Source: a virus
Length of the DNA: 64,000 bases
Reading direction: 5' to 3' (one strand)
Virus genome (UHGV): UHGV-0038492
Shown here: positions 1 to 64,000 of the stretch, piece by piece
Numbering within the stretch: position 1 is the stretch's first letter
Layout: the number at the start of each line of letters is the position of its first letter
Made by a program: the position numbers and the translations under genes
The notes under the pieces: model-generated
The model's input: only the letters and a program-made list of their open reading frames with translations
Told to the model about the DNA's origin: nothing
The model's database searches: none

Positions 1-2
1 GT

Positions 3-317
3 GTAAGTTATTTCAATGCATCAACAGAGTCCATGGTACTAGGAGTATCCACACACGCAATCAGTCAAACTGAAACGGAATCTAAACGTAACAGCAAAGG
101 CGGTAAAACGGTTAACCTTAACGACCGTACGAAGCACGCTTCTGCATCGCACCTCGAATGCGGTAACGTTTATTACATTCCGAAGTCGTCCCCATTCAAA
201 TGGGGTGTCCTTAACCCGTATATGAAAACTAACCGTCAATTAGTGATGGTTCGTAATCCAAAACTTGACGAGTTAATCCAAGCAACCGAAGAAGACATTG
301 CGAAGATTGGCCGTTAA
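3..317 (+). CDS. hypothetical protein, 3' fragment (ORF open to window start)
   Basis: Frame is open from base 3 to the stop at 315-317; no RBS before the internal ATG at 33, so the gene probably starts upstream of the window. Confidence 0.4.
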   Translation, partial: VSYFNASTESMVLGVSTHAISQTETESKRNSKGGKTVNLNDRTKHASASHLECGNVYYIPKSSPFKWGVLNPYMKTNRQLVMVRNPKLDELIQATEEDIAKIGR

Positions 318-356
318 CCACGAAAGACGTATTAAGACCTATTAGGAGAATTAAGA

Positions 357-1967
357 ATGGCAAGCTACAGCGAAACTCGTGAATTTATCTTGAAAGTTTT
401 TATGGCTAAACAGGATCAGCTGTTGAACTATCTCGTCGACGCGATGAATGCGAAAGGGATAAAAGAAGATCCGTTTGTTAATGCAGCGTGTATTGTGGGT
501 AACTGGTATCTGCAAAACCGTCGTCCTAGCGACCAGACTAACGTTGCGGTTATCGAAACCTTTAAGGCAACGCTCTATAGCCGTCTGTTAGGTTTAGGTC
601 TGACCCCGTTGCAGCCGGACATTCATAGCGCGTTAGAGAAAGCGTTTGTGCTGGCGAATCAGCTTGCAGAAGAAGCTCGTCGTGCCGGGCAGGGTGGCTT
701 CGGTGTACGTACTGAACCGGTTAACTTCGGTATTCAGAATTCGCAAAATGCGCAACCAACTGCACCGATTCAGGGTTCTTCTGTACCAATGGCCAGCTAT
801 ACTCCGGCCGGTGTAACAGTGCAACCTGTACAACCCGCTCCGGTATTCGGTGGTACTCAGCAACCTCAACCTCAACCGCAAACACAGCCTGCTATTATTC
901 AGCCGACTGTTCCGCAGGAAGTGATGAACAAAAGCAAGCCTGTGGATATGAATAAGGAAACGATGGATGATATCATTCAACGTGCTAACCGTCCTCACCA
1001 TGACATTTTGCGGGTAGAAATTGTGGAAGACTATTTAGATCACGAGCTGAAAGAAAAGATTCAGCAAAACGTTGTTTCGCCGAAAGAAGCCAACACACGC
1101 GTCAAGAATTCTGTGTATGCAGAACATCGTGACTGGGGTGATAAGGTTAGTGAACTGGTTGAAGATAACGACAAACAATATTGCTCGTATGACGATGCGG
1201 GTATCATGGTGAAAGTCGAAAGCGAATATCGTCTGTATCCGATGGCACAGACTGAAACTTCTGCGGTGTATCTCCAGGAGTTTTATAGTTCGGTTCGCCA
1301 GATTATCGACGATCTCGATACCGTACGTGATATTGACGATATTGAAAAGCTGATGGAGCGTGTTTCTAATGACGTCTTCAGACTGCGTGATCTTGCACAA
1401 CGTTTGTTAATGTACTTCCTCACCAAATCTGATGAGAATGAAACGTATCGTAGCGAATGTTCAGCGTTTACTCGTCGTTTCATTGCAACATTAACTGTGC
1501 TGGTTCACAACGCCATCTCCGTGGCATCTGCTTATGGTAAAGACGTTCCGGGTACGAAATTCGTACAGTTGGAATGCTGCCTGGATGACATGACCTACTT
1601 TAAAGAGACGGTGTACGGTCGTACCATCGGTGAAAACGGCGTGAGCAAGTCTGCGGATTATTTCCGTGAAATGTTCCTGCTGATCGCGCGTTCTCTGCGT
1701 AAGCTGCACATTCGACTGACCTGCGATAATAAAGCCATTGAACTGTCTCAGGTAACGTACACGATTTCTCTGCAAGCAGATTATCAATCCGCTAACGATC
1801 GCCACATCGTGGAAATCTCATCATTTGGTAATAGCTTCGAACCGATTGTTTCAATCTACGAAGTCATTAACCAGAAAGCACCAGAAGCGTTCATTAAACT
1901 TAAGACCCCGTCTCACGTTTATTCGCTACTGAGCACAGGTGACGTTACTGCACCGGTTCGTTATTAA
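357..1967 (+). CDS. hypothetical protein with central Pro/Gln-rich linker
   Basis: 536-aa ORF; AGGAG RBS about 10 nt upstream of ATG; low-complexity linker PQPQPQTQP between two ordered halves; no catalytic motif recognised. Confidence 0.8.
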   Translation: MASYSETREFILKVFMAKQDQLLNYLVDAMNAKGIKEDPFVNAACIVGNWYLQNRRPSDQTNVAVIETFKATLYSRLLGLGLTPLQPDIHSALEKAFVLANQLAEEARRAGQGGFGVRTEPVNFGIQNSQNAQPTAPIQGSSVPMASYTPAGVTVQPVQPAPVFGGTQQPQPQPQTQPAIIQPTVPQEVMNKSKPVDMNKETMDDIIQRANRPHHDILRVEIVEDYLDHELKEKIQQNVVSPKEANTRVKNSVYAEHRDWGDKVSELVEDNDKQYCSYDDAGIMVKVESEYRLYPMAQTETSAVYLQEFYSSVRQIIDDLDTVRDIDDIEKLMERVSNDVFRLRDLAQRLLMYFLTKSDENETYRSECSAFTRRFIATLTVLVHNAISVASAYGKDVPGTKFVQLECCLDDMTYFKETVYGRTIGENGVSKSADYFREMFLLIARSLRKLHIRLTCDNKAIELSQVTYTISLQADYQSANDRHIVEISSFGNSFEPIVSIYEVINQKAPEAFIKLKTPSHVYSLLSTGDVTAPVRY

Positions 1968-2011
1968 GTTTGGATTGGGGGTGGAAACATCCCCATTTTT
2001 AAGGAGTGCGT

Positions 2012-2260
2012 ATGGCCGCTTATGTTGATTACAGTAAAGCCAAGATAGAGCTAAACGTAATTGATACCGTAGAGCGTTTAAAGCAACAACTTTCTTTGGA
2101 GTTATATCAACTTCGCGTCCGTATTCACGAGCGTGAACAACTTATTGAGAAACGTCCATTATTTATCGACGAGAAGCAGGTAAAACTTATCACTGCGGAG
2201 TTAGAAGTTATGGCCGCAGAGAAACTGTTACTCGAAGAACGTATCGCTGCTATTGGTTAA
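2012..2260 (+). CDS. small coiled-coil protein
   Basis: AAGGAG RBS 5 nt upstream of ATG at 2012 (track start 2006 is a GTG inside the RBS); heptad-like Leu/Glu-rich sequence; followed by hairpin terminator. Confidence 0.6.
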   Translation: MAAYVDYSKAKIELNVIDTVERLKQQLSLELYQLRVRIHEREQLIEKRPLFIDEKQVKLITAELEVMAAEKLLLEERIAAIG

Positions 2261-2270
2261 TCACCACACA

Positions 2271-2302
2271 AGGAGAGCCTAGGCTCTCCTCCTTTCTTTT
2301 TT
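2271..2302 (+). terminator. intrinsic terminator
   Basis: AGGAGAGCCTAGGCTCTCCT stem-loop followed by a T-run. Confidence 0.7.
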
Positions 2303-2344
2303 ATTCCCAAATTTATTATAGTACCCACTCATTAGGGAATTAAG

Positions 2345-2644
2345 ATGATTAAGTATATTGCAATCAATGTAAACTACGAACGTAACCCACGTTTTCGTTT
2401 TGAGTTACCTGAAACCAAAGCAACCATGGAGTTTAATCGTTACCTGTTAGAACATTCAAACACCAAAATCAATCACGGTAGATACTGGCTTATCTACTAT
2501 AATGCCCGTAATGAGTTACTGAAAGCCGTCAAGAAATCAGGTCAGTCAGAACTGTTAGCGAAACTGATGGCGTTTGATGGCGATCCTTTAGCAATAGGAA
2601 TTATGTTAGACCTTGCTATCAATAAAGACGAAATAGCATGGTGA
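2345..2644 (+). CDS. hypothetical protein
   Basis: 99-aa ORF with ATG and weak GGGA RBS; followed by bidirectional terminator. Confidence 0.55.
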   Translation: MIKYIAINVNYERNPRFRFELPETKATMEFNRYLLEHSNTKINHGRYWLIYYNARNELLKAVKKSGQSELLAKLMAFDGDPLAIGIMLDLAINKDEIAW

Positions 2645-2657
2645 AAAAAAGAAAGCT

Positions 2658-2704
2658 ACTCCGACCCCAGAAGGGTCGGAGTAAGCTCGAATTATTTTTT
2701 TTTT
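2658..2704. terminator. bidirectional terminator between convergent genes
   Basis: CTCCGACCC-CAGAA-GGGTCGGAG hairpin flanked by an A-run upstream and T11 downstream. Confidence 0.7.
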
Positions 2705-2709
2705 GCTAT

Positions 2710-5379
2710 TTAGAGAGTTTCATCGGTGTTGTCGTCTGTACCGGTATCCGTCTCGTCCGTGCCCTCAGTTGAAACTTCTTCTTCCGTTGTCGTATCGGTT
2801 TCCGTCGTTTCATCATCGGTCATGTCCAAGTCTTCATCACCGCCCAGATCGTCGCCACCAAAGTCGTTGCCCCCGCCGAAGTTATTGGCGTCTTCAGGAT
2901 TCAAATCAGCCGCTTTTGCTATCGTCTGAACTTTACCGGTCGCACGTTTTGCTAACTGAATCAGCGTCTTCGATGCTGCTGCAATTTCATCAGAAATCAT
3001 CTTGACGTTTTCACCACGTTTATCTTCATCGTAGATCAAATCAAACAGATCGGTTTCGATGCCCTGATTACGTAGCCAGTTGCGCGCGTAGAAGGTCTTA
3101 ACCATCGTCTTGAGGTCATCAGGTGACATTTCAATACCTTCGTTCTGAAGCATATTAGCAATGTCGTCCGTGACCACCAGATCTGCAAGTTTCTCGATAA
3201 ATTCATAGCGTTTATCGAAGAGATCAGCTTGAGATGCTGTTGCAGAAGTATCAGGCGGCGGCAAGGTGACCTTCATACCGTTTATAAACTTCGCCATATA
3301 CTCTGACGTTTGTTTTGTCATCTCTTCGCTAGTTACATTCGGATTCTGCTCACGGATATACTCAACGATAATACGGATGAGTTCTGCTTGCAGTTTCGGT
3401 GAAGCTTGCAGACTGTTTGTAACGTAGCGCGTAAGCGGGGTTGAGAGGATTTCCTGTTTCTTCACAATCTGTTGAGTAACCAACAGCGATTTAGAATAAA
3501 TCTGAGAAGCAAACTCCAGGTTCTCCGGGGTAAGTACAAGGTCAGGATCAACACACGCGATGTGACATGTACGGCGTAACAGGTTCTCGTCAATTTGTTG
3601 ATCAGGAACTTTATACTCCGGCGTGGTATCAGACACAGATACTTTGTGGCTGGCGTAGTAATCGTTACCCGTTACGTTAAAGGCAATCCCCGCGTTAGCC
3701 CCCATTGACCAGGCGTCGTTGATATCACCCCACATCGGCAGGCGACGATTGTAGGAATTAAGGATATCTGATTTAACTTGGTCAACAGTTTTTTGACCGT
3801 TTGCATCATCTGGTGACAGCTCAATGTCGTACTGCATGTGACGTGCCGAGTTCAGTACAGATGAGTTCATCGTTGCGAACAGCAGCGCCATCCTGACAGT
3901 AGAGATAATAAAGGAGCGCTCAGTAATAGAAACCCCGATACCGTCTTCGTTAAAGTCCGTTGCAAAATAGCACAAGTTATTAACCGGAATGTAAACCACC
4001 TGAGTATGACGTTTTGCGAGATGCCGCGCTAACAGAATACGACCGAATGTTTCGGTAATATTCATGCTGATTTCTGCGCCACCTAGTGCCTGACTTAATG
4101 CGCGTGCAAATTCGTTTTCAGCGATTTCACCACAACGTGTACTTAAACGGTTGGCGATTTCCGGGGTAATACGAGAAGTGTTCCCTAAGCCCAGATTAGA
4201 ACGGTTAATGATGCTGTCCGTCATCCCGTCGTTATTCAGGTAGTTCATAAAGTTCGCATCGCCGTACAGCGAGGAGCGAGCATTGATGAAGTTACCCATG
4301 TCATCTACGATGGTCAGATAACCGATAGGGTTACGAACGTCATCGCCAATTACCAGTGGCAGCGTTGACTCTGCGGGCAGTAAACGTTCGATGTATTCGA
4401 TTTTGTTATTCTCATCCATTGAGATAATAGGAATATCACCGTACGTTTGTGTTTTCGGTGTTGACTTATACGCCTCGTTTAAATCACCCAAGTTAATGAA
4501 CCCTTTTTCAGCAGCGTCACGCTGACGGTCATCGAAAGATTGATTAGGGTCGAACGGACTGCCACCGTTTGGTGTAGACGGCTTTTCATATGCGGCTTGC
4601 TCTAATTGCCCGTACAATCCCGTACGTGCGTTCTCATGCGCAATACGACGATACAAATCCGGCAGCATGGTAATGCGCGGGTTATCGGTAATCGTGATTT
4701 CCATCTGGAATTTATCCGAGAACATCGAATCGTGCTTACCGAAATCGATTTTCAATGTTTGTGGACCAGTAACGGCTCCGCGTAAACGGTTGAGAATTGA
4801 TTCTACACCAACTCGCTGCCCTTCTTTCGGCGCATTAATAGGCCCGAGGATACCAAGCTGTTGTTCGAAGAACGCCGTTTGAGAACGACGAATAGATTCA
4901 GTAGCGACCTTTGTATTCAGACCGAATAATTGGTCGAAGCCGGTATCCGAGATTATCATCACTGGACTTGCGCCTTTGGTTTTTAACGCATCGTAAATCC
5001 ACTGATATAATTTCTTAGGTAGCTGACGAATGTTATCGTGATAATCACGGGTCGGTGTCAGTAGCGCGTTACGCAGATCAATGGGGATGTCCGCGAAGTT
5101 GTCGTAAATCAACGTCGTGTTGATTAAGTCTTTTGTTGATAGCAGGCTCGAAGTTGCAATAGTAACGATTGTTTCGAGTTCAGGTAACGCATCAAAGATA
5201 CGTTCCGCATTTTTGATAGTACGAATACGTGAACTCGCAATTGCCGTGAGTTCTTGACGTGTTGGCGTAGAACCACCCTCGCTACGCGTACCGCGTTGTT
5301 GCTGAGGTGCTGGGCCCGTAGTTTTACGAAGAATTGCAGCTACGGCGGGGTCGCCCGTTAATTTACTAATATCGTCCAT
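2710..5379 (-). CDS. large hypothetical protein with strongly acidic C-terminal tail (possible virion protein)
   Basis: 889-aa ORF; last ~55 residues almost entirely D/E/T/G; no P-loop seen; a virion/portal-like role is speculation only. Confidence 0.8.
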   Translation of the reverse strand: MDDISKLTGDPAVAAILRKTTGPAPQQQRGTRSEGGSTPTRQELTAIASSRIRTIKNAERIFDALPELETIVTIATSSLLSTKDLINTTLIYDNFADIPIDLRNALLTPTRDYHDNIRQLPKKLYQWIYDALKTKGASPVMIISDTGFDQLFGLNTKVATESIRRSQTAFFEQQLGILGPINAPKEGQRVGVESILNRLRGAVTGPQTLKIDFGKHDSMFSDKFQMEITITDNPRITMLPDLYRRIAHENARTGLYGQLEQAAYEKPSTPNGGSPFDPNQSFDDRQRDAAEKGFINLGDLNEAYKSTPKTQTYGDIPIISMDENNKIEYIERLLPAESTLPLVIGDDVRNPIGYLTIVDDMGNFINARSSLYGDANFMNYLNNDGMTDSIINRSNLGLGNTSRITPEIANRLSTRCGEIAENEFARALSQALGGAEISMNITETFGRILLARHLAKRHTQVVYIPVNNLCYFATDFNEDGIGVSITERSFIISTVRMALLFATMNSSVLNSARHMQYDIELSPDDANGQKTVDQVKSDILNSYNRRLPMWGDINDAWSMGANAGIAFNVTGNDYYASHKVSVSDTTPEYKVPDQQIDENLLRRTCHIACVDPDLVLTPENLEFASQIYSKSLLVTQQIVKKQEILSTPLTRYVTNSLQASPKLQAELIRIIVEYIREQNPNVTSEEMTKQTSEYMAKFINGMKVTLPPPDTSATASQADLFDKRYEFIEKLADLVVTDDIANMLQNEGIEMSPDDLKTMVKTFYARNWLRNQGIETDLFDLIYDEDKRGENVKMISDEIAAASKTLIQLAKRATGKVQTIAKAADLNPEDANNFGGGNDFGGDDLGGDEDLDMTDDETTETDTTTEEEVSTEGTDETDTGTDDNTDETL

Positions 5380-5390
5380 TGGGGTCTCCG

Positions 5391-7574
5391 ATGCAGAGAT
5401 TTAACATATTTCGTGAACAGAACATCGCGTTGGCGAAATCACTGATTATTAAATCAGAATCAATCGCACAACAGATGAATCTGGCAATAACCGAGAACGG
5501 CGGTTTCGTTTCCGATAACCGAAGTACGTGGCGATACTACCTGCATTTAGCAGGACAACGTCACGAATGGGATAAGCCCATTTACATAACGTCGCTCGAC
5601 ACGCAAGAGCAGATAGAATTAACGACAGCCAACCTGTCCCGTCATAAAAAGACCTCAAACGTATTTCGTTCGAACGGCGAGTACATTGAGGAGCTGATCA
5701 GAACGTATCCTGACTACGCGATTTATATCCGGGGTGTGTTTAATCCGGTGGATATAAACTACGCCATCCGTGTGGCTGACTGCTCTATCCTCTATTACGA
5801 CAGTTCATTAGTGGAGTCGCAAGAGACGTCGCTGATGTCGAGATTGGAAGACAGAATAAGGGCAGCTCACGTTCGCTATATGTCAGAAGGGTGGAAAGTT
5901 CACAACGATGCGTTCGTGTTAGCATTCTACTGTATTCTGTATCCGCAGCTACCCGGCATTATCGGCTATATCCGTTCTTCTTTACAGCATACCACGGAAA
6001 CACATTCTTTTTACGTGACCGAGTTCTTAGCATCACACCAAGAACTTCACGAGTTTATGCCTTATCTGACCCAGAAACAGAAATTCATTCTGTATCGGAA
6101 TATTCGTTACTGGGAGCGTAATTCAGGGAAAGAGGAGATTTTCGACTGGCAGATTGATGCGCTACTGACAGGTTGGGGGATGCCTGCGGTCGGGTATAAT
6201 GTTGCGCAGCAGATACACGAACCGAAGGATGATGACGATTCCACGTTAACACCGTTACCGATTGGTTATCAGCAATCGCTTAACTATACGGAAAAGGATT
6301 CTGGTCGAGACCTTGACATTGTAACGACGACGGACATTATCCAGAAGGAAGTCGCGTTAGCGTACAATAACCCGGCGTACGAACCGGAGTATCAAGAAGA
6401 CTTAGATACCCGTTTAAGTTTAACGCAATACCCTAACCTAAAAACCAAACTCATTGAAGTTACAGCAGTCGATCCAGAAGCGATTGAGCGCTTCGAGTAT
6501 CTGCATAACCTCTTTAACGAATGGGTACATCTCGTCGCGAAAGGGAAATACAACATTTACCACGAGATTCTTAACCCAACAAACGGGGATACCTTAAAGC
6601 TTAGCTCAAAAGAGTTATTGGCGCTGTTCTTGTACGCGGCGTATAAAGGGTATTCTGACGTTGCGTTAGAAGAGATTCCTGTGTTCAACGTATTCGGGGT
6701 GTTAATCAAACGCTGGGTTCCATTCGATGAAATGGAACAACATTTAATCCCGAGCTGGGAAAACCGTTTCGATGCGTTGATTAACTATTATACCGATACG
6801 CACACAGAAGTCGTCGGAACGATTCTTAGTGCTGATGAACTTTACGACACGGTTAATGAAATCATTACCCAGAAACGCCGTCGTTGGCGTTATAGCCAAA
6901 ACCGTCGGAAGATTCCTGACCGCGCTGCGGGCTTGATGCTGTTTAACTACCATTATCGTGATTATCGTTGCGATTTAAAACTGAACTACCGTAACTACGA
7001 TGAGTTCTTTAAAACGTTTGGGTTAGACTATACGTTGGTTTCGGCGGAGACGTGGCAAGACATTGCTATTGATGCGTTTAACACCGCAACTAACCTGGAA
7101 ACCCGCGCAACGATTTCACAGTCTGAGATTCAGCGTGCGATGGTACGACTGATGACGAAGCTGTCATCCTACACCGTACATTTTGCTGCACGAATGGGGT
7201 CAGATTCTTACGACGTTATGGACCCGCTCTGTCCTATCTTAGGGGATATCCCTATGAGTGGGGAGGGGACAATTACAATTATTGAACCCCTCTTAGGCGT
7301 ACAGCAAGTTACGCGTCACCAGTATATGTCCACCGACACTGTGTTACCGGCAGCGCCTGTTATTAAAGAACTGTCGATGCCACAGCACATCAAACTCAGG
7401 ATGAACATTTACATGGGTATCCGAGTGAAAGTAACACAGCAGGTTGTGGTGGATATTAACGAGCCGACTACCGGGGTTGTTAAAGTGAAATCTTCGCTTG
7501 ACGATTGGACGTTAAACGAACAGGTGAAAATTAACGATCTGGACGGCTTCACGCTTGACCAGCTACCTAAGTGA
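5391..7574 (+). CDS. hypothetical protein
   Basis: 727-aa ORF from ATG 5391 (track start 5379 is a TTG); diverges from the 889-aa gene with no intergenic space; no Walker motif seen. Confidence 0.75.
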   Translation: MQRFNIFREQNIALAKSLIIKSESIAQQMNLAITENGGFVSDNRSTWRYYLHLAGQRHEWDKPIYITSLDTQEQIELTTANLSRHKKTSNVFRSNGEYIEELIRTYPDYAIYIRGVFNPVDINYAIRVADCSILYYDSSLVESQETSLMSRLEDRIRAAHVRYMSEGWKVHNDAFVLAFYCILYPQLPGIIGYIRSSLQHTTETHSFYVTEFLASHQELHEFMPYLTQKQKFILYRNIRYWERNSGKEEIFDWQIDALLTGWGMPAVGYNVAQQIHEPKDDDDSTLTPLPIGYQQSLNYTEKDSGRDLDIVTTTDIIQKEVALAYNNPAYEPEYQEDLDTRLSLTQYPNLKTKLIEVTAVDPEAIERFEYLHNLFNEWVHLVAKGKYNIYHEILNPTNGDTLKLSSKELLALFLYAAYKGYSDVALEEIPVFNVFGVLIKRWVPFDEMEQHLIPSWENRFDALINYYTDTHTEVVGTILSADELYDTVNEIITQKRRRWRYSQNRRKIPDRAAGLMLFNYHYRDYRCDLKLNYRNYDEFFKTFGLDYTLVSAETWQDIAIDAFNTATNLETRATISQSEIQRAMVRLMTKLSSYTVHFAARMGSDSYDVMDPLCPILGDIPMSGEGTITIIEPLLGVQQVTRHQYMSTDTVLPAAPVIKELSMPQHIKLRMNIYMGIRVKVTQQVVVDINEPTTGVVKVKSSLDDWTLNEQVKINDLDGFTLDQLPK

Positions 7575-7581
7575 GAAAACC

Positions 7582-8109
7582 ATGGCATATCGCGTCGACT
7601 TAACGAAAACTCCGAAACAAATTCTGGTAGATCGTATTAACTACGTTTTCGGGGTATCCTATACCACTGATAACATCGATTTTAACGATAAAGGTGTGCA
7701 ACCACTGACGAAAGACGAAGCCCGTCGTTACGGACTGGAATCGAAAGTGGCCGCTGACTTTAAAAACGGTGTTACAGGGAACCAGGAATTCATCTTAACC
7801 CGTGTTGACCTGGCAACGTTCTTAGCTGACGAACCGGTTACGGTACCGAAAGGCGAAGTAACCAGCAGCCAAGAACTGGCAGACTATATCGTTGCCCAGA
7901 CCGGTATTGATTTGACCCAAGACGACATTATGATCGAGCCTATCAGTGAGGAACTCGATTCTTATGATGTTCGCTTAGTCCCGAATCACTTATCTTTTAA
8001 AGGAACGATTCCGGTCGTATTTACTGACCCCACACCACGCACGTTGGCGTCTCTCGTGACGAAACTTGCGCTGGACGGGTTCCGCCCTGGAGAATTAATC
8101 AATGTCTAA
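7582..8109 (+). CDS. hypothetical protein, distant member of the fibre-associated small-protein family
   Basis: ATG at 7582; contains the motif ELADYIVAQTGIDLTQDDI resembling the xNLxPxDL motif of ORFs at 27860, 38024, 47326 and 48188. Confidence 0.6.
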   Translation: MAYRVDLTKTPKQILVDRINYVFGVSYTTDNIDFNDKGVQPLTKDEARRYGLESKVAADFKNGVTGNQEFILTRVDLATFLADEPVTVPKGEVTSSQELADYIVAQTGIDLTQDDIMIEPISEELDSYDVRLVPNHLSFKGTIPVVFTDPTPRTLASLVTKLALDGFRPGELINV

Positions 8110-8989
8110 TGTCAAAGTTTACGACGGTAAACTCTCGACGGTAACACTTAATGCGATGCGTCTGGCTACCGCATTAATTACCGGTGCCGATGTGCAATAC
8201 CCACAGAAGTCCACACTGAATGAGTTTTATAAACTCATGCAAACCCCAGTGCCGGACGGTAAAGCACGTCCCCATTTGCAGTACATGGCGATTGGTAACC
8301 GTGGCCATATGGTCGACACATCAGACGTTGTTGCTGATGTTGTTCCTGTAGCTAAAGAACCTATCGCGTCCGGGATGTTTTCACGCGTTCCGTTTGTCCT
8401 GCGTACTAAAGACAACGATTTGTCTGATGAACAGCGTAAGAACTACGCTTTCCGTACTCTGGAAACCATCAACAAACGTGAGTATTGGGCGTACTACTTA
8501 AAACGCATTGACATGCGTGCAGTAAAAACTACCGACTACGACATTAAGCGTGAGAACGGTGTTGAAACTGTAGAAGACTTTGTCTATACGGATACTGAAC
8601 TGAACCCGGTACCGAAAGTGTTGCCGGACTACGATTACGATGATGACGGTACCGTTGCAATTCCTGACGGCCGTTATGTGGAATCAGGTGCAGACCTGGT
8701 TATTCCGTGGACGGACTTTGACGTTCAGGAGTACATGAACGTGACCAGCATTATGCGCGGTAGCCCTCGTAGTTCGATTATCTCTGAACTGGCACTGTGC
8801 TCTGGCTTAGACCAGGTAACGTCCGGTGACTCTGCTACAGGTTCGAAGTTCAGCTACACTGAAGCTATCGGTGTACAAGCCCTGTATTACATTTCGATGT
8901 TTACTAACCTGGCGCAGACGAACGATAAACTGTCACTGACAATCCGTATCGGTCAACCTGCACCGTTCTTCTTAGGGACAGCGAATTAA
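8102..8989 (+). CDS. hypothetical protein
   Basis: 295-aa ORF, GGAGAA RBS, start overlaps upstream stop. Confidence 0.7.
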   Translation: MSNVKVYDGKLSTVTLNAMRLATALITGADVQYPQKSTLNEFYKLMQTPVPDGKARPHLQYMAIGNRGHMVDTSDVVADVVPVAKEPIASGMFSRVPFVLRTKDNDLSDEQRKNYAFRTLETINKREYWAYYLKRIDMRAVKTTDYDIKRENGVETVEDFVYTDTELNPVPKVLPDYDYDDDGTVAIPDGRYVESGADLVIPWTDFDVQEYMNVTSIMRGSPRSSIISELALCSGLDQVTSGDSATGSKFSYTEAIGVQALYYISMFTNLAQTNDKLSLTIRIGQPAPFFLGTAN

Positions 8990-9633
8990 TGTTGATTCCT
9001 GAGCCGAGACTTCCCGATAAAATGGTCAGGATCGCGGCGATAGACCCCGGTACGAGCCATCTCGGGATGGCGGTGCTGGATTGGGAATATGGCAGCGACC
9101 AAGCCGAAGTGGTGTGGGCTGATACCATGCACGTATTAGACCCAACACATCCAAGTGCGTTTGCAGAGTGTGTCGGTAAACGCGACGATCGCTTAGTAAA
9201 ACTCGAAGCGTGCTACCGTGAGTTTCTTCGGATTGCGCGTCCGACGTTTGTTGCAACAGAAACGCCGTTTATGCGGCGGGCAAAACTCTCCGCGTATGAG
9301 TCTGGTGTAGAGTTACAGCTGATGTTAAGACGGGCGTTATGGGACGTGTTTCCAGAGAAAGTGTTACACGGGTTCAATCCGATTATTGTAAAATCATTCG
9401 TCGGTGTGGAAGCGAAAGGAACGGACAAAACAGATATGTTTCGTGCCGTAACGAAGTTGTATCGCGACCACGCGTTGTTTGACATTACAACGTTGGATGA
9501 GCACAGTATCGATGCCGTGGCGGTGGGGAATATCTTTGTCAGGGTAAACCTGTTAAACTTGAATAGTCTCCTACCGCCAAAACAAAAGTCTGCTAAGACA
9601 GCAAAACGGCGGAGAAGACGTCGGAGGAAATAG
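8989..9633 (+). CDS. RuvC/RNase-H-fold protein (putative Holliday-junction resolvase) with poly-Arg C-terminal tail
   Basis: N-terminal RIAAIDPGTSHLGMAVLD resembles the first catalytic strand of RuvC-family resolvases; C-terminus KRRRRRRRK. Confidence 0.5.
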   Translation: MLIPEPRLPDKMVRIAAIDPGTSHLGMAVLDWEYGSDQAEVVWADTMHVLDPTHPSAFAECVGKRDDRLVKLEACYREFLRIARPTFVATETPFMRRAKLSAYESGVELQLMLRRALWDVFPEKVLHGFNPIIVKSFVGVEAKGTDKTDMFRAVTKLYRDHALFDITTLDEHSIDAVAVGNIFVRVNLLNLNSLLPPKQKSAKTAKRRRRRRRK

Positions 9634-9635
9634 CG

Positions 9636-10214
9636 ATGTCGCAACCAACACAAGACGTGTCAGCCGCAATTCTTGACATTCTTATCCAAGCAGGGAACAG
9701 AAAGTTAAGTAAAGAGCAGTCCGAAGAACTGTCTAAGATTCTCAAAGACAACTTCGGTGATGATGTCTCTGTAGACGTAACGCGGTCGGGTACAAAGATT
9801 CTGTCGGAGCTACGCCCAACGCTTCTTGAGAACATTGGAAAGATGGCGGAAAACTTTCAGCAGCAAGCCACAAATGCTGTAGAGAGTTTAGGTGACGAAG
9901 TAAGCAAAGAAACGATGTTGACACTGTGGCCGAAACTTGCCGGTGCACAGAAGTTCATTATTGTTCTGCTTGCACTCGCCACTGTGGTCGTGACAGGCTT
10001 CTTAGCGTACGACACGCATCAGAACTATCCAACAGACAGTATGGAAGTGTTGTTTGTATCCTTACTTCCGCTGTTCGGACTGGTAGTATTTGCAACGTGG
10101 CCGATTAAAACGTTGGCTTACAAGTCGTTGGAGATTGCTACCAAAGTTGTCGAGAAGAAACTTGAGAAATCAGGTCAGGTCGTCGCGAAGACGGAAACAA
10201 AGACAACGAAATAA
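9636..10214 (+). CDS. membrane protein (two predicted TM helices)
   Basis: GGAGG RBS; hydrophobic segments FIIVLLALATVVVTGFLAY and LFVSLLPLFGLVVFATW; followed by terminator. Confidence 0.65.
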   Translation: MSQPTQDVSAAILDILIQAGNRKLSKEQSEELSKILKDNFGDDVSVDVTRSGTKILSELRPTLLENIGKMAENFQQQATNAVESLGDEVSKETMLTLWPKLAGAQKFIIVLLALATVVVTGFLAYDTHQNYPTDSMEVLFVSLLPLFGLVVFATWPIKTLAYKSLEIATKVVEKKLEKSGQVVAKTETKTTK

Positions 10215-10220
10215 AACCAA

Positions 10221-10255
10221 CCTCTACCTTCGGGTAGAGGTTTTCTTCTTTTTAT
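10221..10255 (+). terminator. intrinsic terminator (UUCG tetraloop)
   Basis: CCTCTACC-TTCG-GGTAGAGG followed by T-rich tract. Confidence 0.75.
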
Positions 10256-10302
10256 TTTACAATTTTTGATCATACTGTGAGACTTGAACAAGGAGACTTA
10301 TC

Positions 10303-10956
10303 ATGGAACCACTACGTTTAATGACCAGAACGCTACTGATTCCTATCTGGGAATTGAAGCTTGCCCCATTGTCTGCCTCTAATGGGGAGGTCATTGATTT
10401 TATTAAAGACGAAGAATTTGTGTTGACGGCTTTCCAGGAGACGCTGCATCGTTATTATAATGCAGTGCCTTTATCTGGCGGATTAGATTGCCCTGGTGTA
10501 GAAGGGAGTACGTCTGCGTTAATCGCAGAGTATTTAGAACAGAAAGGAATCGGGGTTGGGAAAGGCCGGGTTTATGTGGACGCCGATAAACTGAGGAGTT
10601 ACCAGATTGAGCTGACGTTTCAGATAAGAAAATTACTTACCCGCTACGGTCTTTTCTCGATTAACTGTAAGGTTGATGACGTACGGATGTTAGACCACGG
10701 TTTTACCACTGTCCTCAAAACCTGTCGCGGTAAAAGATTCGTACAGTTTGCGTGGTGGGTACCAGTATTGCGTGGTGAGAGAAAAACGGTGGAGGGGTTG
10801 TACGGCTGGGCGCTATGGAGCGAAGTTCCAGTAAATAAACTCGATGCAGTTATTCCAAAGCACCGAAACGTTCCGCTTAGCAGTTTATTTACTTCCGGCG
10901 AGAACACTACGTGGGCTGAATTCGTTAATAACGTTATGTCAATTGGGGAACAATAA
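10303..10956 (+). CDS. hypothetical protein
   Basis: 217-aa ORF, AAGGAG RBS. Confidence 0.65.
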   Translation: MEPLRLMTRTLLIPIWELKLAPLSASNGEVIDFIKDEEFVLTAFQETLHRYYNAVPLSGGLDCPGVEGSTSALIAEYLEQKGIGVGKGRVYVDADKLRSYQIELTFQIRKLLTRYGLFSINCKVDDVRMLDHGFTTVLKTCRGKRFVQFAWWVPVLRGERKTVEGLYGWALWSEVPVNKLDAVIPKHRNVPLSSLFTSGENTTWAEFVNNVMSIGEQ

Positions 10957-11432
10957 TGCAGCAATTAGATATTACCGAAGACAAAATCTCCGCTAAATTT
11001 CCACAATTACGTGAATACATCAAAGACTTAAATTCGATACGCGAAACACCGGTCCGCATTACCTTAGCGGTAGAAGATGACATTACACACGGTATTGCGA
11101 TTTGGGAACCGGGCAATCTTATCTATTTGGTGGTGGCGGAAGGTTCTCGACGTTTCGGTGTGGGTTCGTTCTTATTGCAGTACGTTCAGTTGAATTCCGA
11201 TCGTCAAATGGTGACGTGTCGTGTCCACCCTTCGAACATTGACGGCCTGTGTTTCTTTTCGAAAAAAGGCTACCAGATTGACCGTTGGTATATCGCCAGC
11301 GACTCTCGTCGGTATTTTCGTATGACGAACGGTAACGTTGTTTCGTCATACGCCCCGCCGGAAGAAGGATATTTGGTGGATTTTATCGAAAACACGCCCA
11401 TCTTTCTCTCTGTTGCGGATAAAATTTATTAA
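10956..11432 (+). CDS. hypothetical protein, possible GNAT-like fold
   Basis: 158-aa ORF; segment GIAIWEPGNLIYLVVAEGSRRFGVGSFLL loosely resembles a GNAT acetyl-CoA binding core. Confidence 0.45.
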   Translation: MQQLDITEDKISAKFPQLREYIKDLNSIRETPVRITLAVEDDITHGIAIWEPGNLIYLVVAEGSRRFGVGSFLLQYVQLNSDRQMVTCRVHPSNIDGLCFFSKKGYQIDRWYIASDSRRYFRMTNGNVVSSYAPPEEGYLVDFIENTPIFLSVADKIY

Positions 11433-11448
11433 CCGTTGAGAGTCTAAA

Positions 11449-11925
11449 ATGATACGTGTCGAATATGAGACGCGGTGCTTAGAAGACAATCGAGCAAAAG
11501 CATTACGTTGTGTTGAAATCGTCCCCGAGCACGAACTGGATATCCAAGCTGGTAAGGTTCGGGGCGTTCCGGTTAAGATCGTACAACATAGCCATTGTTC
11601 GCAATATAAAGAGAAAGCTGTCCCAGTAGTACGTTCCAGTAAACGAGAAGACTTTTCAGAACTCCGTAAGTGTTTTCAACGACACTACCGTCGGAGTAAA
11701 TGGAAAGTGTTGGTATTAATGTTAGTCGACGATTTCATTAAAGACCTGGTTTGGGAAGAAGTGCTTAAAGAGCGTGGTTTTCAACCCAAACCGTTCTCGT
11801 ATCACTGGGAACGTTTCAAAAAGAAATACCACGAGTCATTGCGTTGGTCTCCGAACACCCGGAATATGATGCCACGTTTGGAATCAATGCCTTGGCTTCG
11901 TGTTTATCTCGATGAGGTAAACTGA
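11449..11925 (+). CDS. hypothetical protein
   Basis: 158-aa ORF with ATG start. Confidence 0.6.
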   Translation: MIRVEYETRCLEDNRAKALRCVEIVPEHELDIQAGKVRGVPVKIVQHSHCSQYKEKAVPVVRSSKREDFSELRKCFQRHYRRSKWKVLVLMLVDDFIKDLVWEEVLKERGFQPKPFSYHWERFKKKYHESLRWSPNTRNMMPRLESMPWLRVYLDEVN

Positions 11926-12314
11926 TGAAACGTTTTATTACTCCATTTCTAATGTTACTTTCGTTTTCTGTATTAGCTGATTTTAAACCTTACGATATCA
12001 GTCGTTACGAACCCGCTGTCCCTGGCGATAAACCGGTTGTGTTTAAAGCAGACGACCAACCCGTCACTGCGGTTCAAAACGATGAGTTTGCAGTGGTGAA
12101 TTACGGCAAAACGGACTTATGTCCTGCGGGTGGATTTTATCTGGTGAACATCAAACGTCGGACTTACCAGTTTGTTGATCCGGGTAGCTGCTCTGCAATG
12201 GTTAAGGTGACGTTAGAAACCGTACCTTACACGAATAAAAACATTAATATACAACGTTTAACCTTTTATGCGGGTGATGAAATCACAGCACGTTATCCGT
12301 TATACGGGTATTAG
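11925..12314 (+). CDS. secreted protein with N-terminal signal peptide
   Basis: MKRFITPFLMLLSFSVLADF has the n/h/c organisation of a Sec signal peptide; ATG overlaps upstream stop. Confidence 0.6.
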   Translation: MKRFITPFLMLLSFSVLADFKPYDISRYEPAVPGDKPVVFKADDQPVTAVQNDEFAVVNYGKTDLCPAGGFYLVNIKRRTYQFVDPGSCSAMVKVTLETVPYTNKNINIQRLTFYAGDEITARYPLYGY

Positions 12315-12337
12315 TGATTAGCCCCCACGGAGTTCGT

Positions 12338-12976
12338 ATGTCTTTTGTAATTGATTTCGACGTTGGCCACAGACAGAACTTACTTAATCTCGTTAGTTAT
12401 TGTAACAGTGACAGTGTACGGAAAAAGCTTTCGGCTGAAAAGGTAGACGTTACGCTCGTCGGTGCCCCAACACCGGAAGGACGCTATAAGGTAAAGTTAA
12501 CGAACCGTAACGACATAAACGATGCGGTACTGATTACCTACACAAAGCTTCAACTGAACGACTTCCTTGAGATTCCTGCCAAGTATCTGGATTGGTTTGA
12601 TTTCGAAAACGGTCAACCTAAGAACTACGATACGTGGGCAGCTTCCGCTAAAGTCGCTGTAGAGAAAATGTGCCAAGACCGAGGTATGGTGATATCTCGC
12701 GCTTGGGACACCGGTTCACAGTGTCACATTGAGTTTGACGAGTCTATCGAACGGTATGTGGTTGTCTACGAGTGCGACTCTTTTATTTATAGTGCGAGAA
12801 ACCGATTCATCTTACCTCTACACTTAGGGCAGGTGATCAACGACACGACATTAGACGGTCTTGATTACAATAACGAACTGAACAAGAAACCATTGGCGGA
12901 TTTGGACGGTGAGTTAGAAGTGTGGATGGGTCAGGCGTTGGTTGAGACAGTCGTCTTAAGCGGCCTGGAAGTATAA
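12338..12976 (+). CDS. hypothetical protein
   Basis: GGAG RBS 6 nt upstream of ATG at 12338 (track start 12314 is a GTG without RBS); terminator downstream. Confidence 0.65.
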   Translation: MSFVIDFDVGHRQNLLNLVSYCNSDSVRKKLSAEKVDVTLVGAPTPEGRYKVKLTNRNDINDAVLITYTKLQLNDFLEIPAKYLDWFDFENGQPKNYDTWAASAKVAVEKMCQDRGMVISRAWDTGSQCHIEFDESIERYVVVYECDSFIYSARNRFILPLHLGQVINDTTLDGLDYNNELNKKPLADLDGELEVWMGQALVETVVLSGLEV

Positions 12977-12986
12977 TAGTAACGGC

Positions 12987-13030
12987 GGGTAGAGAGAGCT
13001 TTCGGGCTCTCTCTACTTTTCTTTTTTTTC
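12987..13030 (+). terminator. intrinsic terminator
   Basis: GGGTAGAGAGAGC...GCTCTCTCTAC hairpin then T9. Confidence 0.75.
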
Positions 13031-13059
13031 CATTATCGACGGTCTTTATGGAGGTGACC

Positions 13060-13614
13060 ATGAAAGACTATAGAATTGCAATCATCGGGTCTCGAGAAAC
13101 ACCGGAAGACGTTATGCAGGAAATGTTAGACACGTTACGGGAAGGGTTTCGAATCTTACGAAAGAAAGGCTACACGATTACCACCCGTTCTGGCGGGTGT
13201 TATAAAGGCCCAGACCAGCTTCAGTTTATGATAGCACGTACCGAGGACGTTAAGAGCGTTTGTTATCTGCCGGATGAAAAGAAAATGTGGTTAGGGAAAA
13301 TACACCCTAAGGTAGAGTTTCGTTATATCCCACAAGACGTTCAGTACCGAGCGATAGTTGCTTCACTTCACCCAAATCCAGATAAGCTCTCACCGATTGC
13401 CTGGGCGCTACACGGCCGTAATCTGAATATCATCGCAGGTGACTGCTTAGACGAACCGGTAGACGCAGTCTATTACTTTAGCGACCACGACAAACACGGA
13501 AACGCAAAAGGTGGTACTGCGATGGGTGTAAAATACGCGAAGTCAATCGACGTTCCTTGTTACTACCATACCGTCGATCGGGATAAGTGGTTGGAAAGTC
13601 TTCGTTTATTATGA
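13060..13614 (+). CDS. SLOG/DprA-like Rossmann-fold protein (tentative)
   Basis: GGAGG RBS 5 nt upstream of ATG at 13060; IAIIGSR followed by RSGGCYKG resembles the glycine-rich strand-loop of DprA/LOG-type Rossmann domains. Confidence 0.45.
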   Translation: MKDYRIAIIGSRETPEDVMQEMLDTLREGFRILRKKGYTITTRSGGCYKGPDQLQFMIARTEDVKSVCYLPDEKKMWLGKIHPKVEFRYIPQDVQYRAIVASLHPNPDKLSPIAWALHGRNLNIIAGDCLDEPVDAVYYFSDHDKHGNAKGGTAMGVKYAKSIDVPCYYHTVDRDKWLESLRLL

Positions 13615-13737
13615 ACTTGACTTTAACCGCGTAGTTGAGTTCAGCGATTCACCGTGCGATGGGAACAGAAGTTACTGTGTATCCGTTAGCAGGGTGAACT
13701 GGGTAAAAGTAAGATCAAAGCAAACGAGTAAATTATC

Positions 13738-14871
13738 ATGTCAACGTTAGATAGCGACTTAGAAGTGCTTTGTGACGATTACGACCGACTCGTAGCGTTA
13801 GAATCCATTGGAGTAAAAGACAATTATCCGGCTATCGTTGCTATCCGTAAACGTTGGCTTTTGGATGATGTGGTTGTTGCGTCAGAGTCTGCGGCCATGA
13901 TGCACCGTGCACAGTTTTTGTCAGACACGGAACCTGATAAAGGGATAGGCAAAGCGGCGGCACGACTCACCGGACGTGCGGTTCGTGGCGTAAGTCGGGT
14001 AGCAGGACGTGCTGCCAGTGCAGGTGCAAAAGCATCGGCGAACTTCGCAGGTAAACATTCCAAACAACTTGCTTTACGTTTTGTGGATTTTGCTGAGGCT
14101 GCGGGTAAAGAAGTCATTAAGGAATTAAAAGAAGCGACGTCTAAAGCGACGACCTTAGAGCGCAAACTGCAAAAGTTAAATGCACGTCTAAATTTAATCG
14201 GTGACAAAGACACCTTAAAACCGGTTGACTGCGACACGGGAAGCTGGACGACCAAAGTTTGTTTAGAAGACAAACCTAACGTAAAAGCGTGTATTGAGTT
14301 CAGTAAGAACCTGAACGCAATGGATGCGATGGTCAACGAGTATACCGTTAAAACGCGCACCATTATCGGTAAGAGCAAGAAAGTTACTGAGAGTGGCTTG
14401 GAGAAAGTAGGTCGCTCAACGAACTGGGCGATTAAACGTAGTGCAGGGCTGTTCGGTATTATCGATCCGTTTAAAACGGTGAAAGCGTATCCGTGGCCAG
14501 GTAACGTGGTGGTCGTTGAACACGACAACGGTAAGATTGAGTGGGCGATTGCCCGTGATGGTGATTTTGGCCACTCAATCAAATCTCTGAACTTACACGA
14601 AATCGGTTCGGCTCTCGAAGCCGTTGAAAAAATTATCCGAGCTTTACGTCAGCGTGGTACGAAGCGACGTAGCGTTGGTTATACCGGTATTTACGATGAA
14701 GTTCAGCGAATGAAAAAAGAGCTGAAGTCGTTAGACGGTCGTGAGTTACGCGATGCTACCGTTCGGTATAAGAACGCACTGCGTTTAGAAGATGCGTTTA
14801 CTACCTCGTTAGTGCGTGTTGCGGAAGGCTTACTGGAATGGTGCAGGTTGTCGCTGATTGAGGTTAAATAA
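13738..14871 (+). CDS. hypothetical protein
   Basis: 377-aa ORF; Ala/Arg-rich low-complexity segment near residue 80. Confidence 0.7.
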   Translation: MSTLDSDLEVLCDDYDRLVALESIGVKDNYPAIVAIRKRWLLDDVVVASESAAMMHRAQFLSDTEPDKGIGKAAARLTGRAVRGVSRVAGRAASAGAKASANFAGKHSKQLALRFVDFAEAAGKEVIKELKEATSKATTLERKLQKLNARLNLIGDKDTLKPVDCDTGSWTTKVCLEDKPNVKACIEFSKNLNAMDAMVNEYTVKTRTIIGKSKKVTESGLEKVGRSTNWAIKRSAGLFGIIDPFKTVKAYPWPGNVVVVEHDNGKIEWAIARDGDFGHSIKSLNLHEIGSALEAVEKIIRALRQRGTKRRSVGYTGIYDEVQRMKKELKSLDGRELRDATVRYKNALRLEDAFTTSLVRVAEGLLEWCRLSLIEVK

Positions 14872-15338
14872 TGCGTATTACTATTATTCTCAAACCCGAC
14901 AGTAAATACGGAAAGTTATACGGCGACCAGGTACTCAAACTGCACAACATGTTGTTCGCAGAAGAGAAAGTGCGTATTAGTCAGTTAACTGGACGTGACA
15001 CGTTCAACCCCATCGAACGTTTAGAAGAGATTTGGCCTCAAGACTATCTCTGTGCGTGTGCGGTGGGTGACAACGAACAGCTTCTGGGATTTATGACGTT
15101 CTCATTGGGTTCTTGCTCAAAAGACACGTTTGTTTACATCGGGAATTACTATGTGATTCCTGAAGCACGTTCTCAAGGGGTAGGGCGTGCGCTTATGGAC
15201 AAAGTCCGTGAATACGGAAAGTCCAAAGGTTGTGGTTGGATGAGTCTGGATGTGTTAGACAACAACGTTAAAGCTATCTCCTTGTATGAGAAAATGGGAT
15301 TCCGTACCGAATGCAGGGAAATGATAAAGGAAATCTAA
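14871..15338 (+). CDS. GNAT-family N-acetyltransferase
   Basis: YVIPEARSQGVGRALMDKVREYGKSKG matches the GNAT motif A (Q/RxxGxG/A acetyl-CoA loop); ATG overlaps upstream stop. Confidence 0.65.
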   Translation: MRITIILKPDSKYGKLYGDQVLKLHNMLFAEEKVRISQLTGRDTFNPIERLEEIWPQDYLCACAVGDNEQLLGFMTFSLGSCSKDTFVYIGNYYVIPEARSQGVGRALMDKVREYGKSKGCGWMSLDVLDNNVKAISLYEKMGFRTECREMIKEI

Positions 15339-15339
15339 A

Positions 15340-15972
15340 ATGGCTGCAAGATTCGTACCGTTTCATGACGGGTCTAGATATACTTTTGGTGTAGAGCGTT
15401 ACGCTGTGGGTTTTCGTCCTGGTTGGAGAGTGGTACGAATCGATAAAGCGTGTTGGTGTTTACCGACCGGCATTTTTGATTACTTTACGCCTGAAGCTTT
15501 AACGCGGTTTGTTTCTCTGGGTTCTCCCACGCAACGTGCTGCGTGGGAAAAGAATATTCGTTGCCGTTATTTGGGTAAAACACGAAACGCGACGGTACGT
15601 GGTGTTTATCACGTAGGGAGTCGTTGGTTACACGTTGAGCCAACACATCCCCGTTGTGCCGTCACACCCTTTAACGGTGAATATCGCGGTCAGGTGTACA
15701 CGGGGTTACATTTTGCGTTCCCGGATAACCCTGACCTTAATTATTTTCTGGCTACCCCGAAAGACGTTACATTAGCCACGTTCTATAAATACCTTTTGTT
15801 CTATCCTGCCTACGTCGTTGCAGAATACGAACACAAAGCATTTCCTCTGCCTTACGGTAGAGACAGGAGATTAGCAGGATGTTCTATCGAGAACTTCAGC
15901 AATACACCGACGCTCTCCGAAAAGCGACCATTGATGCTCACAACAACCTCAGAGATGTCGTTAGCGTTATAG
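15340..15972 (+). CDS. hypothetical protein
   Basis: 210-aa ORF; 3' end overlaps next ORF by 94 nt in another frame. Confidence 0.6.
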   Translation: MAARFVPFHDGSRYTFGVERYAVGFRPGWRVVRIDKACWCLPTGIFDYFTPEALTRFVSLGSPTQRAAWEKNIRCRYLGKTRNATVRGVYHVGSRWLHVEPTHPRCAVTPFNGEYRGQVYTGLHFAFPDNPDLNYFLATPKDVTLATFYKYLLFYPAYVVAEYEHKAFPLPYGRDRRLAGCSIENFSNTPTLSEKRPLMLTTTSEMSLAL

Positions 15973-16250
15973 AACAGTGTTCGGATGTATTGTATGCGGA
16001 AACGATTGAAACGCCAACCCACGACGGTGTGAAATCGCTCCAGCTACACGTTTGTAGTAAACACGGCAGTCTGTCGTTAAACTTCCGTGTAGGTTTAGAT
16101 TATTACATGGTTCGTAAGAGCTATTTAAGTTGTGACGGTGACCTTTATCCGGTTGTCTGGAACAACGATTATTCTAAGTTTGTTTATCCACTTGAAGAAC
16201 ACCGACGCACGGTTTATGAATTTGTGAAAGCTGTTCTCGAGGGGTTCTAA
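15879..16250 (+). CDS. hypothetical protein
   Basis: 123-aa ORF with GGAG-type RBS; overlaps upstream ORF by 94 nt. Confidence 0.5.
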   Translation: MFYRELQQYTDALRKATIDAHNNLRDVVSVIEQCSDVLYAETIETPTHDGVKSLQLHVCSKHGSLSLNFRVGLDYYMVRKSYLSCDGDLYPVVWNNDYSKFVYPLEEHRRTVYEFVKAVLEGF

Positions 16251-16263
16251 AGAGGGTATTGTG

Positions 16264-16869
16264 ATGTCAGAGATGATTCTCGACTCATTACTGCTGATTA
16301 CGGTGGCGTATATCAACAAAACCGGTAAGCTACCAAAGCGTGGGGTGACGATTGAACGGGAGGGGTTTAAGCACCGCTACCCGTTAACGAAAGTTCTCGA
16401 TTTGGCAGCGCGGTTAGCGAAGATGCGTAGACCGACGTCAGACGCAGCACCGAAGTACGTCTTAGTGGTACTCCAACGTGCGATTTCTGAAGTCCGTCGT
16501 GCGCGTCGTCGTGCCTCGTTTCGCTTTTATCCAAACTCTACGCAGCAGGTTGTGGGGGTCTATAACGAAATGGTTGTTGATTTACGTACCGAACACTGTA
16601 ACGTTACAGGACTTGCGTATAACCGCCTCAAACGCATTCTGGACGACTCAGACGCGTTTACCACACCGCAAGAAGGTCAAGCGGCTTTAGCGCTTCTACG
16701 AGGCGCTGAGCTCGTTATTGTGGACACCGCAGTACAGGCCGCAAGAATGCAGCACTATCTTGCTAAGCAAGGATTAGTTTTACTGTGTGTTCCGTCTGCA
16801 CAGGCTGCTAATCTTACCGCACCGGAAACGTCAGAAGTGTGGAGTGGTCCGATTGTTGACCATCAATAA
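16264..16869 (+). CDS. hypothetical protein
   Basis: GAGGG RBS before ATG at 16264; terminator downstream. Confidence 0.65.
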   Translation: MSEMILDSLLLITVAYINKTGKLPKRGVTIEREGFKHRYPLTKVLDLAARLAKMRRPTSDAAPKYVLVVLQRAISEVRRARRRASFRFYPNSTQQVVGVYNEMVVDLRTEHCNVTGLAYNRLKRILDDSDAFTTPQEGQAALALLRGAELVIVDTAVQAARMQHYLAKQGLVLLCVPSAQAANLTAPETSEVWSGPIVDHQ

Positions 16870-16874
16870 AACCT

Positions 16875-16911
16875 TACCCCTACCTATCGGTAGGGGCGGG
16901 TTTCTTTTTTT
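16875..16911 (+). terminator. intrinsic terminator
   Basis: CCCCTACC-TATC-GGTAGGGG then T-run. Confidence 0.75.
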
Positions 16912-17008
16912 ATCCTAAAATTTATTACAACCAATAGCTATTATGTGAACGCCGGTATGGAATAAAGAAGTATCGGTTTAAATTTTTGTGCGTAAAGGTA
17001 AAACGATA

Positions 17009-17632
17009 ATGCTTAAGACAGTGTCTATTGATGGCCCTGACTTTTCTGGGAAATCGACGTTGTGCAAAATAGTAAAAGGTATGCTGGAATCTGCGGGGTT
17101 AAAGGTCTGCATCCGTAATCACCCTACGACGGAGACCGAAGCGGGTATCCGCGCACGCAGTTTAGTCGTTCAGTCCGCAGCAAAAGCAAAAATTGCCGAA
17201 GCGATGTGCGACGATTTCCTTCACACGTTAGACCATGTTGTTGACGATTACGATGTTGTTATTTTCGACAGGTTCTGTCCCTCTACAATCGTTTACCAGG
17301 GTGTCGACGGTAAAGACGAAGTTTTCCGACGTAAGCTAACGCGTCATTTCCACGCACCAGATTTGTACGTTTGGACGGACGTGGATTACGACGGCGCAGT
17401 AGCACGCTTTAAGAAACGGGTAGAAGAACAAGGTAAGAATTGGGACGACGAGGTTCTTACCGTTAAGTATTTAAAAGACAACCAAAGTTGGGAAGCGTTA
17501 CGTGACCACTACCGCTTTGCCCACCACATCCTCACTGAAGGCGGTTGTCTGCACCATTTATTACCCGTGAAGCAAGACGACGATTACCGTTTGAAAGCGG
17601 CTGAAATCGTTGCTTGTATTTTAGAGAATTAA
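17009..17632 (+). CDS. P-loop nucleoside-monophosphate kinase (thymidylate-kinase-like)
   Basis: N-terminal IDGPDFSGKSTL matches the xDGxDGxGKST P-loop of thymidylate/dNMP kinases; start moved to ATG 17009. Confidence 0.6.
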   Translation: MLKTVSIDGPDFSGKSTLCKIVKGMLESAGLKVCIRNHPTTETEAGIRARSLVVQSAAKAKIAEAMCDDFLHTLDHVVDDYDVVIFDRFCPSTIVYQGVDGKDEVFRRKLTRHFHAPDLYVWTDVDYDGAVARFKKRVEEQGKNWDDEVLTVKYLKDNQSWEALRDHYRFAHHILTEGGCLHHLLPVKQDDDYRLKAAEIVACILEN

Positions 17633-17640
17633 TCACATAC

Positions 17641-17674
17641 CCCTACCTTCGGGTAGGGGATTATTTAATTTTTT
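17641..17674 (+). terminator. intrinsic terminator (UUCG tetraloop)
   Basis: CCCTACC-TTCG-GGTAGGG then T-rich tract; immediately upstream of promoter-like motif. Confidence 0.65.
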
Positions 17675-17715
17675 CTCAGATATATATTACCTTAGTGAGA
17701 TTACACAGTAATCTC
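17671..17715 (+). promoter_or_regulatory. promoter-like motif TTTTCTCAGATATATATTACCTTAG followed by hairpin (copy 1)
   Basis: Near-identical 20-nt AT-rich element recurs at 39209 and 43638; hairpin GAGATTA-CACAG-TAATCTC follows; sits just after a terminator and ~55 nt before the HTH gene. Confidence 0.55.
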
Positions 17716-17750
17716 TTTACGACTTGTTCTACAGATTAGGATTAAATATC

Positions 17751-18110
17751 ATGGCTTACAATCACAACTCTATTGTTTTAGCAAAACGTAAATTCGGTCT
17801 TCATCTTTCTTACGTGATTCGTCATTTGACAGCGAAAGACATTACACAGCGTGAACTTGCCCAGCTTGCGAAAGTTTCACAGCCGGTTATTTCATCTATT
17901 AAGAACGATCATAGCGAACGCCTGAGTCTACCAATAATGATGAAGGTTGCTGATGCAATTCGTCTGAAATATCAGATTACGTTTAATTCTGTTAAAGGGC
18001 GTTGCTCAGTAACGGTTCACGTAGAGTCTGCGTTGGACTACGTTGCAAATACGTCCCTTAAACGTACAGCGAAAAATATTCGTTTTGTTACTAACAGCGC
18101 AACACACTAA
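17751..18110 (+). CDS. helix-turn-helix DNA-binding protein (XRE/Cro-like)
   Basis: ITQRELAQLAKVSQPVISSIKN is a typical HTH; gene lies about 55 nt downstream of a promoter-like motif; ATG at 17751. Confidence 0.55.
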   Translation: MAYNHNSIVLAKRKFGLHLSYVIRHLTAKDITQRELAQLAKVSQPVISSIKNDHSERLSLPIMMKVADAIRLKYQITFNSVKGRCSVTVHVESALDYVANTSLKRTAKNIRFVTNSATH

Positions 18111-18131
18111 TCAACCTAAAGGAGTATTATC

Positions 18132-18815
18132 ATGGCACCGAAAACTAAGAAAACTGAAGTTAAAGAAACTGTAGAAAAGCCGACTGATACTAAGGAAGCG
18201 GAAGTTAAGCAGACTGGGCCTAGCAAGAAGCTTGCGCTTATGCCACCCACCACAGAAATACACGGGGATAAAATCTTAAGTTACACTCCGCGCGCGAGTT
18301 TAACGATGGATATTTACCATTACCCGGTATTCGACCTGTACACGCTTGTCTGTCGACTCGACGATGAGATACTGGCAGTCGTTCCAGGTATCCACAAAGA
18401 AAAACTGCTTACGGGTTCAGTCATTAGCGAGATTTTCCTGCGCTTGATGTTTAAATCAGACGATAAGATGATCAGCCAGATTGCTAGTAAATTGACTGAC
18501 TTCTTTGTTGAGGCTTCAACGTGGTTAGGCTTTCACCCAACGGCTTATTTCATTTTCGACACCAAAATGTTGTATGCTGAAATGGGCGATAGCGTTAAGT
18601 ATCCTATCTTGCTTAATGAAGAAGTCGTTCCGTTTTCCCTTACCAGTCCTAACAAACATCTTCGCTTTCATCCTGCGTTAGAAAACCTGATTGAATACAA
18701 TCGGTTGGAAAAATATTACGCTTATCATCGCATGTTCTTTGAACTTCTGCGTGATAAATTAAGAGGCAAAGTTCCAGATTCTAGTGCAGCATTCACTAGT
18801 TCTAAGCTTTGGTAG
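18132..18815 (+). CDS. hypothetical protein with basic Lys/Glu-rich N-terminus
   Basis: AAAGGAG RBS; 227-aa ORF; terminator downstream. Confidence 0.65.
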   Translation: MAPKTKKTEVKETVEKPTDTKEAEVKQTGPSKKLALMPPTTEIHGDKILSYTPRASLTMDIYHYPVFDLYTLVCRLDDEILAVVPGIHKEKLLTGSVISEIFLRLMFKSDDKMISQIASKLTDFFVEASTWLGFHPTAYFIFDTKMLYAEMGDSVKYPILLNEEVVPFSLTSPNKHLRFHPALENLIEYNRLEKYYAYHRMFFELLRDKLRGKVPDSSAAFTSSKLW

Positions 18816-18828
18816 TTTGTAACAAACA

Positions 18829-18856
18829 GGGAGCTTCGGCTCCCTTTTTCTTTTTA
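18829..18856 (+). terminator. intrinsic terminator (UUCG tetraloop)
   Basis: GGGAGC-TTCG-GCTCCC then T-run. Confidence 0.7.
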
Positions 18857-18901
18857 CAACTTTTTCTTTTGTTGTGAGGAAAGCCGATAAGGAGTATTAA
18901 A

Positions 18902-19888
18902 ATGGTATATCGTAAAACGATAGAAAGAACCTCTTCTGATTTAACCGTAGGACGCTTAACCCGTAGAGATATTCGCAATCCTCAGCTTCAGGCATGTTTA
19001 ACGGGGCCTAACGGTGCGGTGATTCGAGAAGCACTGTGTAATACCGAGCTGAATACGTTCTCTTTACAAAAAGGAAAAACAATCCAAGGGTTTATCATCA
19101 CAAAACACATTTACGGCGACCCAACGTTACACTGCTTGTATATGCACGAAATTGTACCTGGGTGTTTGAACAAACTGAGCCTTCTATTGGTACTTGACTA
19201 TACGGGTTTTACGTACCTTAACCGAATTGCCAGAGGTGTGGAAGAAATCGCCGAGCTTAACGATTTAGGGTTTAGACATACCCACACAGCATATCGTTTA
19301 GGTACACGTAAGTTACTGGATGTCACTTTACCGACGAACGTGAAGAACGTCTCCGACGACTTCTATAAAGACTTAACCGGAGCACAACGTGAACAGCTTA
19401 TGATGTTGCTTGGCACTAGCGTCGTTGAAAACATCAATGCTGACCCTGTAACGCGTTCTCGACAAATAATGCCACAAGTTGAAACATTGGTGGAATTAGT
19501 GCGGCACGTCAATCACTACACTTACGTTTGGATGGACGGTAATGACGTTGTGGGTGTGGTGCAAGTTAAATCACGCAATCTTAGCGAGTGCGAACTAAAA
19601 GCCATTGCGGTAAGTGAAACACACCGGGGCCGTGGGATTGGGCGTGCGTTGTTGTACCGTGCTTTACAGATTGCATCGACAACAGCGGCACCATTAGAAA
19701 TAGGGTGTTACAATAACAACCCAGCATTTAGACACCTGGCCGTAGATTTGTTTAAATTCCGTCCCTACGAGTACGAATTTGTTTTAGTGCGCGACGACGA
19801 TGTCGTCAGTTGGGAGCGTCGGAAAAACCGCGTCGAGTTAGTGTTAGGCGACGAAATGTCATCGTTACAAGGCGGAATTAATGCATAA
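18902..19888 (+). CDS. protein with C-terminal GNAT acetyltransferase domain
   Basis: AAGGAG RBS; C-terminal VVGVVQVKS...AIAVSETHRGRGIGRALLYRALQIA matches the GNAT acetyl-CoA loop. Confidence 0.6.
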   Translation: MVYRKTIERTSSDLTVGRLTRRDIRNPQLQACLTGPNGAVIREALCNTELNTFSLQKGKTIQGFIITKHIYGDPTLHCLYMHEIVPGCLNKLSLLLVLDYTGFTYLNRIARGVEEIAELNDLGFRHTHTAYRLGTRKLLDVTLPTNVKNVSDDFYKDLTGAQREQLMMLLGTSVVENINADPVTRSRQIMPQVETLVELVRHVNHYTYVWMDGNDVVGVVQVKSRNLSECELKAIAVSETHRGRGIGRALLYRALQIASTTAAPLEIGCYNNNPAFRHLAVDLFKFRPYEYEFVLVRDDDVVSWERRKNRVELVLGDEMSSLQGGINA

Positions 19889-20696
19889 ACCAATTATAAA
19901 GTGGATGGGTGGCAAATCGCGGATTATCGACACCTTACTACAAGTCTTACCTGAACGTACCACTTTCGTTGAACCGTTTGTTGGCGCAGGGTCAGTGTTT
20001 TTGAACACACGTTATAAACGTTACATTCTTGCTGACTCTAACCCTGACTTAATCCAGTTGCTGAATGTAGCGAAAGACCAACCTGAAGAACTTATCTTGA
20101 AGTCGAAACCGCTATTCGAAGACGGTAACGATTGTATTAAGTATATGGAGAGACGAGAACTGTTTAATCGCGAAACGGATATGGCTCCGTTAGACCGGGC
20201 AGCAATGTTTCTGTACTTAATGCGTCACGGTTTTAACGGGATGTGTCGTTACAACGGCAGCGGGGGTTTTAACGTTCCGTTTGGTCGCTATCCTAACGGT
20301 GTGTATTACCCGTTAGAAGAGATTCGTGGTTGGGCTAAACGTTGTCAAGAACCGGAATACTTAGAAATTGTTTGTGAAGATTTCCGAACAGTTTTAGAGC
20401 GTACGCCGGAAGACAGTGTGATTTACGCAGACCCACCGTATATACCGCTCTCAGAGACCGCTAAACACGCGCAATACCATCGGAAGGAGTTTTCCCAGGC
20501 CGACCATCGGGAACTCGCCAGAGCGCTGTTTAAGCAGGTTGAGAAGGGGAATAGCGTTGTGTTGTCCAATGCGGATACGTTACTAACGCGTGAGATTTAT
20601 TACGGGTTCGAATGGCGTTCTGTGGAAGTTGGCCGATACATGGGTGCGTCAGGTGCTGCTCGTAAAACGGTAACGGAATTGTTAGGAGTGCTCTAA
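19881..20696 (+). CDS. DNA N6-adenine methyltransferase (Dam/D12 class)
   Basis: N-terminal KWMGGK (SAM-binding motif I of Dam/T4 Dam) and catalytic DPPY in VIYADPPYIPL. Confidence 0.8.
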   Translation: MHKPIIKWMGGKSRIIDTLLQVLPERTTFVEPFVGAGSVFLNTRYKRYILADSNPDLIQLLNVAKDQPEELILKSKPLFEDGNDCIKYMERRELFNRETDMAPLDRAAMFLYLMRHGFNGMCRYNGSGGFNVPFGRYPNGVYYPLEEIRGWAKRCQEPEYLEIVCEDFRTVLERTPEDSVIYADPPYIPLSETAKHAQYHRKEFSQADHRELARALFKQVEKGNSVVLSNADTLLTREIYYGFEWRSVEVGRYMGASGAARKTVTELLGVL

Positions 20697-21469
20697 TGCG
20701 TATAGTGGATATCCACGATTATCGTAATGACCATTTAGCGATTGGTGTAGAAGGTAAGATGGTTTCGTTAACCCGTGTACGCAAAGGGTTAATGGAAAAG
20801 GAGATCATTCGGGAGTCCGAAGACCCTACCTTTATCATCCTTTCGAACACTAATCAGTTACAGGGCATCTTTTCAGGGCGTGCTGACGGTAAGATTTTCT
20901 ATATGTCCGCAATCGTTGTGTTTGCGAAGAAGAACATCAACTTTGCCCAACTCAAACGTTTGTTAAACGTGAAGATGTTTGATGTCACCTACCCTGCTAA
21001 TGACCTAAAACGTCGTGATCAGTTAATGGCGTTTTTGGGTATGCAGCCAACGTCAATCGATTATGACCTTACGATTACTGAAAAGCCGGAAGTACGTACT
21101 GACTTACCTGACGTGGTCGACGTTGAATCCCTAACGTTAGAAGAGACGTTTACGATTCCTAAGGTTGTTAATGTCAACCTGGACACGCACTGTTTAGGGT
21201 TGTTAGCCGTAGGTGCAGCAGAAGGGTTGTGTTGTCGTAAAGACGGTAAGGTTGAAGGAATCTTAGTCTATTCGAAAATCAACGAAAAGACGTTTGCCAC
21301 CGAAGGCTTTTTCTATAACGACTGTACTTACGGAAACGCACTACTAACCACGTATTTCCGTATTGCTTATCTGAAAGGCGCAACTGTACGCCTCACGTTT
21401 CCATACACAGCTCCACCGTCTATGGGTGGAGTTGAGGTAGAACCATTAACCGGCCACTTTATCTTTTAA
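20696..21469 (+). CDS. hypothetical protein
   Basis: 257-aa ORF, ATG overlaps upstream stop. Confidence 0.65.
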   Translation: MRIVDIHDYRNDHLAIGVEGKMVSLTRVRKGLMEKEIIRESEDPTFIILSNTNQLQGIFSGRADGKIFYMSAIVVFAKKNINFAQLKRLLNVKMFDVTYPANDLKRRDQLMAFLGMQPTSIDYDLTITEKPEVRTDLPDVVDVESLTLEETFTIPKVVNVNLDTHCLGLLAVGAAEGLCCRKDGKVEGILVYSKINEKTFATEGFFYNDCTYGNALLTTYFRIAYLKGATVRLTFPYTAPPSMGGVEVEPLTGHFIF

Positions 21470-21478
21470 GGATGATGA

Positions 21479-21706
21479 ATGGAAATCAAACGTATTGTAA
21501 CCAAAAACAAACAGATTGTTTACGTCGCAGGTGATAACGAATTCTCGGCGGTAATCAACAGCGAAAATGTGCTCGTTATCGGTTATCCGGGTAAAGTTAT
21601 TACGCGCAGTCACCAACGTGTGATTGACAAACTTATCGCAAAAGCGAAAGCGCGTGACGGTGTTGGTTCAGTACAAACCCACACGGGGTTAACGCTGGCC
21701 CTCTAG
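21479..21706 (+). CDS. small hypothetical protein
   Basis: 75-aa ORF with AAGGA RBS. Confidence 0.5.
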   Translation: MEIKRIVTKNKQIVYVAGDNEFSAVINSENVLVIGYPGKVITRSHQRVIDKLIAKAKARDGVGSVQTHTGLTLAL

Positions 21707-21745
21707 TCAGCAGGTAATATGACCTCTTAACTGGAGACTTTAATA

Positions 21746-22252
21746 ATGAGTGAGACTCTGGATTTTAATCAGCTCGAACAACACGATTTCGACCTCGGTG
21801 TTCGTGATATCGATGCTGATCATGAAACACGTTGTAAAGAGCTGTTTAACCGTTACGGTCAGCTCATCACCGGTGCCTCTGATGACACCGAATTCAGTTT
21901 AGATGAGTTTGAAAAAGTTCTGTCGTGTTTTATCACTGACTGTCTGGCGAAGAAAGCGTTGCTGGTCGAACTGAACTTAGACTCCGTCGAACCTACTGAT
22001 GCCCATGCGGTGTTGAAAGAATCCATTATCCCAACTGATGAGATTATGGACACTGTCGCAGGTATTCGCGGTACGTTTGAAACTGCCGTAGAAGAATACA
22101 CGGAACAGCTTCGTGAATCAGGACTGACGTTGTGTGCGCCAGCAGGTGAGCCTTTACCGTCCGACGAAGAAACTGAAGAAGCGCGTAGTCGCTTAGCGCG
22201 TTATGTTATTACGTCTATCTTGGTAGATGATCGCGAAGAGAATCTGCTATAA
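21746..22252 (+). CDS. acidic hypothetical protein
   Basis: 168-aa ORF, strongly acidic; terminator downstream. Confidence 0.6.
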   Translation: MSETLDFNQLEQHDFDLGVRDIDADHETRCKELFNRYGQLITGASDDTEFSLDEFEKVLSCFITDCLAKKALLVELNLDSVEPTDAHAVLKESIIPTDEIMDTVAGIRGTFETAVEEYTEQLRESGLTLCAPAGEPLPSDEETEEARSRLARYVITSILVDDREENLL

Positions 22253-22256
22253 GCTG

Positions 22257-22294
22257 CCCCTCTCTCCGTTTGGAGAGAGGGTGTATTTATTTTT
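22257..22294 (+). terminator. intrinsic terminator
   Basis: CCCCTCTCTCCG-TTT-GGAGAGAGGG then T-rich tract; near-identical to the hairpin at 23304. Confidence 0.7.
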
Positions 22295-22350
22295 ACGCGT
22301 ATAGCCGTAGTTATGCACAAGTAAACAAAATTAATTGAGGAAACAATCTG

Positions 22351-22668
22351 ATGTGGTTAAGTGCTATTCACCGTGATTTGCCAAAACGTGAAGTGTCGTT
22401 TACTGTTGAGGACGCACCGATTGAGGTAGGCGTCGCGAAATTCGAAAGAATCGAAGAAGGGCAGTTTGTTGTAATGGATGACAACGACAACGAATTTATG
22501 TTGTTCCATCCGGAAGTTGACACGTCTGAAATTTGTGACGGTGTTCTTTTGTTGTCTTGGCAAAACCCTGAAACCAAAGAATGGATGTGGTGTGTTGCTA
22601 AACCGACAAATGAAGCCGAAACTGCATACGTGTTTGGGGAAATTTATGTCGAGCCAGAACCGCACTAA
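22351..22668 (+). CDS. hypothetical protein
   Basis: GAGG RBS; 105-aa ORF. Confidence 0.55.
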   Translation: MWLSAIHRDLPKREVSFTVEDAPIEVGVAKFERIEEGQFVVMDDNDNEFMLFHPEVDTSEICDGVLLLSWQNPETKEWMWCVAKPTNEAETAYVFGEIYVEPEPH

Positions 22669-22957
22669 TACTGATGAGTCCAATATACAGCGCTTGCAAC
22701 GGGCACTAACTGCGCCTCTAGGCGGCGAGATTCACGATCGTTGGGTAATTGCGAGGGTGGTAGAGATTGATTATTCTCAGGGACAGTTAATGTTAAATAA
22801 CTGCTCGACGAACGTGCCTTTCACGTTACCGCGCGATATATTCCGTCTTACGCCCAACGTTGATGAAATACTGACAATTGACAGGAAACTTCTATCGATA
22901 GAACTTCAGCATTTCCCCCTGCCTGGTAAGTCGGTTAACATTGCTTTGTCCAGTTAA
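22646..22957 (+). CDS. hypothetical protein
   Basis: ATG at 22646 overlapping the end of the upstream gene; track start 22478 would overlap most of the upstream ORF. Confidence 0.5.
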   Translation: MSSQNRTNTDESNIQRLQRALTAPLGGEIHDRWVIARVVEIDYSQGQLMLNNCSTNVPFTLPRDIFRLTPNVDEILTIDRKLLSIELQHFPLPGKSVNIALSS

Positions 22958-22966
22958 CGGTCTAAA

Positions 22967-23003
22967 AAATTTAAGATATATTTCATCTATGTGAGAATTC
23001 TCA
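22967..23003 (+). promoter_or_regulatory. variant of the promoter-like motif (TTTAAGATATATTTCATCTATG) with palindrome GTGAGAATTCTCAC
   Basis: Shares AGATATAT and the downstream GTGAGA...CTCAC hairpin and CTCACTTAACTAAA leader with the copy at 43638. Confidence 0.4.
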
Positions 23004-23027
23004 CTTAACTAAATGGAGTAATCTAAA

Positions 23028-23297
23028 ATGGCTAAGATTTACATTGTTGAAAAACGTTCAGGTAATGTTATTTCTTATCACGAAGAAGGTAAACCTGAAA
23101 AAGTTAAAACACTCAAGCTTGAAGGTTTTGATGTGAAAAGCCTGCGTAAAGGCGTGAAGATTACTTTCAAAGGTTTGATTCGTGCAGGTAACTTACACAT
23201 CATCAAAACAGATGGAACGATGGTTGCGTTAGCACCGGCTACCGCTGCGAAAACGACAGCCGGTCGTGGTTGCTACGGCAGCAGTCGTAAGTTTTAA
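23028..23297 (+). CDS. small basic hypothetical protein
   Basis: 89-aa ORF about 25 nt after a promoter-like motif variant and hairpin; terminator downstream. Confidence 0.55.
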   Translation: MAKIYIVEKRSGNVISYHEEGKPEKVKTLKLEGFDVKSLRKGVKITFKGLIRAGNLHIIKTDGTMVALAPATAAKTTAGRGCYGSSRKF

Positions 23298-23303
23298 GCA
23301 GTG

Positions 23304-23342
23304 CCCCTCTCTCCGCTAGGAGAGAGGGTACTTTTATTTTTC
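23304..23342 (+). terminator. intrinsic terminator
   Basis: CCCCTCTCTCCG-CTA-GGAGAGAGGG then T-run. Confidence 0.7.
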
Positions 23343-23355
23343 TTCGAGGTGTGTG

Positions 23356-23844
23356 ATGACAACGGTATTAGTAACAAAGGATTACATTTTAGCCGATCGG
23401 TTGGTTGATTACGGCGGTACAGTTAAAGAGCTTCCTAAATTACACAAATACAAAAACAAATTCGTTGTTTACACTGGGGAACGTGTATTGGACTCTGATC
23501 TCTGGAAAACGATGATAATGTCCGCAGCAGAAAAATATTTAATTGAAGAAAAGCGAACTAAGGTTGAAGGGATATTTAAAGATCTTATCGAAAAAGAACG
23601 ACTTTTCGATCAGGTTATTATTTTTACAGCTAAGGAAACGTTTTGGCTAGGGTTGGTAGCAGATAAATTTGAAGCCCACACATTGAATAAAAACACGGTT
23701 TGGACAACGGGTTCAGGTCAAGGTTTTGCTCGAGCAGCATGGGCATCAGGCATAGCCGAAAAGAATATCGTCCCCTTAGTAGGTTCGATCGATACAGCGA
23801 CATCACAGTCTTACGACTTGTTTTACAGGAAGCATTTACGATGA
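23356..23844 (+). CDS. hypothetical protein
   Basis: 162-aa ORF; ATG at 23356. Confidence 0.6.
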   Translation: MTTVLVTKDYILADRLVDYGGTVKELPKLHKYKNKFVVYTGERVLDSDLWKTMIMSAAEKYLIEEKRTKVEGIFKDLIEKERLFDQVIIFTAKETFWLGLVADKFEAHTLNKNTVWTTGSGQGFARAAWASGIAEKNIVPLVGSIDTATSQSYDLFYRKHLR

Positions 23845-24362
23845 AAATAAATGCGGTTTTAATTGGCGAAGAAATATTCGTGAATACAAAAACACAATAC
23901 TTGTGCTACGAAGGCATTACTGTAATAGATGACTATTACGGTAAGTACGGTTGGTGGATTCCGTCACCTAACTCTTTGCGATTAGAAGAAGCAATAACTG
24001 CCGAAGAAAACAAACTGGATGATGAATGGACTTATATCAGCTCCGTAATTGACGTTAGCGGACGAATTAAAGACGTCTTCTGGGCTAAAGGTATAGGGTG
24101 GCGTGTTACGCTACATCAAGCCACACCGGTAAGATTGTTGTACGACCACACTGACACTTCGGAGTTAGCGTTTACCATTGAGACGCTCTCAGTGCGTAAA
24201 GATTTAGATAACGTAGGTAAAGGGAAGTGGTCGATTGAACGTATAGAGGAAATTCTCAGTCACTTTAAAGCCAACAACCAATTTAAACGTTGGTGTACGC
24301 TACCTGAGTTAGTAGAAGAGTTGAAAAAGCGGGATTGCAAGCCGCTACCTTTTAATCCGTAA
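23841..24362 (+). CDS. hypothetical protein
   Basis: ATGA start/stop overlap with upstream gene; 173 aa. Confidence 0.6.
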   Translation: MKINAVLIGEEIFVNTKTQYLCYEGITVIDDYYGKYGWWIPSPNSLRLEEAITAEENKLDDEWTYISSVIDVSGRIKDVFWAKGIGWRVTLHQATPVRLLYDHTDTSELAFTIETLSVRKDLDNVGKGKWSIERIEEILSHFKANNQFKRWCTLPELVEELKKRDCKPLPFNP

Positions 24363-24406
24363 CTTTTTACGAATGCAGCTATTTTAATGATTAGGAGAAT
24401 ATAGAG

Positions 24407-24802
24407 ATGACAGCAATACTAGGTGTAATGGCAAGAAAAGCCGACATCATTGAAACGTTTATTGAGCAATACAACAACTCGCCGTATACGCGTTTTAGAT
24501 TACATAAACCGAAGAATAGTACAGAATGGGTTCGCTGGTTCAGGATTTGGGATAAAACAATAAGTAAAATTGATCCGTTATTTAGAATAACGGTTGAACC
24601 TGCTTATTGGATTGTAATGGAAATTTCGCTATTACGTATTATCGAAAAACGTCCGATTGACACTATGACGATGTTTGGGAAAGATACGTATAAAATGTTG
24701 ACCAATGGTTTTGTGGGTAATGGGGAACACACGTTGTATCAGGCGATGCTGGAAATGTGTTTGTTCGATTTAGTTACTTACGAATTGGGGATTTCAAAAT
24801 GA
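24407..24802 (+). CDS. hypothetical protein
   Basis: GGAGAA RBS; 131 aa. Confidence 0.6.
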   Translation: MTAILGVMARKADIIETFIEQYNNSPYTRFRLHKPKNSTEWVRWFRIWDKTISKIDPLFRITVEPAYWIVMEISLLRIIEKRPIDTMTMFGKDTYKMLTNGFVGNGEHTLYQAMLEMCLFDLVTYELGISK

Positions 24803-25263
24803 ATTGCTTCGAATCTAAAGAAATTGTTGAGTTGTTTAAGCAACGTGAGAAAACAACATTCCGTGACCTGTACGATTCCGATTACCGTCCTCTGTTTGCG
24901 GTATTGTTGAAACTGGATAAAGAACCCGAAATCGCACTAGCAGAAGTTCAGCATCATCACATCAGTTTCGTGTTAACTGAAAACAAGGAACGTTGGGTAG
25001 ATGACATACTGGGTCGTATTGCGCTTTTGGAAACGCCGCATCGCTGGGAAGTGGTTATTCAGAAATCGTTGTTCCCGCGTGAAGACATTTTCAACAATTA
25101 TCGTCCGAAACAGTATTACAACCACGACGGGTCACCAAAACGTGCTTTTCTGGCACCCCAGCATTTCGTAACCTACGTAACGTTGCGTTACAAAGACACC
25201 GTGGTACCGTTTGACACCTACCTGGAAATGCGTGAGATAATTTTAGGGAAGAATCCAACATGA
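24799..25263 (+). CDS. hypothetical protein
   Basis: ATGA overlap coupling with upstream gene; 154 aa. Confidence 0.6.
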   Translation: MNCFESKEIVELFKQREKTTFRDLYDSDYRPLFAVLLKLDKEPEIALAEVQHHHISFVLTENKERWVDDILGRIALLETPHRWEVVIQKSLFPREDIFNNYRPKQYYNHDGSPKRAFLAPQHFVTYVTLRYKDTVVPFDTYLEMREIILGKNPT

Positions 25264-25742
25264 TTCAATTTTCTGTTGACGCAGAAAGACTGGCGTCGTT
25301 TAAAGAACGTGCTCAGTCTGCAACTAAAAACGGCTATATCGAGAAAGGTGTTCGTGATACCTGTAAACTAATTAACGACCATCCGCACCTGGCGACAATG
25401 TGGAGCTGTGAAGGTCACGGTATGTATTCTAAGTCACCTGGAAATCTGCATATCGTTTTTGCAACAGACGCTATTGGAAGTCAGATTCCAATGCAGGTTA
25501 TGTCCGAACTTGCAAAATCGGATTTACCTAATTTTTGGAATCTTAGTTTGTGTCGTCTTTATATACCAGATTCATACACGGATTTGGTATATCTTGAACC
25601 TGACTATGGGCTAAACACCGACGACACGTCTTACTGGGCTTGGAAAATCGGATACATGTGCTTGATTAATCGGCCAGCATTAATTGAGACACGTCAAGCT
25701 CTTTACAAAGCATTTCACACAGTATTAGTTGAGAATAAATAA
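25260..25742 (+). CDS. hypothetical protein
   Basis: ATGA overlap; 160 aa. Confidence 0.6.
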   Translation: MIQFSVDAERLASFKERAQSATKNGYIEKGVRDTCKLINDHPHLATMWSCEGHGMYSKSPGNLHIVFATDAIGSQIPMQVMSELAKSDLPNFWNLSLCRLYIPDSYTDLVYLEPDYGLNTDDTSYWAWKIGYMCLINRPALIETRQALYKAFHTVLVENK

Positions 25743-26434
25743 TGGCTACCAAACAAAAGAAACCTCGTAACAAAAAGTATAACCCGAAAGCGGCTGCTAA
25801 CCGTACTGCGCACACCATTGCTGAAAATGCGCTAAACCGTATTACTTTCGTCGGTAGCTCTATTCGTCCTATTGGTCCGTACGCAGGCCGTGGTTTCCAG
25901 TTCACAACGTCACCGCGTATGCGCATGGCAGCGACTGATATGTTAATCGGTGGTTTGTTTGACGAACCACGTAACTGGAAACTCTGGGTTGCGCATCTGT
26001 ACGAAACGGATAATGGTGTACAAGCAGAAACCGTCGTGGCAACGCTTGACGACTACACGTTAAGTGACTTCTGTCAACACGGCGACAAAATCATCAAGTC
26101 GTTACGTGAGACAGAAGAAAACTACTTCGGTTACGCTTTCGTTGCTGCACCTAACGAACGCTATGATTTCGACCAGGGAGAAGAACGCTTACTGGAAAAC
26201 TTCATGCATTCTGGACTGTTAGACAAATCCTTACACTTACCTGAAGAAGAACTGATGGTTTCGCGTAAGGATATGGTAACGTTGCTGTTAGCCGACCGTG
26301 GTCGTTTTGATATCACCGAGCCACATGTACGTAAGGTACAGAAACTCGTGGATAAGGTAGACGAAACTGACCTGGACACTAATGAAGTCGCAACGCGTAT
26401 TCAAAGTGTAGTAAACCAGATTGAGGATTACTAA
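25742..26434 (+). CDS. hypothetical protein
   Basis: 230-aa ORF, basic N-terminus, acidic C-terminal half. Confidence 0.65.
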   Translation: MATKQKKPRNKKYNPKAAANRTAHTIAENALNRITFVGSSIRPIGPYAGRGFQFTTSPRMRMAATDMLIGGLFDEPRNWKLWVAHLYETDNGVQAETVVATLDDYTLSDFCQHGDKIIKSLRETEENYFGYAFVAAPNERYDFDQGEERLLENFMHSGLLDKSLHLPEEELMVSRKDMVTLLLADRGRFDITEPHVRKVQKLVDKVDETDLDTNEVATRIQSVVNQIEDY

Positions 26435-26436
26435 AC

Positions 26437-26967
26437 GTGATAGCACGACTTGTGGGTTGGTTTAAGCAACGTCGTGCAAAGGCGGTCGAATGGCCGCCTA
26501 TTACGCATGACGAGAAAGTGGCTCTTTTTTTGGGGTATAACAAAGACTTGGGGAGATTAGGCGAGTTAATGCACTTAACGGAACGCCAGGTTTTTGCTAA
26601 GATTTCGAGCAGCGAGTTGCGTAAAGAAGTAATTCCCCACCTATCCTTTTTAGGGCAGGTTTATGCAAAGACGACAGAGGAATTTTTATCAACCCAAGGT
26701 AGCGAACGGCCACATATTCGGTTTTCCGTCGTAGGTGAACCTGATACGGTAGGTGAAATCGATTTTAAGATGCTGTATCGCAGAATAAAAGATGATGGGT
26801 TTATACATGTTAAACGATTATCAGAAACTTCTGTGGTGATTTATCATCGCACTGATCAGGATTTGTTAGGGTGTGTTATAAAGCTATCAAATTTACATAG
26901 TTTTTACGTTGATTTACTTACGGACTTTTATCCAGAACCTTGGTGCTTTATAGATGAAAATAAATGA
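26437..26967 (+). CDS. hypothetical protein
   Basis: 176-aa ORF with GTG start. Confidence 0.55.
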   Translation: MIARLVGWFKQRRAKAVEWPPITHDEKVALFLGYNKDLGRLGELMHLTERQVFAKISSSELRKEVIPHLSFLGQVYAKTTEEFLSTQGSERPHIRFSVVGEPDTVGEIDFKMLYRRIKDDGFIHVKRLSETSVVIYHRTDQDLLGCVIKLSNLHSFYVDLLTDFYPEPWCFIDENK

Positions 26968-27166
26968 CGGATATATCATTTCAGCAATCGTTTCAACTGC
27001 GTTGATTGTAGCGATGTTGATGTTCTACGTTAAGACGTCTGACGAATCACGTAGAGACTCCCTTTATCGTGAATGTATGTCAGGCACTACTGTAGATAGC
27101 CCACGTTACGCTGAATTAGTAATGGCGTGTACGGAATACGCTAATCGAATGGGAGGAGGGAAATGA
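26954..27166 (+). CDS. small membrane protein (single N-terminal TM helix)
   Basis: 70 aa; IISAIVSTALIVAMLMFYV hydrophobic helix; paralogous to next ORF. Confidence 0.5.
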   Translation: MKINDGYIISAIVSTALIVAMLMFYVKTSDESRRDSLYRECMSGTTVDSPRYAELVMACTEYANRMGGGK

Positions 27167-27360
27167 AAATTTGGTTGCCGATTGTAGTTTTTATCGTTAT
27201 TGCAGGGGCTTTAGCGAATGCCGAGTACGACTCTCGTACTTTAGAAACGAAACGTGAATTGTACCAGGACTGTATAAAGGATTATACACCGGGCACAGAA
27301 CTTCATGCGCAAGCTGTAAAAAGCTGTGCGCTGATGGCTGAATCGCAGACTCGTTCCTAA
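27163..27360 (+). CDS. small membrane protein, tandem paralog
   Basis: 65 aa; WLPIVVFIVIAGALA helix; shares RxxLYxxC...C pattern with the previous ORF. Confidence 0.5.
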   Translation: MKIWLPIVVFIVIAGALANAEYDSRTLETKRELYQDCIKDYTPGTELHAQAVKSCALMAESQTRS

Positions 27361-27734
27361 TGCGTATCTGGACGCTACAACTCGCTAAGTGGCGGTTAGC
27401 TAAGCAGAAAGGATTTCACGCAGTGGATATCACTGTGAAGTCAGGGCGGAAGGAACTCGCCCCCGACTGGGATTTCCTAATGGCGTATAAAAACTCTGCC
27501 CAAGACGCCGCCGCTGAGCGTGAATACACGATAAAGTATTTGTACAAGCTCGAACGACTGTTAGATGCCGATGCCGAAACGTTGGTCTCGTTGCTTAGAC
27601 ACGAAGATTTGGTTTTGATGTGTTATTGTCCCGCAGGTAAGTTTTGTCATCGTCACCTACTGGCGAGCAAACTTCAAGAAGTAGGAATGATGTTCGGTAT
27701 CGATGTTGAGTTGTGTGGCGAATTAACCGAATGA
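27360..27734 (+). CDS. hypothetical protein with Cys/His cluster
   Basis: 124 aa; CYCPAGKFCHRH could be a metal-binding site; terminator downstream. Confidence 0.55.
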   Translation: MRIWTLQLAKWRLAKQKGFHAVDITVKSGRKELAPDWDFLMAYKNSAQDAAAEREYTIKYLYKLERLLDADAETLVSLLRHEDLVLMCYCPAGKFCHRHLLASKLQEVGMMFGIDVELCGELTE

Positions 27735-27796
27735 AAAACTTTATCAAAACCTTCCGAAAATCACCAATCGTTCTTGATTTTTAAGTACAGAATAGT

Positions 27797-27843
27797 CTCC
27801 TACCGCCCGATTCTATGGGCGGTAGGTGTTTTATTTTTTTTTC
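27797..27843 (+). terminator. intrinsic terminator
   Basis: CTACCGCCC...GGGCGGTAG hairpin then T10. Confidence 0.75.
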
Positions 27844-27859
27844 GATCTTGGAGGGTTAA

Positions 27860-28423
27860 GTGGCCACATCTTACGTACCTGATTTGAGTCTGACCTCAGC
27901 AGAGCTAGTGGTCGCTTTAATCAATCATGATAACGGGTTACAGCTTACACTAAACGAAATCCGTATTAGCGGAACTGTAACAAACCCATCCCCAACAACT
28001 TCGCGACGTAACACTATCACCGAAATCAGTAAAATCAGAAAACCAGATGGTGCGTCTGTTGTGGTTTACTACGACAGACTTGACGCCGATGAGGTATTAA
28101 CGTCCGAACCTATTTTGATTTCGTTAGACGGTACCGAAGCGAACATTCGTGATGTGCTTAGTGTTGTAAATGAATACTGCGGTACGAATTTACAACCTGA
28201 GGACTTACGTGCCTCAGATATTACTTCAGGTAATGATCCTATTGCTATTAACGTTGCTGACGATTCTCCTGCCTGGATGAATGCGTTTATGGTGACGTTG
28301 TTTGATAAAACCGAACGTGCGTTAGCGAACGAAGAAGATGAAATCTTCTGCATCGGTGACGATAGCGTTCTTACATTCGAGGTTACAGATGGCGACAGCA
28401 CTGAAGAAGACGAGACTCCATGA
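27860..28423 (+). CDS. fibre-associated small protein, family member 1
   Basis: GTG start after GGAGGG; homologous to ORF 38024 (PDLSLTS..., ...NLQPEDL); directly precedes a fibre gene. Confidence 0.65.
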   Translation: MATSYVPDLSLTSAELVVALINHDNGLQLTLNEIRISGTVTNPSPTTSRRNTITEISKIRKPDGASVVVYYDRLDADEVLTSEPILISLDGTEANIRDVLSVVNEYCGTNLQPEDLRASDITSGNDPIAINVADDSPAWMNAFMVTLFDKTERALANEEDEIFCIGDDSVLTFEVTDGDSTEEDETP

Positions 28424-28850
28424 GCTCGAAAGCTACGCAGGCACACCCCAAGGCGGGGTACTGCTGTATAGCAAAGACAATAAAGAATATAAAATTGATG
28501 TTGATAAGTTAGCCCCGGTTGCGACAGTCACCACGGTTAACGGTTCGAATAATGCCGCCACGTTGGATTTCAATACCAGCACTGACATTATTCTGGTGTT
28601 AAACGATCCTAACACTACAGTGACGTTCGCAGCCCTTACCAACGTTGCAGAAAATACCCGTTTCGAAGTAATGCTAACGATTAAGCAAGGAACAGGGGCG
28701 AATAAAGTAACCTGGCCTGAAAACGTTAAATGGCCTCACGGTGCACAACCGGTTTTATCCTACGCGGCAAATGCGGAAGACACTCTGTCGCTTTATACCC
28801 TTGATGGGGGTGCCACCTGGAAAGGTTCTCTTCTTGCAGCGGGTTACTAA
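28389..28850 (+). CDS. short tail-fibre-like protein with conserved N-terminal anchor motif
   Basis: Internal ATG at 28389 with GAGG RBS gives MATALKKTRLHELESYAGTPQGGVLLYSKD, homologous to the N-termini of ORFs 31938 and 38539. Confidence 0.6.
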   Translation: MATALKKTRLHELESYAGTPQGGVLLYSKDNKEYKIDVDKLAPVATVTTVNGSNNAATLDFNTSTDIILVLNDPNTTVTFAALTNVAENTRFEVMLTIKQGTGANKVTWPENVKWPHGAQPVLSYAANAEDTLSLYTLDGGATWKGSLLAAGY

Positions 28851-31800
28851 ATGAGAAAACATTTTCAGCGTCACGCGATTAGCTACGCGTTATCGTTAGC
28901 TTACGGACACCAATCCTTCGTTACCCGGAATACGGGAACGACTCACGACGCGCACAACGAACACTATATTCAAAACGAAGAAGGTGTTCTGTCGAATAAC
29001 CGTCATTTCATTGCTGACACTATGGCGGAATACCAACCGAACGGGGATGCGACGACCGAGGGTCAGTCGTTACACGTTATTGGTTACTGCCACATGTATA
29101 TCGCGACGAAAGACGAAAGATGGTTAGATGCGGCGAAACGTGCCTGGGATGCGTACAACACGTACTTCTACGTCGGACAACCTATTCCGACCACACCCCA
29201 GCGTCGTATTTGTAACTGGTTGGTAAACGGGAAAGAACCGGTATTAGCACATTATCCAATACATCCTACAGAACCTACCCAAGGTGGGTATAAAAGCGTT
29301 CCTGTAAGGTTTACAAACGGACAGTGTAAAATACCGCATGGTGCACCGTTCTGGGGAGAGTATTTGGATACCTTTACGTTTGCGCATCGTGGTCACCCTG
29401 CCTGGGAAGCCATTAACGCAGACGTACAGATTATCAAGGAAGACAAAGAAGGGTCAATTAATTGGGAAGATGTTTTAACTCACGTTATTACCAATCCTGA
29501 TAAACCCTACGAGGCCAAAGCGTGGGTTGATTGGCCTACGTTATTAAACAACGCTACAGGGTACACCCCGCTTTGGGGTGGGAGCGCAACAAAAGCCCCT
29601 AAACACGACGTTGACTGGATAATTGCCTGGACAGGTAACAAAATCCAGGACAGTGAGATTATTGAAACAGGATTAGCAGATGCTGATAAAGGTACCGTAC
29701 AGTTAAAAGACACGCAGTTAAACGGTGTCTATTTGATTAACTACGCGGTAAAACTGCCTGTCGAACACGGTGGTTACGAGTTTAAACGTAACGAACCGTG
29801 GCACAACCGTCCAGTTCACACGCCGTTCTTAGGATCGAAAAACCAATACGGTAACGCCGCTGATGCTGAACTGTGGTTTATTGACGCCTGTTATTTGCTG
29901 TGGCGAATCACGGGTGAAGAGAAATACAAACAAGCATTAGACTGTACTTTCTACACAGCACACGAGTACACGTATATTGATGCGGTAGATAAATTCTTCC
30001 GTCGTTCTACCGCTGCGGAAACACCGTTTACGGACGGCATTTCGTACGACTTCAATTACCCGGACACCGTAAGTGCTACATACGGCCGTGATGAGAATGG
30101 GGATATTACCATCCATGTGCCTGAAGCGGCACAACACTTTATGGAGCAGAAAGCGGTTCGATTCAGGATTAACAAAGACTCCAAACTACGTGTCACGTAC
30201 GGCGGGGTTTGTAAGAACGGCGATCCTGTCTACTGTAAAGCAATGGTAAACATTAACCCTGTGAAAGCTGATACCGAGGAAGTAAACTGGTACGGTTTAA
30301 CTTTACCTCGGTCTACGGTAAATACCGTTAAGCAGTACGATGTTGACTTAGGCCAACTTGCCCGTATTAGCACCCCAGAAGGGGAAGATTACCTGATAGC
30401 TGATGACCGTGCGTGTTCGGACTATGGTGGTTGTACGTGGGAAGAACGTTTTGAGGACAGCATTTACGACGGTCGCGCGGGTACCGTTATAGAAGCTGAA
30501 TTTCCTGATGACGGTGCCGGGTTTATTATCGGGTTCTGGTTAACCGCTGAAGAGAAGGTAAAACCGGTTTCTATTGTCTACCGTGCGGACGCAGATTTTA
30601 ACCTGCGTTTAGCTGACAGCGATAAGTGGCGTTGGTGGTGGATGTTACCCAACACAAACAACGAATGGCGTCAGGTAACGTTAAATCCGGATGATGCCAC
30701 ACTTTCCAGTTATCAGCCGGACCACACAGACGACGACCCTAAACCGGCAGCGCCGAATTTCGATAAGGTGGATCAGGTCACGATTCTCCCTGACTCTACG
30801 GTTGACCATGCGCACTTTGCTTACTATTGTGTTAACGATGTTCCACCGCTCTTTAATAAAGACGACGGTTATATTCTCACCTTCCGTATTGGGTTACGCG
30901 GCGGTGGAGAGTTTGATGCGAAGGTCGGCGACTGTACGATCAAAGATTACCGTTTGGATTCGTTAGCGTATTGTCCGGGTACGATACCGTTCTCGAACAA
31001 CTATTCAGAAGGTTCAGAACAGTTAGGTGCTTGGCACGGGATGCCTTATCCGGGTTATCAGTATCCGTTTATGTACACTATCCACAAAGACGACCGGTAT
31101 AAGCTGTGGTTAGATAACCAGATTCAATTCATGTACGATTCGCAGTTGGCTTACCAACGGCAGCTCGGTGAATTAGGGCCTGGTTGTGCAGCTTATATTT
31201 GGAACCGTTGGGACAACTACACCTACGGAGAAGCGGATACCTGGACAACGTTCCATTGGAGCGACGACCATCCGTGGCCAGGGTATCAACCTCGTGCGTT
31301 TCATGCTGCGTGTCGTTGCTGGTACGAACTGAAACTAAGAGGTAAAGAGGTTCCTGAAGCGTTAACAAGCTATATTGAAAACTGGGTGAATTGGCTAGGT
31401 GGGTTTGTGGATCGGTTTAACGGACACACCCCTAACGAGTTTCCTACAGCACCGAATAAACCCGTTTGGGTGGAAGATGACTTCAACGCACATATGTGTG
31501 CGTTGTGGTTAGCAGGCTGTTGTTGGGCATTACTCGCTGGTGCAACGAATCCGAACTACGATAAGGTAGTTAATGCGGCAATTAAGGAGTTAGGTGAAGG
31601 GTTTACGATTACCTCAATTCCGAATAAGCCGATTAACGGGGCGTGGTCTCCAGCCGCTCGAGAGTCTTCCGATAACGGTATGGCTTTTGGGTTCTACAGT
31701 GGGGAAGCGTTCCGTGCGTTAGGTCTCTACGTTACTTACAAAACTTACGGAGCCAACGCTAATATTTATCGTGACTTAGCGATTACTGACCACAGTCAAG

Positions 31801-31856
31801 CGGTTTTAGACGTTACGTTAACGATAGAAGACGATGCATTAAAACCAGAGCAATAA
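28851..31856 (+). CDS. large tail-associated protein, possible glycan hydrolase/depolymerase
   Basis: 1001-aa ORF between two fibre genes; Trp/Tyr/Asp-rich composition typical of carbohydrate-active enzymes; no motif-level proof. Confidence 0.7.
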   Translation: MRKHFQRHAISYALSLAYGHQSFVTRNTGTTHDAHNEHYIQNEEGVLSNNRHFIADTMAEYQPNGDATTEGQSLHVIGYCHMYIATKDERWLDAAKRAWDAYNTYFYVGQPIPTTPQRRICNWLVNGKEPVLAHYPIHPTEPTQGGYKSVPVRFTNGQCKIPHGAPFWGEYLDTFTFAHRGHPAWEAINADVQIIKEDKEGSINWEDVLTHVITNPDKPYEAKAWVDWPTLLNNATGYTPLWGGSATKAPKHDVDWIIAWTGNKIQDSEIIETGLADADKGTVQLKDTQLNGVYLINYAVKLPVEHGGYEFKRNEPWHNRPVHTPFLGSKNQYGNAADAELWFIDACYLLWRITGEEKYKQALDCTFYTAHEYTYIDAVDKFFRRSTAAETPFTDGISYDFNYPDTVSATYGRDENGDITIHVPEAAQHFMEQKAVRFRINKDSKLRVTYGGVCKNGDPVYCKAMVNINPVKADTEEVNWYGLTLPRSTVNTVKQYDVDLGQLARISTPEGEDYLIADDRACSDYGGCTWEERFEDSIYDGRAGTVIEAEFPDDGAGFIIGFWLTAEEKVKPVSIVYRADADFNLRLADSDKWRWWWMLPNTNNEWRQVTLNPDDATLSSYQPDHTDDDPKPAAPNFDKVDQVTILPDSTVDHAHFAYYCVNDVPPLFNKDDGYILTFRIGLRGGGEFDAKVGDCTIKDYRLDSLAYCPGTIPFSNNYSEGSEQLGAWHGMPYPGYQYPFMYTIHKDDRYKLWLDNQIQFMYDSQLAYQRQLGELGPGCAAYIWNRWDNYTYGEADTWTTFHWSDDHPWPGYQPRAFHAACRCWYELKLRGKEVPEALTSYIENWVNWLGGFVDRFNGHTPNEFPTAPNKPVWVEDDFNAHMCALWLAGCCWALLAGATNPNYDKVVNAAIKELGEGFTITSIPNKPINGAWSPAARESSDNGMAFGFYSGEAFRALGLYVTYKTYGANANIYRDLAITDHSQAVLDVTLTIEDDALKPEQ

Positions 31857-31880
31857 TAACCCGCTTATAAAAAAAATATT

Positions 31881-31905
31881 GGGGGGGGGGTAAGCTACTC
31901 CCCCC
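31881..31905 (+). other. G10...C6 homopolymer hairpin upstream of the long fibre gene
   Basis: GGGGGGGGGG TAAGCTACT CCCCCC about 35 nt before ATG 31938. Confidence 0.6.
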
Positions 31906-31937
31906 GATCTTTAGCTCCCGATAGAGAACTTAATATC

Positions 31938-34900
31938 ATGGCAAAAGCGGTAAAGAAAATACGATTACATAATCTTAGACCATATACCGGTGATATCGGT
32001 GAAGGCGTTTTACTTTTCTCCAAGGATGAGAAAGATTATAAGTTACCAGTCCGTGAGATCATTGCGGATATTGACACCGTACGTAATGCGGTGGCTGAAG
32101 CACAGACAGCAGCAACACAATCACAAGAAGCTGCAACTCAGGCTACACAAGCAAAGAATTTAGCAGAAACAGCAAAACAACAAACTGACACCGTTGCAGC
32201 TACGGTTGCTCAACAAGCGCAAACTGTAACCGAAAAAGCAACTGAAGTCGGTACAAAACACACTGAAGTGTTAGCCGCGAAAACTGCGGTAGACGAAGTA
32301 TCAGTGTCGGTGAATGAGAAGGCTCAAGCTGTCGCCGCAAGCGAACAATCGGTGACGGCTGCTGCGGCTGATGTAACTAAGAAAGCAGAAACGGTTGCGC
32401 AACAGGCCGGACAAGTTCAACAGACGGCTACCAGCGTCGCAAATACTGCGGCATCAGTTGAGGCCAGTAAAGGTGCAGTGGAGAAAATTGCTGCGCAGGT
32501 CACGAAAGATAAAGAAACGTCGGAGGGCGCGGCTACCCGCTCAGAAGCGGCCGCACAACGTGCTGAGAAAATCGCCGCCCAAGGCTTAGTTGACGCTAGT
32601 ACGATCGGTAAAGGCATCGTTAAACTTAACGATACCCTGACTAGTGAATCCGTGACGGAGGCTGCCACGCCGTCCACGGTTAAACAGCTGAACGACGAAT
32701 TACAGTTAAAAGCCAATAAACATTCGCCGAATTTTACGGGTAAACCGACATCCCCAAAACCGCCGAAGGACTCGAATGACACGAGCATCTCCACAACGTC
32801 CTGGGTGCGTGACGCGATTGCTGAATTGGTTGGTTCCTCACCCGAGACGTTAAATACCTTAGCGGAATTAGCAGAGGCGTTAGGTAATGACCCTAACTTC
32901 GCAACAACGATCACTGAGGAGCTTGCGCAGAAGCAACCTATCAGCCCATTACTCACCGCAATCGCTGCGGTTACAAGTGCAGCAAACAAACTCCTGTATT
33001 TCACGGGCTCTAATAAAGTCGAGTTAACCGATTTTACAGAAACTGCCAGATCCTTGTTAGCGAAAGGGTCAACTGCGGATATTATTAACTTCCTGGGTTT
33101 GAAACCCACCGTTGATAAAGCAAACGGCGCACTACAGAAAAACTCTAACGGTGCTGATATCCCAAATAAAGAAACTTTTGCTCGCAACATCGGCCTATCT
33201 CCTGATACCTATCTGCGTTTCCGTGGCAAAATGCCTGTAGATGCTGATATTAACACATTTGCTCCAGATGCTAATTACACAGGAACGTGGTCTAAGTCGA
33301 CATCAACCAATGCGTCGATGGCAAAACACTTCCCAGAAGACGGTGCAGTCGGTTATCTGGAAGTGTATAAAGCGGGCAACTACAGTGGCGCGCAACGTTT
33401 TACCTGTCGTAATGGTAACGTGTACAACCGTATGTTGTCAGCCGCGTGGAACGGAACTAATGGCCCGTGGTCGCCGTGGAGAATGGTAACTACCGGTGTA
33501 CGCCCGTTATCTACATCGATTGATCTGAACTCTTTAGGCGGTGCCGAACACATGGGTAACTGGCGTAACTCGTCCAGTTCGTTAGCGGTGTTTGACAGAC
33601 ATTATCCTGAAGAGGGCGGTGGCGCTCAAGGTGTTCTGGAAGTCATGGAAGGTGGTCTTTACGGACGGTTGCAGCGATACACTACGCGTCGTGGCACAAT
33701 GTATGTCCGTGGTTTGACTGCAACATGGGATTCATCAAACCCACAATGGGAAGATTGGATTCAGGTTGGTTATCAGACTGACGGTGCTTTCTTTAAAGCC
33801 AATTTTAACGATCTCGTTAAACCGGGTCGTTTCAGTGTCACTGGTCAGGCAACTAACGGCCCACTTACCGGTTCTTCTGGCGAAACCATATTAGGCGTTT
33901 GTGAAGTTACCTTACGCTTAGACGGTACAGGGGTCGAACAGAATTATACCACATACGGCACGGGTGCAGAAACTAAAGGTCGTAAATTCCAACGTATCCG
34001 TACGGGTAACATTTGGAGCGATTGGCGTGAGGTTTTCACATCCTATTCGCTTCCGTTGGCCTTAGGTATCGGTGGGGTTGCTGCCAAGGTCGATCCGTTA
34101 GACTGGCAAACCTTCGACTTCGTTCCTGGCCAGATGATAAGCACACCGTTGAATACCATGAAAAACATTCCTGCGGGAATGGATTGGGGTGTTATTGACG
34201 GTAACTTGGTCACTATTCTTGTAGGGGCGTCGGAGGACACCGGTACTGGTCGGAGTATGTTGGTCTGGCGTGGTACAGTGTCTACTGCTAACTATCGCTT
34301 CTTTGCAGTACGTATCGCCGGTGAGAAGGGTAGCCGTACGATTACGCCACGACAGATGCCTGTGTTAAATGCAGCACACACTTGGGCCGAGAAACAAACG
34401 TTCTCTAAAGGCTTAGCGGGTGAATTGACAGGTAATGCGTCAACGGCAACGAAACTGAAAACAGCCCGTTTAATCGGTGGTGTAAGTTTCGACGGCACTA
34501 GCGACATTCCACTCCCTGGTGTTAACCAGCAAGGTAATCAAAACACCACTGGGAACGCGGGAACCGCAACCAAATTACAAACGGCTCGAAACATCAACGG
34601 TGTGAAATTCGATGGCTCTAGAGACATCAATATCAACACCTTGGTAGGACGTGGACGTGTTACTGCACTGACGGGATCAAACAAAGGTACGCCTGGTATT
34701 CAGATGTACGAAGTTTACAATAACGGTTATCCGACCGCTTATGGTAACTTATTGCATTTGGGTGGTGCTACTGCGCTAGGCGAAGGCGAGTTGTTAATCG
34801 GATGGTCGGGGACGAGTGGTGCGCACGCGCCAGTTTATATTCGTAGCCGACGTGATACGGCTGACGCGCCGTGGTCAGATTGGGCACAAGTTTATACTGC

Positions 34901-36497
34901 CCGTGACAGCATTCCTGGCGTAAATGCCACAGGTAATCAAGATACTACCGGCAATGCCGCTACCGCGACGAAACTGAAAACCGCTCGCAGAATTGGAGGC
35001 GTTACCTTTGACGGTACTGGGGATATCAATTTACCGGGGGTTAACCAAGCCGGTAACCAGAATACGTCAGGTAATGCTGCGACAGCGACTAAACTTCAGA
35101 CTGCGCGAAATATAGGCGGTGTGGCTTTTGATGGTACTAAAGACATCAGTTTACCTGGTGTAAACCAGACGGGTAATCAGTCGACTACCGGAAACGCAGC
35201 CACGGCCACAAAGTTGCAGACAGCTCGTACCATTAACGGTATCCCATTTGACGGCACTAGAAATATATCGTTAGGGCCTGCCGATATAGGTTGCCCGGCA
35301 TCACCTAGTGGTTGGTTAGAAACTGGCGCTGATGGCGCTGCAATAACTACAGCACAGCTAGTGACGTTATTGAAAAATAACGGCGCGTTTACCACAAGAT
35401 CGTGGGTTGCTCGCTGCGCATGGGCTTATGCCGCTAGTGCAAGTATACCTCATAGCGAGACGGGTTGTGGTGTTATTCCATTAGCTGGGGCTGTTATAGA
35501 AGTGATTAGTAACGGCAACAGCACAAACAACTACACGATCCGTATAACGACCGCCACAACGACGAGCGTCTCCGGCGCACTCACTAATGCGGAGTTTATC
35601 TACGTATTTAACGGCGATACTTACTCACCAGGTTGGCGTCGCGTGTACAATACGAGAAACAAGCCAACTGCTGCGGATGTTGGGGCGTTGCCATTATCTG
35701 GCGGTCAGTTGAATGGCGCGTTGGGTATTGGAACCACTAATGCTTTAGGTGGGAACTCCATAGTTTTAGGGGATAATGACACCGGCCTTAAGCAGAACGG
35801 GGATGGCGTTCTAGATGTTTACGCCAATAATGCTCATGTTTTACGCTTTACGAGTGGGGCTGTTCAAAGCAATAAACCTCTCAACGTTACCGGAGATATA
35901 AGAACCAATACTTGGGTTTATGCAAATAGATATTCTATTAACAGCAACTCAGGTTCTTGGATTAGCATGAGAGACCATAACGTTATTTTTGGTCTTAATC
36001 CGGTAGGAACTAGTTCTGCTCAGGCATTGTTAAGACAAGACCATGCTGATAGGAAATTTTTTGTTGGTGGTTTAGGTAACTATCAATTCGGCTTTTACAT
36101 GATAAACAACTCACGTACTGATAATGGCACCGATGCTAATGCTTATTTGCAAAACGACGGTACTTGGGTTTGTGGTGGGAACGGTAACTTTAACGACGTT
36201 TATATACGATCTGACGCCCGGCTGAAAAGTAATTTCTCTCCAATAACTAATGCATTGGAGAAGGTAAAGGAATTGTCAGGTTTAATATACGACAAAAAGG
36301 AGAACTTTAAATCCACTAATGTTCATCGTGAGGCTGGTGTTGTAGCGCAGACCTTACAAAAAGTGTTACCTGAAGCAGTTTCTACTTATAAAGACGCTAA
36401 TGGTGAGGACGTTTTGACGGTCTCTAACTCTGCACAAATAGCTCTACTTATTGAAGCAATAAAGGAGTTGGCGGAGATAATTGAGACCAAGTTATAA
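31938..36497 (+). CDS. long tail fibre protein with C-terminal intramolecular chaperone (peptidase S74-like) domain
   Basis: 1519 aa; conserved N-terminal anchor; Ala/Gln/Thr-rich helical stretch; four knob-like repeats ending W-x-x-W; five copies of the TGNAATATKLQTAR...FDG fibre repeat; C-terminal SDARLKSN motif of endosialidase/T5-fibre-type self-cleaving chaperones. Confidence 0.9.
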   Translation: MAKAVKKIRLHNLRPYTGDIGEGVLLFSKDEKDYKLPVREIIADIDTVRNAVAEAQTAATQSQEAATQATQAKNLAETAKQQTDTVAATVAQQAQTVTEKATEVGTKHTEVLAAKTAVDEVSVSVNEKAQAVAASEQSVTAAAADVTKKAETVAQQAGQVQQTATSVANTAASVEASKGAVEKIAAQVTKDKETSEGAATRSEAAAQRAEKIAAQGLVDASTIGKGIVKLNDTLTSESVTEAATPSTVKQLNDELQLKANKHSPNFTGKPTSPKPPKDSNDTSISTTSWVRDAIAELVGSSPETLNTLAELAEALGNDPNFATTITEELAQKQPISPLLTAIAAVTSAANKLLYFTGSNKVELTDFTETARSLLAKGSTADIINFLGLKPTVDKANGALQKNSNGADIPNKETFARNIGLSPDTYLRFRGKMPVDADINTFAPDANYTGTWSKSTSTNASMAKHFPEDGAVGYLEVYKAGNYSGAQRFTCRNGNVYNRMLSAAWNGTNGPWSPWRMVTTGVRPLSTSIDLNSLGGAEHMGNWRNSSSSLAVFDRHYPEEGGGAQGVLEVMEGGLYGRLQRYTTRRGTMYVRGLTATWDSSNPQWEDWIQVGYQTDGAFFKANFNDLVKPGRFSVTGQATNGPLTGSSGETILGVCEVTLRLDGTGVEQNYTTYGTGAETKGRKFQRIRTGNIWSDWREVFTSYSLPLALGIGGVAAKVDPLDWQTFDFVPGQMISTPLNTMKNIPAGMDWGVIDGNLVTILVGASEDTGTGRSMLVWRGTVSTANYRFFAVRIAGEKGSRTITPRQMPVLNAAHTWAEKQTFSKGLAGELTGNASTATKLKTARLIGGVSFDGTSDIPLPGVNQQGNQNTTGNAGTATKLQTARNINGVKFDGSRDININTLVGRGRVTALTGSNKGTPGIQMYEVYNNGYPTAYGNLLHLGGATALGEGELLIGWSGTSGAHAPVYIRSRRDTADAPWSDWAQVYTARDSIPGVNATGNQDTTGNAATATKLKTARRIGGVTFDGTGDINLPGVNQAGNQNTSGNAATATKLQTARNIGGVAFDGTKDISLPGVNQTGNQSTTGNAATATKLQTARTINGIPFDGTRNISLGPADIGCPASPSGWLETGADGAAITTAQLVTLLKNNGAFTTRSWVARCAWAYAASASIPHSETGCGVIPLAGAVIEVISNGNSTNNYTIRITTATTTSVSGALTNAEFIYVFNGDTYSPGWRRVYNTRNKPTAADVGALPLSGGQLNGALGIGTTNALGGNSIVLGDNDTGLKQNGDGVLDVYANNAHVLRFTSGAVQSNKPLNVTGDIRTNTWVYANRYSINSNSGSWISMRDHNVIFGLNPVGTSSAQALLRQDHADRKFFVGGLGNYQFGFYMINNSRTDNGTDANAYLQNDGTWVCGGNGNFNDVYIRSDARLKSNFSPITNALEKVKELSGLIYDKKENFKSTNVHREAGVVAQTLQKVLPEAVSTYKDANGEDVLTVSNSAQIALLIEAIKELAEIIETKL
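34428..35272 (+). repeat. in-frame tandem tail-fibre repeats (about 38 aa each), five copies interrupted by one knob-like domain
   Basis: Protein-level repeats GNQNTTGNAGTATKLQTARNINGVKFDGSRDI and variants; nucleotide copies are diverged. Confidence 0.8.
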
Positions 36498-36501
36498 TTA
36501 T

Positions 36502-36524
36502 CAGTGAGGGGTTCCCCCTCACTG
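36502..36524 (+). terminator. hairpin after the long fibre gene (no T-run)
   Basis: CAGTGAGGGG-TT-CCCCTCACTG perfect palindrome directly after the stop codon. Confidence 0.4.
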
Positions 36525-36544
36525 ACTCACAAGTACGTTATAAG

Positions 36545-37336
36545 GTGGTTATTTTGTCTGTATCAGCGACTCCCGGATGGATTGGTTCTTCAGCAAAAGC
36601 TGAAGCTGGTAATGGTTGGATGTCTGGCGCGATGCACACACTCGGTGTGCCAGTTCCAGGCTGGATGTCGCAATTGGCGGGAAAATCAAAAGAGGCTCAG
36701 TATTCGATCGGGGCTAATCACAATTACAATAAAGATACGCTTATTAACTATTTACGTTCCATAGGCTCTACTGCTGTCGTTGTGACCATTACAGGGGATT
36801 TAGTGTCTTATAGTAGCGGGGTTCCTTGTTTAGAGTTCCCTAGCAATCTTCCAAATTCGTATATTACCCTCATCATCAATCCTGGGGTTACAGTATACGG
36901 CAGAGGAGGCAACGGCGGTTCTAACTCACCAGGCGGTGCAGGTGGAACCGCAATACAGAACGGAATAGGAAACAGACTGCGTATAACCAACCGTGGCGCT
37001 ATTGCCGGAGGCGGTGGCGGCGGTGGCGGCGGTAACAGGGGTAGACTAATATTTGGTGGTGGCGGTGGTCGCCCATTCGGTGCTGGTGGGTCTTCCTCTC
37101 ATATGAGTTCCGGTGCGGCTGCTGGTACTATTTCCGCTCCTGGTAGAGGATCTGTTGGTGAGGGGTCTCTTAGTGCATATACAGGCGGTTCGGGTGGTAA
37201 TGTCGGTGCTGGTGGAGGAAGATGTAATACTCATGGTAACGGTACAGAATATAACGGCGGAGCAGCTGGTGCAGCTGTTACTGGTAATGCGCCAAGATGG
37301 GACGCAGTAGGTGCAATATACGGTTCACGTGTTTAA
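36545..37336 (+). CDS. glycine-rich fibre-associated protein
   Basis: 263 aa; run of nine Gly encoded by (GGN)9 and overall Gly/Ala/Ser-rich C-terminal part; N-terminus homologous to next ORF; start may be GTG 36545 or TTG 36554. Confidence 0.65.
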   Translation: MVILSVSATPGWIGSSAKAEAGNGWMSGAMHTLGVPVPGWMSQLAGKSKEAQYSIGANHNYNKDTLINYLRSIGSTAVVVTITGDLVSYSSGVPCLEFPSNLPNSYITLIINPGVTVYGRGGNGGSNSPGGAGGTAIQNGIGNRLRITNRGAIAGGGGGGGGGNRGRLIFGGGGGRPFGAGGSSSHMSSGAAAGTISAPGRGSVGEGSLSAYTGGSGGNVGAGGGRCNTHGNGTEYNGGAAGAAVTGNAPRWDAVGAIYGSRV

Positions 37337-37352
37337 TTAAAAAGGAGGGTAG

Positions 37353-37865
37353 ATGGGGGTAGCGTCAGGATGGGTCGGATCTTCAGCTAAGAATGAAACT
37401 GGCCAACAATGGATGAGCGCTGCGGGTAGTAAATTAGGATTGGGTAGACCTTTTATGATGAGCCAAATGGTAGGCAAGTCCGTAGGTTGCAAAATAGCAA
37501 CAGCTTATTATAAAACGTCAAATACTGATAAAGTAGAGAACTGGGGTGCTGTCGGAGCCGATTGGCCGTTGGTAGATAAGAACAAAGGAACGCTTTCTGG
37601 TGCCTCGAACTGTGGCTTAGGACGTTTAGTGGGGATCGTACTTACGCAAGCTCACTACATTTCTGGTGTTCCACCCACTGCGGCTTTATACATCGCAGGA
37701 GGAAGGGCAAGTAATATTACAGTAACAGTTGGTGGTGTTTCGCAAGCATTTACTTACGATAGTGTTATTAACGGTTTTCACTATTATTGGCAAGGAACGC
37801 CTAGTTCGGCCTTTATAGCGGCAATGAAGAAGACGGGTGTTACACAAGATTTGAAAGTTAGCTAA
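37353..37865 (+). CDS. paralog of the Gly-rich protein N-terminal domain
   Basis: AAAGGAGGG RBS; MGVASGWVGSSAKNETGQQWMSAAG aligns with SVSATPGWIGSSAKAEAGNGWMSGA of the upstream ORF. Confidence 0.65.
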   Translation: MGVASGWVGSSAKNETGQQWMSAAGSKLGLGRPFMMSQMVGKSVGCKIATAYYKTSNTDKVENWGAVGADWPLVDKNKGTLSGASNCGLGRLVGIVLTQAHYISGVPPTAALYIAGGRASNITVTVGGVSQAFTYDSVINGFHYYWQGTPSSAFIAAMKKTGVTQDLKVS

Positions 37866-38023
37866 CTAATTGGGGTAAAACGATAACTAAAACTAGTAAA
37901 ATAAGAGTTCGTGAATTCGTAATTCAATAATTTTTTATAGAAAGATTGATTTATTAGAATCGGAGGGGTGCGATGTTTTTAGCCAACATTTTACGTCTCC
38001 CCAATCATAGGAGGTAACCATAC

Positions 38024-38536
38024 GTGGAACAATTCACGCCAGATTTGTCGTTAACTTCACTTAACATGGTTATTTCACTGGTTAACCATGACCTCCAGCT
38101 TGACTTGCAAGAGAACGAGGTTGAAGTCAGCGACGTAAAGACCAGTAACGAAATGGATCGTGACACCACTGCTGTTGTAAAGATAAAACGTCCCGGTAAC
38201 AGAACGTTACAAATCTATTACAACCGTTTAACCGCAGAACGTTGGTTAAACCAGCAACCTATTCTGGTGCAAGTAACTGGAGAGGGGTTTAACACACACG
38301 ATTTAATCGATGCGATTAACGCAGCCTGTGGTAGTAACCTGCAACCCGAAGATCTTCAGGACGATTCATTTACAGTAGGAAAAGACGCTGTAACGTTACA
38401 GGTATCACCTAACTCCCTAAGTTATAAAGGCCAATTCTCTGTTTTGGTTTTTGGTAACGGCGAAGAGGCCGCAGTAACAAAAGATGACAACCTAATCGTT
38501 ACCGCAGATAATCGCGTCTTAACCTTTGGAGGTTAA
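38024..38536 (+). CDS. fibre-associated small protein, family member 2
   Basis: GTG start after AGGAGG; homologous to ORF 27860; precedes a fibre gene. Confidence 0.65.
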   Translation: MEQFTPDLSLTSLNMVISLVNHDLQLDLQENEVEVSDVKTSNEMDRDTTAVVKIKRPGNRTLQIYYNRLTAERWLNQQPILVQVTGEGFNTHDLIDAINAACGSNLQPEDLQDDSFTVGKDAVTLQVSPNSLSYKGQFSVLVFGNGEEAAVTKDDNLIVTADNRVLTFGG

Positions 38537-38538
38537 CA

Positions 38539-39159
38539 GTGGCTGAACTGGTAGGAAAGGTACGCATTCACGAGCTACCGTCACTTTCAGAAGACATTAC
38601 TGGTGTGGTGGTGTTAGCGTCTAAGGAACAAACCGAATACCAACTCCCGATTGAGAATTTAGGGGGTGGTGAGGTTACAGTGAGTCCGTCAGCGAATAAC
38701 ATCCTTAAGTCTAACAGCGATGGACTGTTTGTTGATGGCGCACATCCTATTGTACCGAAAATGGATGCAAAAACCTTATCGGGAAATATGGTGGTAGAAA
38801 AAACGCTGACAGGTGGTGCGGTAATCTGCAAAACAACGGTTGACGTTAATAATAGGCTGGGGATTTCGCAATTATCTGGGGTGTCAATTTATAGCCAGTG
38901 CCTGCTGGAAAATAAATTGGTTTACCTGGCAGAAGACGGCAGTATTATTGATGCGTACTTCTACATTAGTAATACAAAGAACACGGCCAGTACAATAACC
39001 CACACCATTCGGGTTGTCTTAGCGAAAGTACCTTCTAAAGTTGTCGATATCACCGATTTATCTGAAACTGAGGTGCAGTATCAGGATGCTAATTTGCCTG
39101 TTAAGATCGTTATTAAGCATCTTACAGGGACAACACTTTCCCAGAACGGAATGAAATAA
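38539..39159 (+). CDS. short tail-fibre-like protein with conserved N-terminal anchor motif
   Basis: GTG start after GGAGG; N-terminus MAELVGKVRIHELPSLSEDITGVVVLASKEQTEYQL homologous to ORFs 28389 and 31938; terminator downstream. Confidence 0.65.
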   Translation: MAELVGKVRIHELPSLSEDITGVVVLASKEQTEYQLPIENLGGGEVTVSPSANNILKSNSDGLFVDGAHPIVPKMDAKTLSGNMVVEKTLTGGAVICKTTVDVNNRLGISQLSGVSIYSQCLLENKLVYLAEDGSIIDAYFYISNTKNTASTITHTIRVVLAKVPSKVVDITDLSETEVQYQDANLPVKIVIKHLTGTTLSQNGMK

Positions 39160-39163
39160 GTTA

Positions 39164-39210
39164 TAGGTAGTAGGGGCTAAGCCCCTACTACCTTTCTTTT
39201 TTTTTATTTT
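39164..39210 (+). terminator. intrinsic terminator
   Basis: GTAGTAGGGGC-TAA-GCCCCTACTAC then T-run; ends the fibre module. Confidence 0.75.
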
Positions 39211-39258
39211 TTCTCAGATATATATTACCTAGAGGAGAGCGAAATTTACATTCGCTCT
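39209..39258 (+). promoter_or_regulatory. promoter-like motif TTTTCTCAGATATATATTACCTAG followed by hairpin (copy 2)
   Basis: Identical core to copy 1; hairpin AGAGCGAA...TTCGCTCT; sits after a terminator and ~50 nt before ORF 39286. Confidence 0.55.
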
Positions 39259-39285
39259 ATTAGTTATAGCCGAAAGGAGGATTAG

Positions 39286-40137
39286 ATGTATCACCCGTAT
39301 TATCTCCCGCACATTCTAGCAAATAGGGACCCTGATTACTACTACGAACAAACAAAAGGATCTTTTAATCGGCTCTACATTCGCGAATTTAATACCGATG
39401 AAATGACGGACGACCAGTATCTGGAGTATCTAAAAGACCTTTACGGTTTTTCAAAATCGAATAAAGGTGACTTTGGACGTTCCGCAGTCATTAGGGTTGG
39501 TGAATATCGACATTTGGCTAAGCCTGTTACGTATCCTATTGTTACACGCGCCTATACATCGGATAGGCAATATATTGCTGAACTAAAATTTCCTTTACGG
39601 ATAGACGGGCCCCAAATTAGCGCTATAGAAGTAGAGATTCAACCAATTGCTGAAGACTATATTGAAGACTACTTCAAGAAAGCTAAAGACGTACTCGAGG
39701 AGGGTTTAAGCTACTCTGAAGAAGGAACGATTTGTCTTCTCTCGTTACTCTCGAAGACTTATGTCACAGCAAATTTCCGTATCTCCGATTCCAGTAACTA
39801 CAATACACTTACCCCCTCTAAAACAAAACCTGTTTATTGGGACGATCGGTTAGTCGACAGACAACGCTGGCTTACTATCTTAGATAAAGTAAAATTCGAA
39901 CCCCCTAAACACACCGAAGACGATTTTATTTTATTGCACAACTTTGAACCAATTTATATTCCGACGCATTTTGATCAAGCCTTACGTCATCGGTTGAAGT
40001 ATGTGTTGGAATTACGGTACGGAAAGATAAACGGACTAACCTGTTCCGGTGAATTGGGTGAAGAAGAACGCGAGAAGATAAAAATCGTGTTTGATAAGTT
40101 GGTTGAAGATTACATTAAGAAGGAAGGACAAATATGA
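39286..40137 (+). CDS. hypothetical protein (first gene after promoter-like motif)
   Basis: AAAGGAGG RBS; 283 aa. Confidence 0.65.
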   Translation: MYHPYYLPHILANRDPDYYYEQTKGSFNRLYIREFNTDEMTDDQYLEYLKDLYGFSKSNKGDFGRSAVIRVGEYRHLAKPVTYPIVTRAYTSDRQYIAELKFPLRIDGPQISAIEVEIQPIAEDYIEDYFKKAKDVLEEGLSYSEEGTICLLSLLSKTYVTANFRISDSSNYNTLTPSKTKPVYWDDRLVDRQRWLTILDKVKFEPPKHTEDDFILLHNFEPIYIPTHFDQALRHRLKYVLELRYGKINGLTCSGELGEEEREKIKIVFDKLVEDYIKKEGQI

Positions 40138-40577
40138 AACCAAATACTACTAATGGCATTATGCTACTTTGTGATTCTGAAACGTTAGCAAACCGTATTC
40201 GTGGTTTGATGGAAGTACGTTGGAAGCAAAAGGTTCGCGTGGACTATGCTGCACCGTTTGTTCACGTTACTTGGTTACCAGAAGCTAACGATTTCAAAGA
40301 AAATATCACCACGAAAAGAATTAAAAATTGGTTAATGGCAATCATTAACAAACAGATTACCGTTATCAATTTCCAGTTGTTCGGTAGTAAAGAAGAACAT
40401 GAAACCTTAAAACGCTGTTTAAGGGGATTGGATCTTGCCTTTTCTGTTCGTGGAAACTGTTACACAGCGTTCTTCATCGGTTCTCTTGAGTTATTTCAGG
40501 GAACATTAAACATTCAACTAAAAGAAGATTACGGGATTGTAAATAAGATTGATTTCGAATTCCCAGCAATGATTTAA
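40134..40577 (+). CDS. hypothetical protein
   Basis: ATGA overlap; 147 aa. Confidence 0.6.
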   Translation: MKPNTTNGIMLLCDSETLANRIRGLMEVRWKQKVRVDYAAPFVHVTWLPEANDFKENITTKRIKNWLMAIINKQITVINFQLFGSKEEHETLKRCLRGLDLAFSVRGNCYTAFFIGSLELFQGTLNIQLKEDYGIVNKIDFEFPAMI

Positions 40578-40588
40578 GGAGTAGTAAC

Positions 40589-41431
40589 ATGTTTCAGTTC
40601 GAACTAACCGAAGAAGAAAAGGTTATCAACAAGTTTAAAATTTCCCCTATCCCTACTGAAGAACAAATTAAGGAAATCGCTGAGCTACAAAACACGTACA
40701 CGTTTTACTATAAAGTTAAATCAGAAGCGTTTAACATTTTCTGGGTAGAAGGCGAGGTCGATTTCCCTAACAAGCTCATTAGTGCGGTTATGGATATTTT
40801 AGTACGGCCTGTTGAGACGCCTAAAGATCCAGAAATTCCGGATCAAATGACTTGTAGGCTAAAAGACAAGCCAACTGCGAAAGACGTCGCTTACTTCACA
40901 GACGAGATTCTACTTACCCCAAAACAAGCAGGCAAAGTTGAACCAATAATAGACCTTTTTTTCAGTGACGAATTCACTTATGTGGCTGAAGACAACAAGC
41001 TAAAAGTGAGCTATGAGAGTGCTTGTTGTCACTCTCTTTTAAAAGATCTATTGGAAGACATAGAGGATGAAAGAATTCTGCTATTTACCGTTGAAAATAT
41101 TACCGAACTCGATGCTGATGTATTTATCCACGACGTGGATGATGAAATTGGACGTTTTGTAATGGCAATTTGTCAACAAAAATATCTTGAAGGTAACTTG
41201 CATCTCTTGGTCAAAAACGAACCACGGGTTCTTAAAGTTTTGAAGTCCCATGTACGGAAAATTAAGAGAAATAATGAATTATATAAACGTGTTTTCGAGA
41301 AATACGAAAAGGAAGTCAGACAACGTTTTTCACGCCATTGTTCCGGCTGGTTCGAAAATCACGGTGTGGAACTCGCCCAGCTGTTTGATCAGTTTTATAA
41401 TGAGATGAGGAAGATTCAAGATCTTAAATAA
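40589..41431 (+). CDS. hypothetical protein
   Basis: AAGGAG RBS; 280 aa. Confidence 0.65.
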   Translation: MFQFELTEEEKVINKFKISPIPTEEQIKEIAELQNTYTFYYKVKSEAFNIFWVEGEVDFPNKLISAVMDILVRPVETPKDPEIPDQMTCRLKDKPTAKDVAYFTDEILLTPKQAGKVEPIIDLFFSDEFTYVAEDNKLKVSYESACCHSLLKDLLEDIEDERILLFTVENITELDADVFIHDVDDEIGRFVMAICQQKYLEGNLHLLVKNEPRVLKVLKSHVRKIKRNNELYKRVFEKYEKEVRQRFSRHCSGWFENHGVELAQLFDQFYNEMRKIQDLK

Positions 41432-41465
41432 AGGGTTGAAACCCACTTTCGATAATTATTAAACA

Positions 41466-41487
41466 GGGGAATTTACCCCCCCCCTCC
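41466..41487 (+). other. GGGGA...C9 homopolymer hairpin
   Basis: GGGGAATTTACCCCCCCCC about 30 nt before ATG 41518. Confidence 0.5.
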
Positions 41488-41517
41488 ACATAGAGTAAAT
41501 CCCTAAAGGAGCATTAA

Positions 41518-42033
41518 ATGTCTGTAACAATCAACATGAATCTTTATACCAAACGTGAACGTCAAATCTTGGCTAATCAGCCAGGCGTTACTACTATCGA
41601 CGGTAAACCTATCGACCCATTAAAAGTCGTTGTCGCACACAACTGTTTCGAGAAAGACTGGGACATCATGTATTTCCGTTGCCGTTCTGTCGCAAACGCA
41701 CTTACCCAGCTCTCGAATTATCATCCTGGTCCAGTATTAAAAGACTGGGTTTGGTTAGTCCCTAAAACACCTTCAGCGATTGAGTATCCGTCGGGTATGG
41801 TCTATATTCGTCCTGTCGCTTATCCAGAACGTTTAAAAGAATATCTGGAGGTTATCTGGGACCGACCTCGTAAAGAGCTGGTGACGATTATCCGTTTACT
41901 TCAAATGTGCGATATCCCCAATGTTTCGAATCTGAAACTTACGTCTCGCGATGTTAACCAGGCTTACTGGGAACTGGAGTGGACTGAAATGAAATTCGAA
42001 AACACTAACCGCATTTTCTTGCACCGGGGGTAA
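41518..42033 (+). CDS. hypothetical protein
   Basis: AAAGGAG RBS; 171 aa. Confidence 0.65.
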   Translation: MSVTINMNLYTKRERQILANQPGVTTIDGKPIDPLKVVVAHNCFEKDWDIMYFRCRSVANALTQLSNYHPGPVLKDWVWLVPKTPSAIEYPSGMVYIRPVAYPERLKEYLEVIWDRPRKELVTIIRLLQMCDIPNVSNLKLTSRDVNQAYWELEWTEMKFENTNRIFLHRG

Positions 42034-42035
42034 AA

Positions 42036-42317
42036 ATGTTAGATTGGTTGTTGGGCTTAATTAACTCACGTCAACAGGAGCTTTATAAAGAAAACACGCG
42101 GTTACGGCAGCAGCTTAGTAACAATCGTCAAACCAAACGACAATTAATTCGGATGGTAAAACAACAGGCGCGCTGTATACGCGATATCGATTATCAGTAT
42201 CACCGTCTGAATACCTTAGACCCAACAACAAAAGCTTTAGGTAGTACGATTGGACACGCACGTAAAGTCAGTCACGATGCGTTAGTTCGAATCGATACAG
42301 TCGAAGAGAAACTGTGA
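42036..42317 (+). CDS. small coiled-coil protein
   Basis: 93 aa, Gln/Arg-rich helical; hairpin downstream. Confidence 0.55.
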   Translation: MLDWLLGLINSRQQELYKENTRLRQQLSNNRQTKRQLIRMVKQQARCIRDIDYQYHRLNTLDPTTKALGSTIGHARKVSHDALVRIDTVEEKL

Positions 42318-42321
42318 TTAG

Positions 42322-42348
42322 CTCTCCCTCGGGATTACCGAGGGAGAT
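42322..42348 (+). terminator. hairpin (no T-run)
   Basis: CTCTCCCTCGG-GATTA-CCGAGGGAGA. Confidence 0.35.
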
Positions 42349-42360
42349 AAGGCGATTTAC

Positions 42361-42750
42361 ATGATGCGTTTATCTTACATTAAAAGACGTTTGTTACTAA
42401 AAGCTCAACTGTATGCTAACGGGAAAGTTAAAAACTGGCTATGCGGTGAAAGGGTACAACGTATCGTTAGTGAGGGCGACTGGTATACAGAAATCGTGGT
42501 TTCACCAAACGGTGAGCTTATAAACGTTACTATTCGTGACGTTTTAGTTAAGATTGGCAGGGCAGGTGGCCTGCTGTTTGAATCGGAAACTACAAAAGTC
42601 GTTGCTAAACAATTGAAAGAAGGTCGGGTTATATTCAATGTCACCGCCCAGAAATATTACGACCATTTATTCGAATGTCAACGAGCTTTGGACAGAATGA
42701 CCCGTGAGATGCGAAGAATGCACATCACGGAGATCACTATAGGGGTTTAA
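42361..42750 (+). CDS. hypothetical protein
   Basis: 129-aa ORF. Confidence 0.6.
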   Translation: MMRLSYIKRRLLLKAQLYANGKVKNWLCGERVQRIVSEGDWYTEIVVSPNGELINVTIRDVLVKIGRAGGLLFESETTKVVAKQLKEGRVIFNVTAQKYYDHLFECQRALDRMTREMRRMHITEITIGV

Positions 42751-43061
42751 TGATGGAAAGTAAAATCACGAACACAACGACACCTGAGAACATTGTCAAC
42801 TACATTCTCAGTGGCGGGTTATTAGAAGACAACAAAGAAACGTGCGATAAACTCGTTTCTCAACTACTGCCGATTCGTTCAGAATACTGCGAAGTCGTTA
42901 TCCTGGGTTCTGAGTATTGCGTACGTTCCTACTGTCGTCGTTTCGAAGCCTTACGTGTTCCACGTACGTTAGGTGGCGTGATACTCTTAGTCTCTAACTT
43001 TCACAATGCACACGTTCGTGTTGCAACCTGGATTGCTAACGGTGGTGACAATGGTTTTTAA
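42750..43061 (+). CDS. hypothetical protein
   Basis: 103 aa; ATG overlaps upstream stop. Confidence 0.55.
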   Translation: MMESKITNTTTPENIVNYILSGGLLEDNKETCDKLVSQLLPIRSEYCEVVILGSEYCVRSYCRRFEALRVPRTLGGVILLVSNFHNAHVRVATWIANGGDNGF

Positions 43062-43359
43062 ATTGTTAGGTTTCGGAAAATGCAAAGAGTGCGCAAAGCA
43101 CGAAGAATATATCAAGTTATTAGAAGAAACGGTTGAAACGCAAAAAGAACTTATCTCTGAATACCGCGCGAAAACCGGTTCAGTGGAATATCTGACCATC
43201 CTTGTTTGTGCTATTGCTGAATTGGGTTGTGAGGGAAAATTACCTAAAGAAGAGATATTAAAATTATTAAAAGAAAAAACAGAGTTCTACCGTAAAGAAA
43301 TTGATGATTATAAACGTGAAGTTATAAGAGCGAATTGGGAGGTTATTAATGAAGCGTGA
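43051..43359 (+). CDS. hypothetical protein
   Basis: ATG at 43051 overlapping upstream gene end; 102 aa. Confidence 0.55.
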   Translation: MVFKLLGFGKCKECAKHEEYIKLLEETVETQKELISEYRAKTGSVEYLTILVCAIAELGCEGKLPKEEILKLLKEKTEFYRKEIDDYKREVIRANWEVINEA

Positions 43360-43630
43360 AACAGTTGTATTTCGTAGCAACGGTGATGTGGTTTTGTATC
43401 GTGGTAAGAAACGTATTCGTACGTTAGAATACCGAGAAGCAAAACGTTTTGTTGAAGAGTGTGCATGGTTAATGCATTACGAAGGGAACTATCGAGCTAT
43501 CTTAGAAGCACCGCGTTTAGAACGTGCGGTTGCACAGATGGCAATAGGTAATCCTAAGAACTGTTACCTGGCACGTAAGCCAAAATACCTACAGCGGCTT
43601 TCGTTAGGCAGCTTTATTGCTGGATTTTAA
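43349..43630 (+). CDS. hypothetical protein
   Basis: 93 aa; overlaps upstream gene end. Confidence 0.55.
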   Translation: MKRETVVFRSNGDVVLYRGKKRIRTLEYREAKRFVEECAWLMHYEGNYRAILEAPRLERAVAQMAIGNPKNCYLARKPKYLQRLSLGSFIAGF

Positions 43631-43637
43631 TAAAAAT

Positions 43638-43682
43638 AATTTCAGATATATATTACCTAGGTGAGAGTTCAGCTACTCTCAC
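43638..43682 (+). promoter_or_regulatory. promoter-like motif ATTTCAGATATATATTACCTAG followed by hairpin (copy 3)
   Basis: Identical 18-nt core; hairpin GTGAGAG...CTCTCAC; ~50 nt before ORF 43712. Confidence 0.55.
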
Positions 43683-43711
43683 TTAACTAAACCATTTTAG
43701 GAGCATATACC

Positions 43712-44206
43712 ATGAACTTCACTAGACTTGATTACACTAACGAATTAGTTGACAAAGAAAAATACAAATTCACCGTTGATTTGGGTTACGGATTACTGGA
43801 CGTAGAAAAAGATGTTCTGCACAAAGAATTCCGTGAGCAGTTCGGTGCTTTGTTCTGCGCAGGTTTCCGCAGAAACACTATTGATATCGGCTATAGCGCA
43901 ACAGCGTATACCGACGAAGAAATGTTTAAGCTGGTAACACAGATTGTCGGAACGCGTGGAGCCAAACGACTCAACTATTCCAATGAGCTTGTTTCGAAAG
44001 AACATTACAAGTTCACCGTTAGACTACCTGTTCACCTCACAGAAGAAGATAAGAACATCCTCTATAAAGCTCTTCAAACCGAATTCGGTAAAACGCTCAA
44101 AGTAGGGTTCCGTAGTCGTAGTATCGACATCGGGATTAGTGTAGACGTATGCAGTGACGATGACCTTTACGAACTAGTTTCGGAAGTTATCGGAAAACAT
44201 CTTTAA
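43712..44206 (+). CDS. hypothetical protein built from two tandem ~78-aa repeats
   Basis: Two halves align (YTNELVDKEKYKFTVDLGYGLL...FRRNTIDIGYS versus YSNELVSKEHYKFTVRLPVHL...FRSRSIDIGIS); preceded by promoter-like motif. Confidence 0.65.
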   Translation: MNFTRLDYTNELVDKEKYKFTVDLGYGLLDVEKDVLHKEFREQFGALFCAGFRRNTIDIGYSATAYTDEEMFKLVTQIVGTRGAKRLNYSNELVSKEHYKFTVRLPVHLTEEDKNILYKALQTEFGKTLKVGFRSRSIDIGISVDVCSDDDLYELVSEVIGKHL

Positions 44207-44250
44207 CGTAAATTAACACTTCGACTTGTAAATCTAAAAGGAAAAATAAA

Positions 44251-45042
44251 ATGGCTACTTTAACTATTGCTAATACTCTTACTCCTCGTAAAATGAAACG
44301 TCTTACGACTTTTATCTCTCGCTGCACACCTAGCGTCAAATTGGAAACGACCTCTGACAAAATCACGTTTTGGACTTATAGTGACGTAGAACTTGAAACT
44401 GTGAAAGGGTTTGTTAATGGGCTAGTTGAAAATACCGCATCATCGCTCGTTATTAGCTTCACTAGCGAAAATAGCGAGATGAACGAAGCAACAATTTCGG
44501 ATGCAATCTATTACGCGACTGGCAATAATTTTGATACCGCCGACAGACTTAATCTTTCTAATAACCTTTGTAAAATCGACGACAAGACTTACATCCTATA
44601 TTTTAATAGTCCGTTCCCACAAATCGGAGGTTTTAAACATTATCTTTCAATGAAACCTATCTTGGGTATAGAAGTTTTCTCTACGGATCTTGAAGACAAT
44701 GTACAGCTAAACCGTATTCGTTATCGCGGTAAACGTCCAACCGAAACAGATTCTGAATACGGTGCTTGTGCTGAATATATTCTGGTTCATAAAGATCGCT
44801 TCGCTTACTACAACCAAGACGATATTGAACGTCTTGTAGAAGCCGTCAATTTATACACTCGTGATTTTGCATTCCGATTGGTTTATAACACTTATCCGAA
44901 TGGTGTAACGGCTTTCTATATCCCTCCCTACCTTTTCGACAAGGTTTATTGTATTCTGTCTAAAGAACTGGAAAAAATTAAACCGGTTTTCGTGGGCGAA
45001 GACGCTATGGCTTATATCAGGAGTGGTGCTAATGTCCTCTAA
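44251..45042 (+). CDS. hypothetical protein
   Basis: 263-aa ORF. Confidence 0.65.
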   Translation: MATLTIANTLTPRKMKRLTTFISRCTPSVKLETTSDKITFWTYSDVELETVKGFVNGLVENTASSLVISFTSENSEMNEATISDAIYYATGNNFDTADRLNLSNNLCKIDDKTYILYFNSPFPQIGGFKHYLSMKPILGIEVFSTDLEDNVQLNRIRYRGKRPTETDSEYGACAEYILVHKDRFAYYNQDDIERLVEAVNLYTRDFAFRLVYNTYPNGVTAFYIPPYLFDKVYCILSKELEKIKPVFVGEDAMAYIRSGANVL

Positions 45043-45463
45043 ACTTAAAGATGAATTGCGTGATTACATTCGTAAATACCCAGCCAGTATTCCGGTACTG
45101 GCTTCACTCTCTTTATCGGGTATGGACCTTAATACCTTAACGGTAGAAAAATTCCACGAAGTGGTAAAATCGTCGTATCAAATTGTTACCGATATGTCAG
45201 TGCGGAAACGTGCTGACTACCCAGACGGTGATTTCGGTACAGAGATGTTCACAGACTACGCAGTTGCGTATCTGATGGGACGTCACTTTATCGATAAGCT
45301 CAATACAGCTGTAGAAGGAGAAACCGTTACGGAAATTGTCAATGCTTGGCAACAACGTATTGTGAGTGACGCTTACTGTCGTCAAGCCTTAAAGAAAATG
45401 TCGGCGGTAGCATTAACCAACGACCAACGTGCTTTAGAGTTCCTTAAGCACAATTACGAATAA
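45032..45463 (+). CDS. hypothetical protein, paralog A
   Basis: GGAG RBS; paralogous to ORF 46727 (shared N-terminal L-K-D-x-(L/I)-R-(D/N)-Y-I-R-K/N motif). Confidence 0.6.
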   Translation: MSSKLKDELRDYIRKYPASIPVLASLSLSGMDLNTLTVEKFHEVVKSSYQIVTDMSVRKRADYPDGDFGTEMFTDYAVAYLMGRHFIDKLNTAVEGETVTEIVNAWQQRIVSDAYCRQALKKMSAVALTNDQRALEFLKHNYE

Positions 45464-45484
45464 TTTACCAAAAGGAAAAGTACC

Positions 45485-46657
45485 ATGTTTAATATTGAGA
45501 TTACACCGCTCGTTAAAACTGAAATCCGTCCGGTTCCTGAAGCACAGTTACTCGATCAACTTTATCGTATATTCCTGGATAAAGGTGTGCATTTCCGTGT
45601 AGAACAGGTCAATGACGAAAGCATCGTGTTCTACTGGACTCACAGCAACGATTATCTTTGCGATACTATCGCGAAAGAAATTGGTGAGTTGCTCAACCCA
45701 GCAGCCACGAACGCCAAGGTAGAAACGACCGAGACTGAACAACCGAAAGTCGAAGAACAGCAGTGGCCTGAAACCAGCGCCGACAACCCGCTCGTCTATC
45801 GGTATGGTGCCGAAACGAATGAGAAAATTAAAGAAACATTAGAGGCTCTCTATCCTGATTATTTAACCATCAGTCAACAATGCGACGTGTTAGTTATCTG
45901 GATGAATGATTTCGAACCCAAGCTCATTAAAGCTATTCGCATCACCGTTGCACTGATCGTCAAAGACGCCGTTCGCCTTATTTCGTTTGAAGGTATCGGT
46001 CGACGTGACGCGGATGATTTCATGCGTGATGTCGTTCACGAACACAAGGAGAAAATTCTTCGGTCTAATTATGTTGGTGACACTCTAATTGTGCTTGTTG
46101 ATAATGATCCCGTTATTATTAATCAGCTGAACATCCGTATGCGTAAGTTAACAAAGAAAATTTTTCTTAAAGGGGAGCAATCGCTTGAAGAGTCCAAAGT
46201 GTCTAAAGTCTTTACTTACACTGGTCCAGATGCCAAAGCGATTAACGATACTTTGGCAGCTTTCTATTCTAGCAAAGTAGAGACTAAACTCGAGGGCGAA
46301 GAACTCACCATTAAATGGAAATGGTGGGACATTGCTCTTGAAGAAGAAATTCATAGTCTTATTAAAGAGATTGTTGACAATCGTCTACGTCTTCTAACAA
46401 TCACTACTATCGGTGGAGAAGATGCCGATGCGTTTATAAGCGGGGTTCTTCGCGCGTATCCTGAGAAAGTCCGTCAATGGACTTACAATGACGATACACT
46501 TATCATCCTGCTCAACTATGAACCTGGCCTTATTGGGAAATTGAAGGATCGTCTACGCGATCTGTGGTACAAACGATTTCTTAAGGATGGGTCGAAAGAG
46601 CTCATTAAACGATTGTTTTCTGATTGCAACTGTCCTATATGTCAGAAGCATCGCTAA
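45485..46657 (+). CDS. hypothetical protein
   Basis: 390-aa ORF; C-terminal CNCPICQKH. Confidence 0.65.
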   Translation: MFNIEITPLVKTEIRPVPEAQLLDQLYRIFLDKGVHFRVEQVNDESIVFYWTHSNDYLCDTIAKEIGELLNPAATNAKVETTETEQPKVEEQQWPETSADNPLVYRYGAETNEKIKETLEALYPDYLTISQQCDVLVIWMNDFEPKLIKAIRITVALIVKDAVRLISFEGIGRRDADDFMRDVVHEHKEKILRSNYVGDTLIVLVDNDPVIINQLNIRMRKLTKKIFLKGEQSLEESKVSKVFTYTGPDAKAINDTLAAFYSSKVETKLEGEELTIKWKWWDIALEEEIHSLIKEIVDNRLRLLTITTIGGEDADAFISGVLRAYPEKVRQWTYNDDTLIILLNYEPGLIGKLKDRLRDLWYKRFLKDGSKELIKRLFSDCNCPICQKHR

Positions 46658-46674
46658 TTAACTAAATTCGTACA

Positions 46675-46710
46675 AGGGGTGGTTTACCACCCCTCTATTA
46701 TTGTATTTAC
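46675..46710 (+). terminator. intrinsic terminator (weak T tract)
   Basis: AGGGGTGG-TTTA-CCACCCCT. Confidence 0.5.
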
Positions 46711-46726
46711 CTAAAGGAGTATTAAA

Positions 46727-47158
46727 ATGTTTTTCGTATTAAAAGATGATATTCGTAACTACATTCGTAACAATCCGATTGCTCTAGGCGTTTTAGCAGG
46801 TTTCTGTCGTCCAAATACTGACTTCGATTTAGTTAAGTTAGAAGAATATCAAGAAATTGTGAATACTACCTACCTGCACATCTGTAGCTGGGGTAAACGT
46901 CCTCGTGAAGAGTACCCTGTGGGTGAGTTAGGTGACACCATGCACCGTGACCAGAATCTGATGCACGAATTCGTTGAATACACACTGGAAAATCTTAACT
47001 ATCCGCTCCTGGTCGACACTGTACCAGAAATGGTTGACGAATGGTTAAAACGTGTTTATAGCGATCCTACCGCCAACAAGTTACTGAGCCAGATGTCACA
47101 AACTTCTCGTGACATCGACACTCGTACGCTGATGTACTTAGCACATAATGTTCGCTAA
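46727..47158 (+). CDS. hypothetical protein, paralog B
   Basis: AAAGGAG RBS; paralog of ORF 45032; terminator downstream. Confidence 0.6.
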   Translation: MFFVLKDDIRNYIRNNPIALGVLAGFCRPNTDFDLVKLEEYQEIVNTTYLHICSWGKRPREEYPVGELGDTMHRDQNLMHEFVEYTLENLNYPLLVDTVPEMVDEWLKRVYSDPTANKLLSQMSQTSRDIDTRTLMYLAHNVR

Positions 47159-47165
47159 CCTCTTT

Positions 47166-47220
47166 CCGCTATAGGCTTCGGTCTATAGCGGAATTAATTT
47201 TCTTCCCCTTTTCTTTTTTT
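47166..47220 (+). terminator. intrinsic terminator
   Basis: CCGCTATAG...CTATAGCGG hairpin then T-rich tract. Confidence 0.6.
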
Positions 47221-47325
47221 GTTATTTTGACACCACTTTACTTACACCCTACCCGACTATTCCTATGCTGGCTGAGGGATGTAAAACGACCTCTTAAACC
47301 TTTTTACTTACTGTGAGTTAACGCG

Positions 47326-48174
47326 ATGTCTCTTACGTCAAAACAGAAACTGCTAAAACTCATCAACACTGAAAACAATATTATTCCACCGTTGACTTTC
47401 AGTGATGTTGAAATCGGGGAACCTACCGGTACTGGGGTTGATACCCAGGTGGTTCTGACCTCTAAACTTAAAGGCGATGAGTCTACTACTTTAACAGTGA
47501 CTTACCACCGTCGTAACTTACCTGACTACCTAACCGGTGAGTTGGTATTCGGTAACGACAGTGTGGTAACCGCATCAGATTTGCTTAATGCGATTAACGC
47601 AAAATACAACCTAAATATTTTACCCTCGGATATCGTTGACGCAAAAGTTGAAGGCGAAACCCATCAGCTTACCGCTAACGAGAAATCTTACGAGTGGTGC
47701 GGTGTAGTAACGCTTACGCTGCGCGATCCTATTGACCTGACTGAACTGTTACCGGTTACTCAATTAGAGAATCTGGTAGAGTATCCGTCCACGAAGAAAG
47801 GTAACGCGGCGGTTTATTCTCACCCGATTGATTTCACCGCAGAAAAAGATTACCTTGACCCGATTACTATCAACGACGCTGTAGACTTGGTAGAATTAGC
47901 TACTAAACTGGATAGCGTCGTTGACGAGAAATGGGTAAGCGTACCTAAGAACGCGGCTAACAACCTGTACGGAGCGAAGATTATTTACGATGGTCCAACC
48001 GCAGGTTACGAAGGCGCAAATACGAAGTTCACTCGTGTGTTGGTGCTAACACTCAGCCCGCTGTGTTCTAACCTGACCGGTAACCTGTTAATTCACTTTA
48101 ACGGGACCGATCGTCCGAAGTCGAAGATTGAATTAGCACAGACTAATCCGGTCTTACCGGGATTCTTAGATTAA
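47326..48174 (+). CDS. hypothetical protein, fibre-associated small-protein family (extended)
   Basis: 282 aa; contains SDLLNAINAKYNLNILPSDI matching the family motif. Confidence 0.65.
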   Translation: MSLTSKQKLLKLINTENNIIPPLTFSDVEIGEPTGTGVDTQVVLTSKLKGDESTTLTVTYHRRNLPDYLTGELVFGNDSVVTASDLLNAINAKYNLNILPSDIVDAKVEGETHQLTANEKSYEWCGVVTLTLRDPIDLTELLPVTQLENLVEYPSTKKGNAAVYSHPIDFTAEKDYLDPITINDAVDLVELATKLDSVVDEKWVSVPKNAANNLYGAKIIYDGPTAGYEGANTKFTRVLVLTLSPLCSNLTGNLLIHFNGTDRPKSKIELAQTNPVLPGFLD

Positions 48175-48187
48175 GAGGATTACAGTA

Positions 48188-48667
48188 ATGGCCAATCAAG
48201 AAACTATCTTCGACCTTATTAAAAAGGCTAACCCGGACGCTGAGTTCGACACCACCAAAGTCACACTGGGTGAACCGGTTGTGACCACCGGTACTTACAA
48301 TACCGAAATTACGGTTGCGTCGATTAAGAATCTCGGTTATGTTAATAAGCAAACGTTCCAGTATAACCGCATTGACGCAGGTTTGTATTTCCTGAACGTA
48401 TTACCGAAATTGTTGGTAGAATCTGCAACGACTACCGCTGACTTACTGCCCGTCATTAACGAGCAGTACAGCCTAACCCTTACAGAAGACGACGTGTGGG
48501 TAGAACAGGTTGGTGAGTTACCGTTAGACGGTAGCGCAATCGAACACGGTATTTTCTTCCGTCCTGAGTGTCTGACCTGGGTTGGTGGTTTTACAGTGCG
48601 TGTTGCGCGTAAACCGGCTGACGCCACACCGCCAAAGACGGCGTCTCGCGCTAAAAAGAAAAAATAA
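48188..48667 (+). CDS. hypothetical protein, same family
   Basis: 159 aa; ADLLPVINEQYSLTLTEDDV motif; Lys-rich C-terminus; terminator downstream. Confidence 0.6.
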   Translation: MANQETIFDLIKKANPDAEFDTTKVTLGEPVVTTGTYNTEITVASIKNLGYVNKQTFQYNRIDAGLYFLNVLPKLLVESATTTADLLPVINEQYSLTLTEDDVWVEQVGELPLDGSAIEHGIFFRPECLTWVGGFTVRVARKPADATPPKTASRAKKKK

Positions 48668-48671
48668 TCAC

Positions 48672-48706
48672 AGGGTGGGGTAATCCCCACCCTCTTTTCT
48701 TTTTTG
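48672..48706 (+). terminator. intrinsic terminator
   Basis: AGGGTGGGG-TAAT-CCCCACCCT then T-run. Confidence 0.75.
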
Positions 48707-48729
48707 TGTAAAATAGGAGTTAAACGAAA

Positions 48730-49320
48730 ATGGCCGAACGTTGGACTAAAGAAGGTATTATTGAATCCAAAACCGATTTGGAAGGTGGGTACGTCAACGA
48801 CCCTGACGACAAAGGTGGAGAAACCTGTCACGGGGTAACACTGACAACTGCACGCGAATACGGGTACAAAGGAAGAATGAAAGATCTGACCCGTGCGCAA
48901 GCGTTTGACATTTACGATCGTGGTTGGTGGAAGAAACTTAAACTCGATGAGATTTTCGCTATCTCGCCGATACTCGCCGACCGGATGTTTGATTTTGCTA
49001 TTAACTCTGGCCGTGTTAACTGTGTGAAGTCATTACAACGTATTCTCAACGTTTTAAATAACGAAGGGAAACTTTACGCAGATATTGACACCGACGGTGG
49101 TATGGGACCTAAAACACTAGGTGCTCTGAATGCTTATCTAAATTACCGTAAAGGCGAGGGATTAGGCATCTTAATCTTTGCGTTAATCTCACACCAGGTA
49201 ACCTACTACACGGAAATCTCCGAAAAGCGTAAGAAGAATGAAAAATTCGCTTACGGCTGGTACGGACGTGTGTACAGGGAAATGCCGGATTATGTAGTGA
49301 AGGCGGGGTTAGTAAAATGA
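48730..49320 (+). CDS. endolysin-like peptidoglycan hydrolase (GH108-type N-acetylmuramidase)
   Basis: N-terminal EGGYVNDPDDKGGETCHGVT matches the conserved GH108 signature (EGGYxNDPxDxGGxTxxG). Confidence 0.7.
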   Translation: MAERWTKEGIIESKTDLEGGYVNDPDDKGGETCHGVTLTTAREYGYKGRMKDLTRAQAFDIYDRGWWKKLKLDEIFAISPILADRMFDFAINSGRVNCVKSLQRILNVLNNEGKLYADIDTDGGMGPKTLGALNAYLNYRKGEGLGILIFALISHQVTYYTEISEKRKKNEKFAYGWYGRVYREMPDYVVKAGLVK

Positions 49321-49421
49321 ATTGGTTTGCTAAACTCTTAGCGTTATTGTGGAAAGCGTTAACGTCTGGTCGAAAACGTAAAGACGAAAAACGTGGGCAA
49401 GAATTCTTCTGGTTTTTGTAA
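49317..49421 (+). CDS. 34-aa amphipathic peptide (possible lysis accessory)
   Basis: ATGA overlap with endolysin stop; MNWFAKLLALLWKALTSGRKRKDEKRGQEFFWFL; too short for the ORF track. Confidence 0.3.
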   Translation: MNWFAKLLALLWKALTSGRKRKDEKRGQEFFWFL

Positions 49422-49436
49422 GGAAAGGTGTGGGTA

Positions 49437-50102
49437 ATGGAAAAGCTTCAATATAAACGTTTAGATGATAAGTGGTTTGTATTAACGGAGGATTACCATT
49501 ATCCGTTTACGTTACGTGAGATTTATCACGACCACGTACACTTAGACCGTGCGGTTTATTTAACCGGTGTATTACCTGACACGCAACTGTGGTTAACCGC
49601 TCCGAAAGGGTTCGTAACGGACTTAGCGTCGATACCCGAACACTTACAGGGAATTTTCCATCCTGACGGGCCTTGGGCACCGGCTGCGTGTATTCACGAC
49701 TTGTTATACCAGAAATGCAGTACGGAACGTAGCTACCCTATGACGCCCGGTGGAAACGTTTCTCGCATTATCGATAAAGAGTTCGCTGACTTAACGTTTC
49801 TGCGTATTATGCAGTCGTTAGAAATCTCACCGTATATCTGCCAAACGTTTTATAAAGCCGTTGTAGGATTCGGTTGGGATGCTTACGTAGACCCTAACGC
49901 GAAACCGTCTTATACCACTAACGACTACCGTACGTTAGATTACAATCGAAACTATTTGTTCGTTCGCGAGTTTAAGGAGCCTGCTATTCCTGACCACGAA
50001 CGAGTTGATATCACCACAGGTTGTCCCGTTAATGTCAAATACCTGAACATTAAACGGGCTTTTCTGTCTGGGAGGGAAGATGTTTCATCCAAATCCGAGT
50101 AA
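49437..50102 (+). CDS. hypothetical protein (DUF1353-like, tentative)
   Basis: AAGGAAAGG RBS before ATG 49437; segment GFVTDLASIP resembles DUF1353-type phage proteins. Confidence 0.55.
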   Translation: MEKLQYKRLDDKWFVLTEDYHYPFTLREIYHDHVHLDRAVYLTGVLPDTQLWLTAPKGFVTDLASIPEHLQGIFHPDGPWAPAACIHDLLYQKCSTERSYPMTPGGNVSRIIDKEFADLTFLRIMQSLEISPYICQTFYKAVVGFGWDAYVDPNAKPSYTTNDYRTLDYNRNYLFVREFKEPAIPDHERVDITTGCPVNVKYLNIKRAFLSGREDVSSKSE

Positions 50103-50595
50103 CTTTAAAATCAAAGAGTTAGTACCGCAATCGTACATCACCAAATACGGTGATTCTGCAATTCGGTTTATGAACCCGCTGTTAATGATTTCGCTACAGC
50201 AGATTCGTAACCGTTTCGGCAGAATGGTAATTAACTCGTCTGCTGCGCAACAACGTGGTTTAAGAACCTTAGACTTTTTCATCAACCAAGAAAAGCCTAA
50301 GGGTGGTAACTATAAACAACGTGCTTTACAACTCTATTCCGATTCAGGAAGTCAGCACAAGTTCGGTAACGCGTTCGACGCAACATTGTTAGATTCAACG
50401 GTAAAACAAGTCCACGATTACATCGCCGCCAATCCTGATGAGTTTCCGTTTATTCACTTTATTGAATGCGACATCAGTTGGTTACATATCGATGTTCGTA
50501 ACCAACCGAATATCACGTTCTGGTCACCGAATCGGGGTACTGTGAAAGTCGCGAAACAAAGCCCTATCGATTGGAGCGCCTTAGTTAAAATCTAA
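50080..50595 (+). CDS. peptidase M15-like (LAS-type zinc peptidoglycan peptidase)
   Basis: SQHKFGNAFD fits the SxHxxGxAxD zinc-binding motif and a later WLHID provides the second His. Confidence 0.5.
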   Translation: MFHPNPSNFKIKELVPQSYITKYGDSAIRFMNPLLMISLQQIRNRFGRMVINSSAAQQRGLRTLDFFINQEKPKGGNYKQRALQLYSDSGSQHKFGNAFDATLLDSTVKQVHDYIAANPDEFPFIHFIECDISWLHIDVRNQPNITFWSPNRGTVKVAKQSPIDWSALVKI

Positions 50596-50679
50596 GCGCA
50601 TATTCCTTAACTTAGGGTGATTGTACCTTATTTTGTATAAACCGTCTTAGAACGCGTTCTAGCGCGCTCTACGGACAAA

Positions 50680-50718
50680 ATAAACCTACCCTCCTGCTTA
50701 GCAGGAGGGTATTTATTA
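50680..50718. terminator. bidirectional terminator between convergent genes
   Basis: ACCCTCCTGC-TTA-GCAGGAGGGT flanked by A-rich and T-rich tracts. Confidence 0.7.
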
Positions 50719-51195
50719 TTCTACCGGGTGCAGCATAGTGCCGGTATCTGGAATGCTGCCTTCGTGACATCTGAAGAACGTTACACCTTTACCTTCACCT
50801 GTTTTGTAGTTGATGGTAGAATACGCAAACGTTGGGGTTTTCGACAGTAACCCGTTTACACGGTAATAGCGCTCACCGGTAACAACGTTTAAGTTACCGT
50901 CCACTTTACCTAACAGGTCTTTATAAAGTTGCGGAGATTCAATTTTACCTTCGTCCCATGTAGCGACCCAATTCGCTCCTGTATCCATGACTAACACCGA
51001 AAGGGGCATCAGTTTTAGGCTAGACGGTACCGGTTTAAAATCAGCGAATTCTTGAGAAGCACCTGTACAGGTGTAAATGACCATATCGTGTTGGTCAACA
51101 GGTACGGTGGAGAACTGACCTTCTGCGTTCGGCTGAATAGCACAACTTGCCAATGTCATTACAAAAGCAACGACCACGAGAATGCGTTTTAGCAT
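50716..51195 (-). CDS. lipoprotein (signal peptide with lipobox LASC)
   Basis: AAGGATGAG RBS before ATG at 51195; MLKRILVVVAFVMTLASC; lone minus-strand gene between two plus-strand blocks with terminators on both sides. Confidence 0.65.
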   Translation of the reverse strand: MLKRILVVVAFVMTLASCAIQPNAEGQFSTVPVDQHDMVIYTCTGASQEFADFKPVPSSLKLMPLSVLVMDTGANWVATWDEGKIESPQLYKDLLGKVDGNLNVVTGERYYRVNGLLSKTPTFAYSTINYKTGEGKGVTFFRCHEGSIPDTGTMLHPVE

Positions 51196-51334
51196 AATCT
51201 CATCCTTATTAAAATTAAGAAAAATTAATTTTTTCAGGTTAGCGCTTACTGCCAACCGTCATATCTATATTTTAGGAAATGTCTAAAATAACATTCTTAT
51301 GCAATCCACCCCTGCCACTTACGAGGTAAAAACG

Positions 51335-51871
51335 ATGGCTAAAGCCTTCAAACAGCAGCTCATCGAAGCTGTAATTGCTAAAAACTCAGAAACCGCTTCT
51401 AATCTGACGGTTGCTGATGTTGATTTTGGCGCTGTTGCTGAGTTCAGCGGAGACGCTGGCCGCAACACTAAAATTACCCTGACCGCCAAGGCAGAAAGCC
51501 AGAACTTCAAAGGCGAGAAAGAATTCCACTACATTCGTCTGGCTTCTCAAGACCTGATCGGTGCTAAAGCTTACGAACAAGCCGGTAGCCTCGATCTGGA
51601 AAACTCTGCCATTGTAACCAAACTGAACGAAGAAATGGTTACTAAAGGTTATGTCGATGACGAGTTTGCAGAGAGCGAACTGTCCATTGAGAAATCCGAA
51701 GGCGACAGCGGTGCTAAAGTTTACACTGTCAAAGTAAGCGAAGGTCACATCAAATTCCTGGCTGGTACCATTGCCACCTTCACTTATTCCAACCCAGCTC
51801 CTGAGAAGGTAGCACTGAGCGGTCTGGAAGGTGAACTTGATGGCTTCACTGCGCCGGGTGTCGGTGGCTAA
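51335..51871 (+). CDS. hypothetical protein, paralog 1 (C-terminal GELDGFTA motif)
   Basis: GAGGT RBS before ATG 51335; host-like high-expression codon choice; paralogous to ORF 51943. Confidence 0.65.
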   Translation: MAKAFKQQLIEAVIAKNSETASNLTVADVDFGAVAEFSGDAGRNTKITLTAKAESQNFKGEKEFHYIRLASQDLIGAKAYEQAGSLDLENSAIVTKLNEEMVTKGYVDDEFAESELSIEKSEGDSGAKVYTVKVSEGHIKFLAGTIATFTYSNPAPEKVALSGLEGELDGFTAPGVGG

Positions 51872-51883
51872 GTAAGTTAAATC

Positions 51884-51904
51884 GGGGGGGGGGTGACCTC
51901 CCCC
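51884..51904 (+). other. G10...C5 homopolymer hairpin between the GELDGFTA paralogs
   Basis: ATCGGGGGGGGGG TGACCT CCCCCGAT about 40 nt before ATG 51943. Confidence 0.6.
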
Positions 51905-51942
51905 GATATTTCTTTAACTCGTATTATTAAGGACCTAAGATA

Positions 51943-52473
51943 ATGGCCGCTACTAACCAGATGATGTTGGTCGCGCTTTATAATGCTGCTAACACTGAGC
52001 TACCGCATCAGATTACAGATAAAGAAGTGTCCTTTGGTTTGCCTGCTGCGCTGGAAGGCGAAGGTAAGAATACCAAAGTTACCATGACCGCACTACCGGG
52101 TTCTGAGAATTTCAAAGGCGAAATCGAACTGCATTACGATCGTCTGGAGCCAGGTGTTGTAGGACGGATTGAACTAACTGACGATCTGTCTCGCTGGGTT
52201 CAAGAAAATGAACTCCGTGCTTGGTTACAGTATTACATCAACAAAGTAAAACCTGACGACGCTATCGCACCAGGCGACGTTGTGTACAACACCGAAGACC
52301 AGAAAGACGAACATGAAAACGTCACTCTGCGTACCGTGACGTGCACCGTTACTGAAAAGAACCTCCGTTATAAACCAGGTGTAATGGCAACTTTCGTAAT
52401 TACACCGAAGGTTGTCGATAATCGTATTGACCTGGCCACCACCAACGGTGAGTTGGACGGCTTTACTGCTTAA
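51943..52473 (+). CDS. hypothetical protein, paralog 2 (C-terminal GELDGFTA motif)
   Basis: AAGGA RBS; shares TK(I/V)T(L/M)TA...ENFKGE and the C-terminal motif with ORF 51335. Confidence 0.65.
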   Translation: MAATNQMMLVALYNAANTELPHQITDKEVSFGLPAALEGEGKNTKVTMTALPGSENFKGEIELHYDRLEPGVVGRIELTDDLSRWVQENELRAWLQYYINKVKPDDAIAPGDVVYNTEDQKDEHENVTLRTVTCTVTEKNLRYKPGVMATFVITPKVVDNRIDLATTNGELDGFTA

Positions 52474-52510
52474 TCGCTAAGTCAACTACTATAACAAAAA
52501 ATAATAAGTT

Positions 52511-52546
52511 TACCTACCTCCGTAAAGGAGGTAGGTATTTTTTTTT
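52511..52546. terminator. bidirectional terminator between convergent genes
   Basis: TACCTACCTCC-GTAAA-GGAGGTAGGTA flanked by an A-run and T9. Confidence 0.75.
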
Positions 52547-52554
52547 GCCGCTAA

Positions 52555-53226
52555 TTACAGCCCTTGCTCTAATGCAAACGCTTTAATTGAATCGTAATCA
52601 CGGGCTTCGGCCCAAGCTCTGACTTCTTTTTTCTGTTCCGTCATTGCCTGATGCAGTTGCTGGTCGCGTTGCACAATAGCACCCAGCAGTGTTTTGCACT
52701 GCTCTAACGTAAACGGTTCGATACGGGTGTTGTTGGCCGTTAACCAATACGCTGGCGCGGTTTCTGACTGAATATAACGACTCAGTGCTACCTGTGACTT
52801 CTCATCTGCCTGGAAAGTGAAATCACCCACTTGAATCTCGGCATACCGCGCATCCTGATAACGGAATTCCAATGCGCTTAGGATTTTCTGAACATCGGTA
52901 AAGATATACCGCACAGTGGAGCGTAAACCCGTACGAATCTCTTCCAGGTCAATTCCCAACGTGTCGTTAACAAAGTCTTTCGCTTTCTGTAACGTAAATC
53001 GTGCTTCGATTTCAGACATGTCGTAGTTACGCATTTGTTCCAATGCTTCACGATCGGACATCCCATCAATCAATTTATAGTGCAGTAACGCACAAAAACC
53101 CGTACGACCATGATCTTCGCTACCGATTTTTTCCATATAGTTACCATGGCGGTCAATCGGTAAATCGTGCTCAAAATAACGACGACGGATTTCTTCTTTC
53201 GTTAAGCCTTCACCAGTAGCAGACAT
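52555..53226 (-). CDS. hypothetical protein, last gene of the fibre/radical-SAM operon
   Basis: 223-aa ORF overlapping the upstream gene by 25 nt; terminator downstream. Confidence 0.6.
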   Translation of the reverse strand: MSATGEGLTKEEIRRRYFEHDLPIDRHGNYMEKIGSEDHGRTGFCALLHYKLIDGMSDREALEQMRNYDMSEIEARFTLQKAKDFVNDTLGIDLEEIRTGLRSTVRYIFTDVQKILSALEFRYQDARYAEIQVGDFTFQADEKSQVALSRYIQSETAPAYWLTANNTRIEPFTLEQCKTLLGAIVQRDQQLHQAMTEQKKEVRAWAEARDYDSIKAFALEQGL

Positions 53227-53774
53227 TCATCGTCTCCTTTAATCAATCCTAATTCGATTAACAGTTCAAAATCGATATGACGGAATCTTGTATCAAAATC
53301 CGATTCCCAATCGATGCGGATACCCTGGCACTCTTCTGATGTTAGCTCGGGAAAAATTACGGTATTAAATTTCTCACGCTCATCGTAAAACCCATCAATC
53401 GGTGAGTTCGGGTTACGCGTTGCGAAAATAGTAATACCAGGGAAAGATAATGCTAACACAGTGATAGATTCTGCGCTGGGCTCACTTAAAGAGCGGCGTA
53501 GAAACGCAATTTTGTGGCGTGGGAAGTCCAATACGCGTTCTTCAAACCCTGGATTACGTTTTTCGATTTCCGCTACCGACAGGTCAGTAAGTTCGGTGCA
53601 ATACATTGGGATGATTACAGTCACGCCGTGGCGAATCAGTAAACGTTTTACGTCATCGGTAAAATCTTCGCCGTTAATCATCACGTAACAACCGAACAGC
53701 TTACTGTTTTCCAGAAACTTATCCAGAAGTCGAATTCTACGCTTCGTAATATTGTTGATCAGAATTGGTTTCAT
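53202..53774 (-). CDS. hypothetical protein co-operonic with radical-SAM enzymes
   Basis: 190-aa ORF overlapping both neighbours. Confidence 0.6.
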   Translation of the reverse strand: MKPILINNITKRRIRLLDKFLENSKLFGCYVMINGEDFTDDVKRLLIRHGVTVIIPMYCTELTDLSVAEIEKRNPGFEERVLDFPRHKIAFLRRSLSEPSAESITVLALSFPGITIFATRNPNSPIDGFYDEREKFNTVIFPELTSEECQGIRIDWESDFDTRFRHIDFELLIELGLIKGDDECLLLVKA

Positions 53775-55059
53775 CTTTGGCTTCTCTTAATAATTTTTCC
53801 TTTTGGGCGCGTTCACGAACACAGCGTGGGCAATAACACATACTCGTGTCGTGGAACGCTTTTGCTGACGTCGTACCCATCTTCTGTTTCCAGTATTCCG
53901 CCACCATCAGTTTCGCTGTCGTCCACCCGCACTGACGTCGCTCAGCGTGATACGCTTTACGGTCTTCCAGTGTCCCTTCACCGTTTTCGTAAGAAGCCGC
54001 AGCGCAGCTACCACAAGCGTGTTTCATCGGACAACCTAAGCACGTCTCTGGATAGTTGGTATATTGTGTTTGAATCTCTTCTAACAATTTACCGTTGTCC
54101 AGGCTGACGAATTCCCGACCTACCAACTCAAATACCGCAGAACGTGATGTTACGGTTGACATAAAGCGATTGCAACCGAAGATCTTACGGTCAAAACCTA
54201 AACACGTCATGTGTGTTAATGTCCCACAGAACGGACGTAAACGTTCTGGGTTCAACCGCACCGTGTCATTATAAAGTAATTGATCACGCCAGTTCGGTTC
54301 CCAAATCGTATCGAAATCCAACCCTTCTGGGATGATGTGCGATAAGATATTACGTGGGTTGGTGTGTAATCCTTTCTCGACCCAATAATCAATCACATCC
54401 ATCATCTGCAATGCAATTGAAGTAGCCATCCCACGTGGCATAATGTCTTCGAAGGTTACGTTGCCGGAGATAGTTCCGCCACCAGTAATATCAATTAATG
54501 ACTTCATTCCGGCAGCATAGTACGGTAACGTTTCTAACGTAAAGGTCGCCTTTACGCCAAGCTCTGCAATGCCAACCTCTTTTAAGTAGTTATAGCCTCG
54601 TACTGCGGCTTCGTAAGAACCCTGGCGCGTCGTTGTAAAGATACGATAACGGTCATGGGACTCAGGTAAGCCGTCAATTGAAACCCCAACCGAAAGTTTG
54701 TCTTTCCAACGCTCTACGATCTCACGGTTCAACGGGCGATCTAACAACGTCCCGTTTGTGGAAATACTAAACATAAACGGCCGATTATGTTCTTTACACA
54801 ACTGCTCGGCGGTTTCAAATGCAGCCAGCAGCAACTTAGGCTGCATGAACGGTTCACCACCGATAATGTCAATAATAACTTCAACATTCGGTTCGTTTTT
54901 ATCGCGTTCAAAACAGGCGTGCAAGAAATCAACAATATCTGCCGCTTTGTTGTTACGCGGGTACTTACGTTCGTAACAATATTCGCAGTCCAGGTTACAC
55001 GAAAGGTTCGTTACAATCTGATACGTTAGCTGCTTAGGGAATTCATTTACCTGACTCAT
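53737..55059 (-). CDS. radical SAM enzyme with C-terminal SPASM-like Cys cluster (anSME/peptide-maturase-like)
   Basis: N-terminal CNLDCEYC (CxxxCxxC), GGEPFM SAM-binding motif, and C-terminal cysteines (CLGCPMKHACGSC...CYCPRC) typical of auxiliary Fe-S clusters. Confidence 0.75.
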   Translation of the reverse strand: MSQVNEFPKQLTYQIVTNLSCNLDCEYCYERKYPRNNKAADIVDFLHACFERDKNEPNVEVIIDIIGGEPFMQPKLLLAAFETAEQLCKEHNRPFMFSISTNGTLLDRPLNREIVERWKDKLSVGVSIDGLPESHDRYRIFTTTRQGSYEAAVRGYNYLKEVGIAELGVKATFTLETLPYYAAGMKSLIDITGGGTISGNVTFEDIMPRGMATSIALQMMDVIDYWVEKGLHTNPRNILSHIIPEGLDFDTIWEPNWRDQLLYNDTVRLNPERLRPFCGTLTHMTCLGFDRKIFGCNRFMSTVTSRSAVFELVGREFVSLDNGKLLEEIQTQYTNYPETCLGCPMKHACGSCAAASYENGEGTLEDRKAYHAERRQCGWTTAKLMVAEYWKQKMGTTSAKAFHDTSMCYCPRCVRERAQKEKLLREAKDETNSDQQYYEA

Positions 55060-55966
55060 TTGCCGCCCCTCTATTACGACCTGCCATCACTACGCGACGA
55101 ATATATTCGTACGCCTCTACACCGATAGAGAAGGCCAGTTGGTTACACCCGGATTCCAGTACGTTAGGTGCGTTCTGGAGCTGGTGCTCACCACCGTCTG
55201 CATTAATCCAGAGACTTTCGCTGCAAACGTTACACCCTTCTTCAAACACTTTACTTACCGTAAAACCACATTCACGACTGTTTACTACATTCAGTCGTTC
55301 AATGTTGTCCTGAACCCGATAGTAGCCGTAAATAAAGTTCATGACGTGGTCAGGTGATAAAGGCTTTGGCATTTTCGCATCTAAGAGTAACGTCATTGCT
55401 CGGAAACCGTAATGGTAAATCGCGCTGTGCAGCTGAATAATATCTTCATGCCAACGTTTATCCCCCAAACGGTCCCGTGTCAAGACACCCCAAGTCTGGA
55501 CATTATCCAGCTCGTAGATCGTTTCCAGTGCTTCGTAACAGCCTTCGTCAATAAAGCGCATAAATGGACGCTCAGACGACTTAAACCCATCGATGCTAAC
55601 GTAGACATTGTCAAACTGTTTTAGCAACGGGAGATGCGATTTACGCATCTTTAAGCCATTGGTATACAACTGGTGTTTGAGTTCTGGACGAATCACTTTT
55701 AATTCGTCAACAAACGCCTCAATTTTACGGGTTGCCAATAGTGGCTCACCACCCGTCCACTGAATTTCGGTAATGGTTGGATTAGCTTCCAGCGCTTCCA
55801 AAATTCGCTCACGTTGAAACTCTCGCGGAGAATCTTCACGATTCATGTAATAGGCTCCACCGCAGAAGCTACAATCCAGGTTACACTTGGACGTAGCGAC
55901 TACGGACAATACGGTGGGTTTATCGTATAAACGATTCGATAACCTTGGTTCTGCATTGGTTGTCAT
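55043..55966 (-). CDS. radical SAM enzyme, paralog of the 440-aa enzyme
   Basis: CNLDCSFC and GGEPLL motifs; C-terminal Cys pairs (CGFTVSKVFEEGCNVC...GC); overlaps downstream gene by 17 nt. Confidence 0.75.
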   Translation of the reverse strand: MTTNAEPRLSNRLYDKPTVLSVVATSKCNLDCSFCGGAYYMNREDSPREFQRERILEALEANPTITEIQWTGGEPLLATRKIEAFVDELKVIRPELKHQLYTNGLKMRKSHLPLLKQFDNVYVSIDGFKSSERPFMRFIDEGCYEALETIYELDNVQTWGVLTRDRLGDKRWHEDIIQLHSAIYHYGFRAMTLLLDAKMPKPLSPDHVMNFIYGYYRVQDNIERLNVVNSRECGFTVSKVFEEGCNVCSESLWINADGGEHQLQNAPNVLESGCNQLAFSIGVEAYEYIRRVVMAGRNRGAANESGK

Positions 55967-55987
55967 TGCAGGTGACTCCGGTCGTTT

Positions 55988-56887
55988 TTAAATATAATCA
56001 ATGGCGAACAAAGGATCGTCGTCTACGTTAGCACCAGGGGTTAACAAGAATGGAGAGTTATACGCTTCCAAAATACGGTTAAGGTCTTTATAACGGACAT
56101 TTAAACGTTCTAAATCCGCTAACGTTACGTTACGGTCCAACACCGCCGACACTGCTGCTTTCTCTTCGTCAGTTAACGTGACTTTCGTCATTAAGAAACT
56201 AACGAGTTTTGCCAGATCCGCTTCTGTTGACGGATGCTCGCCGATACGCGTTTGAATCAAATGCTGCATCCATGGTTTACGGATGCGTTTTGTGATCTCA
56301 TGTTCATCCGTTAGGGCAACCCACACGGAACGTTCACGATCCCACACGAACTTATAGCTATACGCCATTAAATCCGCTAAACAATTAATCCCTAAGGCTT
56401 CGTACCCTTCAATTTCAATATACGATTCCGTATCGAAATAGTTCTTCGTTTCTGGTGTTACCAGGGTAAAGAAATACGGGAACGAGCCCAAGTAATCTGG
56501 TGACCACCAACGACGGGCAACCGGTTTTGCACCCATTTCTTCAAACGGGGTAAAGAACAATTCCATATCCACGGAGTTATTCAAAATCCCATCACTAAAG
56601 AAATATTTACCTGCAACCAATTTACCACGCAACTCAGAGTCACCGGTAAATACCACTACACTTTCTGCCGTCAGATCACGAATCTTAAACGTATTTTCTA
56701 CACGATAGTTTTTACGATCGGTAAAGAAACGTCCGCGCACTTTAGGCCATTCGCCTGGCAATTGCGTCAGCAGACGAACTTCATCTGCTAAGTGTGCACG
56801 TACGGAATCAGGGGAAGAAATGTGAAGTGGATGATTGAAAATCGTTTTGTACGCTAAATGTAAATCATTCTTCATTGATTGCTCCAA
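55988..56887 (-). CDS. hypothetical protein between Cys-rich proteins and radical-SAM enzymes
   Basis: 299-aa ORF; no motif recognised. Confidence 0.6.
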   Translation of the reverse strand: MEQSMKNDLHLAYKTIFNHPLHISSPDSVRAHLADEVRLLTQLPGEWPKVRGRFFTDRKNYRVENTFKIRDLTAESVVVFTGDSELRGKLVAGKYFFSDGILNNSVDMELFFTPFEEMGAKPVARRWWSPDYLGSFPYFFTLVTPETKNYFDTESYIEIEGYEALGINCLADLMAYSYKFVWDRERSVWVALTDEHEITKRIRKPWMQHLIQTRIGEHPSTEADLAKLVSFLMTKVTLTDEEKAAVSAVLDRNVTLADLERLNVRYKDLNRILEAYNSPFLLTPGANVDDDPLFAIDYI

Positions 56888-56910
56888 CTATTTTACGGTC
56901 AAACGGACGT

Positions 56911-57120
56911 TCAGGGTATAGAACCCACCCCGCCATTGTCTGCCGGTAACTTGAAACTCAGCAGTAAACCCATTCGATTTACTCGGTTGCTGGTTAATCG
57001 CCATACTACCGCCGGAATTCTTAAAACCTCTAAAGAGATAGAAGCAGAAGTCGCATTACCGATTGAGTCTATCTTAAAACTAGCCGCATCTGTAAAATTG
57101 ACAGTAATACCATCACCCAT
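56911..57120 (-). CDS. possible small ORF filling the gap in the operon
   Basis: 69-aa ORF spaced about 22 nt from both neighbours in a tightly packed operon; weak RBS. Confidence 0.3.
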   Translation of the reverse strand: MGDGITVNFTDAASFKIDSIGNATSASISLEVLRIPAVVWRLTSNRVNRMGLLLSFKLPADNGGVGSIP

Positions 57121-57142
57121 CGCAACTCGGGGAAAGGCTTAC

Positions 57143-57349
57143 TTACCGCCCCCCTGCTCCCTTACTACAGCTACCGCTGCACGACCAGCTACATCCACCG
57201 TTACAGTTGTAGTGGCTTAAAGGTAAACCGGCAAGGTTATTGGTTGAAGACACGGTACCCTGGTTTGCAATATAGTTGTTTGCGTTAGCGGTCGTAATAT
57301 ACCCTTCCGCTGTTACTAAACGATCACGAAGGTTCTTAAGGCTAATCAC
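57143..57349 (-). CDS. Cys-rich protein, short copy 3
   Basis: GTG start 6 nt after GGGAGG (which is also the last two codons of the upstream gene); leader ISLKNLRDRL... then NCNGGCSWSCSGSCSKGAGGR. Confidence 0.55.
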   Translation of the reverse strand: MISLKNLRDRLVTAEGYITTANANNYIANQGTVSSTNNLAGLPLSHYNCNGGCSWSCSGSCSKGAGGR

Positions 57350-57351
57350 AA

Positions 57352-57750
57352 TTACCTCCCAGAACACCCACCGGAACAAGAACCTGAACAGCCTGAAGAA
57401 CAGTTCCCTGTACACGCGTTAGAACAGCTCCCCGTGCAACTTCCTGAACACCCACCGGAGCAGGTATTCGAACATCCGCTACAGCCCGCGCTACAACCTG
57501 ATACGCAGTTTGCAGAACACGAGGAACCACAACCACCGGATGCGTTTCCTGTGCAGCCACCAGAACAACTCGAACACGTCCAGCTACAACTACCTCCGCA
57601 GTCGTAGTGATTGCGGGCCTGTCCTCCGAATAAGTCTGCGTTGTTTGTCGCTTTCCCGCGAATATAGTTTTGTACTGCACCCGTATTCTTCAATGCAGTG
57701 CTGTCAATGTTATTTAACCGCGCTTGTAGCGCAGGTAATCCAATTGCCAT
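57352..57750 (-). CDS. Cys/Gly/Ser-rich protein, copy 2
   Basis: 132 aa; ~50-aa N-terminal leader-like region ending DCGG, then about 80 residues with 20 Cys in a C-x2-3 periodicity. Confidence 0.7.
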   Translation of the reverse strand: MAIGLPALQARLNNIDSTALKNTGAVQNYIRGKATNNADLFGGQARNHYDCGGSCSWTCSSCSGGCTGNASGGCGSSCSANCVSGCSAGCSGCSNTCSGGCSGSCTGSCSNACTGNCSSGCSGSCSGGCSGR

Positions 57751-57760
57751 TTTTCACCTC

Positions 57761-58156
57761 TTAGGTTGGGCCAGAACAGCCGCCAGAGCAGGCACCAGAA
57801 CAACCCGTAGAACAACGGCCTGAGCAAGCACCCCCACAGGTTCCGCTACAACCTGAACACCCACCTGAACACGTTGAGCTACATCCAGTACATTGGTTAC
57901 CGCACGCAGAGGAGCAGCTGCCTACACACACAGACGTACAAGTACCCGAACAGCTCGTACAACCATGCGTACAGCCGTTTGAGCACGTCCAGCTACAACT
58001 ACCTCCGCAGTCTAACCGGTTTGGCGTCCAACCCGAAAATGTGTCGGCTGCATTATGTGCTTTCGACGCAACTTGCGGATCAACACGTGGGCCAGTTGCC
58101 ATTTGGTTCTCTACGTTGGTGATTCGGTCACGTACGTTTTTAACACTGATCGCCAT
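57761..58156 (-). CDS. Cys/Gly/Ser-rich protein, copy 1
   Basis: AAGGA RBS before ATG 58156; leader MAISVKNVRDRITNV...LDCGG then 21 Cys in about 80 residues. Confidence 0.7.
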   Translation of the reverse strand: MAISVKNVRDRITNVENQMATGPRVDPQVASKAHNAADTFSGWTPNRLDCGGSCSWTCSNGCTHGCTSCSGTCTSVCVGSCSSACGNQCTGCSSTCSGGCSGCSGTCGGACSGRCSTGCSGACSGGCSGPT

Positions 58157-58223
58157 CACGTATCCTTAAAATAAAAAAGAATGGAGGACTACGTCCATAA
58201 ACATAGTTCCTCCTGTAATTAAA

Positions 58224-59429
58224 TTATTTCGTACCCGCTTCCGCCTGTACGTCATCACGAGACGTCAGGTTAGCGTTAACGTGTACTGCGGCCTGAACCA
58301 CGCCACCGTATTTCTTGTGGAGATAACCGGTGTGTGGGTTATCTGCCGCAATGTGGTTTTGTAGGTTTTGGTTCGCTTGACTGATTGCGTTCGTGTTATT
58401 GTTAACCTGCTGTTTAAGCGCATCCAGGCTTTGTTGTACCTGATTGATTTTCTGATCGGTTTCTTGACCCTGTTGCTCTAACGCGTCAACACGCTGAATA
58501 ACCTGATTCAGTTTTGTGTTTAAATCGTTGATGTTCTTTTGCAGCTGTAACACTAACGAGTTCAGGTTCGCTAACGCTAAGGCCATTTTCTGGTAGTTTT
58601 GAGCAACCACGTTAAGTTGGTCGTTCCACGCTTCCAGAGAGTTGACAACAGCGTCAATACGTTTACCTAAAGCTTCGTCCGCTTTCTTCAGTGCATTGAT
58701 TTCCGTAATCGTTGCATCGATAGCAGACTGAACGTCACGAATAAGCGCACGGATTTCAGTTTCTCTTAACCCGTTAACCTGGTGAATATCAAGATGGTGA
58801 ACGTTACCCGTTGCGTTGATGTGTGCATTTAAAGCATCTAAGAAGTCATTTTTCAGACTTTCTAAAATCGCTTTAATGTTCTCTAACTGTACCGCGTCAC
58901 CAGAACTGATCGCATCTTTAATCCCCGCCAATACGGTGATGATATATTCAAAACCGTAGATGTCACCCACGTCTTTATACGTCGGTGCAGACGGGAATGT
59001 ATCCGGTACGTTACGTAAGTCTTTAAACGCAATCGTACGGTTATCGAGGTTTAACTCAGCAATCGCCTGTTCGATAGCCACGATGTTCGCAGACTGTGGA
59101 CCACCAACGACCTGCGCAGATACCGTAATATCTGTTGGAATCGCTGTGTTAGTGACCACCACCGCCATAACAATCTCGCGGTTTTTAGTCAGCTTTTCAT
59201 AAGTCGGGTGTGCAAAAATCAACTCATAATCGGTACCACGTTCGTAGGTTGCTTCCGGTCGGTTAGCAACGCGTAAACGGAACGTGTCCGCAAAGAACGG
59301 ACCATCAGGAAAAGCAAAAGCACGGTTTACTTTACCTGTACCTAACGTAATCTGACGCTCCACAGCGTTAGACGTTAGCGAGCCCGTTAAATCTAAAGGA
59401 TATTGATAAACAATGGAGGCCATGGCCAC
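58224..59429 (-). CDS. tail fibre protein with long coiled-coil
   Basis: 401 aa; central heptad-rich Asn/Gln/Leu region typical of fibre shafts. Confidence 0.7.
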   Translation of the reverse strand: MAMASIVYQYPLDLTGSLTSNAVERQITLGTGKVNRAFAFPDGPFFADTFRLRVANRPEATYERGTDYELIFAHPTYEKLTKNREIVMAVVVTNTAIPTDITVSAQVVGGPQSANIVAIEQAIAELNLDNRTIAFKDLRNVPDTFPSAPTYKDVGDIYGFEYIITVLAGIKDAISSGDAVQLENIKAILESLKNDFLDALNAHINATGNVHHLDIHQVNGLRETEIRALIRDVQSAIDATITEINALKKADEALGKRIDAVVNSLEAWNDQLNVVAQNYQKMALALANLNSLVLQLQKNINDLNTKLNQVIQRVDALEQQGQETDQKINQVQQSLDALKQQVNNNTNAISQANQNLQNHIAADNPHTGYLHKKYGGVVQAAVHVNANLTSRDDVQAEAGTK

Positions 59430-59463
59430 TCTCCTTTATTCGAGACGTCCTTGTCCCGAGTCA

Positions 59464-62400
59464 TTAAGATGTAAACATAAGATTGAACTGGAGTTTGTCG
59501 ATATCGCGAGTTTCTGCTGGATTCACACCATCGTACGCGGTCGCTACGTAAACCGTTAGCGTGCCGTTAGCGTAAGACGATTTCACCGGTGGGTTAGTTC
59601 CAGTCTGACCATCTCGCACAATGAGTGTAGGTTCACTTGGGAGATTATCAAACTGACCCTTGACCGCTTTATACACCAAACCAGATTGCGCAGACAGTTC
59701 AGTGTCCGTAAAGACAAAGAACGGTGTGTCGATATCAGCCTGTTTAATCGTGGTACCGGTCTCGACGTCAATCAACTGTACCGCCCCAAACTTCGTACGA
59801 TAACTTTCATACTCGTTCTTCGGAATAACGAACGTGACGTGAACGCGAACCTCCTCGGCAGGTTTAAACCCAGCGTGCTCTTTTTCCAGGTACTGGTTGG
59901 CGGTTAACGTGACGTCCTGCTCTTTCATCGTACCACCGGCCTGGTTTAATGCATAGCGAGCTTCAACAATACCGGTTGGCGCAGCAAGTCGCAGTTTCAG
60001 AGCACGATTTGCCGTTCCTGGATTACCTGGCACCTGAACGCGCAAACTCAATGCTAAGTAAACATTCGTTCCGGTAGTCGGTTTCGTATACGCACCAATC
60101 CATTTCATGTTCGCAGACGCTGCCTGCGTGTTCTCAGAAGCAGTGGCTGTCGCAATGTTAGCAGCTACCGCTTTCTGCCAGAATTGGTCAGCGCAGTTCT
60201 CATACGCTACCCTGGCCACGCTCTTATAACCCGAATACGTTTCCTGAATTGGTAACTTAGGACGCGTCGTAATACCAGACAATGAACCCCATTTTTGACC
60301 GTCAACATACCCTTCGCCCTTCGACGCAGACGCCGTAGGCGCTTTAACGGGTTTGTTAACCAGTGTTAATAGAGGACCCGTCTTTCTGTCAAACGCTGCT
60401 GCAACATCATGTTGGTCGATAATTGCTGCGTGGTCTTCCAGTTCTTTCACACGACCCAAACGTTTTACTTTGTCGATGTTGATACCAGTAATACGGCTGG
60501 AATCGGTGGTTACTGACCCGACGAACAGTCTTGTTGAAGTGTCAGCTAACTGCTCCAAACCGATACGGTATTGCGCAGTAGAACCTGACACCTCAGCGTG
60601 CACGTAGAACGTCTGGTTAGCGTGGTTAGACGGGAATTCGCTGCTTAAATCCACAGACCACGTTGGGAGTGTGTAACTGCTGCTACCGAAGTCTAACTTG
60701 ACTTCTTCTGTCAAATACAGAATCCAGCCTTCTGCTGTCTCCACACCGGCAATAATAACAGCCTGACCTCCGGTTGAGAACCTCGTGTCGTTAACGAACT
60801 CTGCGGCTGTATACGCGTTACCTGAACAGAAAACACGGTCAGCTTTAGAGTAAATCAACGCCATCTTGTCCCAATTACCCGCACCCATATAGCACCCAGA
60901 TTCTGGGTTATGTGCAGGGGCCATCTGTCGTAACTGTGACTTACCAGGAACGCGAGACCAACCTGAACCTGGGTCGTAGGTATACTTCGCGGCGTAACCT
61001 AGTGCATTTAAGTCCCCGATATTTCGGATAGTTAACGTATAAGGTAGCCAAATACCGAAGTTTACACCGTCGGCAGAAGCAAAAATTGGCTGACCGACAC
61101 GTCGTGTTTTATTACCCGCTTCTTCCCTCAGAGACTGATAACTTAAACCATAATCGAGGTCTAAGAACCAGTCCACCAACTTAAAGGTGGCTGAGTTGAA
61201 ACGTAAGTAGCCGTTCTCTTTAGATGGACTCACCATGAAGTAATAGATGTCAAGAATTCGACGTCCGTTACTTGAGGTTTTCATGCACGAAACTTGCAAC
61301 AAGTCAAATTCGCACACGGTGTTGATACCCAACATCCAAAGAGCAAACAGTGCATTACCGGTTTGATGTGCAGCACTGATGCGCTCATTCGCGTAACCAT
61401 TTGCTTGACCAGATGGCGCACCGTCAACGATCATCCGAATCATTTTCTGACGATCGGCTTCTTCTAGCGTTAAGCGTTCGGAAGACAATGCGAAATTACC
61501 GTAGATGTTACGATACGGGAACGTTTCTGCTTTGGTCAAATACCAACCGTTTAGCTGCCCGTGACGCTCCTCAGGAGTCATGCACGCAGCCATACAGCTA
61601 AGCTGCTCGTAGAGCGTTGGATCGACTTCACGACGGTTGTTGTTCGGACCGTATCCGCTATAACCCGGAACATCGTAAGGTTTGTTCGGATCAACTTCTA
61701 CTTCGATGGTGTAACGGTTACGTGGGTTAGACAACCACACTTTATTCGAACCGCCTATTCCGACAGGATGGGAAAGACCGATGGTGTAAATAGAACCGCG
61801 ACCTTTATCCCAGGTAAACGTTCCTTCGCCCGAGGTGTTGTTTGGGTTATCGTAACGCAGATAATCGAAAAGCTCTTTGCCTTGTGTACCCTTAATAGAA
61901 ACATTAGGCATTTGGTCCGCATCGTTAATCTGCCAGCAGGAAAGCATCATTCCTGTACCGTTAGGTTTTGCATACGTCGCGAAACAACGGTTGTTTGCCT
62001 GACCACCACCCCACTTACGACTGGTTTCTACAGTTGAACCATCCGCGAACGAGAGTGCAGTAGCATCAGCCTTGATGGGGAAGCGTTCGCGGCCTTCTAA
62101 CGTAACCTTGCCCGTCAACGTATCGATTGTAAAACTTGTTGCCCATTGACGAAAGTTAATTTGTGAGCTGTCGGCCGCTGCAAACCACACAGTAGGCATA
62201 TGGTTCACACGAATCACGCTTTCGCGTACCGCACACGCGTGGTTACATTCTGGCCCGTGAACAAAGTTGTGGCCAATTGTCCATTTAGCCCGTGCTTCCG
62301 GCGTCAAATACGTAAAGAATTGACCCGTCTGCGACTCTTCGGTTTTCTGGCCAATACGTAGGCAGAGGTTATCTCCGAATTGTCCCATTTCACCGGTTAG

Positions 62401-64000
62401 TGTTACACGTTCAAATTCTAACGTAGTGTTAGTAGACAAATCGTCTTTACGTAAGCGCCATGCTGCAACAGCGTAAGCAGAGTTATTTACCGTGGAGCGG
62501 AGAAGATAAACATAGTCCTCAACCAACACAACGTCATCGGCTTCTGGCCACGGATTCCAGGTTTGTTCTGTAGTACCGCTGGGGTTACCGTTACGGTACA
62601 TAGGCATCGTGACACGACATACCACCGTGTGTTTAGTGTGGTCCATCGAACCATTAAACAGCACCAAATAACGATTATTGTCAGAACCCAGGCAAATAAT
62701 CGCTTCCTGACCACCGATCAATATCGCTTTTAGGGTCACTCCAGGATATTTACTCATCCCGGCAGGGTGATATTTCACTGAGGTCTGCTGCGGATTTACA
62801 AACGCGTTTGAGGTGTTAATGTCCGCGTAGCCGTAATAAATGGCTTCTGTACCCGGCACGCCATTAGAACCGTTACGTAGCGAATAAACCTTACCCTGCT
62901 GATACCCAACAACCCCTTTCTGGTAAGACTGGTTTTTGGTATAGCCCGCGTAGTTACCTAACGCTGGGATAGGTAAGAAGTTCTTATTACCGAACTTCGC
63001 ACCGCCTACCGTCCATGCCGGTAAGATGGTATTCAGTTTATCAGAGACTTTCTTAATCTCTTTTGCGAACAACCACCCTTGACGTGACGTGACAGCTTTA
63101 TCATTAGTGGTGTCAATTGCATCCCACAGCTGTAAGACACCGTCAACCGTTGCACTACCAATTGGGACGTTATCCAAGTCAGCAGTGGTGTGGGTGTGCG
63201 TTTTCAAACTCTTGTTTTTCAACACGTTCGTTAACGCTTTTGTCACAGGCTTAGCACTCGGTATGGTGTTATCCATCTTATCGATACCGAAATCGGTTTT
63301 CGTTAAGGTTAACACCATCTTGTCGCCCGTCTTAACAAACCCTTTACCGTTAACGGTATAGTCATCGTCAACGTACAGGTCCAAACGGTCTTTTAGTTCG
63401 GTTACGGCTTTCTGGGAGATGGCAGTACCTAACGCCGCAGACGTAGAGATGTTCGTAATCGAGAACAACCCATAAACTGATTCGGACGCTGTGGGAATAT
63501 TCGCGTTTAACGTGACCGGGTTAGTCTGTTTTGCAGTACCGTACGGTTTTACGGTGTCTGACGCTTTGAAATACGCGTTTGCTTCAAGCAACGTTACTGA
63601 CGTCAGATACATGTTCACCATTTCTGGCGTGACCAGGTACACGGAGTTATAAACCGGTGCTAATACATCCTGTTCTGACCCCGAGTGAACCCAAAGCGTA
63701 TTCAGACCCGCACTAAACTCCACCGCTAAACCTGATTCGTTATTGTCCTGGTCTGCTTTAATCACTAACGGTTGCGGTGAGGTAATTAACCACTTATCAC
63801 CACGAATACTGATGATGTGACCACCTGACGTTTTAAACGTTAATTCATTACCGTTCGTGGTACCCCATCGACCGTAAACAGTACCGAGGGCTTCACCCAT
63901 TAACTGATCAACGTCGGATTGCTCGATACCCGCTGAACCCATCAGCGTAGCCAATTCGTCAATCGTCAACCCAAATGCTTTTGTGGCGTCAACAGCGCGT
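59464..64000 (-). CDS. very large tail fibre/receptor-binding protein, 5' end outside window
   Basis: More than 1500 codons open to the window edge (track start at 63969 is a TTG and the frame stays open); Thr/Ser/Gly/Asn-rich beta-type composition. Confidence 0.8.
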   Translation of the reverse strand, partial: RAVDATKAFGLTIDELATLMGSAGIEQSDVDQLMGEALGTVYGRWGTTNGNELTFKTSGGHIISIRGDKWLITSPQPLVIKADQDNNESGLAVEFSAGLNTLWVHSGSEQDVLAPVYNSVYLVTPEMVNMYLTSVTLLEANAYFKASDTVKPYGTAKQTNPVTLNANIPTASESVYGLFSITNISTSAALGTAISQKAVTELKDRLDLYVDDDYTVNGKGFVKTGDKMVLTLTKTDFGIDKMDNTIPSAKPVTKALTNVLKNKSLKTHTHTTADLDNVPIGSATVDGVLQLWDAIDTTNDKAVTSRQGWLFAKEIKKVSDKLNTILPAWTVGGAKFGNKNFLPIPALGNYAGYTKNQSYQKGVVGYQQGKVYSLRNGSNGVPGTEAIYYGYADINTSNAFVNPQQTSVKYHPAGMSKYPGVTLKAILIGGQEAIICLGSDNNRYLVLFNGSMDHTKHTVVCRVTMPMYRNGNPSGTTEQTWNPWPEADDVVLVEDYVYLLRSTVNNSAYAVAAWRLRKDDLSTNTTLEFERVTLTGEMGQFGDNLCLRIGQKTEESQTGQFFTYLTPEARAKWTIGHNFVHGPECNHACAVRESVIRVNHMPTVWFAAADSSQINFRQWATSFTIDTLTGKVTLEGRERFPIKADATALSFADGSTVETSRKWGGGQANNRCFATYAKPNGTGMMLSCWQINDADQMPNVSIKGTQGKELFDYLRYDNPNNTSGEGTFTWDKGRGSIYTIGLSHPVGIGGSNKVWLSNPRNRYTIEVEVDPNKPYDVPGYSGYGPNNNRREVDPTLYEQLSCMAACMTPEERHGQLNGWYLTKAETFPYRNIYGNFALSSERLTLEEADRQKMIRMIVDGAPSGQANGYANERISAAHQTGNALFALWMLGINTVCEFDLLQVSCMKTSSNGRRILDIYYFMVSPSKENGYLRFNSATFKLVDWFLDLDYGLSYQSLREEAGNKTRRVGQPIFASADGVNFGIWLPYTLTIRNIGDLNALGYAAKYTYDPGSGWSRVPGKSQLRQMAPAHNPESGCYMGAGNWDKMALIYSKADRVFCSGNAYTAAEFVNDTRFSTGGQAVIIAGVETAEGWILYLTEEVKLDFGSSSYTLPTWSVDLSSEFPSNHANQTFYVHAEVSGSTAQYRIGLEQLADTSTRLFVGSVTTDSSRITGINIDKVKRLGRVKELEDHAAIIDQHDVAAAFDRKTGPLLTLVNKPVKAPTASASKGEGYVDGQKWGSLSGITTRPKLPIQETYSGYKSVARVAYENCADQFWQKAVAANIATATASENTQAASANMKWIGAYTKPTTGTNVYLALSLRVQVPGNPGTANRALKLRLAAPTGIVEARYALNQAGGTMKEQDVTLTANQYLEKEHAGFKPAEEVRVHVTFVIPKNEYESYRTKFGAVQLIDVETGTTIKQADIDTPFFVFTDTELSAQSGLVYKAVKGQFDNLPSEPTLIVRDGQTGTNPPVKSSYANGTLTVYVATAYDGVNPAETRDIDKLQFNLMFTS

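What the first reader, a model, noticed from the sequence alone, without database searches (positions are those of the whole stretch)
28389..38650. Three receptor-binding proteins share one N-terminal anchor motif
The N-termini of ORFs 28389 (153 aa), 31938 (1519 aa) and 38539 (206 aa) align over about 37 residues (MAxxxKKxRLHxL..Y.G...GVLLxSKDxKxYKL). In other tailed phages a shared N-terminal domain on otherwise unrelated fibres or spikes is the adaptor that docks interchangeable receptor-binding modules onto one baseplate site. This implies a multi-fibre virion or exchangeable host-range cassettes.
Basis: partly seen in the sequence, partly recalled or inferred. Interest (0 to 1): 0.6.

Follow-up and report, generated by a model that had tools for sequence, protein, structure and literature searches.

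The report
Shared tail-docking motif on swappable fibres
Three tail proteins of an uncultured SPN3US-like giant phage begin with the same, previously undescribed 40-residue motif, and relatives carry this motif on one to five proteins with unrelated far ends, so it is most likely the plug that fixes exchangeable host-recognition modules to the tail.

Summary
ORFs starting at 28389 (153 aa), 31938 (1519 aa) and 38539 (206 aa) share about 41 N-terminal residues (pairwise BLASTP E 2e-11 to 5e-7). There are exactly three copies in the window.

The motif is conserved in protein, not DNA (43-51% nucleotide identity). A profile search of 1.84 billion proteins found it only at residue 1. It heads at least seven unrelated C-terminal module types, including a SASA esterase, long fibres with different tips and a knob protein.

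Relatives swap or delete these modules at the same positions. They carry one copy (SPN3US, Asesino) up to five.

The SPN3US ortholog of the 153-aa protein, gp123, is scored a tail protein by published mass spectrometry. That protein is probably not a receptor binder. It looks like an adaptor made of the anchor plus a knob that always accompanies the 1001-aa glycosidase-like tail protein.

The docking-anchor reading is therefore well supported by comparison, but no binding was shown. The docking partner is unknown. My leading, unproven candidate is the short DUF7941 protein encoded just upstream of two of the three genes.

This is a new variant of a known principle, and of moderate interest.

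The parts
27799..27826 (+). Terminator-like hairpin followed by a T run; upstream border of the fibre locus
   Evidence: 11-bp stem with 8 G-C pairs, then TGTTTTATTT (sequence).
27860..28423 (+). Short DUF7941 protein 'a' (187 aa; N-terminal domain plus tail only). Ortholog of SPN3US gp122. Its end overlaps the start of gene A.
   Evidence: Pfam PF25613, 74.2 bits against a cutoff of 27, profile positions 3-154 of 276. phrog_2935 virion structural protein. Same position as SPN3US_0122.
28389..28514 (+). Anchor motif, copy A
   Evidence: HMM hit of 82 bits; BLASTP against copy B E 2e-11.
28389..28850 (+). Protein A (153 aa): anchor plus a beta-sandwich knob. Ortholog of SPN3US gp123, which published mass spectrometry scores as a tail protein. 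Probable adaptor for the 1001-aa protein.
   Evidence: phrog_9017 tail fiber protein, E 1.6e-38. AF2 pLDDT 83, with residues 47-153 above 90. The knob is also found upstream of homologs of the 1001-aa protein in unrelated phages. SPN3US mass spectrometry.
28851..31856 (+). 1001-aa tail protein ('T1001'). Ortholog of SPN3US gp124. A widespread lateral-fibre module annotated elsewhere as glycosidase-like. It has no anchor of its own, and its start codon directly abuts the stop of A.
   Evidence: phrog_2871, 1455 bits. 72-77% amino-acid identity to SPN3US and Asesino; homologs in 536 phage records. Scored 'Tail' in SPN3US mass spectrometry.
31938..32063 (+). Anchor motif, copy B
   Evidence: HMM hit of 84 bits.
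31938..36497 (+). Protein B (1519 aa): anchor, an Ala/Gln-rich rod, a T-even-like fibre shaft, and a C-terminal S74 intramolecular chaperone
   Evidence: Pfam Phage_fiber_2 (residues 225-261) and Peptidase_S74 (residues 1425-1481). 63 tail-fibre PHROGs match. The distal third is exchanged among relatives.
36545..37336 (+). gp38-type tip adhesin (263 aa)
   Evidence: Pfam GP38, 232.6 bits, plus Gp38_N. About 80% nucleotide identity to the gp38 gene of Krischvirus RB49, JSE and Phi1.
37353..37865 (+). Second tip adhesin (170 aa): the same Gp38_N attachment domain with a different C-terminus
   Evidence: Pfam Gp38_N, 73 bits. phrog_1121 tail fiber adhesin.
38024..38536 (+). Short DUF7941 protein 'b' (170 aa), paralog of 27860-28423, directly upstream of gene C
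   Evidence: Pfam PF25613, 60.3 bits. 36% identity to paralog 'a', E 4e-39.
38539..38664 (+). Anchor motif, copy C
   Evidence: HMM hit of 74.5 bits, reported at 38542-38664. The part is drawn from the GTG start codon at 38539.
38539..39159 (+). Protein C (206 aa): anchor plus a 160-aa C-terminal module of unknown fold
   Evidence: Residues 47-205 match the C-terminal end of phrog_33169, an 842-aa family. About 20 orthologous clusters at 89-98% identity. The AF2 model failed.
39165..39193 (+). Strong terminator-like hairpin; downstream border of the locus
   Evidence: 13-bp stem with 8 G-C pairs, then TTCTTTTTTT.

Best explanation
The window is part of an uncultured giant phage of about 225 kb. 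It is related to Salmonella phage SPN3US and Erwinia phage Asesino, and related contigs turn up in E. coli, Shigella and Salmonella assemblies. Between two terminators (27799-39193) lies a host-recognition island.

The first ~41 residues of proteins A, B and C form a lineage-specific docking module, which I call the anchor. It fixes different distal modules to the tail periphery. Each module is a self-contained cassette:
- A (anchor plus knob) acts as an adaptor that carries the 1001-aa glycosidase-like tail protein.
- B is a long fibre that matures by S74 self-cleavage and is tipped by one of two gp38-type adhesins.
- C is a small module of unknown specificity.

Because the anchor is constant, recombination can add, replace or delete cassettes without re-fitting the tail. 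The virion is expected to display several recognition devices at once.

What is shown: the motif, its strictly N-terminal position, its conservation at protein level, its combination with unrelated modules, the swaps and deletions among relatives, and the tail location of the SPN3US orthologs of A and the 1001-aa protein.

What is inferred: that the motif binds the virion, that A bridges the 1001-aa protein, and that B and C are virion proteins.

Leading guess for the partner (about 0.35): the short DUF7941 proteins encoded just upstream of A and C, or DUF7941 subunits in general. A recent preprint places these on the peripheral baseplate and reports that they bind a peptide segment of a neighbouring subunit.
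For: 1. Specificity. A 45-column profile searched against 1.84 billion proteins gave 22 hits. The 17 strongest all have the motif at residues 1-45, in proteins of 133 to 1494 aa.

2. Unrelated C-termini behind the same anchor:
- a knob (153-156 aa);
- long fibres ending in S74, Gp34_trimer or Collar domains;
- a C-type module of 205-207 aa;
- a SASA acetylesterase with DUF6645 (706 aa);
- an Ig-like plus propeller-like protein (709-710 aa);
- modules of 273, 188 and 133 aa.

3. Swaps at a fixed position.
- In L014-L016 the SASA protein sits exactly where C sits here, after DUF7941b.
- In L020 a 188-aa module replaces the knob plus the 1001-aa protein.
- The distal third of B differs among relatives.

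4. Independent loss.
- A plus the 1001-aa protein are deleted, leaving a 34-codon anchor stub, in L008, L018 and L021.
- C is reduced to an in-frame stub in L006.

5. Copy number runs from one in all 25 cultured relatives to five in L022.

6. Selection acts on the protein: 36-52% amino-acid identity against 43-51% nucleotide identity.

7. SPN3US gp123 and gp124 are seen in wild-type virions and are absent or more than tenfold lower in tailless particles, and are scored 'Tail' (PMC10052503 Table S2).

8. Adaptor role of A.
- Its knob is encoded directly upstream of homologs of the 1001-aa protein in Justusliebigvirus PaulScherrer (E 1e-25) and Rosemountvirus zoltan (E 5e-19), with different N-termini.
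- Knob and 1001-aa protein are present or absent together in every locus examined.

9. DUF7941 as partner.
- A short DUF7941 gene overlaps or abuts the start of every A-type, C-type and SASA-type gene, and of one of the 709/710-type genes.
- The C-terminal tail of DUF7941b changes together with the downstream anchor type.
- DUF7941 proteins sit on the peripheral baseplate of phiKZ (PMC13250141) and are modelled to dock a neighbour's linker on their N-terminal domain (bioRxiv 10.64898/2026.04.21.720040).
- SPN3US gp122 gave 22 spectra in wild-type particles and none in tailless particles.
Against: - No binding data exist for any anchor.
- The anchor is only moderately confident in the monomer model of A: pLDDT about 50 for residues 1-20 and about 73 for the hairpin at 24-37.
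- B, the 273-aa protein and most 710-aa proteins have no DUF7941 gene of their own. The ratio of short DUF7941 genes to anchored genes is not 1:1 (2:3 here, 2:5 in L022).
- The SPN3US authors classed gp122 as non-virion. They also assigned the DUF7941-like paralog family B to the head (PMC5694885), which conflicts with the baseplate model.
- Co-variation of the DUF7941b tail with the downstream anchor could simply mark a recombination breakpoint.
- The relatives are metagenome or contaminant contigs, so their viability is assumed.
Confidence: 0.75

Rival explanations
1. The anchor is a homo- or hetero-oligomerisation element. It would bundle the N-termini of the paralogous proteins into one mixed fibre base, as the gp131 paralogs of phiKZ do, rather than being a plug for a separate tail protein.
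For: In phiKZ, gp131, gp133, gp134 and gp135 share N-terminal segments and were fitted as a hetero-hexameric fibre base (PMC13250141). Fibres and spikes are usually trimers, so three anchors lie side by side in any case.
Against: Copy number ranges from one to five and cassettes are lost independently. A fixed hetero-oligomer would not tolerate that. SPN3US and Asesino have a single carrier. A 40-residue hairpin-type element with no helical prediction is unlike the six-helix bundle described for phiKZ.
Confidence: 0.1
2. The shared N-terminus serves assembly or expression rather than attachment. It could be a recognition tag for a common chaperone or a signal for delivery to the assembly site, removed or irrelevant in the mature virion.
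For: The carriers use different chaperone systems downstream (S74, gp38, Caudo_TAP, DUF4376), so a common upstream step is conceivable. The first 20 residues are predicted to be disordered.
Against: In known fibres and spikes, chaperone-dependent folding is directed by C-terminal parts and the N-terminus is the attachment end (established knowledge of T4, T7, P22 and CBA120). The knob proteins of other phage families have lineage-specific N-termini, as expected for attachment to lineage-specific tails. No cleavage of gp123 is reported in the SPN3US maturation studies I searched.
Confidence: 0.07
3. The similarity is a passive remnant of gene duplication or of recombination between cassettes, and has no function of its own.
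For: The flanking DUF7941 genes are also duplicated. The locus could therefore have grown by tandem duplication followed by replacement of the 3' parts.
Against: Synonymous positions are saturated while the residue pattern is kept. Conservation stops abruptly at about residue 41 in 15 carriers. The motif survives on at least seven unrelated partners, and between genera where the rest of protein A has diverged to 45-48% identity.
Confidence: 0.05

Closest known systems
[quoted passage not shown]
   Same: A short conserved N-terminal segment on otherwise unrelated depolymerase or fibre modules. It allows several RBPs on one virion and plug-and-play exchange.
   Different: I detected no sequence relationship; there is no Pfam or PHROG hit on the anchor. 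The host here is a nucleus-forming giant myovirus. Up to five carriers occur per genome. The partner is unknown and may be a DUF7941 protein rather than another RBP.
Branched tailspike complex of Ackermannviridae phage CBA120 (TSP1-4, with T4 gp10-like XD assembly domains in TSP4-N and TSP2-N)
   Different: CBA120 uses folded domains of about 100 aa arranged as a hierarchy. Here the shared element is a peptide-sized motif of about 41 aa. The structural match concerns the knob, not the anchor, and is weak.
SPN3US gp122-gp123-gp124 module (Seoulvirus), and the same triplet in Erwinia phage Asesino (gp139-141)
   Same: Direct orthologs of DUF7941a, A and the 1001-aa protein, in the same order and with overlapping ends. 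gp123 and gp124 are tail proteins by mass spectrometry.
   Different: The cultured phages have one anchored protein only. The fibre B with its gp38 adhesins, the second DUF7941 gene and protein C are additions in the window's clade.
DUF7941 'fibre cloud' proteins of Goslar with fused carbohydrate-binding, glycoside-hydrolase or LRR domains (gp86, gp92, gp161; bioRxiv 10.64898/2026.04.21.720040)
   Same: This is a chimallivirus-specific way of displaying host-recognition domains from the peripheral baseplate. The window has short DUF7941 genes coupled to recognition modules. One relative (L012) has a DUF7941b with a 475-aa N-terminal domain that looks like a glycoside hydrolase to my eye; Pfam matched nothing in it.
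   Different: In Goslar the recognition domains are covalently fused to DUF7941. Here they are separate proteins with their own anchor. The anchor gave no tblastn match in any Goslar record at E up to 1.
phiKZ gp131 paralogs sharing an N-terminal segment (PMC13250141)
   Same: Paralogous tail-fibre proteins of a chimallivirus share their N-terminal part and differ distally.
   Different: This is a different sequence family. Its SPN3US counterparts are gp168-170. The shared part there is a folded domain plus a helix forming a six-helix bundle, not a 41-residue motif.

Membership tests
Modular receptor-binding proteins with a shared N-terminal anchor (functional class; e.g. KP32-type docking peptide, CBA120 TSPs, T7-like gp17 N-domain) | The same N-terminal segment occurs on otherwise unrelated proteins of one phage | tested here: met
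   Three copies in the window and none elsewhere.
Modular receptor-binding proteins with a shared N-terminal anchor (functional class; e.g. KP32-type docking peptide, CBA120 TSPs, T7-like gp17 N-domain) | The distal parts are receptor-binding or surface-polysaccharide-modifying modules | tested here: met
   B is a fibre with gp38 adhesins. Relatives carry a SASA esterase and an Ig/propeller-like module. A is linked to the glycosidase-like 1001-aa protein. The fold of C is unknown.
Modular receptor-binding proteins with a shared N-terminal anchor (functional class; e.g. KP32-type docking peptide, CBA120 TSPs, T7-like gp17 N-domain) | Related phages exchange distal modules behind a constant anchor | tested here: met
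Modular receptor-binding proteins with a shared N-terminal anchor (functional class; e.g. KP32-type docking peptide, CBA120 TSPs, T7-like gp17 N-domain) | The anchor physically binds a defined tail or adaptor protein | not testable with these tools
The only indirect support is the tail location of SPN3US gp123.
Modular receptor-binding proteins with a shared N-terminal anchor (functional class; e.g. KP32-type docking peptide, CBA120 TSPs, T7-like gp17 N-domain) | Sequence homology of the anchor to a described anchor family | tested here: not met
   No Pfam family covers residues 1-45, even at E up to 10. No PHROG is specific to the motif. There is no PDB sequence match. The anchor HMM does not match the N-terminus of the PaulScherrer knob protein.
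DUF7941 (Pfam PF25613), chimallivirus peripheral-baseplate filament proteins | Match to the Pfam profile above the gathering score | tested here: met
   27860-28423 scores 74.2 bits and 38024-38536 scores 60.3 bits, against a cutoff of 27. 47326-48174 (176 bits) and 48188-48667 (98.9 bits) also match.
DUF7941 (Pfam PF25613), chimallivirus peripheral-baseplate filament proteins | Full architecture: N-terminal domain, linker and C-terminal domain | tested here: not met
   The two locus copies cover only profile positions 3-154 of 276. That is the N-terminal domain plus a tail, like Goslar gp23 (preprint text).
DUF7941 (Pfam PF25613), chimallivirus peripheral-baseplate filament proteins | Head-to-tail filament formation and baseplate location | not testable with these tools
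   This rests on the Goslar preprint and on the phiKZ gp127 model. The SPN3US study places the related paralog family in the head.
T-even gp38 tip adhesin | Gp38_N attachment domain plus the GP38 glycine-rich receptor-binding domain | tested here: met
   36545-37336 matches PF21721 (44 bits) and PF05268 (232.6 bits). 37353-37865 has only PF21721 and a different C-terminus.
Fibres matured by an S74 intramolecular chaperone | C-terminal Peptidase_S74 domain | tested here: met
   B residues 1425-1481 score 55.6 bits against a cutoff of 22. Cleavage itself was not tested.
SPN3US gp123/gp124 tail module | Orthology by sequence and by gene order | tested here: met
   A is 47% identical to P0022, a 156-aa protein nearly identical to SPN3US gp123. 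The 1001-aa protein is 71.7% identical to gp124 over its full length. Gene order is the same.

The most novel reading that the evidence does not exclude
The anchor is a peptide plug that docks by strand addition onto the N-terminal domain of DUF7941 subunits. If so, this clade hangs up to five different recognition devices on DUF7941 adaptors or filaments at the periphery of the baseplate. Those devices are an enzyme carried by an adaptor, a T-even-type long fibre, an esterase and small lectin-like modules. This would be a non-covalent version of the DUF7941-enzyme fusions of Goslar and a display principle not described for any phage. It would also help settle the dispute over whether DUF7941 proteins belong to the head or the baseplate.
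Probability: 0.3. Interest if true: 0.75.

Novelty: new variant of a known kind. Interest (0 to 1): 0.55.

Why it matters
Nucleus-forming giant phages are attractive for therapy because they evade many host defences, but how they recognise hosts is poorly understood. The outer baseplate and fibres could not be modelled in Goslar and were only partly modelled in phiKZ.

A defined 41-residue anchor with a clear boundary gives a concrete handle. It marks which genes of SPN3US-like phages are tail-displayed recognition modules. It predicts where foreign modules can be grafted to retarget such phages. It also gives structural biologists a short sequence to look for in unassigned peripheral-baseplate density.

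The natural series of one to five cassettes, with clean deletions, is a ready-made set of variants for testing which module serves which host. The locus also shows a T-even gp38 adhesin gene (about 80% nucleotide identity to Krischvirus) working in a giant-phage fibre, which is an example of exchange between very different phage families.

Tried and rejected
- **Word-indexed protein search with the 45-residue profile.** It returned only four contig-end fragments. The exhaustive profile search replaced it.
- **The search for related loci with the short alignment.** Single proteins were used instead.
- **Complex prediction.** I tried a DUF7941b-linker-C fusion with a paired alignment of 12 loci.
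- **AF2 model of protein C.** It is unusable (mean pLDDT 31.8), so no fold search was run on it.
- **PDB sequence searches.** Searches with A, DUF7941a and the 1001-aa protein gave nothing meaningful.
- **Does the anchor copy the DUF7941 linker or C-terminal domain?** There was no DUF7941 hit on the anchors in Pfam scans at E up to 10, although HMMER's filters drop most matches above about 0.1. There was no visible similarity to the full-length paralog at 47326-48174. Homology is rejected; docking is not excluded.
- **Is the anchor related to the N-terminus of the knob protein of phi92-like phages (PaulScherrer bas60_0024)?** That N-terminus has a loosely similar strand-turn-strand pattern, but the HMM gives no hit. 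I rejected this at the sequence level.
- **Could the three copies be a recent repeat or a recombination linker?** Rejected, because the longest shared exact run is 6-8 nt.
- **Literature.** Searches for a description of this motif in SPN3US-like or other chimalliviruses found none.

Full report
**What the window is**

The window has no close relative among 50,697 deposited phage genomes. Its structural genes match the giant Salmonella phage SPN3US (Seoulvirus) and the Erwinia phages phiEaH2, Asesino and Stratton at about 73% nucleotide identity. Four IMG/VR contigs of 151-225 kb, and several contigs of about 226 kb in public assemblies, are close relatives. Orthologs of protein C occur in assemblies labelled Salmonella, Shigella and E. 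coli. The window is therefore an uncultured SPN3US-like phage of enterobacteria.

**Check of the observation**

The three ORFs are real. Their N-termini align pairwise with E 2e-11 (A-B), 5e-7 (C-B) and 3e-7 (A-C), and nothing else in the proteins aligns. A motif HMM finds exactly three sites in all six frames of the 64 kb.

The copies are 36-52% identical in protein but only 43-51% in DNA, with no shared run longer than 8 nt. The resemblance is therefore old and kept by selection on the protein. Over 15 different carriers the consensus is MA..vkKkRlHEL....Gd..g.V.L.SKd.KEYklp...l, and conservation collapses after about residue 41.

**Anatomy of the locus**

Two strong terminator-like hairpins (27799-27826 and 39165-39193) enclose, all on the + strand:
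- a short DUF7941 protein (27860-28423);
- A (28389-28850);
- a 1001-aa tail protein (28851-31856);
- B (31938-36497), with Phage_fiber_2 and a C-terminal S74 chaperone domain;
- a complete gp38 adhesin (36545-37336);
- a second protein with the gp38 N-terminal attachment domain only (37353-37865);
- a second short DUF7941 protein (38024-38536);
- C (38539-39159).

The two DUF7941 genes are paralogs (E 4e-39). Each ends at or over the start codon of the anchored gene that follows.

**The motif elsewhere**

A 45-column profile searched exhaustively against 1.84 billion representative proteins gave 22 hits. The 17 best have the motif at residues 1-45 and nowhere else. They comprise:
- A-like knob proteins (154-156 aa);
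- a B-like fibre (1494 aa);
- a C-like protein (205 aa);
- proteins of 133, 188 and 273 aa with other C-termini;
- a 706-aa protein with a SASA carbohydrate acetylesterase domain and DUF6645;
- a 710-aa protein with Ig-like and propeller-like regions.

No Pfam family covers the motif.

**Natural experiments in relatives**

| Locus | Arrangement |
|---|---|
| L007 | Same set as the window |
| L006 | C reduced to an in-frame stub that joins its anchor to its last residues |
| L008, L018, L021 | One deletion removes everything from codon ~20 of A to the last ~20 codons of the 1001-aa protein, leaving a 34-codon anchor stub (18 codons in L021); B and the rest remain |
| L014-L016 | The SASA protein occupies exactly the place of C behind DUF7941b |
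| L017 | A fibre B with a Collar domain and a Caudo_TAP chaperone replaces the S74/gp38 version; a 710-aa anchored protein follows C |
| L018 | Anchored proteins of 273 and 709 aa, each followed by a DUF4376 protein |
| L022 | Five anchored genes: 153, 1385, 273, 205 and 710 aa |
| L020 | A 188-aa anchored protein behind DUF7941a; no knob and no 1001-aa protein |

All 25 cultured relatives (Seoulvirus, Asesino, pEa_SNUABM_29) have one copy only, on the gp123 ortholog. The distal third of B is also exchanged among close relatives. This is what an attachment module with exchangeable cargo should look like.

**Virion evidence**

SPN3US_0122, 0123 and 0124 are the orthologs of DUF7941a, A and the 1001-aa protein. 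In the SPN3US proteome (PMC10052503, Table S2):
- gp123 gave 55 spectra in wild-type particles and none in tailless particles;
- gp124 gave 530 against 20;
- both are scored 'Tail';
- gp122 gave 22 against 0 but was labelled non-virion.

No data exist for B or C.

**Protein A is an adaptor rather than a receptor binder**

The AF2 model of A (pLDDT 83) has three parts: a poorly defined first 20 residues, a hairpin at 24-37 with pLDDT about 73, and a confident beta-sandwich at 47-153.

The sandwich occurs at the C-terminus of many small 'tail fibre' proteins with other N-termini. The 1001-aa protein has homologs in 536 phage records of many families. They are annotated as lateral tail fibres with glycosidase domains.

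In two unrelated phages I checked, the gene directly upstream of that homolog encodes the same sandwich behind a different N-terminus: PaulScherrer (E 1e-25) and zoltan (E 5e-19). Knob and 1001-aa protein are present or absent together in every locus seen here.

The fold matches are weak but point the same way:
- best Foldseek hit CBA120 TSP4-N at E 0.04.

**Where the anchor may dock**

This is the weakest step. A 2026 preprint on phage Goslar describes DUF7941 as a chimallivirus-specific family. Its members form head-to-tail filaments by docking the linker of one subunit on the N-terminal domain of the next. The preprint proposes that they sit on the peripheral baseplate and sometimes carry carbohydrate-binding or hydrolase domains. 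In the phiKZ atlas the DUF7941 protein gp127 ends the gp139 band at the tip of each baseplate lobe.

In favour of a short DUF7941 protein as the partner:
- Short DUF7941 genes are coupled to every A-type, C-type and SASA-type gene and to one of the 709/710-type genes.
- The C-terminal tail of DUF7941b changes with the downstream anchor type...DNRVLTFGG with MAELVGKVR, and ...DDSVVLTFDNKILTFGE with MSQPIGKKR.
- In L012 the DUF7941b ortholog is fused to a 475-aa N-terminal domain that looks like a glycoside hydrolase to my eye, though Pfam matched nothing in it.

Against:
- B and some other carriers have no DUF7941 gene of their own.
- The gene ratio is not 1:1.
- The SPN3US group assigns the related paralog family to the head.
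- I could not run a complex prediction.

I rate the DUF7941 partner at about 0.3-0.35.

**Comparison with known systems**

The principle is well known: a constant N-terminal attachment part with variable distal parts, and several recognition proteins on one virion. Examples are the KP32-type docking peptides, the CBA120 tailspikes, phi92 and the T7-like gp17.

What is new:
- the motif itself, which has no homology to described anchors;
- its occurrence in nucleus-forming giant phages, whose outer baseplate is still largely unmodelled;
- the range of one to five carriers per genome;
- the link to DUF7941 genes.

I found no description of it in the literature searched.

**Verdict**

It is a new variant of a known kind, of moderate interest.

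Noticed in passing
window 36545-37336 and 37353-37865: Two consecutive tip-adhesin genes share the Gp38_N attachment domain but have different C-terminal parts. This looks like a second layer of 'same plug, different head' at the tip of fibre B. The first gene is about 80% identical in DNA to gp38 of the T-even Krischvirus phages (RB49, JSE, Phi1), which implies exchange between T-even and giant phages.
   Followed up: partly
L012:6217-8151 (IMGVR_UViG_3300029126_000001): In this relative the ortholog of DUF7941b is 644 aa. About 475 N-terminal residues, which look to my eye like an alpha-helical glycoside-hydrolase fold (no Pfam match), are fused in front of the DUF7941 domain. This is the opposite order to the Goslar fusions.
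   Followed up: partly
L008:9762-9866, L018:2920-3024 and L021:2332 (stubs of A); L006:16671 (stub of C): Clean deletions leave short anchor stubs. One event removes A plus the 1001-aa protein and recurs in several contigs. Another removes the middle of C in frame.
   Followed up: yes
window 47326-48174 and 48188-48667: A further DUF7941 pair lies outside the locus: a full-length protein (282 aa, 176 bits) and an N-terminal-domain-only protein (159 aa) with a lysine-rich tail. They resemble the abundant Goslar gp22/gp23 pair.
   Followed up: partly
literature: PMC5694885 versus bioRxiv 10.64898/2026.04.21.720040: The SPN3US study assigns its 20-member paralog family B (gp138-154 and others, with gp122 as a possible member) to the head, because the proteins are found in tailless particles. 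I equate family B with DUF7941 only through that tentative gp122 link. The Goslar preprint proposes that DUF7941 proteins form baseplate filaments. The two views have not been reconciled.
   Followed up: no
window 31857-31937: The gap between the 1001-aa gene and B contains a G10/C6 hairpin. It is conserved in L008 across the deletion junction, so B may be a separate transcription unit. The simple terminator scan did not list it.
   Followed up: no
window 48730-49320: An endolysin-type protein (Glyco_hydro_108 plus PG_binding_3) lies a few genes downstream of the fibre island.
   Followed up: no
window 39286-41431: Three conserved genes of unknown function (283, 147 and 280 aa; no Pfam or PHROG match for the first, no Pfam match for the third, the second not scanned) directly follow the island. 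Relatives keep two or three of them, while the island itself varies. In L006, L007 and L018 the 283-aa gene is missing.
   Followed up: no
P0030 (124 aa), hit: This database protein looks like a scrambled concatenation of SPN3US gp123 segments, with the anchor at its C-terminal end. It is probably an assembly or gene-calling artefact and not a true internal copy of the motif.
   Followed up: no

Follow-up and report, generated by a model that had tools for sequence, protein, structure and literature searches.

The locus considered here raises the question of what a large protein encoded between tail fibre genes contributes to the phage particle. The window (the whole stretch of 64,000 nucleotides that was analysed) carries a gene at 28851–31856 on the plus strand that starts with ATG and encodes 1001 aa. 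These are exactly the coordinates of the original prediction, which suggested that the product may be a virion-borne polysaccharide hydrolase. Our results support that reading, catalysis and substrate being the parts that we infer. Of several possible explanations we favour, with some reservation, a tail-mounted carbohydrate-active barrel enzyme that is held by the small fibre encoded upstream and cuts a surface glycan.

A member of a known phage protein family

This is no chance open reading frame, as PHROG 2871 (“tail protein”) matches residues 6–983 with E=0 and homologues occur in 536 phage records, 521 of them covering at least 80% of the query. Relatives in the metagenome database are 98–44% identical. 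Full-length identity is 77% to Asesino gp141 and 72% to SPN3US gp124, about 41% to the proteins of phi92-like phages and Phapecoctavirus, and 27% to those of rV5-like phages. The family of SPN3US gp124, Asesino gp141, phi92 gp141, rV5 gp42 and S144 ORF17 has the same small partner gene upstream.

A glycosidase function has been suspected before: phi92 gp141 is already labelled “glycosidase” and its family with rV5 gp42 is regarded as putative glycosidases, the BASEL annotation reads “lateral tail fiber protein with glycosidase domains”, and for S144 ORF17 a hydrolase was suggested by HHpred. We found no published structure or activity for any member of PHROG 2871 in the literature; publications on ICP2 Gp23/Gp25 and on SD286 “gp38”, a DUF protein of 123 aa, had no bearing on the family. 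Candidates for “fiber II” of phi92 are gp140 and gp141. The 1001-aa protein is a further member of this family, and for the window itself the outcome is mainly the confident annotation of that member. Its described richness in Trp, Tyr, Asp and Pro is borne out by comparison with all long open reading frames in the window, with Trp at 3.6% (2.6-fold enriched) and Tyr, Pro and Asp raised 1.5-, 1.4- and 1.3-fold, respectively; His (1.8-fold) and Cys (1.5-fold) are raised as well.

A discontinuous (alpha/alpha)6 barrel

An AlphaFold2 model built with an alignment of 63 homologues was confident (pLDDT 90.7), whereas prediction from the single sequence was useless (pLDDT 32). The model shows an (alpha/alpha)6 barrel whose sequence is discontinuous, being interrupted by two large beta-rich inserts.

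According to the secondary structure, the first barrel segment (aa 1–106; 28851–29168, plus strand, as for all features given here) consists of helices 2–26, 69–86 and 89–106 and carries the invariant motif TTE70GQS (E70 codon at 29058–29060). It is followed by insert 1 (aa 107–336; 29169–29858), a beta-rich domain delimited by secondary structure and conservation, in which residues 201–260 are the most variable part while conserved loops (R313, N314, H318, N319, R320) run back into the barrel; the homologues P0012, P0017 and P0029 have extra domains added within this region. The invariant motif G-N335-A-A-D338-A-E340-L-W342 (D338 codon at 29862–29864) precedes the helices of the short second barrel segment (aa 337–372; 29859–29966; helices 337–354 and 357–372).

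Insert 2 (aa 373–750; 29967–31100) comprises beta-sandwich domains, as judged from secondary structure, Foldseek and conservation. One of them, at about residues 489–666, is a jelly roll resembling a carbohydrate-binding module (CBM); it contains the invariant D589, is matched to CBM11 by Foldseek (6r31, 1v0a; probability 1.0), and coincides with a match to PHROG 23426 at residues 489–666. Strongly conserved loops (373–400 and 701–750) lead back to the barrel, and in the homologues P0042 and P0044 the beta-sandwich is duplicated. The third barrel segment (aa 751–966; 31101–31748) has helices 751–772, 812–829, 836–855, 880–895, 902–917 and 947–966, with W784, R786 and R815 invariant and D788 and E952 near-invariant. 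Both segments that had been singled out as resembling glycoside hydrolases, at residues 798 and 877, lie within it.

Searches with the whole chain are less clear. Foldseek against the PDB gave low TM-scores only, with GH48, GH78, GH116 and CBM11 at high probability, a muddled result that is due to the discontinuity of the barrel. Neither phmmer nor profile searches of PDB sequences returned a match, and there was none in Pfam and NCBIfam at normal thresholds.

Candidate active site and relation to GH8

Eleven residues (E70, Q72, D338, R384, D589, Y733, Q737, Q765, W784, R786 and R815) are conserved in 129 of 129 family members, which range from 27 to 98% identity. When a barrel-only profile was compared by hhalign with a GH8 set of E. 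coli BcsZ and 124 diverse representatives, the local mode placed TTE70GQS onto TSE55GQS of BcsZ and NAAD338AE-W onto NSASD116GD-W, in the GH8 signature region, in one collinear alignment. Its P was only about 0.03, and we therefore do not claim GH8 membership; the global mode failed to align the profile. The relaxed motif pair occurs in this order in 104 of 120 family members and 173 of 270 GH8 proteins, and in none of 20000 shuffles of the 1001-aa protein. In the BcsZ and CelA literature E55 of BcsZ is assigned as the catalytic acid, and E70 is a candidate proton donor on the strength of this motif.

In other respects the family departs from GH8. The Pfam model PF01270 did not match the 1001-aa protein or 40 family members even at E≤5, and there are weak Pfam matches to different families with the six-hairpin fold, namely GH47 and, with a best E of 4e-4, GH127. 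A GH8 signature of the PROSITE type, A-[ST]-D-[AG]-D-x2-[IM]-A-x-[SA]-[LIVM]-[LIVMG]-x-A-x3-[FW], matches BcsZ at 114–132; it is absent from the 1001-aa protein and from all 120 family members searched, the first part alone being kept in the former (A-A-D-A-E-L-W). The (alpha/alpha)6 barrel of GH8 enzymes is present in our model. Identity to GH8 enzymes (E. coli BcsZ, C. thermocellum CelA) and to C. perfringens CPF_2247 (PDB 3REN), the GH8-type founding member of GH126, is about 10%. Unlike in these proteins, inserts of about 230 and 380 residues interrupt the barrel and the canonical base Asp does not appear to be kept; the phage protein is mounted on a virion whereas GH8 enzymes are secreted or periplasmic.

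In an alignment by eye, Y782-I783-W784-N785-R786 stands opposite Y-D243-A-I-R of GH8, and in the family the base Asp appears to be replaced there by Ile or Val. Such a replacement would be expected if the protein were a pseudo-enzyme or lectin whose cleft and CBM-like sandwiches only bind glycan, that is, an adhesin carried on the small fibre, and the variable stretches in the inserted domains look like the specificity determinants of a receptor-binding protein. We nevertheless consider this rather unlikely. E70, D338, E340 and many Arg, Gln, Trp and Tyr residues are invariant at 27–98% identity and across hosts of different orders, which favours catalysis since binding usually diversifies with the host. 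GH8 subfamilies place the catalytic base at different positions, so a missing Asp at one site is weak evidence.

Two other residue assignments were rejected. D796, which hhalign pairs with the GH8 base region, is not conserved, and a Cys nucleophile of the GH127 type, suggested by “GCC” in one of the two singled-out segments, would involve C890 or C891, two non-conserved residues within a helix of the barrel.

The same scaffold could also support other chemistry on a surface sugar, such as that of an unsaturated-uronyl hydrolase (GH88/GH105-like), a polysaccharide lyase or an enzyme of the epimerase/isomerase type. We regard this as quite improbable, as the sole residue-level matches are the acid motif and the signature Asp of GH8, and as GH88 and GH105 enzymes require unsaturated ends made by a lyase, for which no partner is evident in the module.

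A small fibre as proposed adaptor

The gene immediately upstream (28389–28850; PHROG 9017, “tail fiber protein”) encodes a small fibre of 153 aa. The ATG at 28389, which has a Shine-Dalgarno sequence, is its likely start rather than the mechanically called ATG at 28338, and the gene was called at the same 153 aa in a 98%-identical contig. Its N-terminus carries a motif of about 40 residues, MA..VKK.RLHEL..Y.G...GVLL.SKD.K.YK, which a scan of the window found in only three open reading frames: the small fibre, a 1519-aa long tail fibre (31938–36497), which also has Phage_fiber_2 repeats and a C-terminal S74 chaperone, and a 206-aa fibre (38539–39159). The 1001-aa protein lacks this anchor, as had been noted, and begins with the first barrel helix instead.

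The C-terminal 100 or so residues of the small fibre form a conserved, Asp-box-like domain (QGTGANKV-WP-NVKWP...DGG-TW-G), which we propose docks the barrel protein. An HMM of this domain finds the small fibre as its sole match in the window (E 7.6e-47) and, with E≤1e-30, also picks out the protein encoded just before the barrel gene in 4 further lineages. A small gene with the conserved domain adjoins the barrel gene upstream in 12 of 12 representatives, namely this window, SPN3US, Asesino, Phapecoctavirus, Vequintavirus, two Vibrio myo/large phages, the Vibrio T7-like podovirus G1, Rosemountvirus, PMBT28, the Asteriusvirus-like JP4 and Kolesnikvirus.

The C-terminal domain is conserved while the N-terminus of the partner is swapped between phages and suits each tail: it is Tail_spike_N in Vequintavirus, collagen repeats in SJSY21, and the T7 tail-fibre N domain (PF03906) in podovirus G1, where the pair occupies the gp17 slot. 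As its sole fibre-slot product, the pair in G1 must at least bind the host, a point in favour of the purely receptor-binding alternative. One P2-like prophage has the barrel joined in a single protein with the baseplate protein gpI, right after V-W-J. From the conserved pairing and the exchange of anchors, it is probable that the 1001-aa protein is carried on the virion by the small fibre, through a contact that we infer.

Tail association

Peptides of SPN3US gp124 gave spectral counts of 79, 72 and 64 in tailed particles and none in the tailless am27 sup- particles, a mass-spectrometry pattern shared with the proteins of sheath, tube and baseplate (Thomas 2016, Table S4). The SPN3US virion proteome includes both gp124 and gp123, and that of phage rV5 contains gp42. 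By orthology with SPN3US gp124, the 1001-aa protein is predicted to be tail-associated.

Tail association would also suit an essential structural baseplate protein that does not recognise glycans, and several database records do call homologues “tail formation protein GpI”. The label traces to fusions in which gpI (residues 6–142) is joined to the barrel (residues 177–1083). The 1001-aa protein lacks Tail_P2_I (PF09684); the domain is found only where it is fused to the N-terminus of the barrel, in homologue P0082 (E 7e-52). In Vequintavirus Bas54, moreover, several lateral fibre genes including bas54_0026, which probably belongs to the PHROG 2871 family (judged from the Bas50/Bas58 numbering), can be disrupted by transposons with E. 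coli K-12 as host. A purely structural role is very improbable.

Proposed mode of action and comparison with tailspikes

In the mechanism that we favour, the 1001-aa protein would be a probably monomeric enzyme with a six-hairpin core of the GH8/GH126/GH48 type. Twice its chain would leave this core and fold into beta-sandwich domains, including a CBM-like one. Having no virion anchor of its own, it would be mounted by a trimeric small fibre, whose N-terminal motif may plug into the tail or baseplate and whose C-terminal domain may grip the enzyme. At cell contact, the beta-sandwich domains would bind surface glycan, which the barrel cleft would then cut with E70 as acid, D338 as helper and a water-activating base located away from the GH8 position (candidates are D589, D377/D395, D788 and E952). 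The polysaccharide layer would be thinned or cleared, allowing long fibres and baseplate to reach their receptors. Because the active-site residues do not vary between phages that infect Enterobacterales, Vibrio, Pseudomonas, Aeromonas and Acinetobacter, the glycan that serves as substrate is probably one shared by many Gammaproteobacteria.

A more far-reaching reading, which as a whole we consider unlikely, is that adaptor and barrel form a portable module of two genes that has spread through the phages of Gammaproteobacteria, reaching myoviruses of small, large and jumbo size, T7-like podoviruses and P2-like prophages. The barrel would represent a new GH8/GH126-related family with a relocated base, possibly D589 in the inserted beta-sandwich, and would cut a glycan conserved across hosts, such as LPS core or a common envelope polysaccharide, and not a strain-specific capsule.

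The role proposed here, that of an enzyme at the tail periphery which binds and cuts polysaccharide, is that of classical tailspike depolymerases (P22 gp9, the K1F/phi92 endosialidase, CBA120 TSPs), which are likewise mounted either via an N-terminal anchor module or via an adaptor protein. Those proteins are homotrimeric beta-helices or beta-propellers with their own anchor and are hypervariable, whereas the barrel family is globular, lacks an anchor and is conserved between phages; the 1001-aa protein showed no right-handed beta-helix in the model, no tailspike Pfam domains and no particle-binding domain of its own. The small partner resembles the T7 gp17 N-domain and adaptors of the K1E/K1-5/SP6 type in that its N-terminus fits the tail socket of the respective phage and, as proposed, its C-terminal part carries a receptor-destroying protein. 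It differs from them in that its docking domain constitutes a separate family and the jumbo phage anchor is a lineage-specific motif that also occurs in two other fibres.

Virion-borne glycanases determine what bacteria are accessible to a phage and are wanted as tools against biofilms and capsules, and nearly all that have been characterised are trimeric beta-helix spikes that vary by strain. The barrel family stands apart with its monomer-like six-hairpin barrel, its high conservation across many phage genera and its exchangeable adaptor. Were its activity and substrate established, this would account for a conserved but uncharacterised component of the fibre sets, likened to a “Swiss-army-knife”, that phi92/rV5-like and SPN3US-like phages carry, and could offer a broad-spectrum enzyme with a portable mounting system for engineering.

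The surrounding fibre module

The gene lies inside a fibre module, as originally described, with the small fibre gene on its 5' side and the long tail fibre gene on its 3' side. Small fibre and barrel protein belong to a trio that is conserved in SPN3US and Asesino, the first gene of which (27860–28423) encodes a DUF7941 protein (PF25613, E=1.6e-20) equivalent to SPN3US gp122; an assembly factor or a docking protein are candidate roles. A supposed relationship to the gene upstream of the Phapecoctavirus pair was dropped, as a homology search found none. In contrast to SPN3US and Asesino, which have neither at the corresponding locus, the module is followed here by the acquired long tail fibre and then by two gp38-type adhesins. 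A second cassette is present at 38024–39159, where a DUF7941 paralogue (38024–38536) precedes the 206-aa fibre with the anchor motif.

The 1001-residue product of the ORF at 28851–31856 (+) is, on balance, probably a glycanase at the tail periphery, from a family that resembles GH8/GH126 yet is distinct from them. The reading frame is genuine and begins with ATG, and the Trp/Tyr/Asp/Pro-rich composition from which the original prediction had guessed an alpha/alpha-barrel glycosidase was recovered in a comparison with all the window's long ORFs (Trp 3.6%, 2.6-fold enriched; His, Tyr, Cys, Pro and Asp also raised), and residues 798 and 877 are where the two peptides then quoted are located. The DNA is that of a new jumbo phage of the SPN3US/Asesino type, and the phage collection contains nothing close to it at the DNA level. 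The closest proteins are gp141 of Erwinia phage Asesino (77%) and gp124 of Salmonella phage SPN3US (72%), and a 73-kb Logan contig carries a 98%-identical copy in the same gene order. The protein matches PHROG 2871 (‘tail protein’) with E=0, and no family for it was found among Pfam, NCBIfam and PDB sequences. The gene belongs to an already known, widely distributed family with a putative function, and we judge the finding on it to be sound.

Predicted fold and putative active site

AlphaFold2 gave a useless model from the single sequence; with an alignment of 63 homologues, pLDDT was 90.7 and pTM 0.86. This model is a discontinuous alpha/alpha barrel built from 11 long helices (2–26, 69–86, 89–106, 337–354, 357–372, 751–772, 812–829, 836–855, 880–895, 902–917 and 947–966), with beta-rich inserts at residues 107–336 and 373–750, and Foldseek found a CBM11-like beta-sandwich (probability 1.0). 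The fold guessed from composition was thus correct: in the fold comparison the GH8-type CPF_2247 (3ren_B; 324 of 332 residues, 2.8 Å) scored 31.0, followed by GH105 (27.3), GH76 and a GH8 endoglucanase (25.9 each), YteR (25.5) and GH88 and GH48 (about 23–24). Cellobiose/GlcNAc 2-epimerases (21–25) and terpene cyclases (about 17–22) also matched, and another chemistry on the same scaffold is an improbable reading.

Among 129 family members, 27–98% identical and including rV5-like, Vibrio, Rosemountvirus and Kolesnikvirus representatives, eleven residues are invariant (E70, Q72, D338, R384, D589, Y733, Q737, Q765, W784, R786 and R815) and E340, D377, D395, D788 and E952 nearly so; the conserved residues group in long loops preceding alternate barrel helices. 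When a barrel-only family profile was compared by hhalign with a GH8 profile (E. coli BcsZ plus diverse GH8 proteins), a single collinear alignment of 233–277 columns was obtained, with weak statistics (P 0.025–0.036, probability about 2%), which pairs ATTE70GQS with TTSE55GQS and GNAAD338AELW with NSASD116GDVW of BcsZ. The strict PROSITE-type GH8 signature, which BcsZ matches, occurs in none of 120 family members. A relaxed motif pair, defined post hoc after the match had been seen, is present in order in 104 of the 120, in 173 of 270 GH8 proteins and in none of 20000 shuffles of the 1001-residue protein. By eye, the GH8 base position SYD243AIR lines up with AYI783WNR, so that with I783 the canonical base appears to be missing; candidate bases stand elsewhere in the chain. 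In our reading the family has a GH8/GH126-type scaffold and two of the three key carboxylate positions, while by any sequence criterion it is not a GH8 member. A non-catalytic glycan-binding adhesin, with which both the CBM-like sandwich and I783 could be reconciled, we regard as rather unlikely. In the glycanase reading, the 153-aa adaptor fibre encoded directly upstream would carry the protein, whose CBM-like inserts would serve in binding and E70 and D338 in catalysis.

Tail location of the orthologue and the proposed upstream adaptor

In SPN3US, tailed particles gave 79, 72 and 64 spectra of gp124, whereas tailless 64_112(am27) sup- particles gave none, the same pattern as the sheath, the tube and the gp168–171 baseplate/fibre proteins (PMC5105663 Table S4). 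The list of wild-type virion proteins includes both gp124 and gp123, whose abundance indices are close to the portal's (PMC5694885 Table S1), and rV5 gp42 is present in the phage proteome.

A small gene directly precedes the barrel gene in all 12 lineages examined. The last ~100 residues of its product are conserved (QGTGANKV-WP-NVKWP-G-P-LS...D...DGG-TW-G; HMM E<=1e-30) and the N-terminus varies by lineage, being the jumbo-phage anchor motif in this window, the T7 tail-fibre N domain (PF03906, E 1.7e-7) in Vibrio podovirus G1, Tail_spike_N (PF18668) in Vequintavirus and collagen repeats in phage SJSY21. In podovirus G1 the pair fills the gp17 slot, between gp16-like transglycosylase and holin/terminase genes. 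Such pairing with swapped N-termini is the pattern predicted by an adaptor-plus-cargo arrangement and supports the earlier suggestion that the short fibre carries the protein, from which we infer physical contact between the two.

In a P2-like prophage (L016 7001–10294, P0082), gpI (PF09684, residues 6–142) is fused directly to the barrel, after genes V, W and J. A purely structural baseplate role is very unlikely; this label derives from such gpI fusions and is not supported for the 1001-residue protein. Domain shuffling around the barrel was seen in P0082, P0111, P0042/P0044, P0118 and P0013; in other family members the barrel is accompanied by a podophage Gp77 fibre-tail adaptor domain at the C-terminus, Big_2 C-terminal extensions, a duplicated CBM-like sandwich or an RCC1-repeat insertion.

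Earlier annotations

We found no family member with a solved structure or a biochemical characterisation. PMC5380687, following Schwarzer et al. 2012, gives phi92 gp141 as a ‘glycosidase’; a 2026 cryo-EM study of phi92 left fibre II without assignment. The BASEL collection describes the Vequintavirus homologue as a ‘lateral tail fiber protein with glycosidase domains’ and notes that such genes are conserved, not variable, suggesting conserved glycan targets; the substrate of the candidate glycanase is probably conserved among Gammaproteobacteria. For ORF17 of phage S144, HHpred pointed to a hydrolase, but its product ‘did not resemble’ spikes or fibres. In Vequintavirus Bas54, transposon mapping showed that several lateral fibre genes can be lost on E. 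coli K-12; among them is bas54_0026, which, going by Bas50/Bas58 numbering, would probably be of the barrel family.

Annotations of homologues have drifted: besides ‘tail formation protein GpI’, which goes back to the gpI fusions, there are ‘glycosyl hydrolase’, ‘tail fiber’ and also ‘colanic acid degradation’. One Asp-box-like S-x-D-x-G-x-T-W motif is apparently why the small partner has been labelled ‘sialidase domain protein’. MG065654.1 and MG065658.1, records of about 135 kb under the name ‘Campylobacter phage C15/C7’, match just as Vequintavirus coliphages do, at 27% identity over an identical coordinate span, and their host label may be questionable.

The fibre neighbourhood

The position between fibre genes was confirmed: upstream lies the small ‘tail fiber protein’ (28389–28850; PHROG 9017), downstream a 1519-aa long tail fibre (31938–36497) with Phage_fiber_2 repeats and, at its C-terminus, an S74 intramolecular chaperone, and beyond it a tandem pair of gp38-type adhesins (36545–37336 and 37353–37865; one full GP38, the other Gp38_N only). 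The shared anchor motif of the original prediction exists as ~40 similar N-terminal residues, which a motif scan located in just three ORFs, the small fibre (MATALKKTRLHELESYAGTPQGGVLLYSKDNKEYKIDVDKL), the long fibre (MAKAVKKIRLHNLRPYTGDIGEGVLLFSKDEKDYKLPVREI) and ORF 38539–39159, and is absent from the 1001-residue protein, as had been stated. For the small fibre gene the likeliest start is ATG 28389, not the mechanical ATG 28338: a GAGG Shine-Dalgarno sequence lies seven bases upstream, the 153-aa product compares with the 156 aa of SPN3US gp123, and a separate gene call on the 98%-identical contig gave the identical 153 aa. From this start it overlaps the DUF7941 gene by 35 nt.

The long fibre and both adhesins are missing from the equivalent locus of SPN3US and Asesino, and the gp38 DNA is 77–82% identical to that of Krischvirus phages JSE/Phi1. 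As the fibre N-terminus is the jumbo phage's own anchor motif, this looks like a recent acquisition, a chimeric fibre tip of T-even type; S74 chaperone and gp38 adhesins together are an unusual combination. Two DUF7941 paralogues (27860–28423 and 38024–38536; 36% identity, E 4e-39) each directly precede an anchor-motif fibre gene (28389–28850 and 38539–39159), suggesting a duplicated cassette of DUF7941 and anchored fibre. Since the DUF7941 protein of SPN3US, gp122, is barely detected in virion data, DUF7941 may act in assembly and not as a structural socket. The gene that directly precedes the trio of DUF7941, small fibre and barrel genes encodes a DUF488-N3a family protein (27360–27734; Pfam E 7e-12), as in SPN3US (‘DUF488 family protein’), and a phage-encoded radical SAM domain protein is found at 53737–55059 (-) (PHROG 1802, E 8e-116).

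Follow-up and report, generated by a model that had tools for sequence, protein, structure and literature searches.

G-run stem-loops at late gene boundaries of an uncultured jumbo phage: probable attenuated terminators with length-variable tracts

What is the role of intergenic runs of nine or ten G (or C) residues that face a complementary run across a short loop in a phage genome? The whole 64-kb stretch of viral DNA analyzed here (hereafter the window) comes from an uncultured, very common phage of ~224 kb and belongs to a new SPN3US/phiEaH2-like jumbo phage. An initial annotation had placed such hairpins upstream of three genes and suggested that they are structured RNAs, terminator/promoter junctions or length-variable switches. 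Reading of the sequence and a run count over the 64 kb confirmed the three positions: G or C runs of at least 9 occurred only at these loci, all of them intergenic and between + strand ORFs, namely site 1 (ORFs 28851–31856 and 31938–36497), site 2 (ORFs 40589–41431 and 41518–42033) and site 3 (ORFs 51299–51871 and 51943–52473). The G8/C8 words were confined to the same loci, where eight were observed against a shuffle mean of 0.41, and none of 100 shuffles reached eight; no further G or C run of at least 7 was found in the 64 kb. The proposed hairpins fold strongly at sites 1 and 3, but at site 2 shuffled sequence folds just as well. The family has a fourth hairpin at 37962–38002 (site 4), absent from the initial list. 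A search of both strands of the whole window against Rfam 15 at the gathering threshold gave no matches. Sigma-70-type promoters were not enriched anywhere in the scanned region, no recognizable promoter element or motif was found around the G-run hairpins, and a literature search for a transcript map of the SPN3US group found none. The tracts were compared among ~20 closely related genomes (13 for site 1, 19 for site 3 and 21 for site 4), in which the stems persist but the homopolymers do not.

Site 1 (31878..31908, + strand) has the form ATT-G10-TAAGCTACT-C6-GAT, with G10 at 31881–31890 and C6 at 31900–31905. It begins 22 nt past the stop codon of a gene for a 1001-aa tail-associated protein (28851..31856, + strand; phrog_2871, E = 0), which is orthologous to Asesino gp141 and SEGD1 gp128, and ends 29 nt ahead of the ATG of a long tail-fibre gene (31938..36497, + strand; 1519 aa; tail-fibre PHROGs). 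By synteny, the fibre gene opens a variable module of ~9.6 kb (31857–41517) that is missing in Asesino and SEGD1. The predicted RNA fold has an energy of −20.4 kcal/mol (z = −2.1). Four related genomes carry a perfect 9-bp stem, GGGGGAGGT/ACCTCCCCC, at this junction, and the others have G6, G9 or G10; the GGGGGAGGT/ACCTCCCCC form (−20.9 kcal/mol) and the G6–10/ACTC5–6 forms (−20.4 kcal/mol) fold equally. Over all variants, 94% of the cells of the stem are paired, an A-U pair being replaced by G·U. An A8 run lies just 5′ of the hairpin (31869..31876, + strand), corresponding to a T8 tail if the minus strand is read, and varies from A4 to A8 among the 13 related genomes. On the 3′ side, 31906..31937 (+ strand) consists of a weak U-rich tail plus the short fibre-gene leader; it is nearly invariant among relatives, with TCTTTTAG in type-B genomes, and the early-promoter motif is absent from it. 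The U tail, GATCTTTAG in the window or AGATCTTTTAG in relatives, failed the terminator scan.

Site 3 (51881..51907, + strand), ATC-G10-TGACCT-C5-GAT, is composed of G10 at 51884–51893, the loop TGACCT and C5 at 51900–51904. The flanking ORFs (51299–51871 and 51943–52473, + strand; phrog_4862, PF25613) are paralogous genes for DUF7941 virion proteins, which share 31% identity (E = 1e-19). With a fold of −24.4 kcal/mol (z = −3.4) and 11 pairs, 8 of them G-C, this hairpin was the best terminator-like match of the scan in the 46–64-kb region, and the U-rich tail directly 3′ of the stem, ATTTCTTTAA (51908..51917, + strand), which has T at 6 of its first 8 bases, passed the scan. The run was G9 in 7, G10 in 10 and G11 in 2 of the 19 genomes. 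The stem and GATATTTCT form the most conserved stretch of the spacer in 17–19 genomes, and GATATTTCT itself is kept in all 19, with a variable spacer farther downstream. A 10-mer is shared with site 1 (TCTTTAGCTC at 31908–31917 and TCTTTAACTC at 51911–51920), so the similar TCTTTA(A/G)CTC sequences that had been pointed out after two of the hairpins do exist; however, relatives have TCTCTAACAC, TCTCTAACTT or TCTCTATTTC at site 3, and this variation led us to reject a conserved box.

In site 4 (37962..38002, + strand), GGAGGGG is paired with CTCCCC around an A/U-rich inner hairpin, 6 nt 5′ of the AGGAGG ribosome-binding site of a DUF7941 gene (38024–38536). Across the 21 genomes its G run is G8–G11 or interrupted, and 20 keep CTCCCC as the 3′ arm; the G10 form folds at −23.0 kcal/mol, and there is no U tail. 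Gene 38024–38536 has a paralog at 27860–28423 (36% identity), the leader of which holds a canonical terminator in the window and also in the Asesino and SEGD1 orthologs. The architecture of site 4 resembles that of sites 1 and 3, but it may be only a structural or stabilizing leader element of the downstream gene. A recent duplication of a hairpin together with a DUF7941 gene as the origin of sites 3 and 4 was rejected, because the downstream proteins are not recognizably similar by BLASTP; the two sites nonetheless have AATC-Gn-TGA...CTCCCC in common. BLASTN searches with the spacers of sites 3 and 4 against 50,697 phage records returned chance matches only (E ≥ 0.2), and the element therefore seems confined to this uncultured lineage.

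Site 2 (41466..41484, + strand) is a weak hairpin made of GGGG (41466–41469), the loop AATTTA and C9 (41476–41484). Its fold of −8.0 kcal/mol (z = −0.7) was equalled by 44 of 200 shuffles, no U tail follows, and the stem lacks the stability expected of an intrinsic terminator. The C9 run was seen only in the window, where the spacer before ORF 41518 is a window-specific version; the counterpart in one relative (L234) is GGGGG-ATTTACG-CCCCC, and the other genomes have C4–C5 or a different spacer. Site 2 is probably a variant of recent origin, weak and possibly without function. No relatives of ORF 41518 were found in GTDB representative genomes. The sequence ATAGAG is common to sites 1 and 2, yet it also occurs directly 5′ of another start codon.

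The initial annotation considered the tracts prone to slippage, and their lengths do vary among the ~20 related genomes (G6, G9, G10 or a mixed arm at site 1, G9–G11 at site 3, G8–G11 at site 4). A sequencing artefact of poly-G was ruled out, because the runs occur at the same junctions, paired with a C arm, in ~20 independent assemblies. For every G-run variant of sites 1, 3 and 4, the sense RNA was predicted to be more stable than the antisense RNA by 5–9 kcal/mol owing to G·U pairing, a bias that would fit an RNA-level role on the coding strand. The paired C arm has only 4–6 nt, and the surplus G's outnumber the available C's. Predicted stability was flat for G9–G13, with energies at site 3 of −23.4 (G9), −23.3 (G10) and −23.6 kcal/mol (G11). 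Since stability reaches a plateau from ~G9, the observed length changes are predicted to be energetically neutral.

These results bear on the suggestion that the tracts are phase-variable switches, in which frequent slippage would toggle or grade expression of the fibre and virion-protein genes. The lengths differ between close relatives even where the flanks are nearly identical, and G9–G11 is long enough for frequent slippage, as is generally known from contingency loci. However, the tracts lie neither in ORFs nor in recognizable promoter spacers or among recognizable promoter elements, their predicted energy is flat over the relevant lengths, and gene order does not change where the site 1 stem is not a homopolymer or the site 4 run is interrupted. 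The G6 variant (L231) is ~5 kcal/mol weaker, which allows at most a rheostat upon large contraction. We therefore regard such a switch as extremely improbable, and a gp38-like adhesin gene, with a G tract at its start codon (37355–37359), offers a better candidate for one. Very improbable as well is a reading in which the source is a widespread enterobacterial jumbo phage and the G tracts are selected hypermutable elements, acting as rheostats, in which contraction below ~8 G would gradually weaken an attenuator ahead of the fibre and virion-protein genes, or as microhomology anchors driving the exchange of receptor-binding modules; if it were true, slippage in homopolymers, including the frame-shifting tract at 37355–37359, would constitute a system for host-range diversification.

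We slightly favor the explanation that sites 1, 3 and 4 form sense-strand stem-loops of late mRNAs at gene boundaries, which are probably attenuated (leaky) terminators. Site 3 is most likely an intrinsic (factor-independent) terminator or attenuator, and site 1 most likely a weaker element of the same kind. Stable G/C-rich stems were found at sites 1 and 3 and in the G10 form of site 4, and all sites follow + strand ORFs, that is, they are 3′ of a gene on the transcribed strand. The same junctions in distant relatives point in this direction. Between its DUF7941 paralogs, phiEaH2 has CGGGAGACC-ATTA-GGTCTCCCG followed by CTTTTTATTTT, and pEa_SNUABM_4 has AAGGGAGC-TGTG-GCTCCCTT followed by ATTTATTTTTT, both canonical terminators; past the tail-associated protein gene, at the junction of site 1, strong stems with T-runs behind them are present in Asesino and SEGD1. 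More than 120 unrelated viral contigs also contained hairpins of the G9+...CTCCCC type, and T tails were clear in some of these. Of the terminator/promoter junction proposed initially, the terminator half is thus supported by the scan at site 3 and by the relatives, but no promoter motif accompanies it. At these hairpins, we infer, some of the phage RNA polymerase would be halted or made to pause, and/or the upstream message would keep a 3′ hairpin that protects it, with enough read-through for expression of the next gene. The homopolymer itself would be a by-product rather than a functional feature: as G in RNA can pair with U as well as with C, the stem would survive A-to-G changes in the G-rich 5′ arm (A-U to G·U), an existing run would then grow and shrink by replication slippage, and G's beyond the ~8–9 able to pair would carry no cost.

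Several observations speak against terminators. Canonical terminators of this same phage, for example TTTCTTTTTTT at 39194, have far stronger U tails, and the tail of site 1 is just CTTTAG. In addition, exchange of the upstream flank leaves site 4 attached to its downstream gene, and in some genomes the gene upstream of site 4 has a separate hairpin of its own, behavior easier to reconcile with a leader element than with a terminator of the preceding gene. To our knowledge, the termination rules of phage-encoded multisubunit polymerases are poorly known. A precedent in favor of terminators comes from the jumbo phage 201phi2-1: of its 132 mapped transcript 3′ ends, ARNold classified only 52 as classical intrinsic terminators, and the predicted intrinsic and predicted factor-dependent terminators that were tested both terminate in vivo (PMC11512511).

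The behavior of site 4 also underlies the view that the hairpins belong to the downstream gene, with the start of late or middle transcripts at the G run or immediately 5′ of it, where A/T-rich sequence ends in ...AATC|G or ...ATT|G, so that a 5′ stem-loop stabilizes the mRNA or tunes its translation. Site 4 accompanies the DUF7941 gene that follows it over at least two unrelated upstream flanks and is preceded by AATC in 21/21 genomes; AATC-Gn-TGA...CTCCCC is common to sites 3 and 4 despite their BLASTP-dissimilar downstream proteins, and a hairpin also lies directly 3′ of the early-promoter 16-mer of this phage. Moreover, with just TATG around the start site, phiKZ-like late promoters are minimal and unpredictable from sequence (PMC7598289). 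Nevertheless, the four sites have no upstream motif in common beyond A/T richness, TATG is absent from the run boundaries of sites 1–3, and true terminators with T-runs occupy the same junctions in relatives. The conservation of ATC at site 3 needs no promoter, since ATC pairs with GAT within the stem. We consider this reading rather unlikely. That the stems have no function, being decaying terminator remnants or having arisen by chance through slippage in G/C-rich spacers, would apply to site 2 above all, which folds like shuffled sequence and has a C9 unique to the window. The U tails are eroded relative to the terminators of relatives, and the composition of the site 4 tract is very free. 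As a general explanation it is improbable, because stems are present at sites 1, 3 and 4 in all 13–21 genomes despite 5–15% flank divergence and hypermutable arms, and site 3 never drops below the 9 G that full stability needs.

Action at the DNA level was also considered, with the tracts serving, through microhomology or hairpins, as hot spots of illegitimate recombination at the edges of exchangeable modules, as in PeSL cassettes (PMC2839356, PMC4122927). Sites 1 and 2 bracket the ~9.6-kb fibre/adhesin module missing in Asesino and SEGD1. Homology with L003, L087 and L088, the upstream flanks of which are unrelated, picks up again at the G run of site 4 (37962), that with L002 does so within the C run of site 2 (41483), and hairpin loops are inverted between genomes, pointing to hairpin events in DNA. 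On the other hand, breakpoints of phage mosaics fall at gene boundaries anyway, many of those found here lack a G run, and site 3 lies at none. The G·U-dependent bias toward the sense strand speaks for RNA, not DNA, as the level of selection, and the hairpins have no counterpart of the PeSL promoter half. Recombination is quite improbable as an explanation.

If the hairpins are indeed leaky terminators, their value is mainly for annotation, as they locate the boundaries of late-region transcripts in an uncultured and very common jumbo phage. They would also illustrate that a terminator-type stem is able to drift into a long homopolymer with its fold retained. The G6, G9, G10, G11 and mixed arms found at one junction offer a small, clean natural series for studying the terminator rules of jumbo-phage multisubunit RNA polymerases. 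Modulation of fibre-gene read-through by the tracts, if true, would be a new way of varying the dosage of a receptor-binding protein, but the present evidence argues against it.

Among known systems, homopolymeric contingency loci are the phase-variable poly-G/C tracts of Neisseria, Haemophilus and Campylobacter. The tracts described here resemble them in being slippable G/C runs of at least 9 whose lengths differ among close relatives, but lie outside any reading frame or promoter spacer, and their length changes are predicted to be structurally neutral. The early promoters of phage N4 are DNA hairpins recognized by the virion RNA polymerase; they have stems of 5–7 bp with a 3-nt loop and need an N4-type single-subunit polymerase. 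Like them, the G-run elements are short hairpins in A/T-rich intergenic DNA 5′ of a gene, but with 8–11-bp stems and 3–9-nt loops. Unlike N4, the group of the source phage has multisubunit polymerases (PMC7598289).

T4-type PeSL (promoter-early stem-loop) cassettes are likewise repeated intergenic stem-loops bordering variable genes (PMC2839356, PMC4122927), and here homology breakpoints coincide with sites 2 and 4 and site 1 borders the variable module, although other breakpoints have no G run and site 3 is not at one. In contrast, the G-run hairpins have no promoter half, lie among late structural genes and show no evidence of minicircles or exchange. The early-promoter 16-mer TCAGATATATATTACC occurs only at 17676, 39214 and 43642 and adjoins no G-run hairpin; cassettes of a true terminator and an early promoter are located elsewhere in the window, at ~17.6, 39.2 and 43.6 kb. 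Two very similar hairpins, CTTATC-G10/11-TGAACCCTCC(A/C)CC-GATAAG, were found in a 238-kb viral contig (L030, L056). They were rejected as orthologs, as the neighboring proteins are unmatched in the window and the C run is on the 3′ arm in gene orientation, and are an independent example rather than a relative.

Compared with intrinsic terminators, including those of phiKZ and 201phi2-1, the hairpins described here differ in that one arm is a homopolymer of 9–10 nt, longer than its partner, and in that the U tails are short or missing at sites 1, 2 and 4. They are alike in being sense G/C-rich stem-loops a few to 25 nt past a stop codon, in the U-rich stretch after the stem (clear at site 3, weak at site 1) and in the textbook terminators that the same junctions bear in relatives. 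A classical U tract is also missing from many of the 3′ ends mapped in 201phi2-1 (PMC11512511).

The three G/C-run hairpins described in the initial annotation were all recovered on the plus strand: site 1, 5′ of the tail fibre gene, consists of G10 (31881–31890), the loop TAAGCTACT and C6 (31900–31905); site 2, before ORF 41518, of GGGG (41466–41469), AATTTA and C9 (41476–41484); and site 3 of G10 (51884–51893), TGACCT and C5 (51900–51904). No G or C run elsewhere in the 64-kb window exceeds 6. Runs of 8 were expected 0.41 times in shuffled sequence, and the observed count was reached in 0 of 100 shuffles. Each site lies in a spacer separating plus-strand ORFs: site 1 between genes for a 1001-aa tail-associated protein and the 1519-aa tail fibre, and site 3 between those of two paralogous virion proteins of the DUF7941 family (51299–51871 and 51943–52473). 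RNA folding gave −20.4 kcal/mol (z = −2.1) for site 1 and −24.4 kcal/mol (z = −3.4) for site 3; site 2, at only −8.0 kcal/mol (z = −0.7), folded no better than shuffled sequence. The TCTTTA(A/G)CTC sequence reported to follow two elements is present at 31908–31917 and 51911–51920, but relatives do not conserve it at site 3. Just 5′ of site 1, an A8 run (31869–31876; A4 to A8 in 13 genomes) would give a minus-strand T-run beyond the stem, so that site 1, read in antisense, looks more like a classical terminator; the neighbourhood has no minus-strand gene.

The flanking proteins matched only SPN3US-, phiEaH2- and Asesino-type enterobacterial jumbo phages, identity being 37–57% for the two small proteins and reaching 71% in the C-terminal region of the tail protein, and DNA-level comparison with isolated phages gave almost no match. 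The phage is frequent in public data, with near-identical proteins encoded on contigs of about 220–225 kb from numerous metagenomes in ENA and Logan; about 20 related genomes (85–97% nucleotide identity) formed the comparison set. A scan of GTDB representative genomes found nothing. Phage contigs of 157–225 kb were also seen within four NCBI genome assemblies (GCA_008917135.1, GCA_007151365.1, GCA_039693525.1 and GCA_050368745.1; loci L228, L230, L231 and L233), and these could reveal a host or carrier state.

Run lengths differ among relatives at sites 1, 3 and 4, in agreement with the earlier expectation that the tracts are length-variable. In 13 genomes the 5′ arm of site 1 is G10 (n = 6), G9 (n = 1), G6 (n = 1), GGTG10 (n = 1) or the mixed sequence GGGGGAGGT (n = 4), and the 3′ arm is C6, C5 with G9, or ACCTCCCCC, which pairs perfectly with the mixed arm in all four genomes carrying it. 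The loops vary (GCTT, GCTTT, AAAGC), the two forms are equally stable (−20.9 and −20.4 kcal/mol), and an A-U pair in one becomes G·U in the other. Site 3 carries G9, G10 or G11 in 7, 10 and 2 of 19 genomes, facing C5 (n = 17) or C4 (n = 2). Site 4, a further family member (37962–38002), was recognized from its relatives' element, ATC-G9/10-TGAAATGTTTTTAGCCAACATTTTA(C/T)GTCTCCCC, which lies 5′ of a third DUF7941 gene; in the window GGAGGGG replaces the G run. Among 21 genomes its 5′ arm is G8 (n = 1), G9 (n = 4), G10 (n = 5), G11 (n = 3) or an interrupted form (n = 8), and its 3′ arm is CTCCCC in all except one, which has C9. CTCCCC occurs four times on the plus strand of the window, and three of these copies form the 3′ arm at sites 1, 3 and 4. 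At site 2, GGGG with C9 was found only in the window among 14 genomes; the nearest relative (L234) has GGGGG-ATTTACG-CCCCC, and the others C4–C5 or a different spacer. The conserved feature is the stem and not the homopolymer. Loops inverted between relatives, a signature of DNA-level hairpin flipping or template switching, were seen in type-B site 1 (31891–31899; GCTT in L003 versus AAAGC in L087 and L088) and in a hairpin at 36504–36522 (GTGAGGGG-TTC-CCCCTCAC in the window versus GAA in L002).

In an in silico run-length series, stability climbed to 8–9 G and was flat beyond; at site 3 the predicted energies were −21.1 (G8), −23.4 (G9), −23.3 (G10) and −23.6 (G11) kcal/mol, and the observed lengths of 9–11 are exactly those of the plateau. 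The sense RNA of the G-run variants is 5–9 kcal/mol more stable than the antisense RNA because each 3′ arm has a U that pairs with the G run, and the mixed-sequence form of site 1 is symmetric. This excess suggests that selection acts on the sense RNA, and the same G·U pairing explains why the 5′ arm tolerates a G run and not a C run. The runs would originate by A-to-G drift permitted by G·U pairing, plus slippage, and surplus G's would be neutral. Given the plateau, the suggestion that tract length acts as an expression switch was not supported.

These elements are most simply read as hairpins at transcript boundaries in the late region. Numerous terminators of the textbook type, with long T-runs, occur in the window (e.g., 27799–27826, 39165–39193, 48672–48693 and 52511–52537). 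The spacer of the two DUF7941 paralogs contains CGGGAGACC-ATTA-GGTCTCCCG followed by CTTTTTATTTT in phiEaH2, and AAGGGAGC-TGTG-GCTCCCTT followed by ATTTATTTTTT in pEa_SNUABM_4; in Asesino and SEGD1, the tail-associated protein gene is followed by strong stems with T-runs and then by early-promoter-like sequence. The gene that follows site 4 shares 36% identity with its paralog at 27860–28423; the leader of this paralog contains a canonical terminator, as do those of its Asesino and SEGD1 orthologs. Each strong G-run hairpin thus lies at a position where orthologous or paralogous junctions have a terminator. Site 3 is also the top terminator-like match in 46–64 kb (11 pairs, tail ATTTCTTTAA), and the terminator-junction possibility raised initially is therefore supported. 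Site 3 probably works as an intrinsic terminator or attenuator, and site 1 is probably a weakened one, which makes sense because a fibre gene with no recognizable promoter was placed directly after it in this lineage. Site 2 is probably a weak variant of recent origin. A smaller hairpin of similar style, ATT-GGGGG-TGGAAACAT-CCCC followed by ATTTTT, lies at 1977–2000 between ORFs 357–1967 and 2006–2260.

Hairpins in the 5′ leaders of late transcripts would also fit: the site 4 hairpin has no U tail and travels with its downstream gene, and sites 3 and 4 share AATC-Gn-TGA...CTCCCC. Late promoters of this phage group are not recognizable from sequence (PMC7598289). Recombination at module borders, as for the promoter-early stem-loop (PeSL) cassettes of T4-type phages (PMC2839356, PMC4122927), is a less likely role. 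Sites 1 and 2 lie at either end of a module of roughly 9.6 kb (31857–41517) that encodes the fibre, a pair of gp38-like adhesins, a member of the DUF7941 family and several products whose family matches are absent or uninformative; it is missing from Asesino and SEGD1, where 0.6–0.8 kb separate the tail-associated protein gene from the homolog of ORF 41518. The module is mosaic among close relatives (38539–39159, 39286–40137 and 40589–41431 are present, absent or swapped), and the coincidence of homology breakpoints with the site 4 and site 2 runs would fit such a role. However, breakpoints at gene borders are expected in any case, and the G-run hairpins lack the promoter half of PeSL.

Within the module, the second gp38-like adhesin gene (ORF 37353–37865; PF21721 Gp38_N, phrog_1121) starts ATG-GGGG-TAGCG. 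For its tract (37355–37359, counting the G of ATG), 15 related loci have G5 and ORFs of 167–170 aa, and L003 has G8, in frame with one extra Gly; G9 in SKEP01000003.1 leads to a stop after 13 aa and G4 in L232 to a stop at codon 3, and in these two genomes the called gene begins at an internal start codon, spans 124 aa and has no Gp38_N match. Judged from these sequences, the tract is a candidate frame-shifting ON/OFF switch in a host-range determinant; the length differences could instead be assembly errors. Several G/C runs of at least 11 within about 10 kb were noted in an unrelated group (IMG/VR L016, L036, L039, L053, L057 and L079; several contigs from metagenome 3300045988), with ATC-G9-TATGACG directly at a possible start codon; it may be a different, tract-rich phage.

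The exact 16-mer TCAGATATATATTACC occurs on the plus strand at 17676–17691, 39214–39229 and 43642–43657 (three copies versus 0.47 expected by chance). Two of the three follow a canonical terminator, each has a small hairpin directly 3′, and none adjoins a G-run hairpin. The copy at 39214 lies within the late fibre module, before a gene absent from some relatives. Early-promoter motifs of about 10 nt have been described in jumbo phages encoding their own RNA polymerases (PMC7598289); like these, the 16-mer is A/T-rich and intergenic, and its copies look like phiKZ-type early promoters in terminator-promoter cassettes.

Hairpins of the G9+...CTCCCC type, with or without T tails, were found in more than 120 unrelated viral contigs, so hairpins with a homopolymer arm are no peculiarity of this phage; the G-run feature is real and ordinary in kind. 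In phage 201phi2-1, only 52 of the 132 3′ ends mapped fell into the class of classical intrinsic terminators, and terminators tested from either predicted class were functional in vivo (PMC11512511).
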